64,000 bases of DNA, taken from NCBI GenBank assembly GCA_003971905.1, contig RSEE01000007.1:434001-498000 (forward strand), in the 5' to 3' direction. Source of the stretch: Moniliella sp. 'wahieum' (Eukaryota). The notes under the pieces are model-generated. The model had not been told where the DNA came from. It searched no databases and saw only the letters and a list, made by a program, of their open reading frames with translations. The first letter of the stretch is position 1, and each line of letters begins with the position of its first letter. Position numbers and translations under genes: made by a program. Positions 1 to 64,000 of the stretch are shown here, piece after piece.

Positions 1-708
1 TTGTTGGTCAAGAAGATCTGCGCACGGAGAAGTACTTACTGCGGGCAGTGTGCTGGAGTGCCCGGTGCTACCCAGATCCATTGGCCTGGTAAACCTGTAA
101 AGCTTAAAGCTTGTACACAAAGCGAACGCGTACTGCCCTCCAAGGCGCACGCTGCAATGGGGCACTGCGCAACGCACGCTCTGCCAGGAGGGCGCGAGGC
201 TGGATAGGTGTGACATGTGACAGGTGACATTTGACATGCGACACGCGACATGTGACGTGTGGACATCACTCGGCCCCTGGCTCAGAGCGCCCCCGTGCCC
301 CCGGCCATGCGCCAACATGGCTCAGGTCGGGGCAGCCGAACACAGCAAATCACATCAGCGCATCCTGCGCATCATGCATCGCCCATCACCCGCCACGCCT
401 CCGCCGCAGCATCATGCATCGGCGCATCGGCGGAGAATAAAATAAAACGCGCAATTTTTGTTTTTCCCCGAGACTCGCCTCGTTCGCCTGGGACGGCGCC
501 TGCCTGCCATTCTCAAATCCTCGTGTCTCTTGTCACCATGTCACCAACACTAGGGGACCGTAAATATGTAACTCCCCAACACTTGTACGTTAGAACAGCG
601 GCATTGCATGCGACGGCCACGTACTCCCAACCAGCCGATCCCGGTCGCACGCACCCGTGGAAGACAGAACGACGCCACCACCATACCTTCATCTCGTCTC
701 CATCTCAC

Positions 709-2963
709 ATGTCGATGCCAAGCGAAGACGCTGACACGCCTGTGCGCCCCCCTCCCTCTCGCACGGCGCCAAACGCGGAGGCCCGGACTCTGGCTCCCAT
801 CCTGGGCCCGGTCCCGGTCTCGGCTCCGGTTTCGGCTCCGGTTCCCGTTCCGAGTCTACCTCAACCTCTACCTCAGTCTCGGCAACTCCAGCTCGTCCCC
901 CTGCTTCTGCTTCTGCTTCCGCTTCCGGTGCCGCTCCCGCGTCTCCCACCGCTCTTCCTCCTGGGCCCGTCTCCCCTCAGCCAAAGACACACACCCACTC
1001 ACCCATTCGCCGTCTCCTCCGCGACACACATCCACCCTCTGCTCCTGCTTCTCGCGGTCGTCTGCCTTCTCTGGTTCAAGGATTTGGCTTTGCTGAACAT
1101 TATGGCACCCCTCCCCACCCCCGTGGGCGTAGTATCGAGAGGCTTTCTGGCGGACTCGGTACCTACACATTCTCTTCCACTCCAAACCGCTCTTCGCGTC
1201 CCTCTTCCCTCACTCGTCCTGCTCGTCGTGACGACGTGACGTCCAACCCAAGCCCGCGTACCAGCATTTCTGGAGCCTCCGGTGTGCCTGCCGGATACCT
1301 GGCCCCCTTACCTTCCGTTACGTCCCGGCCGAGCGGCACCGCCCACGATGGTCCATCCGACTCTCTGCCGCGTCTCCCTCCTTGTCCGCCCCCCCCACCC
1401 ATCCTAGGCATTTTTCCGCCGTTCATGTTTCCCTTTCGCCCGTTTACACGGGTAATGATGCTGAAGGTGCCCGCTACGGCCCCGTCCCCTCCTCAATTGG
1501 TCCCCAACGACGCATGACATACGCCCCAGGTTACGCCCCCGCCTACACCCCCCAATCTGCCTCCGCCAGTCGCGACTCACAGATGCATCGCTACACGCGC
1601 TCATCTTTGTCAGGCCCAACCCCAGATCGATGGCATACTTCCCGCATTCTTCTGCGTATCATGACCACCCCGTGGACTTTCCCTACCCTTCTCATCCGCG
1701 CCGCTTTCGGGATCACGACCCAACCCTTCGCGCCTCCCCTGCTGGCCTACCCTTGCCTGGTGGTGACGTTCCCCCCGGGCCTCTGATGCGATGGCAGGAT
1801 TCCGAGCCGCATATCTCACCGTTTCCGCAACAACATCATGCGGAGTCCTTGTCGTACCTGCCTTCTCCTCACCCTGGCTCTCTTATGCACGACCCTCCCG
1901 ACTCATCCAGGATTTACGCTTCGCCACATGAGCGCCTCGGATGGGCTAGCAGTTACCCAAATTTACCCTCGGGGCCATTCCCTCCCCAGCTGGCCCACCC
2001 CCGCCTCGACCGCCATCGCATGCTCAGCCAGTCACGTCAACTGCAGGGCCGCCACGACCGTTCAAGTGTACTTCCTGTGGTGCTGCATTTGCCCGGAACC
2101 ACGACTTGCGAAGGCACTGCCGTATCCACTTGAGCACCAAACCGTTTGCCTGCCCCGAGTGCCAAAAGCCATTTACCCGCAAAGACGCACTAAACCGCCA
2201 CATTCTCGTCAAAGTACGTTTTCGTTCATAGCTCTGTTTCTTGCGTTTGACTCTAACATTGGTTGTGTGATTTGTCAAGGGCTGCGCTGGGCGCAAGCGC
2301 CATCGCGAGTTTCGCGTTGACGTAGACTCGGGCCCGTCGTGCCAGTGCTGATATCTCGACGAGCATCCACGGTGAGGATGATACTGTCGATTCTGGGGAA
2401 GCTGGGGCTCTATCAAGGGAAGAGCTTCCCTATCAAGTCCGGGGCGGGACTGATTCTTTGCCAAAGGAGCCCTCTCATCTCGCTCTCCACCGACATAGCT
2501 GGGCCCCCGCCGCGATACCAGGCCCTCCAACCGAAAAGGCGACCCCCCAGGGGCACACTTACCTAGTGGGGTATACTTCGCCCCGACACTTGTCAGCTGC
2601 GCGCAATTCACTCCCTGCCGAGGCCCTAGCCAACACGCCGGACTACAGAACACGCCGTCCCGTCTCTGGCCTTTGCACCCCACAGAGTGGGGACTACTAC
2701 TCCTCGGCACGATTGGGCCACAACGAGGGGCCACCACCTCCACAACATGCTGCGTTTCCTCTGGTACCCCTTCATGCAAGGCCGGCTCGTATTCCTCCGC
2801 CCCCCCCGCGCCTGGATCGCCTGGATCGCCTGGATCGAACCAGCCTCGTGTGCCCCTGCACTCCTCAGATACACCCGAAGGGGCCCAAGACTCCGAGAAA
2901 TCCCGTCAAGACAAGCGGGCGTCCGTCGTCCATTTTGATGATCCCTGGTATCCACCCAAGTAA
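709..2963 (+). CDS. C2H2 zinc-finger transcription factor (two fingers, Pro/Ser-rich); frameshifted in assembly, one intron 2214-2279
   Basis: The frame at ~2055-2213 (not in the ORF track) reads RPFKCTSCGAAFARNHDLRRHCRIHLSTKPFACPECQKPFTRKDALNRHILVK. A GTACGT...CTAAC...AAG intron joins it to GCAGRKR, giving the conserved fungal LVKGC ending. Start and end are inferred from flanking ORF pieces. Confidence 0.8.
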
Positions 2964-4468
2964 CTCCCTCTCATGGTTTCTGCCACGTCGTCGTCGTCGT
3001 CGCCCTTGCTCCTCCTTACGTATCCGCTTAGAGCGCACTCTCACTCGAGATGGATGGTGCAATGGATCACTGCGACTCCAGCTACGCCACGTATATGCGC
3101 TTACGCTCTTCCTGTTCATTCTAACCACGCTCGTGTTGCGTCTCCCGCGAGCATCTCTTACCACTCTGTCACGTCCCATCGCATCTCTTCTCATATCATG
3201 TCTCCTTTTCCACGTACCCCGACTGACCACTAGCCTGTACTCAGGGCCCAGCCATCCATCATTCCTTTGGCCTTTCCTTCTCCGCATTTCAATAGTCGCC
3301 ACAGCTCGCCGATGAGAATTCAGGGAATATCTTCCTTTCCTGTATATGAGGGGTTTGTCCAGGATCATCGAGGCGTCACTTTCGAGAAAGAGTCTACTAT
3401 GCTGAGCGAGATATGGAATTGAAGAGAGGGTCGACCTAATTGATTAAGACCGAAAATGGATCATGCTCCTGTGGGAATTGATCTACCTTTCGCTCCACGA
3501 GCAATGTGTCGAGGAGGCGATGGTTTCAACTCGCCTGCGAGAGGGAGGCATTGCCAGTGAAGGGACGGCGATGCGGGAGGAGGGCACATGCCTTCTCACC
3601 AAAAGCGACATAACAGAGTCCGTCGGCAAAATATATCAGCGAGAGGAGCGTTGCAAGAGCAGAATAAAACGCTTGCGATGAGGAACCTCCTGCCACACAA
3701 CACTATACGGCCGCAGAAGGGCATTTCGTACGTGTTTTGCGACGGCTTCCTCGTGCACCACCTTCCGGTACGTAGCGGGTAACCCTAAGGCCTAAACCAG
3801 GATCAGGACTATACACGTGGGCCATACCTGGGAAATCTGAGCCTGGGCCATTCAATATTCACGGACTGGTGGAGGATATATATGGAACAGAAGTGTACGT
3901 GCCTGATGCTTGCCAAGATAAGATTCAGGCGTATTTCTCGAACATGGAACAGCGGACGTTGAACGATTGAAGTTCAGTGTTCGCTCGCATAAGCGTGAGT
4001 GCATGAGCGCATGGGCCCCTAGGCCCTAGGGCCCACGGACACGCGCTAGCAAGTGCTCCAGCTGTGGCTGTGCCGGGGCACTGCAGAGCACTGCCGAGCG
4101 CCAGCGCTGCCCCTGCCCCTGCCTGCCCCTGCCTGCCCCCGCCCCCGCCCCCGCGCAGCCGGCACCCTGGCCAGTGCACGCGCAATGCGCAAGGCCGGCA
4201 ATACCACTCAATATTCAGTCCCAGCCCAGCCAGCACCAGCCAGCACCAGCCAGCACCGGCCATCCTGCAGGCTGCCAGGCACACACCCTGCCTGCAGCCT
4301 GCAGCACCCCTGCAGCGCCGCAGCGCAGCACAAACATACTCCGCCGCCCTGCTCCGCCTGCTCCGCCACAGCCAGCACCCGCCGCCTCCTCGCCCCCCCG
4401 GCCCCTCCCTCCACCCCTCCGCCCGGCCAGCCCGCCATCCCGCCATCCCGCCATCCCTGCTCCCCCCC

Positions 4469-7400
4469 ATGGGTGCCGGCGCCCCATCCCCGAGCAGCGT
4501 CGGCCACCCGCGCCAGCTCATCTCCGCCGCCTTGGCCGGCGACGAGCCTGCCGTCCGCGCCGCGCTCGCTGCCGGCCGCTCCCCTGACACGCTCGTCGAT
4601 GGGCTCGCACCTCTCCATGCCGCTGCGGCCGCCGGATATGCGTCCATTGTCGCCCTCCTCCTCGCCCACCGTGCCACCGTCAGCCTGCCCCGCCCCCCCT
4701 GCGCGCCCCGTCGGCGTGCTCGGCGTCCACCTCCTCGTCCCCCGCTGCGGCCGATCCCCCGTTGCATTCTCGCCCCCTCACCGTGCCCGTCGGCGCGACC
4801 CCGCTCCACCTCGCCGTTGCCAACGGCCACACGGGCATCGTACACTTGCTAGTCCAGGCTGGTGCCAACATCGACGCCGCCGACGAGACCGGCGCCACCC
4901 CCCGCTCCCTAGCGAGCCCGGCCATGCTCTGTGCCTTGTCCAGCGGCTTGAGCGATCCGTTCTCCTTGAGCGATCCGTTCGACTTTTCCGACCCATCGCG
5001 GCGGCCCTCGCTCGCATCGACTCATGGCAGTCCCCCCGACAGTGGGCCTCCCTCGCCGAGCACCCGCCGCTACCGCTTGGTGCCCGCCCGCTCGTTTGAA
5101 CGCATTGCCGACGCGTGTCCTCTTCTGCCTCCTCCATGATGTCACGCCATCGCCGGAACAGCGGATCGGCAACGGTTACCCCATTTGGTACATCCGGCGG
5201 ATCAGGGCTCAGTCGCGTGGCAAAGATGCCCTCGCTGGCCAGCCTGCGCTCGCATCCTTCCAACCACACCACCGGAGCCCTGGCCTTGCCTGCTACGCCC
5301 CACGCCACCGAACTTGCGGTCCTCTTCCCCTTCCTGCCTTCACCCTCCATGCCCTCCTCCAGTGTCCCCACCGCCCCCACCCCAACTGCCTCTTCCCCTC
5401 GCGCCACCTTCAAATCTCATACCGATCGGCTCGCTTGGCCATCCTCCCGGTCGTGCACGACAGTGCTCTTTTGGCCGTGGGAGAGACAAGCCAGGGGCCA
5501 GCGGCGGTGGAGCTCGACTCGTTCCCGCCCGTCCCGCCTGCTCCCAGCCCACCCCGACCACAACCCCAAATACGCACAACTAGCTCGTCCCGCCCCCGAC
5601 GCCCGTCACTTCCCATCATTACCGAGCGAACATCGTGGAGGCGGGACACGCCTCCGCCTTTACCTCTGCAACGGAACACAGCCAGCGCGGCAGCCACATC
5701 GAATACACCAGATGCGCTAAGCAAGGATTCGACCGTTCCCGACAGCCCTACTCCAACCTCTTCTCGCCCCCTTTCGGCTTTATCGTCCGTCAGCGGCAGT
5801 GCCAGCAGCTCCGGGCCTGTTCCTCGACATCCTCTCCGAGACCACAAGGAGAACCTACACCATGGCAGTGGGGAAACGGACTTGCTATTCGGCCTGCCAG
5901 CGGGCAGTGGCAACTCCACTTCGTCCCAGCTCTGTTCCGGTTTTTTCCACTGCGAAGGAGACCATGACGGCATCGAATGACATGAGTGCGAAGGACGAAT
6001 GGGAAGAGTTGGCGCCCAACTCCTTTCCCTCTCCCCCCAGTCTTCATGTACATATCCTCCCCTCCCGTGCTTCTTTGGAAGGCGCGTCTTTGGGGTCACC
6101 TCGGTATCTAACCGACCCAGCACTCGCTTTGCCAAGGACAGGTCTGTCGACCTGCCGGCCTCAGGTCCGTTCAAGATGGGCCGCGCCTGTACTATGCCTT
6201 CCACCGGTACTACCACCAGCACCCACGCGAGCAACAGCCGCACCACCACGCCGCGCTCGCCCCGCCCCAAAATGAGGCACGGAAGTGCAGGATCGGTGCG
6301 AGGAGACACCTCGATGTTGTGTCCCACCTAACCCGCTGCCCGCAGCAGCTCAGGCCGCGGCCATCCTCGAGCGAGGTCAGGGCGCAGCAGAAGGCCGAGC
6401 GCCCAACATGGACGTCCAGCTGGACGATGGCACCACCCTCAGTCTTGCTCAGCAATTGGCAGCTCTTGGCCAGGCTTTGACCCGCGAGCGCGCCGCGTCC
6501 CAATCGTCTTGCGTCACCTTGTCCGCCCCCTCTTGTGCCCTCTCTCCCGCAGGCTTAGTGGGCACAGCCACCGCTTCTCTGTTGCTTCTGCGTCTGCCCC
6601 TACCCTTGCCCCTTCCCCTACCTCTACCCCTGTTCCTGCCTCGCCTAGCACTCGTCTCTCTTCGCCTCCCCCTCTCCTGGAATGGTGCGTCGTTGGGGAT
6701 CTCCCGCCACCCGGCTCCCTGGCACTCCTCCTCGTTCTGCTCAGCGCTCGCCTAAAGCAGGGAAGGAAGGGAGTGGATCCCGGGTACCGAGAGTGGCACC
6801 CTTGGATTTTTCCTCGTCTACCTCTTCCATCACCCACCAACGAAAGAAGGAAAGGCCGGTGGGTTGCGCGGCAATGGCGTATGCCAGTGACGTGCTACCC
6901 CCATTGTATTCCGATGGCCCCTTGCCGGGGCGAAAAGGTTCGGGCAAGTCGGAAGACGCGGCCCAGGAGGACGGGTTTAAGGAGGAGGTGGGGGAAGGAG
7001 AGCGCACGCCGCTCGCTTCGTCCTACCTTGCCTTGGCCCGTCCACTGCCGTCGGCAGCCGGCACGCTGGGACGTGAACGACGATCGTCTTTGGACCTTGG
7101 TACGGTTCCTGCTCCTGCTCCTGTCCCTGCCCTGGTGGGCCCGGGGTCTGAATCGCCTCCCGTGTCGCCGGTACAGCGTACGCGCGTTTCGTTGGGCCAG
7201 GAGCCGCGACAGGACCGTGCGCTGCGCCATGTCATGTCAACCAACAACCTCTACGCGCTCCCGCGGGCGGCGTTGGTGTCGGGCTTGGTGGAGCCAATGG
7301 GCGTACGCGGCTGGGACGTGACCCCGCCCAGCGTGTCCGAGCACGAGCACGATGCTAGTCCACGCGATTTGGCCCAGCGCAGGTCAAGGGAAGCGCTGCG

Positions 7401-7620
7401 CTTGCTCACCAAGCGTTCGGCGCCTGTCCTGTCCCGACGGTCCTTAGGTGCCCACCTGGACGATGCGCCGTTGGAAGAGGAAGAGGGTGGACTGATCGCC
7501 AGCTCGGGGTTGGACTCGGGCTCGGGGACCAAGAGCCCTACCCGCCGCCTGGCTGCCGGGCCGAGACGGCTCAAGTTTGACGCGGTGCGGCGCCTGTTTG
7601 ATAAGGTGGCAACGACCTGA
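4469..7620 (+). CDS. Ankyrin-repeat protein with long Ser/Pro-rich low-complexity C-terminus (frameshifted)
   Basis: Ankyrin consensus matches: DGLAPLHAAAAAGYASIVALLLAHRA (ORF 4064) and GATPLHLAVANGHTGIVHLLVQAGANIDAADETGATP (ORF 4762). Downstream ORF pieces continue to a stop at 7620. Confidence 0.7.
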
Positions 7621-7832
7621 TCTCGTTCCCTTGGTTGCTTACCATGCCGATGCGCGCGGGGCTTGCCCTACTCTTCTCCCCACCCCCCCTTACTGCGCCT
7701 ACCATGTGTTTCCGCCTTCCTCCATATACCAATGCACGTTGCTTCTTGTCTGGACGGGCAGTGTGGATGTCCATGTCCGCACTGCCCCCCCCCATCCACT
7801 ACCCACTGCAAACGAGTTAGATGAATTAGAGC

Positions 7833-7927
7833 CTAGCATGCCCATACTTGCGCTAAGCGGTCTGGTAGCCAAGTCTGCATCCGGGGCTTACCCGGCGCGA
7901 TGCCGAGGAAGAGCGGAGCAGGAGCAA

Positions 7928-7987
<60 letters not shown>

Positions 7988-9746
7988 AGCTGAAGCAGAA
8001 GCAAGCGCGGGGGCTGGGCCAGGCGAGACGTGGAACTCAAATCAGAAGCAGAACCAACGGTAGAGGAGGGGGGAGCCAACGTCGCACCCGAGACCAAAGT
8101 AGAAGCAGGAGCAATGTAGGAACGCAGGGAACGTGGCCCATCCCCCGATTTGGTCTCTTGCTTCGTGGGTTCAGGCCAGGAGAGGGGCGCCGGCTGCACG
8201 TTGGCCAAGTGGGGAGCCAAGAGATGGGCGAGGGGCGGGACGAGAAGGGTGAGGTGGTGCAGCGTGGGACAGGTGGCGGGGGCGGGGCGGGGGGAGGATG
8301 GGTCGTCCAAGGTGCGCGGAGGAGGGCGAGGGAGGTGAGCCAGTCGCGGACTTGGCGGGGTGGGGGAGAGGCGGCTCGATCGTCAGTTGGGATGGGACAG
8401 GGGTAAGGAAGAACCAAGGGTGAGGGTGTGGGCAAGGGCAGGAGACGGGGAGCAGTGCAGCGTGAGAGTCTGCAGGTGGGGGAGGGCAGCGATGAGACGG
8501 TGGGCAAAGGATGGGCGGAGAGAAGGGAGGGTGAGGTGGAGGTGCTGGACTTTGTGGAAGAGGGGGAGCGCGAGGAGGGTGCTAGCGTCGGTGGATTCCC
8601 AGTCGAGCGGAGCGGGGGGAGCAAGGGGAGCAGGTCCGGGACCGAGATCGATGCCGGTGCCAAAGCCAGTGCCAAAGCCCGTTCCGCCAGACGACGGAGC
8701 GACGACCTCAGTGACGAGCGAGCGGGGCCGCGGGTGAGCCGACTGGCCCAGACGAGCAAACACGCCTGCAGCGGCCAAGGCCCGGGCACTGTGCCCATCA
8801 AGGCACAGTTCTTCCACCCATGGAGTGGCGAGCAGGATCTGTTCCACATGGCGCGCGAGGGTGGTGTGGTCGAGCGCGGGAGGGGGCGATGGCGGTGGTG
8901 GTGATGGCGGCGGCGGGAGGTCGATGTGAGAGAGGGTGCGGAGCAGCAAGGTAAGCAGCCGGCGCCAGGTAGGCCAAAGGGCGTGCCAGGTGGATTGGTG
9001 GACGTGGGCGTGGACCCTGCCTGGCCAGACGGGTGGTGCATGGCGCGTCGGCGGAGGTAGTAGCGACGGAGGCAGTTGGATGCGCTGCACCAGCTCCCCC
9101 AGCGCAGGGTTGTATAGCACTACTGTTCGCCGTACCAGCTCCACCGCCTCGGCCGAGGGAAGACAAAGACAGCGATAGACCTTGCGCTGGAAATGGTGGA
9201 GGTGGGCGCGAGAGAGACACATCACTTTGCCCGGTTGGCGGCCCAGAAGCGGGCTGGCTACGTGGGAGAGAATCTGCAGTTGGATTTCGGCGGGAAAGAA
9301 GGAGAGGTCTTCAATCCCCGCCCCACCCTCTGCCGTGGACGGAGGAAGAGGAGCAAGGGGCGGCACCTTATTGGGAGGGGCGGCGGGCAAACCAGGTTCG
9401 CCATCCCAGGGCGGGCGCACCGACGAGCGCTGTGTTCAGCCGCTGCTCCAGGCTCTGCTCCCATCGCTGGGATGCAGCTGCAGCCGAGTGGTACGAGAGG
9501 ATGGAATACAGGGCAAACCAAGGTGTGGCAAGTGTGGCACAGGCCGACCGCACCAAGAACTGCGCCAGCAACGCCAAGAGCTGCGCCGTCAGCACAACTG
9601 GCAGCGCTGCTAACAGCACCGCTCCCGTTAGCGCCAAGAAATCGACCGCCTACTCGGTGGGATGCAGTGGCGGACGATGGGTTGGATGGCGGCGATGGCG
9701 ATGGCAATGGATGTAGCAGTGGCGATGGCGTGCGGGACAGGAGCAT
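7833..9746 (-). CDS. Putative F-box-like protein (frameshifted; boundaries uncertain)
   Basis: ORF 8383..9420 has LSFFPAEIQLQILSHV...LSRAHLHHFQRKVYRCLCL...LGELVQRIQL, a pattern typical of fungal F-box proteins, followed by LxLxL-type strands (VEELCLD, VQHLHLT, LQTLTLH). Confidence 0.45.
7915..7990. repeat. (CAGGAG)n hexamer microsatellite, about 12 copies; probably encodes (AP)n on the minus strand
   Basis: Directly visible: ggagcaggagcaagagcaggagcaggagcaggag... Confidence 0.9.
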
Positions 9747-10500
9747 GCAAGGTGTGGTGCCCAGGTTGCTCAGTGTTGCTGCGGTCGATAGCCAATCGCC
9801 CAAAGCCAGACATGGGGCAGATGGATGATCGATGATCGATGACAATCTCAATGATCTTTGCCGCTCCTGATTAATGATTAACGATTAGATCAGCGCTCAG
9901 CCACTCAGTACTCTGCTCGCCGCGGAGAGTGTGGCACATATCTGCGGGGTAAACATTACCCGGTGGACAATCACCTTTCTCTTCCTTCTGCCCGAAAACC
10001 TGCCCGATCTGATGCTACGAATCAGATCCGCTGTGTCCGAGTCACTGCTAGATCCAGCAGGCTCCAGCGCTAACGCTAATCGAGGCGGCATACGAGCACC
10101 GCATTTCGCATAGGTATTTGCACCATCTACGCCCAGCAACCCCACACAACGTACTCATCAGCCCACAAAGAAAAGTCCAATGCCGAAGGCTCAGCTGTTC
10201 CGTCCCCTCCCAAAAGTACAGCTGGCAGCCGGGATGATCGATGAGGGATGAAAAAACAAGGGGAAAGAAAGAGACCCAGCAGTGCGCAGATAAGGTGCAG
10301 AGGGGAAGGGACAAGGGCAGCAGGCCCGCACACCGCCCTGCGGCCCCGTCTGGTGTGGGAGACACAGAGGGCCTCAAGAGCGTGCGCGGGTGTCCGCGAC
10401 GCCAGAGCGAGTAAGACAATGTTTTGGGCGCGCGGGCCAAGAAAAGGGCCGAGAGAAGGCAAAGGGGTAGCCGACCTACCCAGCCCAGTACACACCACAA

Positions 10501-12879
10501 TTAAGCAGGTGCATAGGTCCGCCTGGTCCGTGGCAGACGTCCATCGTCGTCGGCTGGTTTCGGCGGCGGAGCAAAGCGGAATGGCGAGTCATTCTCCTCA
10601 TCGGCAAGGGCGTGAAGATGGGGCGGTGGCAGAACACGATGGCCATACCCATTCCCAGGGCCATGAGATCCCGATAGGGCAGCAGTCATGCCCAGTGGAG
10701 GCGAGCGCACTGCCGTAAGCGATCCCATTCCCAACCCGCCAAACGACCCGCCAGACCGCGAAGGCGCACGAGACGAAGGTCGCTCCTCTGTTTCGCCTCC
10801 GCGCGAGGGAGCACGGAAAAAGAGGGAATTGTTCGAAGGAGGGCGGAGATCCGAAGGACCAAGAAGATTGGAGAACAAGTCCCGACTGCCGGGACGGGGG
10901 GGAAGGTGCCCCCCATCCCTGCCGCACCTGCTGCCGACGCGGTGCCGGGCCGGCTGATAGACGAAAGCGGAGGCAAAATCGGCCGATCCGACTTGCCTCC
11001 CGGCGGAGAGTCGCGTGTGCCTGGACGTTCCCATGCGCCGGGTGGCCGGTCCGCCTGACCTCGTGTGCCCGGTCGGCTGGACGCCGTAGGGACAGCCCGA
11101 TCCGGCGGGGGGGCGGAGAAGGGAAGGGCAGGGAGGTCGCGGCCCTGACTCAGTGGGAGAGCTGACGAGGCCGCGTCGCGGCCAGAAACGCCATTGCTGC
11201 CGGGCGGAGCAAGCGCCAATCCAAAGCCAGCAGCGGTAGGCGGACGGGAATTCCGCCATTCCGCCCCCGACGCGGGGAAGATTTCCCCACTGGTGGCAGC
11301 CATTACAGCCGAGGCCGAGGTGCTGGGACGGGGATAGTCCGCCCCATTAGTAGGAGGCCGCGCATACGGGTCTGTCCGGTACTCACCCCGGTACTCGTCG
11401 GGCGCGCCAACATTCATGCGATACTCGGATGTCGGCGGCCGGCGGTACTCGCCGTAACCATAGGACCCAAATCCATTTGCCGGGGGGTGGTAAGGGTCAG
11501 TGGAGCGAGAACCAGGCCGCCACATGTCGAAGAAGGTGTTTCCCGTCGCCGAGGGAGGGCGGCCGAACCAGGAGAAATCCATTCCGCCCAAGTGGCCTGG
11601 GTCGTACCCGCCTCCTGGTAATGACGAGGCAGCCAGCGAGCGCGGAGCCAAGGGATCGCTGCCACCTGGTGCAGTGCCATCGTGGGCGACAGGTGTACCC
11701 AGGCTGTCTCCTGAAGCAGAATGAGGTGCGGGAGGGATAGTGTGGGTGCCAGGAGCAACGCCAGGCACGTTCCCATTTGTATGGGAGGCGGTACTGACCC
11801 GACGTTTCTTTCGCGCATGACCTGGGTTGCCACGTCCCGCTCCCGATGTGCGAGGGGCGCGAGCGCGGCCAATTACCTGGTTGGCCGCCAACTGGGCCTG
11901 CGCGGCTTTAGCGGCCAGCTGGGCATGGAGAGTGGCAAGCTCCGAAAGCATTGCTTCATTCTTTTGTGGCTCTGCCGAGTGCACCGTATCGGCATGTTGG
12001 CGTAAATTGTCAAGGCGGGAAAATGATTTGCCGCAATGGCAGGTGAAGGGCTTAGCGCCGTTGTGTTTCCGCTGGTGACGCGCCAATGCTCACTGCGGGT
12101 AAAGACCATGTTGCAGTCGCCATAGCCCGTACAGCGGAACATGGTCACATGGCTCATCTTCTTGCCGTCTTCGCGTTCGGTGGTGCCATTGGCCTTGTTC
12201 TCGCCAGTCGAAGATAGGCCTGGCGGGCTAGGTTGGATGGATGGATCAGGTTTTGAAACGGTACGACGGCGACGGCGAGGCACAGAGGTGGCTGGAGTAG
12301 AAGCCGTCATATCTGCCGAAGCCGAGGCAGAGGGATGCATTCGGACCGCCTCGGCGAGGGGACGGTCATCTTCGTCGTCGCCATCTTCGTCCTTGGGAAA
12401 ATAACGCTTGGCCGGCATCGAAACGGGTTCCAGGGGGGGAGCAGCTTGGACAGCGGGGGAGAAGACGGAGGAGTCGTAAGGCGCAGCAAGCGGAGGTGGG
12501 GGTTGGGGTGGGGGATGACCAAAGGCACTTGGATCAGGAGGGAGGTAGGCGGGAGGAAGACCGGGAGCGGGATGAGCGGCGGCGACCCAAGACGCGTTTG
12601 GGGGGCAGCAACCGGGGCAGCGACGGGGGGGCGCCAGGCCGGATGTGGCCCAGGAACGGAAGGGGAGGCGTAGATAACGGAGGGCGAGGCATAGGCACCC
12701 GGCGGGAAGTAGGGGGCTGCACCATAGTATGCACTGGCGTCGGGGGCGCCAGGAAGCGAGCCGGCTTGGGCGCCGGCCACAACGTAAGAGTGAGGGTTGG
12801 CATGGCCATGTGGGTGCTGGCTGGGCAGCGCAACAGGTGGGGCAGCCTGTTGGTGAGCCGGCGGTGCGGACGCGTACAT
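10501..12879 (-). CDS. USV1: C2H2 zinc-finger transcription factor, Usv1/Rgm1 (Nsf1) family (frameshifted)
   Basis: [19 protein letters not shown][1-nt shift at ~12085][36 protein letters not shown]. The [20 protein letters not shown] finger is characteristic of this family. Confidence 0.8.
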
Positions 12880-13302
12880 GGGCGTCTGGACGTCGGGCGC
12901 AGCGGTAACAGGAGCAATGGCAGCGGCGAGCGGCAGTAGGAAGGTGGCGACGCGGCTGGAGCGACGAATACAGGGCGGAAGCTGTGGACGATGGCAAAGG
13001 AAACGGGACAGGGAGGCGGGCGCAAAGAGAACGGAGCAGCTGCTGGGAGCGCCTGTACCTGAGCTGGACGCGTCGACGTCCGAGGTACGAGGTCCGAGAA
13101 CAAGGGCGGGGGTGGTGGTGGTGAGTGCGAGGTAGGCGGTGCGAGGACTGGGACCGGAGGTAGCGGAGCGGACCCAGCCACGCTTTCCACACGCCGCGAA
13201 GCACTTGCGGTTACCGGGCTTACCGCCTAGCGCTTTCGCAGGTGCGGCCGAGGATTGGCCTGAACGGTGACTAAACGGTTCTCCCGCCGGTCACTGGCTC
13301 AC

Positions 13303-15210
13303 TGAGCAATGATCGATGATCGATGATCGATGATCGCCTGAAGCAGGATGTATGATGCCTTGCATGACCGGTGACCGGTGACCGATGAGTAGGACTAGTC
13401 TCTGCTTGGCCGCCGAGTGATCCTGAGGCCGAGGGCGTGACGCGTGACGTGTGATGTGTGACTTGGGATACGCCGCCGTAGCGACGTGGGGCGCGAAGGC
13501 TGCGAAGGGCCAGGCAAGCACAGGCGCACTGTTGCGCATGCCGCCTTTCAGCCTCTGGGCCTGTGCATCATTCATCACCGATCCCCGACACCATTCACGC
13601 ATGCGCCGGCCCAGCCGGGGGGGCAGTCTCTGGCGTGTTGGCGGGCAGCGAGGCTTTGGCAGTGCGCTGGCGCTCGCAGCCAGGCCAGCCCACCCGAGGC
13701 CTGAGGCCCTGAGCGCCTGAGCGCCTGAGCTGAGCGCGGCTTGTTCGAACTGTCCAGATTCTCAAGGGCGACCGCACTGCCGCGGCTCCCACCGCCCCGG
13801 CGGCGCTAGGCGCCCTAGGCCCAATCCTCGACATGAGGCGTGCCGCTTGCAGGGAGCGATAGGCACGGGGGCTGTGCCTGACGTGCCTGACCGCGGGGGC
13901 CGAAGGGGGAAGGGGGGCAAACGAGGCGTTCACGTCGCCTGTGGGCGGCCGAGGCGGGTGTGGCATGGAGCATGGCTGGCAGCGCACGGCACAGCACGGC
14001 GTCCCAGCACAGGACAGGGACAGCGCACGGCCACAGGCACGCCGCGGGACAATGTGCACGGGGCGGGTGCTCAGCCTCAGCGCTGAGGCTGAGCGCTGAG
14101 GCTGAGCACCCGAAGAATGTGTGGGCGTGGCTGGGGTGCAACGTGCAGGGAGCAAGGCAGCAGAGGGGCAGACGGGCGCAGAGCCTGGCATTTATCTGCA
14201 AGCACGTCCGCCCCCGGGCAGCACACCAGCCAGGCAGGGAACCTCTGCGTTTGTGGTTGGGCTCAGCCTGAGCGCTGAGGCGCAGCGCCCAGCCTGAGCG
14301 CTGAGCTCAGCCCAGGCATGGCGCCTGTGCTGGCCGCCCCACCTGCGCTCTCTTGCGCCACGCCCCCCTGTCGCACCCATCGATAATCGATAACCGGTAA
14401 CCGGTACCATCGACAGCGACCTTCTTTTGTCTGGTTGCATACTCCGCCACCGAGAGATATTGAAGCCAGAGCAGGCTGATATCTGAGAGCCTGGGGCAGG
14501 CAAGTGAAGACGTTCTCGGTGTGCGCCGCAGTTCTTTCTTCCGCGCAGTGCCTTCGTCAACGCGTCAACCGATATGGGGCAATTGACCTTGATATCGAGA
14601 GCCCATCGACCGTCGTCGACCATCAATTCCATCGCCAATCGGTCCTAGCGTCATGCATCATGCATCATGCATCATGCCATGTCCATGTCATCGGTCACCG
14701 GCCGGTCACCGGTCATCGATCATTAATCATTAATCATTGCTCAGCGGGTGCTCAGCCGCTCAATCATTAACATCGACATCAGCGGTGCTGGAGCAAGGGG
14801 GCCTGTATAGGGCCCTGTCAGGCCCTGGCCGACGCGGCCGCGGGTGGATGACGTGGACGGGGCAAAAGCCAAGGCAAGCAGAGCAAGCCACGCAAGCCGC
14901 GCGGGTCCCTGAGTACTCAGACTGAGTATAACTGAGTGCAGACCTGTGCACATTGTGCAGACTCCCTTAATTGCTTTGCAATTTGACCACAGGTGACCAG
15001 CTACCGGTTACCTGTAAGCTTGAAGCTTGAAGCTTTCGAGCATTGGAGATTGAGTGTTTGGATGGAATGCTGAGCCGCTGAGAGGCAGACGCCCCATGTT
15101 TGCGGCCAAGAATGTGGTGGTGCAAAAAGCGACGCTCTCCCCGGTTCCATGTTCAGCGAGCGTTCGGCGCGCTCAGCGTGCAACTGAACGTTCAACGTGT
15201 TCAACGTTCA
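13303..15210. repeat. Largest cluster of 7-bp-period TGA/TCA-palindrome arrays
   Basis: (TGATCGA)3 at 13310, (TGACCGG)2 at 13365, ATCGATAATCGATAACCGGTAACCGGT at ~14379, (TCATGCA)3 at 14651, TCATTAATCATTAATCA at ~14720, AAGCTTGAAGCTTGAAGCTT at ~15016, TGAACGTTCA at ~15186. Confidence 0.9.
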
Positions 15211-18200
15211 CCCTCTGCACCCTGCCTTCATTGCATTGGAACGCCTTGGCACGCCTGGTACCTCGATACTGCGCGTATACTTGGGCCGTCGTCGAGATTG
15301 CGCCGGCCGTTGTCCGCGCAGTATGCCAGAATCTTAGAATCTCGCAATAGAAGCAAACTCAGGCCGGCCCTAGACTGGCGGCTGTGGCGGCACTCGCTCG
15401 CTTTCTACGTGTGCTCCGCTGAGCGCTGGCGCTGACACGCGCTGACTACACCCAGGCCTCAATGAAAACACTGGCCAATGATTATACGACCGGTAGGTCG
15501 TGTGGACCAAGAAGGGTCATACATGTCACACTCTGATCTTCTTTCACATTTCAAGCTTCAAGCCCAACGCCAGTATCCCCATCCTCTGGCCTAGTGCCAC
15601 TCCCTTCCATCTATCTCTTCCTCAGTCGGGGTTCGACGTTCGACCCAGCACCTGTCTCATTTCTTCCCTCTACCACTACATGTAAGACTAAGTACTAACG
15701 GCACACTTCTGGGACGTCGGTGGGGAATCACTCGTTTCACTAGTCACTAATCACTCATCACAGGATCTTTGGACACGAGCACTGTGGATCCAACACACCA
15801 CAAGCAGAGTACACTCAGTACTCACACAGAAGGGCGCAATTCTCACAGAAAAAGCAGTATAGGTAACCAACCCACCTACTGTGAATCAGCTTTGACTGCA
15901 TTGCCCACTTGCTCGCGCTGAATCTCATCTTTGTTCGCAATAAGTTTTTGCATCTGTTTGATGTATCCGCGGGGGAAGGAGAGGAAAGGGGGGTGCGTAC
16001 TCAGCCACAGAGTATTACTCAGCGCACTCAGCGCAGACCATTTTTGTGCACACCCCGGCTTATTGTATGCTTCGCCAACTTCATGAAAAGGAGCTGGCGC
16101 CGGGTGAAGCGAAGTGTCATATGACGGGACCCGGGGTATAACAATAAAGGCATCATGTTCATCCGTGGATGTCACATCTCGTTTGAGTCAAAAGTACTGT
16201 GACTATATACTGTGAGGGTATGGCGGGACTCGTGCTCCCGAGTGATGACTAGATGAGCGAGACAATGCAGGTATTCCACTCAGTCGCCCTCTTGCACAGT
16301 GCAACTGAGATGTACATCCTATATATTCTCCCTCTCTTTTACCCTCCCGGAAGTTTTCTCCTCTGCTGTTCCGCGGGGTACTTCCTGCTATGGAAAAGGT
16401 CCTACACTTCTCATAGGCTCATGTGTATGTATTCTGCATTCTTAACTTCGCATTGGCACCATGGACACTAGAATCATCAACAATACAGAGTGTGTGTATA
16501 TATGTGGTCCACAACAGGAGGTGGGCGCAGAAGGGAACGGAGAGGTCACTGGAATGGATAGAGGGGACAGAGGTGAATTGTCGCCTCCTCTCCTCCCCCC
16601 CTTATTTGGCCTTAGAAGGATAAGTCAATCTTTTCTATGACAGTAACAGGGTGTTGGCATGGCTCTCGCTCTCCAAAACCGTGCGCGGAAGAGAGGTAAA
16701 AATGTGCCTAATGGCAATTGAGGTTCGATGTGCTTTCGCATCCTAGATATGCCATTCATATCGATACCGGCCCTCACTTGTTCCTGCCTGAACCCCCTCC
16801 CCTCATCATAAACCGTAACAGTGTAGGGGTGACCATCATCCCTTAGTAAAGCCAATGAACATACACGACGGTTATAGATACACGGAATTAGCGACGAGTA
16901 TGTGCGACCCAATTGAACATGTGCATTAGAATAATGCTATACGGAGGAATGCTACGAAGAACCTGCCGAAGGTTAGGACACATAGGTAGCGTGACTGTGA
17001 TATTTCCCTTCGAAGGGGACAGGGGGTCCTCCTACGGTCTATCAGCAAAACGAAACAAACAAGGGGTAGTTATTTATATGCATCACTTTTGTCTGTGTCT
17101 ATTAGGAGAAGCACAACTGCCAAGAGAAAATTGTAAAGCCAACAAGGATGTAGCTATTATAAAGAGCGATTTGAGGTAAACGGGCTTAGGAACGAAAAGT
17201 AGCTGGTGTCTGTGGGGTATCAAGGGCAAAAACACGCACGCCTGGGTGTGGGAACCAGCATCAAAGTATTAGCCCCAATCCAACCTTGATATTCTCAGCA
17301 ACCAACACAAAAAAGGCCAGGCGATAGTGACCACGATAATGACCCTTACCCTGCAACCATCCATAAACATGTGGTGATGGAGGACCCCAGTGTTTGGAGA
17401 CGGATGTGACAATATGCACTTGCTGTGACCTATGTACTGGACTTATATACGCGAACGCGCTGTAGACGGGAAGGTGAGTATTCTAACCCATTGCAAACAT
17501 CATCTTTCAGCCTCGTCCTTGTAATATAACAGACGAGGAGACCACCGGGCCTACGCCCCGGCCAGCCAGGGCTTCACCCTAGCTTCTTGTGCTGGGCCAC
17601 CTTCGCCACCGTCGCCACCGTCGCCACCGCTCCACGGGTCCACCATTCCACACTGAAGAGAATATCCTCGCACCGTAGCCACGTTCCACATGCTGGAGAG
17701 GCGATATCATATCACCACAACTACAAGGGGGAAATGTGGGATTGTGTGCTGACTTGTGGGCACATTCTCTATCAAACGTCGAAGAGACTACTAAAGGAGT
17801 ACCCCATAATTATTCTTCTTCCGTCTCGCTGAGACTAGTATATGCACTTGCGCTACTCGACCTTTTTGTCTGTCCTCTCACCAACGATGAGAGTCTCCCG
17901 ACAAGGAATATACCTTGCCCGCTGCTTTGACTTGGCATGCTCTTCCCATTATTGTTGTCGGGCCGAGAAGTGCCATTGATGTTCTAGAGCTGTGACTCCG
18001 TGCGGTTTTTCTGCTGGACAGAGGTGGGAACAGAGGAGACGCAGATGCTCGACGCCCTTCCTGACCGTCTTATCTCTCTTCTCCGTGTTTTACGCCTTCA
18101 GTTTATCGCCTTTGACACCTTTCGCCTTTCTTTCATCCTTTTTCTTCACAATCAGCTACTGACGCATATGGCTTCACTCCTCTCCTCCTCTATTGTCTGG

Positions 18201-19842
18201 TTGCCTCGTCGGTCCCTGGGTAGTACGCCCCTATAACACTTTCGTCGGATCCTCATCGCGTCGGGACGTGGTAGAGCTGTCAGCTCCCAGCGCTATTATT
18301 GCGCACGCGCCTTATCAGACATCCTACTTTCGACGCTGTTGGGAGATCTATCTGACTCGTCACCTACGCTCTCTATGGGTGTCTGCGGCTAGGTGACGGC
18401 GGCGGCCGCGATGAGGAGATGAGAGTGGTGCCCGTGTTTTGGGGCGGTGCCTGTGTTCCAGGTCACGGCGCGGGGCTCGGCCCAAATAACTCTCGCTATC
18501 TACTCCGTTTGGTGCTCAAACGGATCATGAGTTCCCTCGATCTGTGACCAGAATCGAATCCCTTCTGTATACGGCCGAGGAGATAGGTACATTGGCTTTT
18601 GGATCTTTGTGTGATTTTTTTATCTTACTTCAGGTTGGCTTGGTTAGATATGCAAGTGAGCTCTAAGTTGAACATCCGGATCTGGAGTTAGTTCCTTATT
18701 ATCTGCGAGTCTTGTGATGACATTCATACTCTCTTTTCCCATCTCGTTCTTTTGGTTGTGAGGGCCGAGATAATGCCCTTTACGATGTTCTGTTTGTATC
18801 ATCTTTTTGATTCATGACGTTCTTTCTCCCTATAGCGGGCCATTATCATCTCCTATTGTTGCCCAACCATCCTTGACCCCCAGGCAAAACTCATCTAGCG
18901 TTTCTCCTATTATAGTTCACCGAGAGGCTACAAGAGCACGCGCTAGTCTTGCTTGTTCCGGTACCCATATACGCAACCTTGCCACGCGAGCTGATACCCA
19001 ATTAAAGCTCCGTTCGAACTCGCCATCTGCGTTCATCAACACACTGCAAGATAAACTGTGAGTGACTAATGACTCTCTTTTTGGTCCAAGGGAAATCACC
19101 CCTGAACTGTGGGTCGGGCTCCAGTCCGGGGCTAGCCCATGATATCACCGGCAACAATGGTCCTTTTGGGGTGTAGAACCCCACATACCGTGCGCTGTGG
19201 GGAGGAATCGGGGTGGCTCAGGCAGGTACAGGCGGGCAGCATCACCTCGAGAAAAATGTGTGGGCTCAAGACCTAAGAAAGAGAAAATGATATTATTCCA
19301 CACGAGTGAGAGGAGCTCGTCAGAGGAACAACATCGGGGAGAGTCGGATGGACTAGTGCCTGAGGCGATGTGATCTCATGTGTGATGTGGGTGGCTGAGC
19401 CGCTCAGCCGCTGTCAGAAAACTGGATAATTAAGCTGCGTATCTTGGAAACTGGACCGAGTGTCCGTTCCGGGTGGTTCGGGTACTGCTCCGGTACCCTA
19501 CTGTTGCTGCGAGCGTCGAAATAGGATCGCTATTGGGAAGACAACGTTGTGCTGGAGCCAAAAAAGCAAAGTTGGCCCATATACTTGAGCCGGGAACCGG
19601 AAGGCGTTGCGTATCCTCCGGTGCGAGAGTTCAACGTTTGTTCAACATTGAATCTAGGCACGGGCACAGTGTCCTTTTGTTACCTTTCTGTTGAGAGGTG
19701 GTTGTTGAACGGTTGACCCGTCAACGCAGCCGGGCTCCTTGGGGTATTTAAATCTCAACTGCAGCCGGAAGATTACCACCCCAACCTCAACCCCACCCAC
19801 CTAGGTCTCCCCCCTTCGCCGCGAAGCTTGCTCCTCTTCACA

Positions 19843-20841
19843 ATGGTTCACCTCTACGACTACAGCTACGGCAAGGACCTGGTCCGCATTCTCCGTGTCG
19901 TGCGCAACCCCCAGGACAAGAGCAAGCACCAGATTGTCGAGTACATCGTCCGTTGCCTGCTGCGGGGCCCCGTGGCCAAGGACAACAAGTTGGCCCAGTC
20001 CTACACCCACGCCGACAACTCTTTGGTTGTCGCTACCGACTCGGTCAAGAACACGCTCAACGTTCTGGCGAAGACCCTGGCGCCCGGTGACGTGCTTGTG
20101 CCGGAGCGTTTCGCCCTGTCGGCGGCTGCGCACTTCTTGGGCAAGTACGACCATCTGACTGGGGTGGATGTGACTATCCAAAAGCTCAAGTGGACGCGCA
20201 TTGTGCTTGAGGACGGCCCGCACAAGCACTCTTTTGTTCGGGATGGCAATGAGGTGCGCACGGTCTTCCTTGAGGCCCGCCGGAATGCGGCGGGAGCGGC
20301 CATCGTGAGCAAATTGGAAGGCGGACTGAAGGACCTGTTGGTGCTCAAGTCGTCTGGCTCGGCCTTCCATGGCTTCTACAAGGATGAATTTACCACCCTT
20401 GTCCCGGTCAACGACCGCATTTTCTCTACGGCCATCGACCTCACCTATTCCTTCAACGTCCCGGCCACTCCGCTGCCCCAGCTTCTGTCTAGCAAGGATG
20501 GCTTGACCGACTTTGACGCGATTGCCGACGCGGCTAAGGCACACACGATCCGTGTATTTGCTACGGATGACTCGGCTTCGGTCCAGGCGACGATGTTTAC
20601 CATGGCCTCCGACATTCTCAACGACCCGCGGCCTTTCTTTTCGACTGGTGCCCACAAGTGGTTGGAGGATGTGGAGTATGCGCTGCCTAACAAGCACTAT
20701 GTCCCTATCGATCTATCCTTTAAAGGGTTGTCCAACACCAACGAGAAGGACGCCGAGGTCTTCCTCCCTCAACAACACCCTTCCGGCTTGATCAAGGCCA
20801 AGATCTCGCGCAAGGACCCACTCGCCAAGTCCAAGCTCTAA
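19843..20841 (+). CDS. uox: Uricase (urate oxidase), peroxisomal
   Basis: Intact ORF with uricase motifs YGKDLV, SYTHADNSLVVATDSVKNT, SASVQATMF, LPNKHY and PSGLI. C-terminal SKL is a PTS1. TATA-like TATTTAAA at ~19745. Confidence 0.96.
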   Translation: MVHLYDYSYGKDLVRILRVVRNPQDKSKHQIVEYIVRCLLRGPVAKDNKLAQSYTHADNSLVVATDSVKNTLNVLAKTLAPGDVLVPERFALSAAAHFLGKYDHLTGVDVTIQKLKWTRIVLEDGPHKHSFVRDGNEVRTVFLEARRNAAGAAIVSKLEGGLKDLLVLKSSGSAFHGFYKDEFTTLVPVNDRIFSTAIDLTYSFNVPATPLPQLLSSKDGLTDFDAIADAAKAHTIRVFATDDSASVQATMFTMASDILNDPRPFFSTGAHKWLEDVEYALPNKHYVPIDLSFKGLSNTNEKDAEVFLPQQHPSGLIKAKISRKDPLAKSKL

Positions 20842-21981
20842 TGATAGAGTCTTGTCCTGACTTTACTGCAACTGCTCTTCCCTTGCCCACACGCTCCGCG
20901 TCACGATCCATGTATCATTTTGACCATGTACCGAATGGTTCCCATCTGACGTACCCTGATGTCCATAGTTGAGGCGCAGAAATAAGAGATTCAGGCTTGA
21001 CGCCTAAGGAGAGGGTGAGTAATTTAGGCCGGCTGGGTACTGGGGGCGAGGCAACGCGTCGGTTGTGAGCGCTTCTGCCATTTGCCGGTGCGCCATGATG
21101 CATGATGCATGATGCATGACCGGTGACCCACGGGCCATCATCGGAAGATGTGGCTGCAATCAGATGGCCGCTACTGACTGAAAGAGTTTGGGCAGCTGAT
21201 CGCGAGCACGGAGGGTGGCCGGTGGCCGAAGTATCGAGCGCAAGCGGTGTGGCTCGTGGAAAGAAAACAGGAGCGGGAAGCGAACACAGGAGCACAGATG
21301 GACAGGCGCAGACGCGTGGACAGAGGACAGCTAGCAAGTACCAGCGTCACGCGTCACAGAAAGTCTGTCCAACAGGGAAGATCATCTCCACGTCACAACA
21401 GAGAGAAGCGCGCCATGTGAATGGAAAGGTCGTTGTGGAGCAGTGCGCATTCTGGCCACGATGCAATGCGTGGCCCCAGCGAAACCCTGCGACGCTGGGT
21501 ACTGCTGGCTTCCGCCCCGAAACTTTCCTGAATCCGGTCTGAATGTTTTGTCCTGCTCCACAGAGCCGAATGCATAATGCCCACGCTCAATTAAGTTTGC
21601 CAATTAAGTTGCGTGGCCGAGCGATGAAGGGTTGACGTCGGGGAGCTCGGGCTGATTGCATCCAGTCCAGAAGGGCAAGCAATAGAAGGACAGAGAAGCC
21701 AGGCCGAGAGATGGAGCTAATTAAGTCGCCGTTTCAGCGGCCAACGGCGCTTCAAAACCCCGGCGGCCATTAGGTATTGGGCAGCACGGAGGCAGTACCC
21801 GGGGTTTACGGTCACCATGGTGGGTGGCGTCATAGCGCCCGTGCTTCCGAACTGTCCCCGTGCCCGGCGACGGGAAAGCCACTCACTCACAGGCCCGTCC
21901 TGCAGCTTGCTGCTATTTAAGGCACGCGAGTTGCCCTGGCAGCCCTTGTCACGCTCCCACCACCTCCATCTGTCTCACACC

Positions 21982-22405
21982 ATGGTCCAGGCTATTGATT
22001 CCTTCGAGTCCTTCCAGACTATCATTAACAGCGGCAAGACCGTTGTCATTGACTTCTGTGCGTATCAACTCCAAGTCGCGACACTGAGGCGGGCAGTGCC
22101 CCTCTCACCCGCTGGTTGGGCACCCGGCACAGAAATACTGACTGAGCTATTATTGCTGTAGGGGCTACATGGTGCGGTCCTTGCAAGATGATCTCGCCCA
22201 TCTTCGAGAAGCTGCAGACCTCGACGCCCAGCGACAAACTCGAGTTCTACAAGGTCGACGTGGATGAGCAGCCTCAGATTGCCGCCACGGCCGGTGTGAC
22301 TGCGATGCCTACTTTCATCTTCTACAAGGATGGCCAGAAGATTGACGAGGTGATCGGTGCTGCTCCCCCAAGCTGAACGCGGCCATCTCCAAGCACTCTG
22401 CTTGA
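21982..22405 (+). CDS. TRX1: Thioredoxin; intron 22058-22161; probable 1-nt assembly deletion near the C-terminus
   Basis: Spliced product [38 protein letters not shown]...KVDVDEQ...AMPTFIFYKDGQK, containing the WCGPC active site. Confidence 0.95.
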
Positions 22406-23650
22406 AAAGGCGAGAGGCGCAAGTTGTACTACAATAACTCGATTCCCTTTGTACCCAGAAGCCGGTCTCGCCTTATCTTAGCTGTGAGTAGTGTGGCCTG
22501 TGGCAGTTGGGACGAATAGGCTGGAGACACCCTTGATCTACTCTGGCTGTTGGGCCTGACCTACCAGGGACAGTGCTGGGCATGAGCGCTGCTGCGTGAT
22601 GATTGTTCAATAGCACTTGGTCATTGATGGACTGCCTCTCAACACTGTCGAGGATGATGCAGATGATGGACTGTAAGCATGCGATAATCCGCATGATCCA
22701 TGCGTGGGAACGTGTTGTTGTAACGTCGTGTGGCACCGGTAGCCCAGGCCAGGTTCATTCCTTCCAATATTCCTTTCTGGAGGGCAGGAATATTCTCTAG
22801 CCTCTGTAGCTCATGTGCAATGCAATACGCCATCAATTGCTTGCTCTCTGCTCTTCAACGCGTCGGGAAAAGGAGCTGAATCGGCTGCTTGTAAAGGCAA
22901 GCGGAATGCGACAGGAATGGGATGGACCAGCGATGCACTCAGGGATGGTTCTTTCCGCTACCACTGTTCATGCAAATGACGATACGCCGATCTATGATGC
23001 CATCAAGATGGCGTTAATGATTGCGCATCTCAGAAGGAACTGAGTTGAACGTCGGTTGAGCGCGGACGGTAACATTATCTTGGTGGACGGAATTCCGCAT
23101 TCCGCAGCGGGAGGCCGCGTCAGGCTTCTTCAATCTTCAAAAGATAGGGCGGAGTTAGCTGGAGCCAGGAGGAGCGGGGGGGGGGGGCAGCAGGGGGCAA
23201 CAAAGCAGCCCTTGCAGGTGGTCACTAGGGTCACCGGTCACTGGCCAGGTGGCTCGTCAGCGCGTCAGCCTGATTCGCTGACATCATGCGACCTGTGACC
23301 GATGACCAGCAGCAGGTACTGCGTGATGGGGCCGGACACCGGTAGGGTTAGCGCAGCGAAGAAGAGATTCGGCACGAGGGCAGTGCTAGGGGTTTAGGGC
23401 GCAGGGCCGGGTGGAGCCCAGTTCGAAATAGCCGGGGAGCGGCAGCAGACGGGGAGCGAGGCGTAGCGAGGCCCGGACAGACAAAGAGCGCGCGGTGGCC
23501 TGTGGTAGCCAGACACTCGCGCCGCGCTGGATCGGATTGGGTGCCGCACCAGCGCAGCAGCCAGCGGCCTGGGGAGAAGGAAGCACAGGCCGGCCTGCTG
23601 CTGCCCCACTCCGGCGCCGCGCAGCTTATAAGGCTCTGCGCTCGTTGCCC

Positions 23651-25001
23651 ATGTCGTCCGTGTCGGTCGTACCCCCATCCATCTCGTCTAAAGCCGTCTC
23701 GCTTCGTGTGTGTGCCCCCCCCCCCCCGCCCACCACCCATTAACCCTCTCCACCCCCTGCCTGCTAACCCGTCCACAGCCTCTTGCCTTCACCATGTCTC
23801 CTTCTGCCACCGACACGGGCGGGCTGGCTGCGCTAGCCCCGGCTTCTGCGCATGTCCAGGTCCATGCGCACACCCACACTCCACCCTCTTGGGCGGGCCT
23901 CAAGGTACCCCCTTCCTCTGTGGTGCCAGTACCGTCCGTGTCGGGATTCGCCTCTAATCCATCTACGGGCGCCGGCGGCAAGAAGCGTGCGTCCTCGTCA
24001 TCGACGCCCGATCCTTCTGCCTTTGCCAAACGGCCCAAGGCAATGACCCCCGAGCGCATTGCTCGTCTTGAGGCCCGTCAGGCCCGAAATCGCCTTTCGG
24101 CTCAAGCCAGCCGGGACAAGAAGAAGAACTATGTCTCGACCCTGGAAACCCAGATGGGTGAACTGTCGCGACACAATGCCGAACTCTTGCGCAAAGTGCA
24201 GGATTACGAGTCGCGCTTCCAAGCCATTACCGACCTGGTCCAAGCTTATTCTGATGACCCCAAGGAGCAACTTAGTAAAGTCGTTGCGCTCCTTCCAACG
24301 CTCAATCCCGATGCCGTGGATCCTGCTGCTACGCTGGCCGAGCCCCCCTCTCCCCCAAAGTCGTCGAGAGACATTTCTTCTCCTCTACCTCCGAATCCCC
24401 TTCTCCCGTCTTGAACTCGCAGGATCCTCAGCTAAGTGGAACGTTAGCAGCGCCTTCCCCCTCTGAATCTGGAGCAAGCCGTCCAGTCGACCTCCCCTCC
24501 TGTCGAACCAGTCCGTCCACCCATGGGCTCGAACGAAGAAGAAGGATCGAGCGCTCGCCTTCCAGCAGCGAAGGCGGTTCCCAGCAGCGGGCGCTCTCCC
24601 TCTTCCTTCGTTTGTGCTGCCCCCACACGGGACGGATAAGGTGCGCCTGGATGGGTTGGCCGCTCTGGACCGGCCCATGCCCATTTCAGAGTGGGGAAAC
24701 GGCAGCAGCAAACTCTCAGTCGCTGCCCTGCCCCTCAAGGTAAAGGAAGAAAAGGAAGAAAATGGAAGATCTGTTTTACACGTCGCCGATGGGTGAAGAG
24801 CTCCTCTTGTTTGATGGCCTCCCCGAGGCGGAGTGGGGGCTTGACCCCTGGCTCCAAGCGGATGTGAATGCGACAGCGCCTTCGTCTCCTCTGTCGGTGG
24901 GATCGGCCAATGACTCGATCTCAACGGAAGTGGATGAACGTCCTGCTCCACTGACAGGTAAGACGGAAGAAGGGGCGATGCTCTTGGAATTTCTCCATTA
25001 A
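23651..25001 (+). CDS. HAC1: UPR bZIP transcription factor, Hac1/XBP1 homologue (Cib1/Hxl1-like); probable conventional intron 23708-23778 and unconventional intron ~24566-24584
   Basis: bZIP basic region RIARLEARQARNRLSAQASRDKKKNYVSTLE plus zipper. Downstream RLPAA peptide overlaps a CAG|CAGC stem-loop. Acidic C-terminal tail (EDLFYTSPMGEELLLFDGLPEAEWGLDPW). An alternative start is ATG 23794. Confidence 0.85.
24556..24591 (+). promoter_or_regulatory. Ire1-type dual stem-loop unconventional splice element
   Basis: Perfect 7-bp stem CGCCTTC-[CAGCAGC]-GAAGGCG at 24556-24576 and a second CAGCAGC loop at 24582-24588. Both match the CNG|CAGN cleavage consensus. Confidence 0.8.
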
Positions 25002-27152
25002 GCAACCCTTTCTGACGTGGGAGTCCCCCGATGGGGAATGCCTTCCATTGGAGTGACAGGGACGGCGAGGGAGGGTGTCATACGGTTCTGGACACTCTAA
25101 GCGTTGCGTGCTTTGACGCGACCTTGACCCCCGCCCCTTCCCCCCACACACATTCAAAATGCCTAACGATGAGATGGCGATCTCGTTGATGAACCTTGGA
25201 CCTTTTTTCTGGGCGTGTTTTGCCTGTACTATCTGCCTCTCAAATAAGACTTCAATGCTACATTCCTCGATTTTATTGTGTTCTACATATGGCTGAAGGA
25301 GAATGGCGGGTGTGATTTTGAGGAGAGGCTATGAGAAGGGCAGGGCCCTTTTGTAGGCGTGTGTACGTAGAGAGGAGTAGAGGAAACGCCCCAGGCGAAT
25401 AAAAGAAAATCATGCATCACCGGTCACCGGTCACCCAGCATCACCTATCATACACAGGATATGGCATGGTGGCACCGCAGAGGGTGCCGTAGGCGAGCAG
25501 TCGCTCCAGCCTCGTGCAGTGGAGAAGAGGCGTGGAGACAGGGTGAAGCTTGAAGGCCGCTGAGATCTGGGATGGGATCAGACGTGCCAACGATCTGGTT
25601 CTATTGTAGCATCCCTTTAAGAAGAACGCCAAGCCTAGGCGGCCTCTCGGGCCTCAGTACCGCAGTGCTCTCGGGGGAATGAGCTCGTTCTGAACTGAAC
25701 CAGACAGAGTACCAACCGATGGTGGAACGTTGAACGCAACACTATTGGGAAAATGGATCCGACGGGCACTTTTCGTAATCGATAATCGATCGATAATCGA
25801 TAACACGTGTCTCGGGGTGGCTCTCAACCTCCGGACCGAGAGGCTGTGGAGGGAAACGCTGAGGAGAGAGGCTTTCGCCGCCCGAAACAGCATGGCCGCA
25901 GGAGTGGGGAGACAGGTGGCACGTACCCCTCAGCCACACACCCTACGTCACGCTGATCGATAGGCAGGGGAAACGCAGCACGGTGACCTCACTTTTATAC
26001 CGTGTAATCCCGCCCTATCGAAGACTATCCCCCACCATCGCACCGTGTCTTCTTTTTTCTGTTCTGACGCATGATGACCACGCGTGACGAGCTTCCGCCG
26101 GTGCATAGTGTGCATATGTGTGGTGCGGCGTGCGCGTTGGGTGGGCCTTGGGTAACTGAGTGGCACGTAGAAAGCTCAGGCTGAGCGCATAGCCATTCGA
26201 TGACCCATTTATCTCCATGTCCAGCTTCCAGGACCTCGTCCAGGCACCGTCGACCGGAGACCCTGCCCCAGGTACCTCGTCCAGACGCAGGCACCGGCCC
26301 CAGCACTCTGCCAGTGTGGGTGGTGTGTGGCGCCCAACATGTGTGCGCTTGGCAGAAGAACTCAGAGGCTCAGCAAGGCGCTCAGCCTGAGCGCTCAACG
26401 CTCCTGAATTGCCTTCCTGCTCGGGTCGCTCTCCAGGTTTCAGGCACTCCAGCCTCCGTTGGGACCTCGGGGCCCACGCGTCTCACCAGTATCATGCTGC
26501 TTCTCGACGCTCGCAGGTCTCTGATCGACAAGATGCATGTGCATAGGCATGAGGTCATGCCTGTGAGTGCCTGAGACTGATGATCGATGACTGATGCAAA
26601 AGACAACGTGAGACTAATAAGATCCAAGTCCCTATATTCTCCCAAGGGCACTTACTAGCTACCGCAGAAGACTGCACTTTTGTGCCCGCTTTTGTTTTTG
26701 CGGCTCATTACATGGATGTGGTATAACTTACAGTATCTTCGGCCGTTGTGCGCACATGTGTATCCGATCACAAAACAATACGTCAATCATTTTAACCATT
26801 CATCTCAGCCGCAACGAGCAGCAAGCCCCTCTCCCCGTCCAAGTCCGACACTCATGCATCTTCTGCCTCTCCGGAAACCACACCACAGACACCACAGATG
26901 CCCCGCGAAGGAAACGGTGCCCAGGTACCTCGCTTAACGAACAGCCAGGTCATGTCGTCGATCTTTCCCTATCCTTCCAAGCAAATTTCTACACAGGTGG
27001 GGCAGCTCTATGGTAATCTCTCCCTCTCCTTATTGATTCAAAAAGGTATATATATAGCCTCCCCCTCTGTGGCTTTAACCTTTTTGATCCCCTCTTTTAT
27101 CGCCTGCGCCGCATATCACTCAAGGCCCGCGCAGTACAGTACGCGGCCTGGG

Positions 27153-27909
27153 ATGACCCCACCCCCTTTCCCTCCCCCCACTACTATCCCTTCGTCTTCC
27201 ACCAACACCACACTGGAATGGGACGTGCCTCTCCTCAATTCTACCCACCCCTCACCCTCTTGCCCCATCTTCCCCCCAACAGATGGCTTCAACCCCCCGA
27301 TTGCCACCCCCCTATTCCCACCCTATACATCCCCGCAGTCTTACCACCCTCGCTCTCGACCTCCTTGCCTGCCCCAAGTCCACTCACTGATCTCTTTTCT
27401 GGCAAGTACGATGGTCCGTCCCCCATTACACCCAGTGTGCTCGGCACCGTCGGCAGCAGCACTCGCCTTCCCAGCAGTTACCCCACTAGGCGTCACACAA
27501 GCTATCCTACTGCCAACTATCCCATCACCAGTCCAGCTCATTCCACCAGTTACCCCACTATTAGCCATCACCTCGCCAGCCCGTACACCCTAGGTGCACT
27601 CAGAGAGAGTGAAACCACCTTGTCACCCCACCGAGAGTGTACGTGTTTACCTTTCCTACCCTCTTGGTCTACGTTTGGGCCCTGTCCTCATCACCTAATA
27701 TGGGTCTGCAGTGGGACCAGTCGGAAAATCAAGGAACGGCGATGCTTCCCCCTAGGTTGGCCGCCCATGCCGCATCCGGCGACCCTCTGGCATTCCCCGT
27801 TCCTACCGCTGTGGTTGCCACACCCGTTGTCACTGCTGTTGCTACCCCTTCTTCCCGTCTTGCCCGTATGAGCCAAGACCGTGGCCGCCCGCCCGAAGGC
27901 GGAGTGTGA
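27153..27909 (+). CDS. Possible Pro/Ser/Tyr-rich hypothetical protein (fragmented)
   Basis: TATATATA at ~27047 followed by ATG and overlapping low-complexity ORFs; no recognisable domain. Confidence 0.25.
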
Positions 27910-28433
27910 TCCCTCAACATGCTGATCCGGATTTTGTCCTTTCTGTGTCGCAACCTTTTTCATACACCCACCTCCCATCTATCTCTTTACCTACTCCTCC
28001 ATCTGCCTTATTCCCCCTTTGCTACCACCCCTTCGTGCGTGCCAACATAATGTCTCTTTTTCGATCCCTCTTTTGCGTCTCTTTTGCATTTTTGCTTATT
28101 CTTCTTTGTCCCTGTCCTCTGTCTCTCTCAGCCTCCATCGGACACCTCTACACATCCTCTGCACATGCTTTGTTTTCTGTTGCTCTCCTGGCTCCAGCTT
28201 GCGCTCCCTCTTCTTTTTCTTTATCACCTCGGACCTTCTTCTTTCGCCCTTTCTCTGCCCGCGTTGACTGTGCTACCTACTCCCTATCCAACACCCCAGT
28301 TCTACCGTGTGTCCATCTGCAACTGAAGCATCCCAACTGTATAGTAGAACAAAAAAAAACGGAAAGAAGACAACAGGTATAGAAGAGGAGCGGGAACGGG
28401 GGGGCTATCAGCGGGAAACCGATCCTTCACGTG

Positions 28434-30063
28434 TCAGGTAGGAGCTAAGACGGGGGCAGAGAACTGGGGCAGAGGAGGATGTGTGGGCGAGTCAGTGAGC
28501 ATGACCTTGCTCGGGGCACCCATCAGCACCCACGGCGCGGCTGACTCCTGCGGTGGTGGGCGATCCGATGGGGGGACGACCCGAAACGTGCTCCTTGGTG
28601 GCCGCGGTGGGATGTCAAAGTCCGAAGGGTCCTCCTGGTTCCGCAAACTCGAACGGGGCAGACTGAGATGGGGGCAGCTGGACTGGGAAACCAGGTTTGC
28701 GCATACCGTCGTCATGTCCCTTCACGTGGCGGTTGAGCGTGGTGCGACGGGTAAACGTTTTACCACAACCAGGCATGGCGCAGGCGTATGGCCGGTTGCC
28801 CGAATGAGTGCGTCGGTGGCGAGCGAGCGAGGAGGAGTCGGAAAAGCTCTTGGTGCAGCCGACAAACTCACAGTTGAGAGGCCGCTCGCCCGTGTGTACG
28901 CGCCCATGAACGGTGAGTGCGCTACGTTGGATAAAACTTTTGGTGCACCCAGGGAACGTGCATTGGAACGGCCGTTCGTTCGTGTGGATGCGCCAGTGCC
29001 TCTGTAAGTCCGATCGGCGCGAAAATGGTTTGCCGCATTCGCCGCATACATGGCCTCCCTGCACCTCGGGGCCGCCACTCACACTGACTTGGCACTGGAT
29101 TTCCCCTCGCGAGTGCGTGATGGAATGGGTTCGCAGATCATGCTGCGATCCAAACATTTTGTCGCACACATTGCACATAAGCGGTTTGGAGAAACCTTGC
29201 GGCGCATCTCCCCATCGGAAGTTCACCCCCCTCGATGGACGAGACGGGCGAAGCAGGTTCAGTAGGGGTTGGGAGGGTGGCATGTAACGTAGTTGAACTG
29301 GTGGAAGGGGCAGGGGGGATGGGGTGGAACCGGTTCCGTATTGGTGCACCCACGGAGGGCCTGGGGTTCACGGGTGTTGGGGCTACAGTCGAAAGGGAAC
29401 TGGTTATCCGTTTGGAACGCCGGGGGAGTGAGCCAGCAACTCTTCTGCCGTGTCCTCCATACCCACCTCGTTTCCGGCTTCCACTTCATCCTCGAACTCA
29501 TTTTCCCCACCCATCTCCACCTCTTCCAAGTAATCTCCTTTGGACGTTCCAGCCTCAGAATCGAGCGAGTTTGGTCCAATGGAGCGGGCAGAAGTACTGG
29601 CCTCCTGAACGAAAAGGGGTGCATTCACCCGTTCTGGATAGGCGAGGGCTCGCGCTGGAGGTTTTGGAAAAACGCGTTCGGTAACTACCGGAGGGGTACG
29701 GGGAATCACGGATACCGCAGTCGGGGAGGCAGAGGCGGAGGTAGAGGCGGTTCGACCTGATCCCCGCCATCCAGGGAGCATACCCGGCGCTTCGCCAATT
29801 GGCCGTCTTCGGCGCGAGGGGAGTGGGCGCCCGGCAGCGAGCGATGGGGCGGCGAGACCACCGGTGGAGCGAAAATGGCGGTTAGCTGCTGTGTCAGAAG
29901 CCACCGAGGGCCTGCGTTGGTAGATGTGGCGGGGGGACATGGCGCGCAGGGCGGTGAAGGGCGCCGCGTGCGTACTGGCGGCATGGGCAAGGATAGCAAG
30001 CTTGGGCGAGTCGAGTAGGCGAGGGTGGGGGCGGCAGAGGCCTCCGTGTGCAGCGTCGGCCAT
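28434..30063 (-). CDS. Multi-finger (5x) C2H2 zinc-finger transcription factor (frameshifted)
   Basis: ORF 28615..29349 contains CNVCDKMFGSQHDLRTHSITH, CGECGKPFSRRSDLQRHWRIHTNERPF, CTFPGCTKSFIQRSALTVHGRVHTGERP, CEFVGCTKSFSDSSSLARHRRTH and CAMPGCGKTFTRRTTLNRH. Confidence 0.88.
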
Positions 30064-31072
30064 GCTGGGAAGAGGGTGGCGGAGGCAGAGGAGATGTGGT
30101 TGCTGTCGACCACGCCACGCGGTAGTAGGCCTAAAGTATCCCCCTCCCGCGCCGACAATGCTATAGCTGGTTCTGTATAGTACGTTGAACATATATACCT
30201 GCCACGCGTGTAGTCGTACACTGCCCCCCTGCTGCATGGTCGTTTTCGATTTTTTTAAGTAGGCGCACAAATTTTTGCTTTTTGGGTGTCCCGTGCGCAC
30301 CCGTGTGGGGCCGTGCGCTGCATTTACACTTGCGCCCTGCCACCCGCGGGCTCGCCACATGCCACATGTCACGGAATCACATATCACAATAACATGTCAC
30401 ACGCTTCACCACCTTCACCTTCTGCACTCGCCCATCCCGCGTTGTTTCGCCGCTGGCGCTACCTGGTCCATATTTTGCATTGAACATCTCTACGGTGCGG
30501 TCCATCATCAGATCTGCGTGCCTATTGCATACTACAGCGCACATCCATTCATGTTGCTCCCTTCTAGCTGCTGCACTCACGCGGAGCACAATGAGAACCC
30601 CCACATGAAGACAGCGTATGGTGGGCACTCTGGTTGCACGAGTCATCGGGTCCGGGCGCCTATAAACACTTTTACTGGCTATGGCCATGGCAGCCTTGGA
30701 TGGTTGAATGGCATGGCTGTACTCAAGCTCTATATATACACTTCTTAGTCTTGGTACCAGCCATATCCTTACCCTTGTTCAGCGTATCTGCCATAGCTCT
30801 TGCCATAATGGCGGGCCTGCTGGCCATCGCCGGGGTGACGGTAAGCTTGCTGGCCGGGGCCTTTATCCCCTTGGCTTTGGCTGGCCGGTACATACGCTTT
30901 CCCGCAGCCGGGGGAGCCGTGCTGCTACCCACCCTGTGGCCGGAGTCACCAGCAGCCCCATGCCCATCTTGCCCATAGGCATCAACCGGCAGCTGATTGT
31001 GCCCGTGGCACGAATATTGAAAAACGGTGGGGTGGTATACGATCCAGTTCTGCCTCTGATTCCACTTTGGTC

Positions 31073-33734
31073 TTAGGGGGCATACCGGCGTGACCCTCTC
31101 CAGGTGCCCTGCGAACTTCCTTTGCCCATGTCAAAAGCCGGGGGGCAGCGTTGCCGGGCAGCAGAGCCAGTGTTGATTGCGCGCCACTTCATGTTGGAGG
31201 GATCTCCAATCCCTCTCAGCTTCGATCGAGGCAGCTCTACCCCTGGAAGGAGGGCGGCACGGTGGACAAATTGGGCTGTAGGTAGCGTATACCGCCCGGA
31301 AATCGACTGATCTTTCGCCACGTCCGGAAGAGCGGGGTAGTCGGTGAAGGGGCTAGAAATGTTGCTGCTCGGACTGCAAGTTGGGTCGGCCTCGACATGC
31401 CCATGGATGAAGGGAAGTTTGTGCGTGTTAATTTCCACACCAGTGGTTGTAGCCTTGCTTGCATAAAGAGCGGCAAGGTCGGCGTACACTGTGCATGACG
31501 GGCCAACGAAAAGGTAGTCATGGCCGAATTCATTCCGTCTTTTTTCATCAGGAGTAAGGAGCGGGGTACGCGCCTCCATAGCCTTGAGTAACCGGGTCTG
31601 GTCGATGAACGGGAGAAGCGCAACACCCTGCCAAGCATGCCTCTTACCATGCATGTCAACCTGGAAATCGACAGGATAAAAGTCATATATCTCGCTCCTT
31701 GGTTCCGTCATCAGCGTGTGGTAGACTTTTGGGATGATCGCGCGGGACGCAGCGGGGAGGACGCCCATTAACTGCTCGTATGGATGGAACGGCTGGTCCT
31801 TCTCAAAGATCCCATTCACCGCCTTCATATCAAGTGTTGCCATATCTTTCGCGTATGGAGCAAAGTGATAAGGATAGTACCAACGCCACGAGGGACACCC
31901 CTGGTAGTAGTACTTTAACACCCAGCACAGACCCTCAACGTAGTGTCGTCCCACTTCCAGCTTGGAGTTTTGGTCATCAAATGCAATCCCAAATTTGTCC
32001 TTGAAGTACTGCTCACGCGCGGTGCCGACACGCGTCTCGATAGACGTGTTGGAAACACGGTAGTTCTCCAGCAGAACTTCCTTGATGTCTTCTTCCTTAT
32101 CAGAGCACGAACACAATGTATCCTTTTCATCCACATCAGTATCATTGGTCTCGTCGGTGTGATGAACACCCTTCTGCCTCGCCGACCATGAGGGTGAGCT
32201 GTGCTTGGAATCGGAATAGGAAACTTTCCCTTTCGTCTCCATCTGCAAATCACCGTGAAGCTCCGATTCCTTTTGAATCATAGATTGGTTAGACTCCCTT
32301 TTGACTTTGGGCTCCTCAGTAATATAGCATGGTTGCGTTTGACGGATGGATTTGGGAGCATCCTTGAGAGACTTTATCGGGTCCATATCCCACTGCTTAT
32401 GTCCGCGTGCTGTGTTTTTTTTGCGCTCAATCAGCTCACCCTCCTCGGAGGCGATTCCGCAGAGAATCTGATGTACAGCTTCGAGGTTAACTTCGCCCCC
32501 ATCCGTCAAATAATCCGTCATGTGCGGCAGCTCTTGCCGCCAAATCCGCATTAGAAGATCGATGGCGCCCTCACGGATGTCCAAGGCAGGCACATGAGGG
32601 AGGAAATCGTTTCCGACTAGGAACAGGAGAAAGACCCAGTCATCAATTGCGCGCTCGGGGTTGTAGTCGAACTTAAACTCGGGTACATGGAGTTCGACAA
32701 TCAAGTATTCCCGCAGCACTGCTACATCAAGGAACACAAATGGTTTCTTTCCAGATTCAGCAAGGAGTTCCTCTGGTGGGTCAGGAAGATCAGGGCGAGT
32801 GCGACAAGCGCGAGCTAGATTCCCTTTTTTGCCGCACTTGGCGCAGCCGCGGCTGCGCCTGACTTGATCAAACACGTCCTCACGCAACACCTTGAAGTGC
32901 GGCTCGTGGGTCGCAAGGGAGAGGATGATCAAATCTGCATCCATACCGTAAATGACGTGGCGGGTGTTGGGGTCGTAGTCAGGGAAGGTGCGTTGTCGTC
33001 GGACAAAGTCCATGATCTTGTGCTCTCCTTCTCCTGGGACAGAAGCGTCAGAAAGGATGACAGTAAGATATTTCCACCCCGGGTCCTCATTGATCTTCTT
33101 GGCCACCCAGTAGCGGAGAGACTGAGTAAGCAGATCCATAAACGGCGTACCGGGGGTAATTGAGTTCGAGTCCCAGGACGTCTTGGTAAGCTTGGCCAGT
33201 TCCTCGTCAGGGATGGGCACCCCTGTGGCCCGGAGGTTGGCCACCTTGGCAGCGTTCTCCACCCGGGTTTTCCCTGCCTCTGACGCGGCCCGGAAACGAC
33301 GCGCGCGCTGTTGGTTCATTTTGGCGCGAGGTGCAACACCGTCAATCGCCATCAACAGCAGACGGCGCGGGTGGATCATGTTGACAACCCGCTCCGTGTA
33401 AAGCAGCACCTCCGCCAGCATGTCCTCTTCCGTCGCGGGGACAGGACGGCCTTCAGGAGGATGGGCACAAGGATGCACAATGCCATTCATGTCAAGGTAC
33501 AGACAATCAAATTCCTCTCCGTTTGGGTTGGATCCGCTCATGTCAACCCCCAGCCGCGCGTTACGTCGGCCCTCCTCCCCGGCGCCGATTACGAATGGAT
33601 CCTCCTCTTCCTCGACGACTTGTTGGACGATGTTGGGATACCGCCGTGTCAGCCAGTGAAAAAGAGCAGGAACACCCTTTTACAGAGACAGTTAGCATAG
33701 TCCGGGTGCCCAGCAGCGGGTAGCCACGCACCAT
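31073..33734 (-). CDS. RAT1: 5'-3' exoribonuclease 2 (Rat1/Xrn2/Dhp1); ATG followed immediately by intron 33677-33731
   Basis: M|GVPALFHWLTRRYP; LYLDMNGIVHPC; AIDGVAPRAKMNQQRARRF; WDSNSITPGT; GEGEHKI; DADLI; GNDFLPH; YYQGCPSWRWYYPYHFAP; WQGVALLPFID. Confidence 0.95.
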
Positions 33735-34196
33735 TTTGTGGCGTGTTGGTGGTGGTGGGGGCAATGCTCGATGCTGGCCCGGATCCATTCCTGTCTGTAA
33801 GGAGCTGTGGCGGTGTTGGGGTGTTGGGCCTACTTTAGACTTCTCACGCGTTTCATGTGATGCATTGCTACCAGAGTGGCCTCTGGGGCTGAAATATTGA
33901 ATGTGGATGATGCATGACGCGTGACGCGTGACGTGCTGCTGGTTGCCTCCTCGATCGGCTGTGGGTCGGCCAGCAGGGCAGGAACTGAGTGTCGAGGATT
34001 CATATTCATCGATCATTGATCGATGATCAATCCATCGACCCTCCTGCGGGCGATTGTATTTTCCAGGGGCCAGCGCGATCAACGTAACGTCACACCAGCC
34101 TCATCAACTACCCTCGAGCCCCGCCCGTTTTCCCACCCACATTCGTCTCCTCGTCCACCTCCTCGCCTCTGCCGGCCAGCCCGACCCAAGCCAGCC

Positions 34197-36976
34197 ATGT
34201 CCGATGGCCGCCTCCCTCCCGGAAGCGACCCGCGGCATCCGATGCCTGCGCATTGGCTGTCGACCCAGATGACTACGTCAGGGCGCTGGGCCTGGCCGCC
34301 TTGCTGGCCTTTGTCCTGGTGCGCCCCCGCTTGCCTTCCTTCTACACCCCGGCGCCTGCCGTGCCTTCCTCTTGGCTCGGCAGCAGTGTGCTATTTGGCT
34401 GGGCCCGCCCGCTGTACGCTATCGACGAGCGCAAGCACGCGGCTGCCGTCGGCATCGATGGCCTCGTCCTCCTTGACTTTATCCGCACGGCTGCCTACAT
34501 CTTCCTCGGACTCAGTCTCTGGTCCGTGGCCGTGACGATGCCAACCAACTGGCTCAAGTTTGGCACCATTGACGGCGTACCACCAGAGCAGGATACGAAT
34601 GGAACCTTTGTTCCCCCCGTGCTCCGGTATGATGGCCCTCTTCCCATCAAGCCGCAGCCGGACATGCCTGCCCCGCAACGATTCACTATTATTCATGTCG
34701 TGACCGAGGTTGTCTTCACCGTGTTTGTGCTGGCCTTTCTTTTTCGCGCCAGCCGGAGGTGAGTCGCACACAACAGATCTACAATGTGCGCATAGCTACT
34801 AAGGGAGCTAGAATCGCCACCCTGCCCGGCCGCACGGTCGAAATTCGACAAATCCCTCGGGCATCATATAATGCCATTGCTCTCCGCAGCACTCTGTCCC
34901 AAATGGGGTTCCATTTGGACCACCTTTCCTTCGTTCGTGACCCCACTCATCTCCAAATTGCCCTCGCTCAGCGAGCTCTTGCCAAAATTCTGCTGGAGTC
35001 GGCGTGGAAAGGATTTTTGCTTGACCGGTATGCGGCGGATTCACTTGGGCCCCATCCCGGTCCCGCGGTGAGGGACCGCAGCTACAACCCTGACTCCATC
35101 CTCCAAGCCATTCAGCGGGATTGGGACAACTATATAATGGAGTACAGGGACGTTGAATCGGCCCCTCGATCGATCGCAGAAGAGGCGGAGCCGCTACTGA
35201 CAGGAGATGCCAGCCCGAACGAGCCCGAGGCTCAAGCTGACTCGGGAGCGGCTTCACCTAGCCCTGGCTCTAGCCTCGGCAACACACCGGGGACTGACGC
35301 ATTGCTTCATCTCCTTTCAGAACCGCTGTATGTATCGCGCCGCCGGCCATGGGGGAGGGCGGTGTGGTGGAACATCATGTCGCCATCGGTCGACGAGCTT
35401 CCACATCTCCAACTTCTCTTCTTTCAGGCTCATCATAAGGTTTTGAGGGAAAGGCTGAGGATGCAAGATCCGGTTCCCGTTTTGTCACCTACGACACGGG
35501 AGAAGCGCAAGGCCGGTACAGGTGTTGCGTTCGTTACGCTCGCGTCTGCGTCCGAAGCCCAAATCCTGGCACAAACCCTCTATGCGGAGGAACCTGGAAC
35601 CTTTCTTACTCGTCTTGCCTCTGGTCCGGGGGAAGTGGTGTGGCCCAACGCGAATATGGGCCTCATCTCAGAACAATTGCGAAGCCATTTTGTCTCGTTC
35701 CTCGTCTTTCTCATTTTGGTCTTCTACATCCCCCCGTTGTTCGCCCTGCTCTCGCTTGTGTCGGACGTACCCCTAGATAAGTACATCCCGGGTCTGTCAG
35801 AGTTCCTGAAACAGCATCCTCAGCTGCAGGCACTGTTCCAAAACGCATTGCCCTCACTTGTTCTTGTCTCATGGAACGCCATGCTTCCCACCCTCTTCGA
35901 GAGCTTGGCCTACATTCAAGGCGCACGGGACAGTGCCCAAGTCCAACTCACGATCCTCCACCGCTATTATAACTACCTGCTTGTTTCGGTCGTTTTTATT
36001 GCTCTGATTACTGTATCAATGTGGGCGCTGGTCCAAGAGGTGGCAGAGAATCCAGCGGGCTTCCTGTCCCACCTCGGCGCGGTCCTGCCCATTGCACGCA
36101 ACTTTTCCACATCGTATGTGATCTTGCAAGCGTTTGGATTGGTACCGCTGCAACTACTTTGTCTGCCCACTGCCTTTCGCGCGCTCTGGACCAAGCTTAC
36201 TTCGGGTGATGCGGGTCGTACAAGGGAGCCATTGCTCCCTGGGACGATTTATCCGCAGATCTTAATCGTGTTTACGCTGGCGCTCTTGTACGCGAATGTG
36301 GCGCCGCGGATTACCGTTTTTGCCTTGGTATACTTTACACTGCTCTATGCAGTGGTAAAATACAAGTTGCTCTTTATGCATGCCTCGGCAGCCTCCAATA
36401 CTGCCCTTGGCCCCACCCCCGCTGCGCGCGGCCATGGACGAAGACAATGCGGCCGCTCTCCTTGAGGAGAACGATGACGTCGGGGAGCTTGATCTGTTGG
36501 CGGAGGCTCGGGCATGGTCCACGGGTGCCGGACAGGTGCACGTGATGGCGGTGGGACGGTGTGTAGGGGCGCTACTGCTGTACCAAGTGTTTCAACTGTC
36601 GCAGGTGGTGGTACGGAAGCAAACGCTTTTGGCGCTGCTGCATATCCCCCTCCTCGTGGGCACGGCATTGGCATGGAACTATCTCTCCCAGCTTGTTTCG
36701 CCTTCGGAACGGTTCACCAACATTGCGTCTCTCCGGCAAGCGGAGGCCGAGCAACTGGGTAGCACTCCGCCTCGCGTGGGGAAGAGACGCCAGCAGAAGC
36801 CCGTGAGAACTATACCTTCCGCCTCTACCGCCATCCAGCGCTTGAGGAGTCTCCCGCACTTCCACCCATTTGGCTGCCCAAGCCCAAGAACGCTTAAGTA
36901 CATCCTTGGATTCCTGACTGTTGGTGTGCTGCTAAATATCGGCAGGTGGATAGGAAATAGACTGCCCTCGACCTGA
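34197..36976 (+). CDS. CSC1/OSCA/TMEM63 (RSN1/DUF221) calcium-permeable stress-gated channel (frameshifted)
   Basis: GIDGLVLLDFIR...AVTMPTN, RTVEIRQIP, GVAFVTL, PGEVVWPN and GTIYPQILIVFTLALLYANVAP...YAVVKYKLLF, with many TM helices. Confidence 0.85.
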
Positions 36977-37217
36977 GCTAGTAAACAAGAGAACCTATCT
37001 CCGTTCCCACTGGGCCTAAAAGGGTGTGTGGACACCCACCGGGTACAGATTATTCCTCCCGGATCCCGTTCCCGGTCCGACGAGTTCCACCCTTTCTTTT
37101 CTTCCGTTTGTTTTCACCTTCTGTCTGCATCTGCATCCATACAAAAAGTAGTCGGTCGTTGTTGGCTTTGGCGTTGCTTGACATAGCAGGGACTACCAAG
37201 GTACGAATACAAAAAAG

Positions 37218-37315
37218 CGTTCCATGTTGGGCTCGAACCAACGACCTCCCGATGTCCGAAGACATAGGCCGTCTCTTTAACAGTCGGACGCTCTAGCCAA
37301 CTGAGCTAATGGAAC
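37218..37315 (-). tRNA. tRNA-Asn: tRNA-Asn(GUU) with a 24-nt intron (37254-37277)
   Basis: Reverse complement folds as GTTCCAT acceptor, GCTC-AGTTGGCTA-GAGC D-arm, TCCGA-CTGTTA[intron]A-TCGGG anticodon arm, GTTGG-TTCGAGC-CCAAC T-arm and ATGGAAC-G. A T6 Pol III terminator lies at 37211-37216. Confidence 0.95.
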
Positions 37316-38740
37316 AAGTTACTTTCAAGAGTTCATCGGTGACATTCGCCTAGCCGGGCGGGAGAGTTCTGTTTGTAATGTGCCGCGGAACAGGGAACTC
37401 TCCGACCAGCGCCAGGCAATTTACAGGATAGCTAGCTGGCCAGTCGATCGGTCACAGAGAGCGGGAACGAGGTTACGAGTGAAGGGAAGAGCGGAGTGGG
37501 GGCGAAGAGACAGGACACCAACTGCAGAGAAGGACAGGAAAGGTGGGCGCGCGCGCAGCGCGAGCTATGGCATGAACTGTGGCCCTAGTGCCCCTGAGCC
37601 ATGACATGCCCTGCAGACATTGTTTGAAGACTTGTAGCTCACCATTCAAGTTTTGTCCGAAGGTGCTTTGCAGCTCATCTGAGCTCAGCCTGAGCGCTCA
37701 GCCTGAGCGCTCAGCAGATCGCACCCAAGTCGGAGACTCTATTATAGCCGCCTGATCCCGTGGGTTCTCTGTGTAAACAATGTTCCGAAGCCGAACTCGA
37801 GCACTCATGGAACGATGCCTCAAGCTGCGGCCCCACCCCATCCTGGTGCTTCGTAGGGCATCCTAGTAGGCTAATCGTGAGCGACAAACTATCTTCTCCT
37901 GAGGCCAAGCAAAATTATGCAAAAACGTTGGGGGATCTCTGACAGAATGCCCCCGCAATATATCCAACACCCACAGCCCTTTGGGGGTCTGCCCTGCTGG
38001 CCTCTGTGCCACGATGCATCACTGGCATGGCTAGTGACTCGGCGTAGTAAGTTTCGTAATGACTATAGCGAGGGAGGGCGGCGGATGGCAATGTGCACGA
38101 GAAAAGAGGAGCTTGGGCCACACTGTAGGTGCTGCCAACAGATTTGCCAGTTGGTGCTGGACATTGGTGCGGTCGTGTAGCAACCCCACCAACGAACCGC
38201 TGCTGGCTGACGGGTGTGTGACGGGTGGGCATGGCGCCAGTGGCGAGCGGCGGCGGGCAGCATCAGCCGAGTTGAACGTTCGTTGAACTCAGTCCAACGT
38301 TCAAGTTGAAGGCGGAGTCGGACTGCAATTTGAAACAAGCCCATCCACCGCCGCCGACGACAGGCGACGGCTGGCTGGCGTCCAGAAGCGGCGAGGCGGA
38401 TCGGATGCATGCATGATGCCTGGGGCTGATGCCTGATGCCTGATGCAATGCCTTGGGGTGCGTCACCGGTCACGCATCTGCCTGTGCGTACTGGTACTGA
38501 CGTACTGAGTACGCAACTGTCGAGTACTCGTACTGACACTGCTGACTGACGTACAGATGCACCAATGTCGTATGGGCCTGAGCCTGTCTGAGTTCCAGGC
38601 TTCCTCCGCCAACACAGAATCACACGCGCTCCGCCACATCCTTCTCCTCCGTCCCCACCGCCATCGGCTGCCATCCTCCCATCGCCCATCCCCATCTCCT
38701 CGGGCGCCCTCCCGCCCCCGCCCCCGCCCCGCCCACGACC

Positions 38741-41709
38741 ATGCCCAGCATGGCCCACAGCCCAGCATCCGGCATGAAAATCGGTGTCGGTCTCTCCCCT
38801 GCCCCCAATGGCGCTGTCTCCAGGACCCCTGCTCCGCCTCCGCCTCCTCCCATTGCCCCTTCCTCTGCATCCGACCCGCCCTCCTTCACCCCTCACCCCG
38901 GCACGTGGGGGCCTGAAGCCGAGACCCTCGACTTGTACGTCTGGGACTACTGCACTCGCCGTGGCTACCATTCTGCCGCCCGTGCCTTGGCCCAGGACGC
39001 AGGTCTTGACCCCCACCCGTCCATACCGCTCAAAACCCCCCAGGGTCTTCTGTTTGAGTACGTGCACTGCCTGGCCTCCGCGCACGCAACACTGACATGC
39101 TCGCCGCACCAGATACTGGTCTCTTTTGGGATCTCTTCAACGCCCGAAGCGGACGCGGCAGTCCCAGCGCCCGGGCCTACCAGCAGGCACTAGATGAACG
39201 CACATATGCTGGCTACCAGAGATCGCTCCAACGGTACAGATCCGATGCGTCAACCTCCACCTCGACCGCCCCTGAGCAATTGCATTTGATGGCATCGTCC
39301 GCGGACACGCGACCACTGGTACTGTTCCTGCTCAAGCGGGAGCAGGCTGGGTCTCCTCTATGCCTGTTACCGAACCCCAACTTGGGGGCGTATACCAGGG
39401 ATCTCATCAGTCTGCTAATGGGCCGAATCAGGTGTCGGTCTCCCAAAACGGTGTGGCGGGCCCCATGCCGATTTCTAACAGCCAATCTAGCGGCTCTGGC
39501 CGCCATCCAGTCCCCGTCCAGTCCGCAGGCCAAACCACGCTATTGCAGTCGCCCTTATCGGCTGTCCCTGACTCTTCTCTTCATCTGTCAGGCGGTCCTA
39601 CCGCCTCCGGGACACCGGCCGCTCGTAACACCACTTCCCTCTCCTCATCGCCATATGGAACGACCCAAACTGGACATCCAGCTACGCAAACATCATTGGG
39701 CGCCTCCTCTAACCCAGTGGAGCCCAGCGTGTTGAGCCATCGACCATTGAATGGCGCTGGATCAGGCCCAGGCGGGAATGGACCGACGCCGGGGGACCGA
39801 GGGCAGTCAAGGGTCTGACATGCCTTCTCCTCTCATGGCCACAATGCGGGTGATTGATGGCATGACCATTCCTGAGTTTACTGTCTGGTTGCGCCAACTG
39901 TCTCCCACCCAACAAAACTCGTTGCTGATGTCTTGCGCTCAAGCCCGGGGAATGACCCCAGCTCAAGTCCAGCGTCTCGACCCGGACAACCGTGTGGGAT
40001 TAATCGCATCACTGGGGAGCCAAAACGTCGTTCGCTTCCTCCACATGGGTCCTGGTTCAGTCGATCTACCAGGGACGGCGACAACTACGATGAGGCCTCC
40101 CAGTGAAGCTCATTCCCAGGGGACAAGCCAAGGCCCCGCTCAGTTCTACGCTGAGCTGCGCGCCCAGACCCAGGCCGAGGCGCAGGCGCGGGCCCATTCT
40201 GATGCTCAAGCTCAAGCTCAGGCGCAGCAGGCTCAGGCTCAGGCGCAGGCTCAGGCTCAAGCCCAGGCCCAGGCCCAGGCACAGGCACAGGCAGAAGCAC
40301 AGGCTCAAGCACAAGCACAAGCACAAGCCCAAGCTCAAGCTCAGGCTCAGGCTCAGGCGCAGGCTCAGGCCCAAGCCCAGCTCAAGCCCAAGCTCAGGCG
40401 CAGGCTCAGGCGCAGGCTCAGCAGGCGCAGGCTCAGCAGGCCCAAGCACAGGCTCAAGCACAGGCCCAAGCGCAGGCCCAAGCGCAGGCCAATCCCGAGC
40501 CCGAGCCCAAGCACAAGCACAAGCTCAAGCTCAAGCACAAGCCCAAGCTCAGGCTCAAGCCCAAGCTCAGGCTCAAGCTCAGGCGCAGCAGGCTCAGGCT
40601 CAGGCTCAGACCCAAGCTCAGGCTCAACAATCCCAGTCCCAAGCCCAGCAGGCGGCTCACTTGAACGCACTTCAACGTGGGGTGCCTTTGGGGCCACCTC
40701 CCCTCAGAGTGGCGAGCCCTATCACAGATGGATACCGACCCGCCACAGCTGGATCAATTCAAGGTCCTCCGCGGCCTTTGCCTCCAGGTCGCTCGATCAG
40801 TGTATCGGGCCCCTTGGATGGCTCGATCGCCCTCCCGAGAATTCGGCGGGGGGCTTGGCCCCGTTGCGGCAAGTCAGTGCTCAAGGGGAGTTGGCACAGC
40901 ACTCCCGCACCCAACTGTTGACCCAAGTCCAACGTTTGCAGGCCCAGATCAAAGCGGAGATGACTAAGGCCCAAGCTGCCTCATCTGAGCAGCAGGCCCA
41001 GCAAGCTCAGATGGCGGTGCACATGTGTAACCAACAGCTGCAACGCATCCGCGCTCTACTCGACAAGCCGATGGGGGAGGCGTTTCAAGTCCACAAGCCT
41101 CCCAACCGTCATCTCACGCATCCAGTCCTGGCGTCGGCCCGGGCATGCCCAGTTCCCAGATGAGCCCGACAGTGCAGATGAATTACCCCGGTTCGTCATC
41201 CTTACTCTCCCGCAGGTGGTCTGCCCCGCGGGGAGGGCGGAGCGCGGGGACGCAAGCCTTCTACCCGAGGTCGAAGAGCATCCAAAACGCCGCGTACCCC
41301 GCGCACAGTCAACCTACCCTAAAGACCGATTCGCCTGTTCCGGGCTCGGCGAGTTCGCATCGAGACCCGCACTCCCAGATTGAAGACCCATCCTCGCTGG
41401 TTCCCGCTCTCCAACCCCATCTGTCACACGACCTGTCCCACGTATCGCGCCCGCACCCTTCCCCATACATGTCTGAGCGCATGCCGGACCCGATGCCCAT
41501 TACTAGTGCCCCCCCGGACCCTGAAATGGGGAATGGGGCCGGAGTCTCCTCAGAGCAGCAGACCGACGTCAGGGTCTGGCCCAGGGGCTACCCTTTCCCT
41601 TCCGGCTACCGTACCTGAGGGAGACGAGGGAGAAAATTTCGAAGCCATGTTCGGCGGGTATTTTGACTTTGACAATCCCGAACTAGCCAATTTGGGCTCG
41701 GTCTTCTAA
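38741..41709 (+). CDS. LisH/LUFS-domain transcriptional regulator (Flo8/Som1/SSDP-like) with a long (QA)n tract; intron 39058-39112; frameshifted
   Basis: [26 protein letters not shown]...[20 protein letters not shown] matches LisH plus the PxGFLxEWWxxFWD motif. Acidic/aromatic C-terminal end [12 protein letters not shown]. Confidence 0.8.
40170..40650 (+). repeat. Coding (Gln-Ala)n repeat
   Basis: Alternating CAG/CAA and GCN codons over about 480 nt. Confidence 0.9.
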
Positions 41710-42514
41710 GTCTGGATATGTGCGAAGATGAATGGAGGGGGGAGGGGGTTTGAATCTATGGCATTAGCTCTTGCCATATAGCAAGAGAAGACAAGGATTG
41801 CTCCTTTCCCAATGGCGCCATTCCCGTCGCCGACAATAAAAACCATCAACTATCCCTTGTGCTAGACCCATTTTCGGACCCGCTCTGAACCACCGTCGTC
41901 GCTAGGCACAAGCCCCGCTCCACGCTCGCTCCCCCTTCCTGAGTTTGTACACTAATACTATTATATCGTGTTGTTCCCCCCTCCACGTTTGTTTCCCCAT
42001 GTTCTGGTTGTGAGAATGTCCGGCAGCACAAGCGTTCATCACGGCTGTCCACTTCTCATCATCTGCTACTCTCCCCCATCAATGGCCGCACACGGCTATA
42101 CGACAGAGGTGGCCCTATTCCAGGATGGCTAGCCTCAAAACACGCATCGAATGAAGGCAATCCACGGCCTATCAATGTATGCCCACCTGCCAGTCGAACG
42201 CATATGGACCGTCCGTCCGCGCTCGAAGGGGTGTGGCCCTGGGCCAGTACGTCCCAACACGCCGGCAGCGATAGGGAGTAGGAGATGAGGACGCCAGGGC
42301 CGAGCTCACGTCCCTGGGACACCTAGGCTGGCGCCACAGGGGGAGGGCGCAGACGGCACAGGCTGAAACACTCCCAGGACTCCATTCGGGTCAGAGAGAG
42401 CTTTGGACGGTCCGGCTCTTGCGGTAAGAATGCGTAAATGGCGAACCTACTTCAGGCCAGTGCAAAGAAATCTGCCAGAACAAACCAAGCAACCCGGAAG
42501 ACATCAGCTCGGCT

Positions 42515-45500
42515 TTAGCTTGTCCCCCGCGCAGGACGGTATGAACGGCGATACATAGAGAGTGCTGAGCTCAGGAGGTTAGCTTAGTTTGTCCGAGTGC
42601 CATAGGAGATTTCTAAGAAGGGTAGGGACTTACGATCATCCGAGATGCCGAAGCGAGCTTGTTCTCGTTCCTCGCCGGCTGCGTAAGACAAGACGAGCTT
42701 CTTGATCGCCTTTCTCAGCCGCCGCCTCGGCCTGGTGCGTGCGTGTCGTCTCAGCAAAAGAGCTATTGACGGGGATAGGCAAATCGTGGGTCAAAACCTT
42801 GTTCCCTTTCTTGGAAAGAAGAGAGAAGGTCATGTGCTTAGGTGCGGCATCCTTGATCTCCTCCTCTGTCGTACCCAGCGCGGGGAAGTCTGCCTCCACA
42901 ACAGGGGGCGACAGGCTTCTTGACGAGGGGAATGGCCGCGTCAAACAAACGGCCCCGGGCCGTGCCCGCCGCAGCATTTGGCGTAGGAGTCGAGTCCGCC
43001 ATCATCTTGGCTAGCTCCCGTCCAAACGCATCGTCTGCCTCCTTCTTCTGTGCCCGTTCCCACTCTTCTTGCTGTTTGGCCATGAGCTGTGCCTCCGCGT
43101 CTTCATCCAGATCTTCATCTTCATCATCCAACCCTTCGGCCTCTTGGTCGCTCCCCACAGTCAGCCGCTCTCCTCCTCAAGCCCGCCCAAACGATCATCA
43201 CCATCGCCCGTGACCGAAGCGCGGTCTTCCTGCAGCGAGGAAGGAAGCGGCATGTCCTCTTCCTCTTCCTCGTCCACCTCTGCCTCCCCCAACCCACTGT
43301 CGGCCTCGGCACGGCCCTTTTCGTATCGCTCAAGCGCCACAGCAAAGTCCCATGTCCAACCACCCAGGGCGCTGACCACGCCAGGCATCAGGTCCAGGGA
43401 GTCGGCTAGCATGTAGTCGATGTCCAAAGGCAGGGGCATTGCCTTGGTCAGGACGTACACATTGAAAAAGGAGAGAAAAGCAGCCAACGACCGCTTCCCG
43501 GGATTACGTTCGTACCGTCCTTCCACGGCAGTATATTAATCAGGTGGCAGACAAGACGAATGCGGAAGTAGTCATCTCCACGGTCGATTGGGGTGGCGTG
43601 GTAGTACTGATAGTTGTACCCGGGCGCGGGAGCGGCTGCTGGCGTGCCTGCCGTCAAAGAAAGATGACTTCCCCCGGCCATGGGGGTAGAACTGGGGGGG
43701 ATAGGGTGGGCAAAGGTGACAAAGGACCAAAGATGGTAGAACAAGAGCGCTGACGTGATCAAGTTTGCGTTGTACAACTCGCCCAAAAACGCCACCTGAG
43801 CCACCCGGATCTGGGCCTGGGGAACCAAGTTCATCTCCATCCCCAACCTGATCTTCTCCACCACTGTGTCAACGACTGCCGTAACAAACTCGGGATGAAA
43901 GGGCTGTAGGTCCCTAAGCACGAGCGCCAGAAGCGGAATATCCGGCCACTTGAGCTTATGCGGCTTGGTGAACACACTCATCAGCGTCCGTTGCGTCTCG
44001 GGTTGGGACCAGTGCAGTTGACGGAGGAGACGAACAACCTTATCCAAGTGTTCTTGGTGAGTACGTCATAGATGAGATGTCGGATAAACAGCTCCATCGG
44101 AGAACGCTCTTTGACTTGACGAACGCCGCGGGGAGGTGGGACACATGCATAGTAGGCATTGTCCAGTGCCAATTGCTGACCTGCCGTCAACACGGTGCTC
44201 GTGGAGCGCAAGCGCTTCATTCGCTCTAACAGCGCTTTCGCTTTAGGGGCCGTAGCAGGCTGTGACAGTAAAAACCGTCCACACGTCTCGAGTAACGTAG
44301 CCAGGACATCAACTGCCGCCGCGCCCATATCATCCATCGCCATCTTAATAACATGAAGAATGACATGCACCGGGGTCACTTGGAACTTCGTCAACTCCCC
44401 CAGGAACCGTGCCGCTTTACCTCGCGAGTCTGTCGCGCCCACGTCATTGGCAGCAGCACCACGCCGCTTGAGTGCACCAAACAGTTGCCCACTCAGAGAT
44501 GATACGGTCACCTCACCAATATCAGGCCAATACCGAGCCAAAGTAGCGATCAAGCGGGCATAGTACGGGGCAAGATCACCACGATTGCGAGGAATATTAA
44601 GTAACGTGCGCTCCAACTTACCACGGGCGGCCTTGGAGTTGAGATAGGCAAACTCAACCGCCGCGCTGTCGATCATAGTCCTGTTCGTCAGCTCAGGAAG
44701 ACGAGCAAGGAGTAGGTTAAGCTGGGCCACCCGGCGAGCTCCAACTTCAGCTCGATCCGCCGCATCATCCCCTTCCTTGTCTCCGGTGCTTGGCTCATCC
44801 TCGGCAACCTCTTCCGGAAGTTCAGGCATGCCGTCTTCATGCACCTCTTCCACATTTTCCGAAGCAGTCGCATCATCCGGCGCATTCGCTTCATCTGGAG
44901 TCTTACCCCATCCTCGTTGGCTCGGATCGTTTGGTTTGGCTCCTGCCTCAGGCGCAACGAGAGAAGCGGGGACAGAGGAGCCCACATCGAGCAAGTTCTC
45001 ATAAAAGGCCCGGGTCTCTTCGTCCTCCCATACCCCGGCATCCCCCGACTTGAGATCAACCAAAGAGGAAGTGGCATCCAAGTTAACCACCCCGGCCTTG
45101 CTCTCCTGCACTGTTTCCAGTTTCGGGGGGTGCGTCCAAAAGCTCAGCCAGGGCTGTCGCCTGATCAAGGATGGCGTCAAACTGTTTAGTTTGCGCCTCA
45201 TATGCCTGAGCCCTGTCCTCAAAATGATGCCGCTGCGAATGTATGCCTCCTGATTGCGCACGTCCTGGGCCAGCAACTTGGAATGCGCCTTGGTGATCTT
45301 CTTGGACAAGGCGGCAAAGTAGGGATCAAGCAATTGACGGAATTTGGCCTGCCACTCCGGCGAAACATGATTTACAGGAAGAGAGAGGGATCTTCTCCGG
45401 CGGGTGCCTTCGTATCCGCTTCCGCCTTGCCATTGGCTGGGGGGCCAAGGAGGATGGTCCCGGCAGCGCGCAGGAGGGCGACCAGGACCGGAACATTGGC

Positions 45501-46109
45501 GTGCTCACGATCAGTAGCCACCAAGTTGCGGGTTATACTGAACAAATATGTGAGAGACTCATCCGCAGGTTCGGCTGCCGTGCCTGAGCGGAACAGATCC
45601 ACCAGCGCGCACTCGGTAGCGACCCGGACCAGCGTCTTGAGCTTGGTGACACGGGCGTTTTCAGCGGCTTTGAGCAGCTCACGCTGCTTGGCATCCTGAT
45701 TCGCTGCAGCAGTACCACGAGGAGGAGGCGGGTGCAGTTCCTTTTCAATAGCGCTAGCGATGGGCGTAATGAAGTCAGGTCCAAAGCGGGCAAAAAGAGC
45801 GGATAAAACATCGGCGGCGGCAACGACATCTTTATCACGCGTAGAACGGGCGAGGCCGTCAGGGACGGCCGCCACCAGTTCATCAACGTAGCGGTCAAGG
45901 CTGAGAGTTGCTGCCTCGCGTACCAACACATCGCGCGCATCAGCAACGAGGCCAGCGCGGATGCGCTTCACATACGCCGAGTTCTTCTTGAGCGATGCAT
46001 CCAGGTTAGCGCTCGGCCGGGAAGGACCGGCAAGCCATACATGGCCGTTGGCCTGACGCAATTCTGCGCGATGGGCTACGCGCTCGTCGCGAGAAACAGA
46101 CGCAGCCAT
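42515..46109 (-). CDS. UPF2: Nonsense-mediated decay factor Upf2/Nmd2 (several frameshifts; probable last intron 42565-42633)
   Basis: LDASLKKNSAYVKR, NQEAYIRSG, WEDEETRAFYENL, IDSAAVEFAYLNSKAAR, PYYARLIATL, RFLGELTKF, LLETCGRFL, DDYFRIRLVC, an acidic stretch, and C-terminal FSLLSKKGNK...IPVNSSFA. Confidence 0.93.
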
Positions 46110-46853
46110 TGCATCCGCAGCTGTGGGGGTGGTAGGGTCGATGGGGGTGGTGAAGCGGCCGCTCGTCCAGCTCGTCAACGGCTCCTGGCTGTCGCTGTGG
46201 GTGCCACAGGGTTGACGTATTTTCCGGGTGGCGGAACTGCGCTTTTTGAAATGTCACAGCCTTAACAGGCCTGAGGCGCTGAGCCTCCATGGCTTGCACC
46301 TTCAAGCTTCAAGCTTCAAGCTTCACGTCAAATTGACCTCACTGAGAGTCTGCCGACCAGCTTGTGCGCTTGAGCGCCTCACACGCATCTCCTGCTCTGC
46401 GAGGATGGTCGCATGGACGACGCCTGCTGCTACACCACCGCCACCATTCCCGGTGCTAACCTTGAAGCCTCAACCAAAGCGTTGCGTGCACTCTTAGACC
46501 TTACTGCTTCTCACCGTCACACGCATCGTGCATCATGCATCATGCATCACACCAGTGGCATCGCCTTCAACCAATCAGCTTGCTCCCACCAACAACCGAC
46601 GTTGGACGTCGGATCCAGGAGCTGGTGCGGTGGGCATAGATGGCATGATGCATGACTGTAGCAGCTGTCAAAGCGGGACGCAGCCAAGCTCAAGCTGCAC
46701 AAGCTGTGGTGATTTGGGGGCTGGCTGGGACCGCGGATTACATAACCCAGCCTTCACGTCAGCTTCGCAACCGCCACGTTGTCAGGTCCGGGGAGTCGCA
46801 GTCCTCCATCTGGAACTGCCCCATCACCTTTGCCTACACCCTCTGCCTGCACG

Positions 46854-47863
46854 ATGCGCTTCGGCAACTTCGTCCTCGGGCCGGTACTCGCTGCACTTGG
46901 TGCGCTGAGTCTTGTGTCAGCCGGTACTACTGGTGACAAGTTTGCCGCCCTGTCCTACAGGCAAGGCGGGGCAGTCGAGCTCACGTCCAGTTTGTTCAGT
47001 GAGTTGGCTGATGCCCCGCGTGACACGGGCGCTGCCGTACTCTTCACCACTATGGCCGGTGGTGCACAGTGCGAAGCGTGCAAACAAGTGCAGCCTCGTT
47101 GGGACTCGCTCTCCAAGCAATGGTCCAAACGTCGTGACTCGTCCTTGGTCTTTGCCACGCTCGACTTCTTCAAGTCGCGCGAGGTCTTCACCCGCGTACG
47201 TCGTCTCCCCTTTGTAAACTATTTGGGCGTCAGCTGATGCCGGAGATACAACAGCTTCGTGTAACCCACGCCCCAATGCTTCTTTACTTCCCCCCCGGAT
47301 CGGGCAGTCCTTCCAAATACGACTTTGCTACGGGCTCGTACGAGGCGGAGGACATTGCTGAGTGGCTCGAGACCCAGCGCGGCAAGGCGGTGCCCTACTC
47401 AGCACCTTTCCCTTGGTTCAAGGCGTTTACAGCCGTAACGTCCCTGTCAGTAGGAACTGCAACCGTGTTTTTCTTACGGCAACACGTTTCTATCGGTGCG
47501 AGCTCTAAGCTTATCTGGGCCATCCTCGTACTGGGCATCATCGTGACGCAGACAGCAGGATACATGTGGAACCAGATCCGTGGAGCTCCTTTTGCCGGAT
47601 ATGGACCAGGGGGGCAAGTGACCTACTTTGCATCTGGCTTTCAGAACCAGTACAGCGCTGAGACAGGCATCATTGCAGGTCTTTACACGCTATTGGCCTT
47701 TTCGGTTGTGGCACTAGTCAAGGCGGTGCCCAACCAGCCATCCAAGACACGGCAGCGTGCTGGGGTTTATGTCTGGTCCGCTATCCTCTTGGCGGGCTTC
47801 TCGGTGTTGATCGCCATATTCCGGATGAAGAACGGGATGTATCCCTTCCGTCTGTTCCTGTGA
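46854..47863 (+). CDS. OST3: Oligosaccharyltransferase subunit Ost3/Ost6 (TUSC3/MAGT1 family); intron 47196-47254
   Basis: Signal peptide, thioredoxin-like CEAC motif, VFATLDF, GYMWNQIRGAPF, GFQNQYSAET and C-terminal FRMKNGMYPFRLFL. Confidence 0.92.
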
Positions 47864-48158
47864 GAGAGGCGGTAGGCGCCATATTACAATTGGTACAATC
47901 AAAAATACTTCAGTCTGTCGAATGAAGAGTGGCTCTGGCTAGCTGGGCGAGTTGTAATAGTACATTCAATGTGGGTACTGGCAGAGCTTATCAGATCCAT
48001 TGGGTAGTGGTCCGGCATCGCCCTAAGGCTTTTTCCGTGGTGCTCGCGCATTATAGTAGCTTTTGTCTGTTTGCGGTTCCTTGACCCTGTTTGGACGCAG
48101 AGTCCCCTTTCGGCGGAAGTTACCCAGCGAATCCTCACCTGATGAGACCTGGAGTCCA

Positions 48159-48410
48159 GATGGTCCTCGAGGGTGATGCAATCACACTAGTGGTGGTGGT
48201 GGTGGTGGTGGTGGTGGTGGTGGCGGCGGCGGTCTAAGCCAACCAGCAACGGCTGCAGAGGAACATCAAGCAGCGAGTCTCGCCACCAGGGGCTAAGCTG
48301 CGAAACAAGGAAAAACAGGAGAGAAAAACAGCGGAACTCCCAAGCCTGAGGAGGGACTGAAGGGACATTGACCAAAGCACGAGCCACCTGATGGCTCAAC
48401 ATTACCTTCT
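48159..48410. repeat. Dispersed diverged repeat, copy A (contains a (GTG)n tract)
   Basis: 24-nt identity GATGGTCCTCGAGGGTGATGCAAT with 56735-56758, and continuing patchy similarity. Confidence 0.8.
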
Positions 48411-49345
48411 CTCAATCAATCGATGGGATCAAGGAAACTCTTCTTTTAGTCGCCTAGTTGTTTCCCTCTCCCACTTCCTGTCTTTAACCCTCCAGCTCTC
48501 CAGTTTCCAGCGTTTCACCCCTCCAACATCCAGTCCCCTATAATAGTTGTTTGAATCCTAATTGATCATGATCATCCGATAGTGCAGTCCTACTCTGTCC
48601 CACCCCCTCACCTTTCCTATATGTCCCACTCTAATCCAGTTCCTGCTTCAGCTCCACAATCCCCCACAGTCCAGTTTCCATTCCCGTGCCGGCATAATAG
48701 TCCAGTTTGCCTCTCTCTTCCAATCAAGTGTACGAGCATCGTCCATTGACGTGTTGCCACTTACTGCCCACAAAAGCCGTGGATGTTAACCCCCCAGCGT
48801 GGGTCCGGCCACGAGAGGGGCTTGATCGCCTGCCGTTTTCTACGCTCTTCAACGACCTAATTGAACAGTTCTGGAACGGGCCCGGCATACATCGACCATC
48901 AGCCTACTGTCGTACATGCCAATAGTGTCGCCACATCTGAGGTCTGGTATTTAAGTCTCCGTCTGAGACCCCGCCAACCGATTTTTGGTGCGGGGCAAAC
49001 CAGACCTGGATGAGCTGGACGCCTGAGCCTGAAGCCAAGGGGGTGGCCTTCACCGGGAAGCCCCTCACATGTCACAGTAGTCACTGCGTAGCAACGATAG
49101 CAAGGGCTGACACATACTGTCATGCATGAGATCGATGAGATCTAAGAAGATCAATCACGTGATGAGTGAGCCCCACTCCGGGCCGAGTAACCCTATTGTA
49201 GGAATGTAGCCCGGTGCCTGTTGTCTTCCAGCTACTTGCCGCAGCAACCCTGCCGTGGCTATGCCCGGTATCCAATGCGCTTGCTCTGGGCCGCGAGTGT
49301 GCCGCCCGGAAGGCCTCTAGCCAGCCCACCGACTCATTATTCGAC

Positions 49346-49977
49346 ATGGTCTCTGTTAGCCGCCGCACTAACCGCAAGATCCAGCTGAGCGCGCCAGCGC
49401 ACCTGCGCCGCAAGCTCATGAGCTCGCCCCTGAGCAAGGAGCTCCGCGCTGAGTACGGCGTAAGTCACATTTCCTCCTGGGTGGGACTCGGGATCGGTTA
49501 CGGGACAACCTCGCACACACCCAGCTTGGGTGGGATCGCAACTTATATGACACGCACAGCCTGATGGTTCACCCCCATCTCATTGGCATCATTGTGCCTG
49601 CGAAGCTCATGCCCCTTCCGAGCCCCTAATCCCGGGATCCCCCACCGCTTCAATTTTTAAAGACATCGGCTGACCCCAGTCCACATCTTCAGATCCGCTC
49701 GATGCCCATTGTGAAAGGAGACGAGGTTCAGATTGTCCGTGGCTCCAAAAAGGGCGCTGAGGGCCGTGTGACCCAGGTGTACCGCAAGAAGTGGGTCATC
49801 CACGTTGACCGTGTGGAGCGCGAGAAGGCCAAGGAGCAGACAGTTCCTATCCCCGTTGCTGCCTCCAATGTTGTTATCACTAAGCTCAAGCTCGACAAGA
49901 GCCGCAAGGTGATCATCTCCCGCAAGTCGGGCAAGCCTGTCGCCGATGCTGAAGGTGACGTTGAGATGAAGGCCTAA
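49346..49977 (+). CDS. RPL26: 60S ribosomal protein L26 (uL24); intron 49460-49692
   Basis: [41 protein letters not shown]...[16 protein letters not shown]...[14 protein letters not shown]. An additional upstream exon cannot be excluded. Confidence 0.93.
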
Positions 49978-50681
49978 AAGAATGACGCACCCTCTTGTTG
50001 TTGTTGTTGTTGTCTCTTGCACAATTTTCCCTCCCTGAACGCCTCGGCCCTCAATACTGAAGCCTCGGCGTTGTGTCCCTCTTCATCAGGGCTACCCATA
50101 TACATACTCCCCTCCCTCCCAAAATGAGCCGTCTCAGCGCAGGACCGTGGCCAAGGTTCTGTTTGCTGTTTGTGCTCGAAGCAGTCCATGCTATTTTCGG
50201 TGCTCGCCGACGGCAGCTGGAGCTGCCACAGGCATGGGTGCGTTGTTAACCTATGCAAATGCCATGACATGAACGGCCTAGCAAACACAATGCACAGATG
50301 GGACGCCGATGATCCATGATCGATGAACGCGCTGAACCTGCTGAGCCGTAGGCCTCAGAGACCCATCAGACTGAGGTTCAGACCTTGAACGTCTTGAACG
50401 TCGATGGTGTTGAACCGTTGCACGTTGCACTTTGAATGGTTGAACGTTCAGTTCAGTGGAGCGTTAAACGTTAAACCCTGGTAGACACAATGGGATGACG
50501 TAAGTAATTGAACCGCATGGTGTCCCAGGAACCCAACGTGGCCGCCATGCAGCTGTGGCGCTGCTGCGGCCCGACCGGCTACAATCTTGCGTCGACATCC
50601 CCAACGTTGGGAGCGTCGTTGTCGCCATCGCTAGCATCGCCCCTGCCTAACCTATACTAGTCCACAGCATCCATCGTCAGC

Positions 50682-53248
50682 ATGTCGTCGCGCCGCATCA
50701 AGCGCTTCCGTTGATCAAGGAGCACGGTCTCACCGCCCAGCTCTCGACCCTGGTCTCGCTCCCGGTGGCCACCCCTTCCTCTAACCCCGTTCTACGCCAG
50801 CCCGCCCCCGACTTCCAGCTGGTCGACCACCGGAAACATGTTCACACCCTGCATTCCTACATCTCCGCTGGGAAGCCCATCGTTCTCTTTTTCTACCCAC
50901 TTGCCGGCTCCCCCTTCTGCACCAAACAGCTCTGCTCACTCCGGTCTATGCAGCTCTCTGTACCGTCTTTTTCCAGCGCCGCGGTTACCATTATTGGTAT
51001 TTCGCAGGACTCGCCCGCACGCATCGCCCAATTTGTTGAACAGCACAACCTTTCCTACCCTGTCCTCTCCGACCCCGACCGCGCCGTTCACAATAAATAC
51101 GGCGTAGGCACTGTCCTTATGGGCCTCATGAACCGTACGTCGTTTTGTGCATCAGTAAACTTGACTACTTGTGTTTCTGATTCGCGTTGGTCTCTTGGCA
51201 GAGCGAACCACTTTCATCATTGATTCACAGGGTATCGTTAGAGGCACCGCCGAGGGTACCTTTAACTACAAGGGCCATATCAAGTATGCGGAGCGGTGGC
51301 TGGCGCGCATCAGCGACGAAAACGCATTCCGATCTCAGGGTGGCCCGGCGGCAGAGTTGATAGAGCAACGTTTTCCTCGCGCATCCCTGGACCCATCCAA
51401 CTTACTTTTTCGGAGCCGGCCGAGTCGCCCTCATCACCCTTGCCAGCAGCTGTCCATGCCGCCTCCCGTGTCGCCACCGCTAGCCCCATTCGCCCGCCCC
51501 TAACTGTGGCCAATGCTCTTCGCACCGATGACCCTAAGGAAGGTTCACAGAGTTCCCGGCCTCTGCCTGCTTCGGATCATGTGCCTTCGTATGCGCACCC
51601 TATGCACTCTCCGGAGCCCCCGTTTACGAAAACGCGGATGCGAGATCCAATTCTAGCATATCTGATCTCTGGAACCGCAATTCCTCCCGCAGCCACAATA
51701 CCGCTTCGCCGAGTGTCTGGCAAACTCATTCCCAGTACGACCGTTCACACAGTTTGCTTCCTGGGCAGGACACTTCATCGCTGTCCCATTTCGGGGACTC
51801 GCAAGCGCCAACTGGTGAGGAGGAAACGGCAAGTCATACCCAAGCCCAGCCGAGTACCTCTGTTCAGTCGCGCAGCTCGGCTGCTATCATTATGGCATCC
51901 GATGTTGAAAATGTGCCCCCGCGTTCTTCCGTTGATCGCCCACTTCAGGAGCCGGATTCTACATTGGCCCAAAGCCCTCCGATTGCGCGCCCGCTTCCAC
52001 CGCCAGTTATCGTCTCTAGTGGAGAATACGACGATGATGACGGTGTCCCTGTTTCAGGTTGGTCCGTCATCGACGTTCCCTAGTCCTACTGGCGAATCTG
52101 CCCATATGGGTGACCCCATGCCTCTTGAAACGTCCTCCGTGGGATCGCACAGGTCTCAGTCCAACCGTATCTCTCCTCTTCAACCCTTCCAGTCAGACCC
52201 TAATCTCCATGGGACCTTCAGGGAATACTCCCCCAGTGTTCCGCGTACTTTTAGTCCCAGCATAGGGGGCGTCTCCAATTTGTCTCTGCCCTGCTCTACG
52301 TCCCTAGGAGGTGGATGCATGCAGGAAGATGGGCGCTCTCCTGAATCGGGTCACTCTCTCCGCCGCTTCACCAAAGTCTTAGAGAGCATATTCCTCTTCC
52401 CGAAGCTGGATTGTCCCCTATCCCTGATCCCCCCAATTGCCACACACCCAATCCGGGGGATGGGGAGGACAGCGTGCACATGGGCTCGCAGCGTGCCGCG
52501 CTCACCCCATCCCCCAATTTGCTGGACGCCGACAAGGCATTTAGTCAACCCGCCGTCTCTGCTGGCAACGCCATTCCAACCTCACCATCATCCAGCCGTG
52601 TTGCTGATCACACTGCACTTGTCAATACCCTCCCACCCCCCGATGGTCCAGGGATGACCACCGCCCTCGCTGCTTCGCACTTTTTGGCAAGCACCTGGGG
52701 GGTCACCACGTCGCCTGTACCCCCGCCCGGTGCCCCAGCTCAAGATCCTGTTGACGATTCTCGTAACATTGATTCCCCTGCGACCGGTTCGCACTTGTCA
52801 CAGCCTAGTCACGGTCAAATTCGACCACCACCTCCGCCCGCTAATTCTCTTCCCGTGTCACCGTCCCTTGCTTCGCGAGGCAGCGAAGTCAATCAAGGGA
52901 GCTTTTCGCCTCAGTCGGATCCGTCGATCCTTGCCTCGCTCCAGTCGACCGCCACCTTTTCCTCCGAGACATTCAAACCGGAACACTTTCGCACCCGCAT
53001 ACGCCCCGCCTCAAAGATGGTGCTGCACCTCATCCCTCAGCGCCTCGGCTCCGCCAGACCAGCTCCCCCAACTCCGCAAGCCAGACTCCCTTCGCCGAGG
53101 CGGGGGTGGGAGCACGCTGGGTGCCCCCTTCTCCGGCGATTCCCGGCCTTGGCCCTCCAACATCAACAAGCCTTCGCTCAGTGCGTTGCTGCATGCCCAT
53201 TCTTCACCCGACTTGAACTTGTCCAAACCTTTTGACAAGCGGAGTTAA
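50682..53248 (+). CDS. BCP/PrxQ-type peroxiredoxin (AhpC/TSA) followed by a long Ser/Pro-rich extension; intron 51135-51201; frameshifted
   Basis: PAPDFQLVD...VLFFYPLAGSPFCTKQLC (PxxxSxxC, CxxxxC)...IIGISQDS...YPVLSDP...|RTTFIIDSQGIVR. Confidence 0.8.
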
Positions 53249-54263
53249 TGTCCTCCTTAATCACCTCTTCTTTAGTATTCTCTCCGTGCACATATGCGGA
53301 TGCTGATCTTGACCTCTTGTTTTTACTGCCATCGTGTTATCGCACTTTCACTTTTGCTGCTTCCTTATTAATCGATATCTACTGTCATGGACGATGCTGG
53401 GGGCGCTACGGACCTAGCGTGCAGGGTGGCAGGCGCAAGGTATTATAGATGCGCAGAGTTTTTGGCATCCTCACCTTTTTGCTTGGCAGCGGCATATCAG
53501 ACCTCTGAGTTGACCGCCATCATCGGCCAAACGAAATTTACAAGCTGGCGAGGCGATGAAGCGTGGTTATGACCTAGGATCGAGGTCAGAGGGTTACTTT
53601 GTTCTTCGCTGGATGAGCGGGCCTGGTAGAGCGACAGCGTTAGTGTCGAAGTGGTGCAAAATTGATATGAACCCAAGTCAAAAGATACTATGGTCTCCAG
53701 TGAGGGGCCCGGGTTAAGTTGCAGCAGTACTAAGCATAATGTGTGGGCCATCTTGCATACTAATGGCGCTACTATCTGCCTACCGTGAGAATGGAATGTC
53801 TTAACACACGACTGGGGATCAAATGGATGGTTTGGTTAAAGCCCAATGGAGGAAAAGCTGGTCCGTTATGCAACTGGGTTGAGTGGCCAAGGCAAATTCG
53901 GATAAGTCCAAAGGAAGCAATGTTGAAGTGAAATCGGAGGAAGACGCTAATACTACTGCGCTACGGTTGGCTGAAGAAAATCCATTATTATCAGACCACA
54001 ACAGCAAAATGAAAAGCCACTGCTGCTGCGAGAGAGCCATGTGAAGGTGGGGGAACGGATGAGAGGAAACGGTCGTAGGAGTCCAAGTGACTAGTGCCGA
54101 GAGGAAACTAAGCGAATGAGAACAAAAAGGGAAAGCATTGTATAAAACGGATCGGTGTTCTCTTTTGGCACAGTTGCCAAAAGAATGGATGTATGGCCCA
54201 TTAACGATGACACGCCTCAGGTGGTGTGCTGTTGCTTGACGAAAGAGTGGTTGGGCGTCCATC

Positions 54264-55320
54264 CTACTTGACAAAGAGGGTCTCTATGTCAGTCGAGCTG
54301 ATGAACGTTAAGCCGATGAAGGCTGTGGGTATGGGTGGGAGCCATCTCGAGCCAGCTAGCTTATCAGAGATTTGCTTCACGCCCCGCGTTCCTTTTTCAC
54401 CTTTTTCATGGGCGGTAGATGGACCGACGGCGACGGTGCACATCTTCGTCCTCATTGTGGGCCCTCCTGGCTGCCTGACCACTGACAGCGCTAGGATTGA
54501 GAACATTCTCGTTGAGCACCTGAGTGGGGAGCATGGTGGGCGGCCGCATTTGGAGGTACATAAGTGACTGGAGGAGGTTATCTTAATCAGTATACCTTTG
54601 TAAACCGCAGATATAAGAAGACACAACCCTCCCATGATCACCAACAATGAAACGTACCTGTTTTTGGCCGGCCTGGCCATTACCACCATCCTGAAAGAGT
54701 TGAAGGGCAAAAGCAGGGTTGGCATTCTGGCTCGTGATCACATCCGGTCCGAAACCTGTGTCGGATTCAACGTAGTTATACCATTGTGGGATCAGCTCTG
54801 GCTGGTAGTAGTAGTACTGCGTCAAGGTTTGTGCGCTGCAGGGGTCCATCACGAGCACCTTGCCGTCCGTTTTCCATGGCTGGAGCGAAATACTTCCATT
54901 GGGATTGATCAAATACATCCCATGTTGCCAGAGTAGTGTTGCTTTGACGCATCGGTTCACCGTGGCTGAAGGATGGACAGGGGGGGTTGGTGATGAGGTT
55001 AGCTGTTATATAGCATGCTTATACCCGAGGAGGAGAAATGGGGAGTGGCGTACCGTTGGAAGAGTAATGTATTTGGACTGCTCAAAGAAGCCGTCCTCAG
55101 TGAAGGAGTAGGAGACTCCAGCCGTTGCGGGAATCGTGAAGGCGGCAGTGGCCGGGTTGAAAAAGGCAAGACCGGTGGTGACATTTCCTGAGCCGCTGGA
55201 CCAAGTTCCCTCGAGGGAGGTGACGTTATTGAGGGTCTGGGCGGAAGCAAGGGTGGCAGTAGTAAGTAATACGGTGCCCACAGCAGCGATGCTGCTGGCA
55301 ACGACGCGGGCAGGGCGCAT
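54264..55320 (-). CDS. ROT1: ER chaperone Rot1 (introns present)
   Basis: Signal peptide then LEGTWSSGSGNVTTG, GVSYSFTEDGFFE, LLWQHG...NGSISLQP..DGKVLVMDPC and a downstream MYLQMRPPTMLPT, all Rot1 motifs. Confidence 0.9.
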
Positions 55321-56734
55321 TGGGGTGGAGGTGATGGTGGAGAGACGAGGAAAGATCTGATGTCTGATGCGATTGCGGCGAACGCTCGCGTAGCCATTAG
55401 TCGGTCGGATCGGCGGTGCTTTTGTGCCTTGCGGTAGCCGAGCCAGCCAACCATATGCCGGCACTGCGCCCGCGTCCACCAGGACAGCCCTGGCACGCCT
55501 CCTTGAAGCTGATCGGCGTTGTACGTCCACTCGGCCCAAACGCCTGTACGAGCTTCGCTCCGCATGCTGCCTGTGTAGAACCCCCTGCACACGGATGCAT
55601 TGAGGCGTAAGTACGTAAATGGGGCCCAAAGCCTGAGGCCTCACCGGCCTCACTGGTCACGGGTCACCGGTCACCTGAGGGCGTTCGCTGGGGCCCCGGC
55701 CGCAATGGCAATGATGCGTGGTGCGCATGATGTAGGATGGGTGACTAGTTGCTAGCGAGCGCTGGCTGAGTATTGAATTGAATACTGTCCCAGTGCCTGT
55801 TGGCGTGGGCAAACGCGCCAACGCCTGCTGTAAGCGCAAGCGCTAAGCCTTGCTCAGGCGCCCAGGCGCTCAGGCGCTCAGGGCTAACGCCAGGGCCCAC
55901 CTTGCCTGCCCCGCATCCTGCAGCTGATAAAACAACGGGCGCTGTGCCATTCGCTCCTTCGGCTAGGGTAGGATCGATAAGGGGGTGCGAGGTGCCAGGA
56001 GCTAACCATGGGAGCCACAACGCACTGGCACACATGAGTATTTCGTACTTGCGATTAGTTTATCCGCCGAGAGCGCCTCAGCGCCTCAGCCCTCAGCGGT
56101 TGAGCAGGGCTCAAGTTGAGCTCAGCGGGGTTCGGGCGCTCAGGCGCTCAGGCCTCAGGCTCACCGGTGAGCTCACCCGCTCACATGCTCTCAGGCCTGA
56201 GAGAAGCCACGTCAAAACCAGGATATATATCCCCCGTCCACTCTTGCAAAGGCGTTGTCTGCTCGATGATCGACAATCATCGAAATGATCATCGGTCATC
56301 GATCGTCATGCATCATGCATCAACCATCTAATCATTGCAGACTAGTGAGTAATGATTCGCATGCATGGCTACTGCTTGCCACCGCCATTAGCGCTAAGGC
56401 TTAGCCCTCCGGAGGAGCGTGGCAGAGTGCGGCAGAGCGTGGCTTGCCATCGCGCCAGTGTCATCTGCGAGTATATGCACTGCCGAGATGCTCGCACCGC
56501 TCGCAACTTACACCCAAGCGCCCAAAAGCTCTATCAAGTTCAAGGCCAAACCGCCCTTCCAATTTGAAACGAACCACTTCCCTCCATGGTAAACATGAAG
56601 TCTCGCCAAGCCTTTGCTTACATTTGACCCAGGTATCCTTAGCCAGTCGCTAATTTCCCTTCCCTGCTCCTGCTGTGATGCATGATGGCTGACGAGATCT
56701 TATTTGCGTCCTGCGGCCTGAGGGCCTGAGGCCT

Positions 56735-56970
56735 GATGGTCCTCGAGGGTGATGCAATAATGGCACTAGTGGTGGTGGAGACAAGTCACTAGTCAGCCAG
56801 CAACGCCTCAAGAGGGACATTAAGCAGCCAGACGCCGCCAGCGACTATCAGGTTGTCGAACAAGGAAAACAGAAACGAGAACGCATCGGAACTCCGATTA
56901 GGCCGAAGAAGAGACAGAGCGGACGCTTTGGCGCCAAAAAAACGAGCCACCCGCGGTGGCTCGACAAAGG
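56735..56970. repeat. Dispersed diverged repeat, copy B
   Basis: Same orientation as 48159-48410. Shared blocks: CACTAGTGGTGGTGG, CCAGCAACG, AACAAGGAAAA, CGGAACTCC, ACGAGCCACC...TGGCTC. Confidence 0.8.
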
Positions 56971-59900
56971 CGTGTTACGGTTATTCTTTCTCTCTTGTCG
57001 AGATAGTATCAGATCTATCGCATGGGGGAGGCCCTGGCAACGCCGAACTTGCTTCTGTAGTCCAGCGGTATAATGTATCTTGGAAAGCCAATCAGTGCTA
57101 CACAACGTATGGTTTTCCCGTCATCGGATCCTGGTCGAACCGAGTAGGTTTCTACTAAGAGACGAGGGAAGAGAGATGAGAGCCGTCAAATCGTAACTAA
57201 GTGTAAGGGCGGAGAGAGGAGTTTTGCAGAGAGAATTAAAAAGGTTAACCCGCAATCTGGTTGTCTTTCAAGGGCACTGACGCTTCCCAGTCGGGTACAG
57301 CAGATGAGGGTTCTATACCAAAAAACGGGTTAAGCGAAAATGGTACTAAGCGTTTTCGTCTCGATGATCCCATGCGACCATGGCCAGCCGCGGAGAGGAT
57401 ATGACATCATGGATGCGTTGTCTCGTAGATTCTCTCTCAGATCTCACTTTATAGTCTAACGGGACTGACGTGTGTGCTTAGGCGAGAGTTCTATGCCAAA
57501 ACTGCGAGACTCTATGTCCGGAGGTAGTAAAACCACGGAATGACCACCTATAAGTATGATTCCCCCCTTCCACCCGCTCAACACAGTAGAGTTCAAAAAG
57601 CCCTGTCTTATAACAGAGGATTTCTCCAGCTTTCTACTTCCCTGATCGTGAGGGCTTCCCTCATAAGGTCATTTGGCCTCTCATAGGGCACCCCGCTTTC
57701 AGAGAGCCTTTTGCACCCAAACACATGCGTTTCAAACCGACTCGCCTCAAGTCTTCTCTTCATTCACTGCATGGGCCCGGAGCATGCCCATAGACTGTGT
57801 GCTGATGAGCGCTTATATGAGGCCTGTGAGGGTCTGCGGGCTGAAGCCATCGTCCAACATCCTGATCCGATAACGCTCTTGTCGGCGTTCCGTTTGATTC
57901 ACGTCTCTTTCTTTTCTAGATTCTTTAAGGCATCTGACGCGCCTCATCGCATCCCTTACCCCCGTAGGGGAAGGAGTCATATTCACTCTTAGAGGGGAAC
58001 CATGATGCGTGGTGATTGGAGGTTGAGTGAGAGCTATATTACTCTTATATCGGGTGTGAAAGGAGGTGAAGTTGAAGGAAGCGGGAAAATTCTGCAAGAA
58101 AACGCCTGGCAGGGACGGACGCCCTCAGGTCTCATGAGCCGTTCTTCCCCCTACTCAGTGTCACGGGCTGCGGCGGACTCGAGATGGTCCGACCCAAGCT
58201 AAGGCCCGCCTGCTCTGCACATGCCCAGTGGAGTGCGCCCCCAAGCCGAACCAATTATGTCGATGGTTGGTTGCACCATGTACCGTGGCCCGAGTAGCCA
58301 TGCGTACGCGCGACAGTAGTCGCCTCCCGCCCAAGTCTAAGTTGCTGTGGCCGAAATAAGGCCACCAAGTATTCAGTATCTTTCCGACGTCCGTCGCCCC
58401 GTCACCACTTATTTTTTCCTTTCTCGGTCGCGCCTATGGCAATCAACCCCTCTTTTGACGTGTCTTCTTTCTACATCCCTCCCTCTTGTGTCTGTTTCCA
58501 CCTTTGATTTAGCCTGTACCCTGGTCGGTGGGGATCCTTTTCCCCACCCTCCATTCTCGTCCTTTCCAGTCTATGATCCTGTCCGACTCCTGCCCGTTTT
58601 CCATGCAGCCAATTTGATCCAGTACAGGCAGACTCCTCTTGCTAGCTTCCGACTTCTCCTCCGGCTTCGTCCTCCAGCAATCCGCCAGTCCAGTCGCGCG
58701 AGCCCTCCTTTGGCCGGGTCGATTTCCAGTATCCATCTAGTCTCAGTTGAGGCAGCATTTTTGACCGCCCCGCCTCCTCCTCCTCGTCCCTAAGTCCCGG
58801 AGGCTTCAGACACGTTACTACGGCCCAATCCGGTGCAGACGCAGCCTTGCCACACGTGCAGTCGCCCCACCAAAGGCTTCTCCTCGTCCCCAGCTCCGCT
58901 CGGATTCACCAACCAGCCCAACAAGCCCGAAACTACCGTGAGTCGTCCTTCTGTCTCCTAAAGGATTGTACCCCAAGAACCTGGGTGATTCCCCTGGCGG
59001 GGCCCGCCCGTGACACTCAGGACGACACGCCAGTTGTATGCCACTAAAGCGGGGAACAATAAAAGATACTTAGTTATTGAGCGCGAGGAGAAAATCTTAC
59101 TAAAGAGTCTATATTCATCCATCATGATTGAAGATGTGTTTCATCTTATAGTGGGTCATATGTCTGTCACCCTCATAGGTGGCTTAATCCAACGCTCGCG
59201 TTACTACTAATCCAGAAGTTAGGAAGCAAAAAATAGCTTCTTTATTGTCCCAGCCTTAAGGTCTGTCGATGATATGGTTTTAGGAGGGTGGTGCATGAGA
59301 GCACCGCGACGCCTTTGGAACGCCGGAAGAAGGAGCTGCTTTGGCTGCTGGAACAAGCAGAATGGGACAAGAACGCTAAGTACCAGGGACGCACTCAAGA
59401 GCCTTTTTCCCCCTCTGGTTTTGACGACGCAGCGAGGATACTATGGCACCAAGACAGGGGGCAAGGTGCTTGGGCACTGGAAGGATTTGGCTACTGACTC
59501 TCAATGGAAATGGTTCCTCCGTCGCTCGGATGTCTACCACGTTCATCCGTGTCCACACGCGCTACCTCGGGTATGGGAACGGATAATGGCGGGCACCAGA
59601 GGGTCCTGATATCCTCTGGCGATCCCCTAGTTCCTTGACAGGAGTGTAATAGCGACCAAGCAATAACACACGCAAGATGAACGGGTCGGTTTAGGCATAG
59701 CGTTTCCCTATCCCAGCCTTAACCTTTGTCAATGATATGGATTACGTTGTGGCAATTTACCACTGCAGTGTGCACTGTTATTGTGGATCCCAATATTCGG
59801 TACGCGTACCTAAGCGGAGGCCAAAAGGCTGGCCAGGGTGGGCGAGAGTCAGTGCGACAAAAACTGAATGGACGTTTATCGATTGTTCCCTCCTCCTGTG

Positions 59901-60861
59901 TGTCTTATTTGCTCTGAGATCTGATGCAAAAAGCTGGTTTACTATTGAATAATAGTAATTACCAGCAAAAAGCAACATGTAACAAGGGGCTTGCTGGGTT
60001 TGTGAGAAGTTGGAGTCTTTGACTTCCACAGCCAGCGCAGACAGTATAACATTTTATAGACATATCGTTTTGGTCTGGATTAACGGACCTGAGAGTATAG
60101 CCCGTGCAGCAGAGTAAGAAAGGTGGAGACGGGATCCGACACATGTGGCAAAAGGGATATTGAACTGTATGAGACATACACAAAACAGCAATGGGGGAAC
60201 CAACATATAAAACAGGTTTTTGGAGCATATATATGCCCCCGTATACGGAAATAAAGCTTCTGGGGAGGAAAGCTGGGGTGAAGCTTGAAGCTTGACTTGA
60301 AGCTTGAAGCTTGAAGCCACAACTGTGATGGTAAAACGCGGCGTGTGGCGGTAACCGGTAAGTACTAAGTGAAGATTGAAGAGGCCTCATGCCGAAGAGG
60401 CCTCAGGCATGAGGCCTGTGTGCATGTGAAGATTGAAGAAACAGGTTAAAAAAAGGACAAATACTGTGGCATGTGGGGATATTGGCACAGAGGTTCATAA
60501 CTAAGTACTAATCATTTAATGAGTAGGTTCATGAGATCTGAGATGAGTACGTGATGAGTCTCCATCAGGTCCATGCGGGGCCCTCCCGTGTCACATTCCG
60601 AGCCGTTCAGTTCTTCTCCCCGCACAACCATTGGCATTGACCCCCGTTGCGCGACCGATAGAGCGTCCCCACCGCTTCCGTGAGAGCGCGTGAGCATACG
60701 AGCCCCCGGTACCGGTGGCTGAGCCCGGAGACCGGAGAACCCCTGACGCCCTGAGCCTTGACGCCCTGTTATATAGATACTTTTATAGTAGTACTGTCGT
60801 TATCTCTGTCTCGTTTGCGATCCGTCCACCACTCGCCCAACTTTTCTTTACCAACTTCATC

Positions 60862-62378
60862 ATGGCCACCTCAGCCCCAACGCTCGCCGAGGTGGATCAC
60901 CTGACGTACGACGCAGCAGTCCTGCTGTGGGTGTCCCTGGCCATGACAGGTGTTCTGCTGTGGGAGTTCTTGATGCAGCTCCCTGCTGACATCAAGTACG
61001 TGCTCTATCCGGAATTCCGGAGAAGTGTGCTGCCCCATCCCCTTGTAACTCTTGGTACCACCAAACCGGCGAGCACAATATTGGTGGCAAAGGGCGAGAG
61101 AGAAGCGGGCTTGGCCCCAGTTCCCTGCATTGGGGCTGCTAATAGCACGCCTGCTCACAATTCCCTGCTGTGCTGTCACTCTTGCATTTTGTCGGCGGAC
61201 AAACAACTGCACCGCCACCGCCAGGGCTTATGTCGCCTGCGTTGCACTGGGTAACGTTGATTGTCAGTGCCTCCTTACGTTGAGAGCTGCGGCCGTCTCT
61301 GGTGACAGCAAGAAAAGATTATTTATGTCTTGTGGGGCGGTTAATGCGCTTGTCTGCGGACTGTGGATGTGGTTTATCGGATCGACGCATGGGACCTTGT
61401 CCCAACCCGTACCTAACCTCAAGATTGGGTTTGTTTGCGGACAACCCAGGTGCAAAGGCAATTACCGGTGGCGATTTATTCATTGTGTCTACTCCTCGAC
61501 TTGTCACTCGTGACCATCACCTTCCGAGCTGTTGCTCCTCCCAGGAGGCAGCATACTACGGTGCTCTCTCGCTTTCATCGGAACGATGGAGATGAAGCGG
61601 GCCACACCGGGGCCAAGGATGCCATCGAACGCATTGCACCAGAAAGCACGCTTCGAAGCCTCGGTCACTTGAGCTCCATTACTCGTCGTTTCCTCACAGA
61701 CGTGGTCAAGTACGCGACTGTGGCGGCTGCAATTGAGCTTTTTGCCATTATCTGGGCCACAATATATCTTGCAGGTAGCCATGAAAACTACAACGCTTTG
61801 AGGGCCACTCTCATTCTATGTGTCCATTCCTTCCTTGGGTTTGTTATCGGTACGTTTTTACTCTGGCATGCTCTTCACAACCTTGGAACTAACCTCACAC
61901 TGCGCCACAGGCCCACGGTGTGTCACCTCACTTAAGCGGGCGAGCCGTCGTCCCAGCGCCGGATTGGTGCCCATGGCGGCCCCCGCGAATTATTCCTTGT
62001 GTAAGCTCAGATGGTGCCAAGGAGACCGTGAGCATACTGAGAAACGGGCAACACCTGCCGCAGCAACACCCTCAATGCCATCAACAGTACATTATAGAGG
62101 GAGGGGCTGATGATCGTTTCTCTGCAACCCCCGAGGATGATGCATGCCGCTTATGCTCAACAAACTCTCGGAAAAGAACGTCACATCCCTTCAAGTCCAG
62201 CGGTTTGGAGGTATCAGCTACTGGGAAAGAAGCGCCACTCCCCTTTGTTGGTCTATCCACGGGCCTGTTTTCCGAAGGGGCCGAATCTTTGTTGGAGGAT
62301 CTCAAAATCCAACCCGTTCTGTCATCTTCCGATGGAGAGTCCTCCCATCCTCCGGCCCTCAACCCCCTGTGGTTTTAA
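60862..62378 (+). CDS. Multi-pass membrane protein, DUF6533-like fungal family (frameshifted)
   Basis: TATATAGA at ~60770. N-terminal AAVLLWVSLAMTGVLLWEFLMQLPADIKYV resembles the DUF6533 pattern, and about 6-7 hydrophobic helices lie across ORFs 61052 and 61435. Confidence 0.5.
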
Positions 62379-64000
62379 AGTACCCACCCTCTCATTCTTC
62401 AGCTTCTTCTTTCAAGAGAGAGTATCAGGAGTAAGTGTAACCACGACGGTTGAACACAAGTACGTTGTTATATACTGCCTATGAATATAATCACTGCTAC
62501 GTTTTGATTGTCATATGTTGAAAACTGTGTGTGTTTTCTCGATGGGTCGACCCCAGGAGAGCCCTACTATGCCTTCTCCCGGTCTTTGTGCCAGCCTGTT
62601 GATACGTTGATAGACCATTCGATGTCAGAGATCAGCCAAATTGCAGCAATACTTACTGAAGTGGCAACAACATATCAGAGCAACTTGTGGAGAAGAAAAC
62701 AAAAAAATAAAAATGACCCCTACCGACGATTTGAACGGATGACCTTGAGGATACCAAGAGCTGGAATCTCACGCGCTACCGCTGCGCCAAGAGGCCTTCA
62801 CATCGATCGTTATTACAAAAAGAACTTGTCTCATTGCTGTCCATCTCGGCCCTTCCCTGAAATCGGGCGTCTGCTGGAGCCGCTTGAGCAACATGTCTGG
62901 TGAGTAGGAAAAAATATCTGGCCCAGCTCTGCTATAGGGTGACGAGAAAGAGTGTTCCCACACAATTCGCCTCCCTTCTGTCTGCCTCCGCGTTCGAAAT
63001 CAAACCAATGTGTTACCGGCCGAGCGCTTTCCGTATTATGTACCTGAATCCTGCACGCTAGTAGGCCTGGCCGAAAGGGGGATTGGGGGGGGGGGCAAAG
63101 CGTCCACGCGTCGCAGAGACAAGCTACAACATGAGCAACGAGTGAGAGTTGAGATAAACAGCCACGGAGGGCGAGATGGCCCAAACGAGCAGGAAAAGGG
63201 GTGCTTTGTTTTGTCCCTCTGATCAGACAATGGTACGATTGATGTGGGTGGTAGTAGCGAGGCAGAAACGCAGTCCAGCTTCATAGGTCCAGTCCGATGC
63301 TGGCCACATACGTTTCCTGTGCCCGCACGCTCTCACCACACCGGGCCCGTGTGGCCTGGAGGTAATCCAGCAATGCAGGCAAAGCTTCAGGCCGAAGGGC
63401 CAGGTCGGTGCTGGGTTCAACAGCGCCCAGGCTCAGATCCAATCCCAGGTCCAAGCTTGCTTCCAGCGCCGAGGCCGCTTTGGCTTCCTGCATGCCCGCC
63501 GCCCCGGCCCCGGCACCAGCTGGGGAGGACACCACACGACGATACATGGCCGCCGGCGGGCTGAGCGGGATGTTCCGTCGCTCTTCCTTCCTCTTGGGCA
63601 GCGCAGAGGGTGGACCCACTCCCCCGCTGGCGTGGAGACTGAACGCTGCATTACCATGGCACCATGGGTGGGCGGGACAGCCAGGACCCTTGGGCCAACA
63701 GGCGGGGATAGGGCTAAGGGTAGGTTCGAGGTGGAGGTGGAGGTGACGCTCAAGGTGCTGGCGGTAGTGCGGACCGAGCCGGTCCATGCGGGGTCGAGGT
63801 CCGGCTCTCGGGAGGGTGCACCCGTGACGCGAACTGATGCAGTGGTGGGCGTGCGGGAGAGTGAAAGGAGGAGTGAAGTGTGGTGTGGGCGAGATGCCGA
63901 AGCTGAGGGGGAGCGGGACTGACGCGAATGGGTCCGAACCAGTCCGGGATGAGAAGAAGAAGCGGGGTCGGGATGGTGCGAAGGAGACATGGCATGCATG

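Follow-up and report, generated by a model that had tools for sequence, protein, structure and literature searches.

Hairpins made by the RAG recombinase are flush in geometry, and Transib transposons duplicate 5 bp of their target. Elements of the hAT, Transib and Muta1 kinds and RAG itself all hairpin the flanking DNA, and the hairpin is opened by the host (according to excerpts of PMC5499845). With Artemis, coding-end hairpins open chiefly at +2, leaving 4-nt overhangs (excerpts of PMC2175297). In the palindromes left by Ac/Ds the centre is formed by the complement of whichever base adjoins the element (PMC5873905). Duplications of 7 bp are known from basidiomycetes in hAT7 and Kyakuja (excerpts of PMC12730594), and Transib has been reported missing from fungi (PMC5751038). 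The CMCT elements described to date duplicate 2-5 bp; RAG/Transib-type (CMCT) elements are recognised by a DDE transposase carrying C(2)C and H(3-4)H motifs and by CA..TG ends. In Ustilago maydis, '10-bp repeats' were reportedly proposed as transposon footprints by Laurie et al. in 2012; the other smut-genomics literature searched holds no mention of them. The repeats reported here have a 7-bp unit and follow a rule of copying from the flank. The U. maydis repeats are a possible precedent; our literature searches found no other prior description of such arrays.

The window, that is the whole stretch of 64 kb analysed here from Moniliella sp. 'wahieum', a fungus of the smut lineage (Ustilaginomycotina; contig RSEE01000007.1), contains 79 links in which a T-N-A trimer is followed by a 4-bp palindrome and the same T-N-A, while 2.5 were expected from 100 trinucleotide-preserving shuffles in 1-kb blocks. 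These links group into 55 arrays, which bears out the recurring T[GC]A-palindrome arrays of the original prediction. Excess was seen for TGA (35 observed vs 1.0), TCA (33 vs 1.1) and TAA (11 vs 0.2), TTA giving 0 vs 0.2, and among all 64 trimers it is confined to T-N-A trimers and to those that read the same arrays in a shifted phase. The claimed preference for palindromic cores was likewise confirmed, as non-palindromic 4-nt cores are only about 2-fold up against the shuffles (TGA 29 vs 14, TCA 26 vs 17). For even palindromes of 0, 2, 4, 6 and 8 nt between identical T-N-A trimers the counts were 48, 15, 79, 0 and 2 vs 43, 11.5, 2.5, 0.6 and 0.3; thus the 2- and 6-nt palindromes expected from 5- and 9-bp duplications are not enriched at T-N-A. 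Odd palindromes at T-N-A are mildly raised (3 nt, 14 vs 5.1; 5 nt, 5 vs 1.2), and 4-nt palindromes at A-N-T, C-N-G and G-N-C centres number 1, 8 and 6 vs 1.4, 6.3 and 7.2. The middle base of T-N-A is retained between copies, with 79 same-spacer links vs 16 mixed ones. There is no fixed consensus among the arrays beyond T-N-A.

All 13 cores (of 16 possible) that had been listed occur, and ATAT has to be added, so that 14 are present and only AATT and TATA are missing. The listed positions were each recovered at or within a few bases, except that CATG near 30365 proved to be a partial unit, the nearest full link lying at 30390 and being mixed; ACGT at 15185, GTAC at 14910 and GCGC at 37691 are of the mixed TGA..TCA kind. 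The control consisted of 602 kb of mostly bacterial DNA from 80 unrelated loci returned by a metagenome scan with a 12-row uricase alignment; it contains 0.018 links/kb vs 1.23 in the window; since the best uricase locus has 52% identity and is short, these loci serve solely as a negative control. No look-alike stretches of positions 1-12000 were found in the other genomes compared. The 7-base insertions in front of genes, copied partly back to front from neighbouring bases, are real.

In 48/55 arrays the core consists of the flanking dinucleotide and its reverse complement, where 10,000 flank permutations gave a mean of 8.0 and a maximum of 18. The left flank alone accounts for 20 arrays, the right flank alone for 18, both for 10 and neither for 7. 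A motif-blind scan of the 30.8 kb of non-coding DNA returned as its strongest class, at T-N-A, a 5-nt repeat plus two inverted bases (22 vs 0.3; three of these 22 are trivial one-base-each matches). Writing the target as yz-TNA-ab, with a prime for the complement, the unit is better read as this 7-bp site than as 'TGA + free palindrome'. Indeed, rarer relatives of +8, +9, +11, +12 and +13 bp carry an intact 7-bp duplication centred on T-N-A, the bases between the two 7-mers being short and inverted. With one base in between, it is the base of a flush hairpin in 10/10 links (9 loci), a class that remains ambiguous as 8 of the 10 also fit a hAT-type offset hairpin with 9-bp duplication; with two bases in between, 4/5 fit a flush hairpin. 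In the one-base (+8) class the first base of the 7-mer equals the last at 6/9 loci vs 26% (p=0.013), in line with a microhomology prediction that was made post hoc and is weakened by the hairpin ambiguity. The +11 form was seen at 3 loci, +12 and +13 at 1 each, a plain +7 duplication of a non-dyad site at 3 loci, and the mixed +7 form with the predicted flank in 5 links vs 0.18. Overall, 0-6 bases separate the two copies of such intact 7-mers.

Even palindromes with arms of at least 5 nt have T-N-A exactly 2 nt off centre in 12/49 cases in non-coding DNA (background 4.9%), including the three longest, and in 0/40 cases in genes. The main class, the variants and the long palindromes all have an even centre 2 nt from T-N-A, at the end of the duplication. 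Furthermore, C or G occupies position +-4 in 84/110 cases vs a background of 58% (p=6e-5), which resembles a transposase target preference. Among the 15 multi-link arrays 6 have two or more cores, where pure re-targeting predicts 4.1 (1-8); three of these fit both flanks exactly, two fit the right flank only, and one has an unexplained middle core.

Other readings of the unit were rejected. A 5-bp duplication plus 2 P bases would be a simpler account of the main class, but the variants duplicate intact 7-mers, and cores are templated from the left as often as from the right. Under a 3-bp, Harbinger-like duplication the bases outside it could not be templated. Slippage of a micro- or minisatellite would give a period-7 match of 7 nt, whereas it is 5 nt in most arrays; the smallest event is not a full-unit duplication but 5 direct plus 2 inverted bases anchored on T-N-A, and slippage cannot make arrays with several cores.

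Location classes rest on an approximate map of 19 genes (Pfam, codon scan and translations). Genes contain 0 arrays at 1176 T-N-A sites, in agreement with the original prediction, and the four convergent gaps 0 at 140. Within 1.5 kb upstream of a start there are 40 at 858, beyond 1.5 kb 10 at 365, and in a stretch of uncertain gene content 5 at 141. Density differs between upstream and convergent DNA (p=0.004), the comparison of upstream with distal DNA giving p=0.15. The predicted promoter-side bias is thus confirmed, with the qualification that arrays reach up to 3 kb from the start, and their absence from convergent gaps holds except for one +8 relative at 62598. Of 17 genes whose upstream gap could be tested, 15 have an array in it, the two without being the uricase gene and the C2H2 gene (28.4-30.1 kb). 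The sites are as follows, with positions in the window on the forward strand.

96-545, upstream of the first gene: TAA/AGCT link (98), TGA/CATG array with decayed units (209-266) and +8 variant (531-545).
3784-4219, upstream of an ankyrin gene: three single links, 3786 GGCC, 3852 ATAT and 4208 ATAT.
9824-10246, between two minus-strand genes: four arrays, 9826 TCGA x2, 9868 TTAA, 9890 GCGC and 10235 TCGA.
13308-16032, divergent gap 12880-19843, within its left 3 kb (its right 3.5 kb has no arrays): densest cluster, 15 same-spacer arrays and variants.
13708-13730: +8 variant, non-dyad 7-mer x3 with one inverted base between copies.
14064-14112: long even palindrome of 49 bp centred 2 nt from TCA, with a perfect arm of 13 nt followed by a 13-nt duplication; it is a long P-arm event.
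14382-14402: two-core array, TCGA (left flank) then CCGG (right flank).
14555-14569: +8 variant, intact duplication of a non-dyad 7-mer.
14693-14738: +11 variant (both 2-nt P arms kept) leading into a three-core array, CCGG, TCGA and TTAA x2.
16017-16032: +9 variant, non-dyad 7-mer intact in duplicate, 2 P bases.
21094-21358, upstream of thioredoxin: two-core array 21094-21128 (TGCA x3 from the left flank, CCGG from the right) and link 21347.
23229-23269, upstream of a bZIP gene: CCGG link and one +8 variant.
25408-26592, gene content uncertain: five arrays, +11 variant (25781-25798) and mixed link (26388).
30388-30401: imperfect mixed link TAA/CATG/TCA.
33906-34028, XRN2/RSN1 divergent gap: two-core array (TGCA, CGCG x2) and two TCGA links.
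37683-38474, upstream of a LisH gene: repeated +13 variant (37683-37715), +11 (38271), plain +7 (38432) and CCGG link (38463).
46300-46657, UPF2/OST3 divergent gap: arrays AGCT x3, TGCA x2 and TGCA.
49063-49147, upstream of RPL26: CATG link and two mixed links.
50315-50476, upstream of an AhpC/TSA gene: TCGA and ACGT links, +9 variant (50384-50399) and mixed link (50441).
55356-56797, upstream of ROT1: dense cluster of six same-spacer arrays and mixed links, with variants plain +7 (55356, 56084), +8 (55868, 56076, 56138, 56717) and +12 (56159-56177).
57435-57448, distal part of the gap: isolated GATC link.
59913-60543, upstream of the gene at 60862: six arrays including the two-core array 60350-60370 (CCGG from the left flank, GTAC from the right).
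62598-62612, in a convergent gap: +8 variant, the sole exception to the promoter-side rule.

We consider it probable that the arrays consist of excision footprints that have accumulated from a cut-and-paste DNA transposon, one that duplicates 7 bp of its target and whose flanks form flush (RAG/Transib-type) hairpins. No transposase or element lies within the window, and the enzyme is therefore one that we infer. The element would insert at yz-TNA-ab sites in open promoter DNA, preferably at TGA or TCA with C or G just outside the 7-bp site, and duplicate all 7 bases. Upon excision each flank would be sealed into a flush hairpin, as by RAG and Transib. A host nuclease would then open the hairpins, mostly 2 nt past the tip as judged from the geometry of the scars, so that the left duplex would end in yzTNA with the 4-nt overhang a b b' a' and the right one would start with TNAab and carry z' y' y z. 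Retention of one overhang during end joining would yield TNA, a 4-bp palindrome and TNA, a net gain of 7 bp with the core set by one flank, which is the geometry of the main class; with both overhangs kept the product would be +11, and other hairpin openings would give +8, +9, +12, +13 and the mixed TGA..TCA form. Because the scar regenerates the target, repeat hits would lengthen an array, and the opposite flank could supply it with a further core. Second hits exceed the number expected from independent hits 3-4-fold (15 vs 4-5), so that hot spots or a degree of slippage have to be invoked in addition. In genes such scars would be frameshifts and be purged. Of the three explanations offered originally, a palindrome-generating repair process in open DNA came closest and is supported; it is now made specific as a transposon-type footprint. 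On this reading the arrays originated as by-products of mutation, some of which may since have turned regulatory; so far as the evidence reaches, they do not amount to a new regulatory code.

V(D)J coding joints (RAG1/2) and Transib share with the arrays the flush hairpin, even palindrome, +2 opening and 4-nt overhang (excerpts of PMC2175297 and PMC5499845), but the arrays show a 7-bp duplication centred on T-N-A and are germ-line and genome-wide. Ac/Ds scars in plants, S. cerevisiae and C. albicans resemble them in short deletions with P bases, microhomology and few dominant products, and in yeast have palindrome arms of up to 20 nt (PMC5873905). Kyakuja, a KDZ group of Agaricomycetes, has the same duplication length, CA..TG ends and a basidiomycete host, but is described as having no TIRs (excerpts of PMC12730594). 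EnSpm/CACTA and the CMCT elements of fungi (EnSpm, ESTA, Plavaka) occur in basidiomycetes and share catalytic motifs with Transib and RAG1; the 7 bp deduced here lie outside the length range described for CMCT. For EnSpm/CACTA and CMCT elements, our literature search found no published footprint spectrum. A milder reading, which we hold to be a serious possibility at somewhat less than even chances, is that the element belongs to an EnSpm/CMC-type lineage whose 7-bp duplication would be without precedent, and that the scars are a genome-wide record of flush-hairpin excision.

Among 50 long ORFs of the window and a further 146 shorter pieces (133 of the 184 listed non-coding frames and 13 others), none matched a transposase family in Pfam, and the Atlas matches of a repeated ORF piece (59223-59606) were all under 0.9. 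A search for a TIR element between two identical NN-TNA-NN 7-mers gave nothing convincing within the 64 kb. Two aligned pairs of dispersed repeats had no clean 7-nt indel, and the only dispersed repeat touching an array (48152/56728) aligns ambiguously; the 80 metagenome loci included no close relative for allele comparison. Counted against the footprint reading are the 7/55 arrays that fit neither flank. The approximately 80 readable events within 30.8 kb of non-coding DNA are a very high number, given that the group has been described as poor in repeats, and genuine footprints tend to vary more than those seen here.

If transposon footprints are the right reading, a large share of promoter sequence was written by transposon traffic leaving almost no transposon. 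Duplication length (7 bp), target (T-N-A), hairpin type (flush) and opening (+2) would be fixed by the scars from sequence alone, and it would become possible to test directly how a fungal CMC- or Kyakuja-type element is excised and how fungi open hairpins and join ends. The scars would also represent a non-slippage route to tandem repeats and a source of new palindromic promoter motifs.

The same chemistry might operate free of any element, through a domesticated transposase, a RAG-like host nuclease or abortive transposase attack on promoter T-N-A targets, with a 7-nt staggered cut and hairpinned ends producing scars in one step. We regard this as rather unlikely. It shares all geometric evidence with transposon footprints and explains why the scars are so dense and so stereotyped and why 64 kb contain no element, but we know of no chemistry that in a single step yields a full 7-bp duplication together with hairpins at both ends. 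Also unlikely is a RAG-like hairpin nuclease, perhaps a domesticated one, that acts independently of any element and cuts T-N-A in open promoter DNA again and again; such a standing, promoter-directed mutator would seed palindromic motifs and tandem repeats at >2 sites/kb of non-coding DNA.

Template switching during replication or repair synthesis, followed by slippage and with no dedicated nuclease, makes both direct and inverted copies, and the roughly 2-fold rise of non-palindromic 7-nt spacings and the over-representation of multi-unit arrays are in line with it. Yet neither of its variants, quasi-palindrome switching and synthesis-dependent microhomology joining, explains why the units are anchored on T-N-A and have their centre of symmetry always 2 nt from it, why A-N-T, C-N-G and G-N-C lack them, or how non-dyad sites come to have intact 7-bp duplications. 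A fold-back primer of 2 nt is implausible, and we regard the explanation as unlikely.

Very improbable are footprints of hAT type with offset hairpins, from hAT7 or the like, or heavily trimmed ones of a 9-bp-duplicating Mutator-like element. The hAT7 elements of rust fungi do duplicate 7 bp (excerpts of PMC12730594), and offset hairpins suit the ambiguous +8 links mentioned above and, as the classical two-base scar, 2/45 period-7 pairs. Against this, the main class of 79 links is even-centred and lacks a centre on the complement of the adjacent base, and the +9 class is even-centred in 4/5 cases vs offset in 1/5.

A lattice of selected binding sites for a factor that reads TGA, or a cruciform mark, the other two explanations offered originally, would suit the promoter-side location and the known fungal motifs inside some units (bZIP half-sites, the MluI box). 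We give these hardly any credence as the cause of the arrays. A lattice predicts neither the cores copied from arbitrary flanks (48/55) nor the kept middle base nor the +8 to +13 variants, as spacing ranges from 7 to 13 on the same anchor. As for a hairpin or cruciform, folding is weak: 4/5 typical arrays fold no better than shuffles or within about 1 sd of them, none of the five folds strongly (0 to -6.5 kcal/mol), and only the 49-bp palindrome 14064-14112 is stable. Moreover, promoter bias has also been reported for the hAT-type element TcBuster in yeast (PMC10512250).

An assembly or sequencing artefact can be practically discounted, since arrays are absent from 33 kb of genes with none of the 1176 genic T-N-A sites affected and long ORFs intact, and point decay is visible within the arrays.

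Recurrent arrays of T-N-A trimers around a 4-bp palindrome, as claimed in the original prediction, are a real feature of the sequence: 79 links (a T-N-A, a palindromic core and the same T-N-A again) were found versus 2.5 expected. All array and footprint results are based on this one 64-kb window. TGA-flanked cores occurred 35 times (1.0 expected), TCA-flanked cores 33 times (1.1 expected) and TAA-flanked cores 11 times (0.2 expected), while no TTA-flanked core was present in the window. Among palindromes between T-N-A copies only the length of 4 nt was enriched, not 2 nt (15 versus 11.5 expected) or 6 nt (0 versus 0.6), and the enrichment of 4-nt palindromes was restricted to T-N-A surroundings. 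The links are grouped in 55 arrays: 40 consist of one link, 8 of two, 5 of three and 2 of four. Link density is 1.23 per kb, compared to 0.018 in 80 unrelated loci. The predicted variety of cores was borne out, although 14 rather than 13 of the 16 possible palindromes are used. Another 16 links have differing trimers, 12 of them being perfect 10-bp palindromes. C or G lies directly outside the 7-mer target at 84 of 110 positions (58% background), and the middle base of the target is G or C in 46 of 55 arrays. All nine arrays with A or T in the middle are TAA arrays:

98, + strand, TAA array
3786, + strand, TAA array
14384, + strand, TAA array
15689, + strand, TAA array
25776, + strand, TAA array
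25794, + strand, TAA array
50465, + strand, TAA array
60352, + strand, TAA array
60502, + strand, TAA array

Non-coding TAA and TTA are present at 243:228. The bias may be due to chance, or may be tied to gene direction or intron signals.

The window is fungal (G+C 57%) and carries about 19 mostly intron-poor genes with approximate boundaries, including genes for XRN2, RSN1, UPF2, uricase, OST3, RPL26, ROT1, thioredoxin, AhpC/TSA, bZIP, C2H2, LisH and ankyrin proteins. Uricase is 59–61% identical to its counterparts in Tilletiaria, Thecaphora and Pseudozyma flocculosa and 83% identical to protein P0001, with which it forms its own long branch among Ustilaginomycotina in a 36-row single-gene tree that holds no supported named sister of the pair. 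Several + strand open frames without Pfam family (26600–28400) face the C2H2 gene.

Both the sequence geometry and the location of the arrays can be observed directly. As predicted, arrays are missing from genes (0 of 1176 T-N-A sites, on the approximate gene map) and from convergent gaps (0/140), and they are found in 15 of 17 testable upstream gaps. They occupy 40 of 858 T-N-A sites within 1.5 kb upstream, 10 of 365 distal sites and 5 of 141 in an unclear stretch. Such a promoter bias would be expected from open-chromatin targeting together with loss of frameshifts; a promoter preference is also stated for TcBuster in yeast (excerpt of PMC10512250). Within 1.5 kb the uricase promoter (19400–19840) lacks a main-class array, its sole item being an imperfect 11-bp-spaced duplication at 19629. 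Three long non-coding blocks (15900–19300, 47860–48860, 56800–59800; G+C 46–55%) are nearly array-free and adjoin array-dense DNA; they may represent more recent insertions or chromatin in a closed state. Within the LisH gene a long TCA-rich hexamer repeat coding for Gln/Ala (40204–40627) contains no palindrome-cored link.

The cores are copies of flanking bases. For a target site yz-TNA-ab the first core should read z'y'yz or the last abb'a' (prime, complement), and this holds for 48 of 55 arrays (left only 20, right only 18, both 10, neither 7), versus a mean of 8.0 and a maximum of 18 in 10,000 trials with permuted flanks. The smallest event therefore comprises 5 direct and 2 inverted bases instead of a slip by 7 bases. 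When the 30.8 kb of non-coding DNA were scanned without regard to motif, this class appeared with T-N-A 22 times versus 0.3 expected.

We consider it probable that the arrays are transposon excision footprints, arising from a 7-bp T-N-A-centred duplication with flush flank hairpins. We infer the transposon, the hairpins and the participating host enzymes. Both copies of yzTNAab would form a flush hairpin opened 2 nt past the tip, leaving duplexes that stop precisely at T-N-A and carry palindromic overhangs of 4 nt; on RAG hairpins, Artemis mainly generates this product (excerpt of PMC2175297). One retained overhang would yield the unit of the original prediction, two would yield +11, and since the joint restores the target, renewed hits would be possible. 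Two or three different cores occur in 6 of 15 multi-link arrays (4.1, range 1–8, predicted by simulation of pure re-targeting), a mixture beyond the reach of slippage. Arrays 14384, 21096 and 60352 combine a left core from the left flank with a right core from the right flank. There are 15 multi-link arrays, 3–4 times the 4–5 that independent hits would give; hot spots or additional slippage must therefore be invoked.

If both flanks of a 7-bp duplication are hairpinned, rarer joints should retain two intact 7-mers separated by inverted bases, and this is what the rarer joints show. One base separates the 7-mers (+8) in 10 links at 9 loci, in all ten the flush-hairpin base, and two bases (+9) in five cases, four of which fit. 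As most of these sites are not self-complementary, the match is not a symmetry effect. Four bases lie between the 7-mers at three loci, five at one and six at one; plain duplication of non-dyad sites occurred at three loci, and 5 links (0.18 expected) have a mixed TGA..TCA form with the predicted flank after it. Among non-coding even palindromes with arms of at least 5, T-N-A lies exactly 2 nt from the centre in 12 of 49, including the three longest (4.9% background), compared to 1, 6 and 1 at offsets 0, 1 and 3 and to 0 of 40 even palindromes in genes at 2 nt. Three results count against this geometry: eight of the ten +8 links also fit a 9-bp duplication with an offset hairpin of the hAT type, 2 of 45 period-7 pairs match the classical hAT scar, and between copies of T-N-A odd palindromes are 3–4-fold up. 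An offset hairpin cannot make the main class, since it leaves an extra central base (excerpt of PMC5873905).

The scars resemble RAG/Transib coding-end repair in the way they work and by hairpin geometry do not belong to hAT/hAT7. The 7-bp duplication we propose also sets them apart from the CMCT transposon lineages described so far, for which an excerpt of PMC12730594 gives 2–5 bp; there, 7-bp duplications are known from Kyakuja and hAT7 in basidiomycetes. In a search of literature that was mostly open-access, neither arrays of this kind nor a footprint grammar on the scale of a genome had been described. The window contributes a tested promoter-side bias, a count of two-core arrays, and a spectrum of variants in which even centres were tested against offset ones.

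The window contains neither a transposase nor an element with TIRs, and no allele pair was seen among its dispersed repeat copies. An excerpt of PMC5751038 describes Ustilaginomycotina as poor in repeats and states that fungi lack Transib, which makes the scar density surprising and keeps two alternatives alive. Scars made by an element-free nuclease, also in line with the missing transposase and TIR element, are unlikely; units made by template switching are slightly more doubtful. The original prediction is supported in its mutational-scar reading but not in the other two: a structural mark is at odds with weak folding in five typical arrays (0 to −6.5 kcal/mol; z −1.2 to +1.1 in four, −3.1 in one), the only stable fold among the arrays folded being the 49-bp palindrome at 14064, and a binding lattice predicts neither flank copying nor a spacing that ranges from 7 to 13 around the same anchor. 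Some arrays may later have gained a regulatory role.

A dispersed repeat without protein family (48152–48340 and 56728–56895, 72–88% identical) begins at an array in the 56.7-kb copy; at that place the 48152 copy is diverged over a similar length. A second one (22861–22941 and 59321–59397, 73%) lies inside a 128-codon open frame without family and is surrounded by a 33-bp direct repeat (59248–59280 and 59711–59743, 463 bp apart); frame and direct repeat are possibly a decayed mobile element.

Follow-up and report, generated by a model that had tools for sequence, protein, structure and literature searches.

Flank-templated palindromic heptamer arrays in a smut-related fungus: probable stacked excision scars of a hairpin-forming transposon

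Two reports describe hairpin formation at the flanks and palindromic footprints of P nucleotides for hAT, Transib, RAG and the MULE Muta1, along with hairpin opening of the Artemis/Pso2 type (PMC5499845, PMC5873905). According to the second of these, insertions in Ac/Ds footprints are centred on the complement of the element-adjacent base (PMC5873905). The hAT7 families of the Pucciniales (rust fungi) generate 7-base target duplications, and for CACTA/Transib-type lineages the consulted part of the same source gives duplications of 2–5 bases (PMC12730594). In Ustilago maydis, a set of 10-bp repeats has been interpreted as possible transposon footprints (PMC4081816). As far as the accessible text of these papers goes, a T-N-A-centred 7-base duplication is the stated hallmark of none of the superfamilies that they describe, and a literature search, which reached few subscription journals, returned no description of T-N-A-centred palindromic heptamer arrays. 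Here, arrays of this kind are described from one stretch of 64,000 nt (hereafter the window), to which all counts and positions refer.

The gene content of the window was assessed by Pfam scan. Long open frames encode an XRN 5'-3' exonuclease, an RSN1/CSC1-type channel, a uricase and Upf2 (MIF4G), and further genes encode OST3, ribosomal protein L26, a peroxiredoxin, Rot1, a bZIP factor and a C2H2 factor. The nearest named relatives of the uricase are from Ustilaginomycotina (Tilletiaria anomala, 59%; Thecaphora and Pseudozyma flocculosa, 60%), and one further protein, from an assembly, is 83% identical to it. Typical eukaryotic proteins and these relatives of the uricase identify the window as nuclear DNA of a smut-related (Ustilaginomycotina) basidiomycete with few introns. 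A metagenome scan for the orthologous locus with its neighbouring uricase gave eight loci, the best of them 43% identical and none orthologous. Contigs of one public run (0.05 share) cover positions 21981–22865 and three pieces of 37–55 bases in the XRN1-like gene, and overlap none of the arrays.

Each repeat unit joins one spacer base to a 6-base palindrome, A-NNNN-T; equivalently, it consists of T-N-A and a 4-base palindrome, hereafter the core (Table 1). In mixed arrays the core changes along the array. Four such arrays had been quoted in the initial annotation, and all were present exactly as written: three TGATGCA, TGACCGG and TGACC at 21096–21128; TCATGCA, two TCACCGG and TCACC at 25410–25435; TGATGCA, two TGACGCG and TGACGTG at 33908–33935; and two ATCGATA followed by two ACCGGTA at 14379–14406. 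The third of these lies between the divergent XRN1-like and RSN1/CSC1-like genes. The pattern was compared with chance in 200 dinucleotide-preserving shuffles. A-NNNN-T palindromes 7 bases apart formed 24 pairs with the same core (shuffle mean 0.04, maximum 1) and 8 pairs with different cores (shuffle mean 0.42, maximum 3). Spacings of 7 and 14 gave 8 and 11 different-core pairs, while those of 5, 6, 8 and 9 gave 0, 0, 0 and 1, so that within the window the junctions do keep a 7-nt register, as the initial annotation had supposed, and their spacing is not random. The spacer base was unchanged across seven of the eight different-core junctions, the exception being at 49131. Hexamer palindromes with outer C, G or T showed no spacing-7 peak in the window. 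Among perfect period-7 runs, 29 of 47 of at least 14 bases consisted of T-N-A plus a 4-base palindrome in some rotation, as did 63 of 172 of at least 12 bases; by simple arithmetic, at most 448 of the 16384 heptamers (2.7%) fit this rule. Combined, these results show that phase-keeping core switching is real and far beyond chance. Among 89 palindromes of 10 bases, those starting with T-N-A were the top class (12), but did not stand out clearly from the other classes, with 10, 9 and 8.

Table 1. Positions and make-up of the arrays and scars in the window; flanks are said to fit when they equal the adjoining half-core.
Feature	Position	Composition	Outer flanks
Mixed array, main one of the initial annotation	21094–21128	7-mers CATGATG (three), CATGACC (hybrid), GGTGACC; cores TGCA (three), then CCGG; TGA throughout	CA left, CC right; both fit
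Mixed array	25408–25435	AATCATG, CATCACC (hybrid), GGTCACC (two); cores TGCA, then CCGG (two); TCA throughout	Right CC fits; left AA, predicted CA, one base off
Mixed array	33906–33935	GATGATG, CATGACG (hybrid), CGTGACG (two), then decayed CGTG	Right CG fits; left GA, predicted CA, one base off
Mixed array	14379–14406	GATAATC, GATAACC (hybrid), GGTAACC, then GGTAC; cores TCGA, then CCGG; TAA throughout	Both fit
+11 scar and three-core array	14693–14743	GGTCACC-GGCC-GGTCACC, then cores CCGG, TCGA, TTAA, TTAA, then TTGC; TCA throughout; 14706–14743 is a mixed array additional to the four of the initial annotation	Both fit (14706–14743)
Mixed array, additional to the four of the initial annotation	60349–60370 (array 60352–60368)	Cores CCGG, then GTAC; TAA throughout	Both fit
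+11 scar	25776–25803	GATAATC-GATC-GATAATC (at 25781); both 7-mer copies kept, inverted flank bases between	
Three single-core arrays	13309–13461	TGATCGA (4 copies); TGACCGG (2.9 copies); TGACGCG decaying to TGACGTG and TGATGTG	
Single-core array	14651–14677	TCATGCA (3.9 copies)	
8-base array	13699–13730	(GCCTGAGC)n, read as 7-mer CCTGAGC plus one inverted flank base	
8-base arrays of the (GCCTGAGC)n class	55852–55882, 56072–56098, 56135–56160	7-mer plus one inverted flank base	
13-base array	37683–37715	GCTCAGC plus CTGAGC, read as 7-mer plus six inverted flank bases	
Single-core arrays upstream of the OST3-like gene	46300–46325, 46529–46549	TCAAGCT (3.7 copies); TCATGCA (3 copies)	
Two TGAAGCT arrays	60279–60317	Joined by half core TGA-CT-TGA; 2-base phase slip	

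The relation between cores and neighbouring bases was analyzed in blocks of the form TNA-palindrome-TNA with the same N. T-N-A accounts for 55 such blocks, whereas the 15 remaining X-N-Y frames give 1–13 apiece. The dinucleotide on one or both sides is identical to the adjoining half-core in 48 of the T-N-A blocks, a match expected by chance in about 12% by our estimate; the remaining 7 match on neither flank. The 40 single-core blocks comprised 17 with a left-only match, 13 with a right-only match, 5 with both and 5 with neither. A one-sided match has the form ab-TNA to ab-TNA-b'a'-ab-TNA, which is a 5-base direct repeat plus two inverted bases and gives 12 bases of period 7; runs of 12 bases with two inverted bases rule out a plain 7-base tandem duplication for the one-sided blocks. 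In line with this, the two registers predicted for such runs account for the starts of 18 of the 26 rule-obeying runs of exactly 12 bases (binomial P = 2e-5 against 2/7). Between ab-TNA repeats, the two filler bases were b'a' in 47 cases, another dinucleotide in 16 and TN' in none; the mirror counts were 45, 18 and 1. A symmetric, Transib-like 5-base duplication, for which the predicted filler is TN', was discarded on these counts. An ordinary micro- or minisatellite born by slippage or plain duplication was likewise rejected, 29 of the 47 longer runs obeying the 2.7% rule and 30 of the 40 single-core blocks being a 5-base direct repeat with two inverted bases. In mixed arrays the right flank fits in 6 of 6 and both outer flanks fit in 4 of 6. 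Each 4-base core is thus built afresh, by inverted copying of the dinucleotide beside a T-N-A.

The dependence of cores on their flanks bears on whether the palindromes could instead derive from transposon ends. According to that explanation, T-N-A would be a 3-base duplication in the style of PIF/Harbinger or CACTA, two terminal bases from each inverted end would form the 4-base palindrome, and different cores would represent different families. The arithmetic (3 + 4 = 7) agrees with it, as does the behaviour of TGCA, a jointly commonest core (14 of 79 links) and the one left unaccounted for by the flanks, at 25410, 33908 and 56306. However, 48 of 55 blocks have cores that follow their flanks, and the window contains 14 of the 16 palindromic cores that can be formed, so that many families would be needed; the scars with two full 7-mers described below, moreover, indicate a duplicated unit of 7 bases and not of 3. 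This origin is therefore very improbable, and Tc1/mariner or 3-base-duplication footprints, whose added bases come from the element ends regardless of the flanks, disagree with the same flank match and core diversity.

Selection on cis-regulatory arrays was weighed against the same data. Here the arrays would act in promoters, either as structural elements or by binding dimeric proteins, with dyad symmetry and spacing under selection. The T-N-A blocks all lie outside Pfam-supported coding sequence, which occupies 21.4% of the window (0 of 55 blocks within it, P = 1.7e-6), and many are located between genes; some array units presumably resemble half-sites of bZIP-type factors. On the other side, nothing is constant beyond T-N-A, the cores used being as diverse as noted above, arrays decay by point mutation, and neighbouring bases predict the cores, which selection for binding sites would not produce. 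We regard selected regulatory arrays as highly unlikely, and an array of protein-binding sites with a conserved recognition sequence was rejected, T-N-A alone being constant.

Core switches were then compared with ordinary sequence decay. Adjoining in-phase cores comprised 17 identical pairs and 7 palindrome-to-palindrome switches, 4 of them differing by one paired change and 3 by two; adjoining in-phase non-palindromic variants were one base away in 6 cases, two in 5 and three in 2. The 4 one-pair changes compare with a rough neutral expectation of 0.12, and this excess indicates that the switches are a separate, templated class and that the non-palindromic intermediates are ordinary decay. 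The initial annotation had held that slippage of one unit cannot generate mixed arrays, which the flank-templated cores bear out. It had also pictured passage from one core to another by several coordinated substitutions, and on this point the data disagree, cores being copied afresh from the flanks of T-N-A (48 of 55). Its suggestion that register and core symmetry are "constrained or templated" is upheld for templating, by the flank matches and by the starting registers (18 of 26), and is not supported for constraint by selection. As to the depletion of non-palindromic intermediates, which it had offered as a check, single-substitution units do exist (the 6 pairs above), alongside 7 palindromic switches of which the one-pair class exceeds the rough neutral expectation.

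Evidence for the length of the duplicated unit came from T-N-A-centred 7-mers repeated directly at spacings of 8–13 bases, with a filler of 1–6 bases between the two copies. Of 39 such repeats, 21 had a filler made of inverted copies of the 7-mer ends (P-type filler), as compared with 37 of 435 at 15 control centres. When spacing 8, at which chance is high, was set aside, P-type fillers amounted to 11 of 28 against 11 of 382 in controls; at spacing 8 itself they were 10 of 11, and at spacing 13 they were 3 of 7 against 0 of 41 in the 15 control centres. In the two +11 scars, at 14693 and 25781, each flank contributes inverted bases (2+2 filler), and no scar of this both-flank type was found among the 15 control centres. 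Four +9 scars lie at 15190, 16017, 22653 and 50384. Two features expected of P-nucleotide scars are thus present together: the target duplication is kept on both sides of the joint, as the filler counts at spacings 8–13 and the +11 scars show, and the inserted bases are inverted flank ends, as the flank matches, the run registers and the 2-base fillers (47 against 16) show. These repeats carry the signature of a 7-base target duplication with P nucleotides.

A second family, with 8- or 13-base units built on CTGAG/CTCAG, was observed at 13699–13730, 55852–55882, 56072–56098, 56135–56160, 14079–14107 and 37683–37715. Since it fits a T-N-A-centred 7-mer plus one or six inverted flank bases, it may result from the same process with other hairpin-opening positions. 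The half-core joint between the two TGAAGCT arrays at 60279–60317 may be an alternative joint product.

Taken together, the arrays are probably stacked excision scars that accumulated at one T-N-A site; the responsible element would be a cut-and-paste DNA transposon that duplicates a 7-base target and lies outside the window. The data show flank templating, 7-mer direct repeats separated by inverted flank bases, restriction to T-N-A and absence of the blocks from Pfam-supported coding sequence; the hairpin chemistry, the transposon as agent and array growth by repeated hits are proposals. In the proposed mechanism, the element would insert at a 7-base target xy-T-N-A-zw and duplicate it, and excision would seal each flank as a hairpin. 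If the host then opened each hairpin about 2 bases from its tip, the left flank would carry the overhang zw-w'z' and the right flank y'x'-xy, both of 4 bases and self-complementary. With an asymmetric target these overhangs could not pair, and one would be kept and the other clipped; the resulting site, xy-TNA-[y'x'xy or zww'z']-TNA-zw, would be 7 bases longer than the original. Its new core would be palindromic by construction and would inherit T-N-A, its middle base and the 7-base phase; register and spacer base would be kept automatically because T-N-A lies inside the duplicated 7-mer. The original hybrid site would persist beside a new perfect odd palindrome, so that later hits could add cores on either side of the seed, those on the left templated by its left half and those on the right by its right half, and so produce a mixed array. 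Extra copies might also arise through ordinary slippage of the new repeat, and a point mutation in one half-core would create a new hybrid site, from which the next hit would yield a new palindromic core that mimics a paired substitution.

In these terms, a mixed array can be read as the product of one asymmetric seed whose left half was palindromised towards the left and whose right half towards the right. The seed CATGACC at 21115–21121 would fully explain the array at 21094–21128, and the arrays at 14379 (seed GATAACC) and 60352 would fit the single-seed scheme likewise; the three-core array at 14706 would require extra point mutations. A rough model with 2680 TNA sites and 55 blocks predicts 0.55 independent double hits, against 6 mixed arrays seen (P = 2.5e-5), and this excess implies that seeds are hot spots or that scars attract further hits. 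For array growth past two copies, repeated hits and ordinary slippage leave indistinguishable products; repeated hits would be the route preferred by the excision-scar reading.

Whole-unit growth of the arrays and the existence of single-base decay variants are both compatible with hairpin-prone replication slippage combined with intrastrand template switching (quasi-palindrome correction), by which heptamers with a palindromic core would be favoured in expansion and mutations in one half would be copied to the other by fold-back. Four of five arrays fold somewhat better than shuffles (z = -2.14, -1.77, -2.54 and -1.37), but the array at 21094–21128 folds no better (z = +0.28), and all fold energies are small, -4.3 to -7.3 kcal/mol. 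Such weak single-strand folds count against a structural role of the arrays as well as against their origin by hairpin-driven slippage. Furthermore, the first event at a naive site would have only a 2-base stem and a 3-base loop to act on, and this explanation accounts neither for the restriction to T-N-A, nor for the one-sided 12-base events (30 of 40 single-core blocks), nor for the +8 to +13 scars with two full 7-mers. Slippage of this kind is accordingly quite unlikely as the source of the arrays.

The agent of the proposed breaks was sought within the window. No transposase Pfam family, and no hAT domain, was found in 220 open frames (8 + 62 + 150, the last being those of the 187 frames of 90–149 aa that lie from position 13448 onwards). 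No resident element, defined as inverted ends (12 of 14 matching) within 8 kb flanked by any perfect 7-base duplication, was present, and the repeat finder gave only the arrays and coding low-complexity repeats, with no dispersed transposon-like repeats. This agrees with an alternative in which the same break-repair chemistry operates at T-N-A with no mobile DNA inserted, the agent being a host-encoded or domesticated nuclease or another break process; the re-hitting of seeds far above random targeting is also what a site-directed host activity might do. Against it, direct repeats of a full 7-mer separated by inverted flank bases call for two things, a staggered gap of 7 bases that is filled on both sides and, after it, two hairpinned ends. 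We know of no nuclease that makes both, and insertion followed by excision does give them. A host nuclease or other break process is an unlikely agent.

The middle base of the blocks speaks against the excision-scar reading. Among the 55 blocks it was G in 24, C in 22, A in 9 and T in none; on this strand there are thus 9 TAA blocks and no TTA block, although the two triplets occur equally often in the window as a whole (TAA 380, TTA 374). Under strand symmetry the two kinds of block should be equally frequent, so that this asymmetry counts against stacked excision scars. The TAA blocks, at 98, 3786, 14384, 15689, 25776, 25794, 50465, 60352 and 60502, represent about six loci.

The proposed scars were compared with the systems introduced above. 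With the footprints of RAG/Transib, MULE Muta1 and hAT Ac/Ds, as described in the accessible portions of the sources, they share a target duplication at the empty site, inverted copies of flank ends at the joint and an implied opening of hairpins by the host. They differ from them in that they iterate at one site into tandem arrays, in that the commonest product retains a single 4-base overhang, the other being lost, for an exact gain of 7, and in that the target is a T-N-A-centred 7-mer. The usual hAT duplication is of 8 bases, with consensus nTnnnnAn. A hAT footprint of this form was rejected, the window unit having 7 bases, of which the third is T and the fifth A. A hAT footprint in the sense of an insertion centred on one complemented base was rejected too: unlike those reported for Ac/Ds in the consulted part of PMC5873905, the window cores are even palindromes whose axis falls between two bases (zw|w'z'). 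Because of this even symmetry, the window scars are closer to the RAG/Transib or MULE type than to hAT.

The hAT7 families are basidiomycete DNA transposons of a superfamily known to hairpin its flanks, and they share a 7-base duplication with the window scars. They differ in that hAT7 belongs to a rust-fungal lineage and in that hAT-type footprints would be odd palindromes, whereas the window cores are even. The Ustilago maydis repeats are likewise short, intergenic, interpreted as transposon relics and found in a transposon-poor genome of a related fungal group, but have a period of 10 instead of 7. Compound (two-motif) microsatellites also have two motifs of equal length abutting in one array; in the window, by contrast, the motifs come from the left and right halves of a single asymmetric seed, each made palindromic, have T-N-A and the middle base in common, and do not originate by slippage and point mutation.

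If the excision-scar reading holds, short tandem repeats would be born and diversified by repeated visits of a transposon and not by slippage, and the sequence of a repeat would be predictable from the two bases beside T-N-A. The hybrid 7-mer in each mixed array would preserve the original target site and would give direct information on target preference and on the opening and joining of hairpinned ends in this fungus. The scars would also bear witness to an element once active in a genome with otherwise few apparent transposons, as has been suggested for the U. maydis 10-bp repeats. Scars between genes would shift promoter spacing by gains of 7 bases.

A stronger proposal is that a hairpin-forming transposase with a T-N-A-centred 7-base target is active now, or was recently, and sufficiently so to create tandem repeats from nothing; this is put forward tentatively and is more doubtful than the scar reading itself. 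If true, the process would feed itself. The perfect odd palindrome left by a scar would yield two opened hairpins with identical self-complementary overhangs, and each scar would double the number of target sites, so that scars would both attract further hits and heal them neatly. This would constitute a new, sequence-predictable route to the birth of microsatellites, preferentially beside genes.

Some further features of the window were recorded. Positions 16001–18000 have a G+C content of 0.49, against 0.52–0.69 in the rest of the window, and this stretch may be a long spacer or a decayed insertion. The interval 14.2–19.8 kb contains no frame of at least 150 aa, and the 12 scanned frames of 90–149 aa there had no Pfam match. 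A tRNA was identified by Rfam on the minus strand at 37218–37315 and was not called by ARAGORN in its bacterial setting; it probably has an intron, since it spans 98 bases against a model of 71 positions. A long imperfect (GCTCAA/GCTCAG)n repeat of about 69 hexamer copies, at 40204–40627, lies within a 470-aa open frame without Pfam match (39751–41163) and is a coding low-complexity tract. Finally, a 60-base non-coding sequence occurs in two copies 8.6 kb apart, at 48143–48202 and 56719–56778, which are 78% alike.
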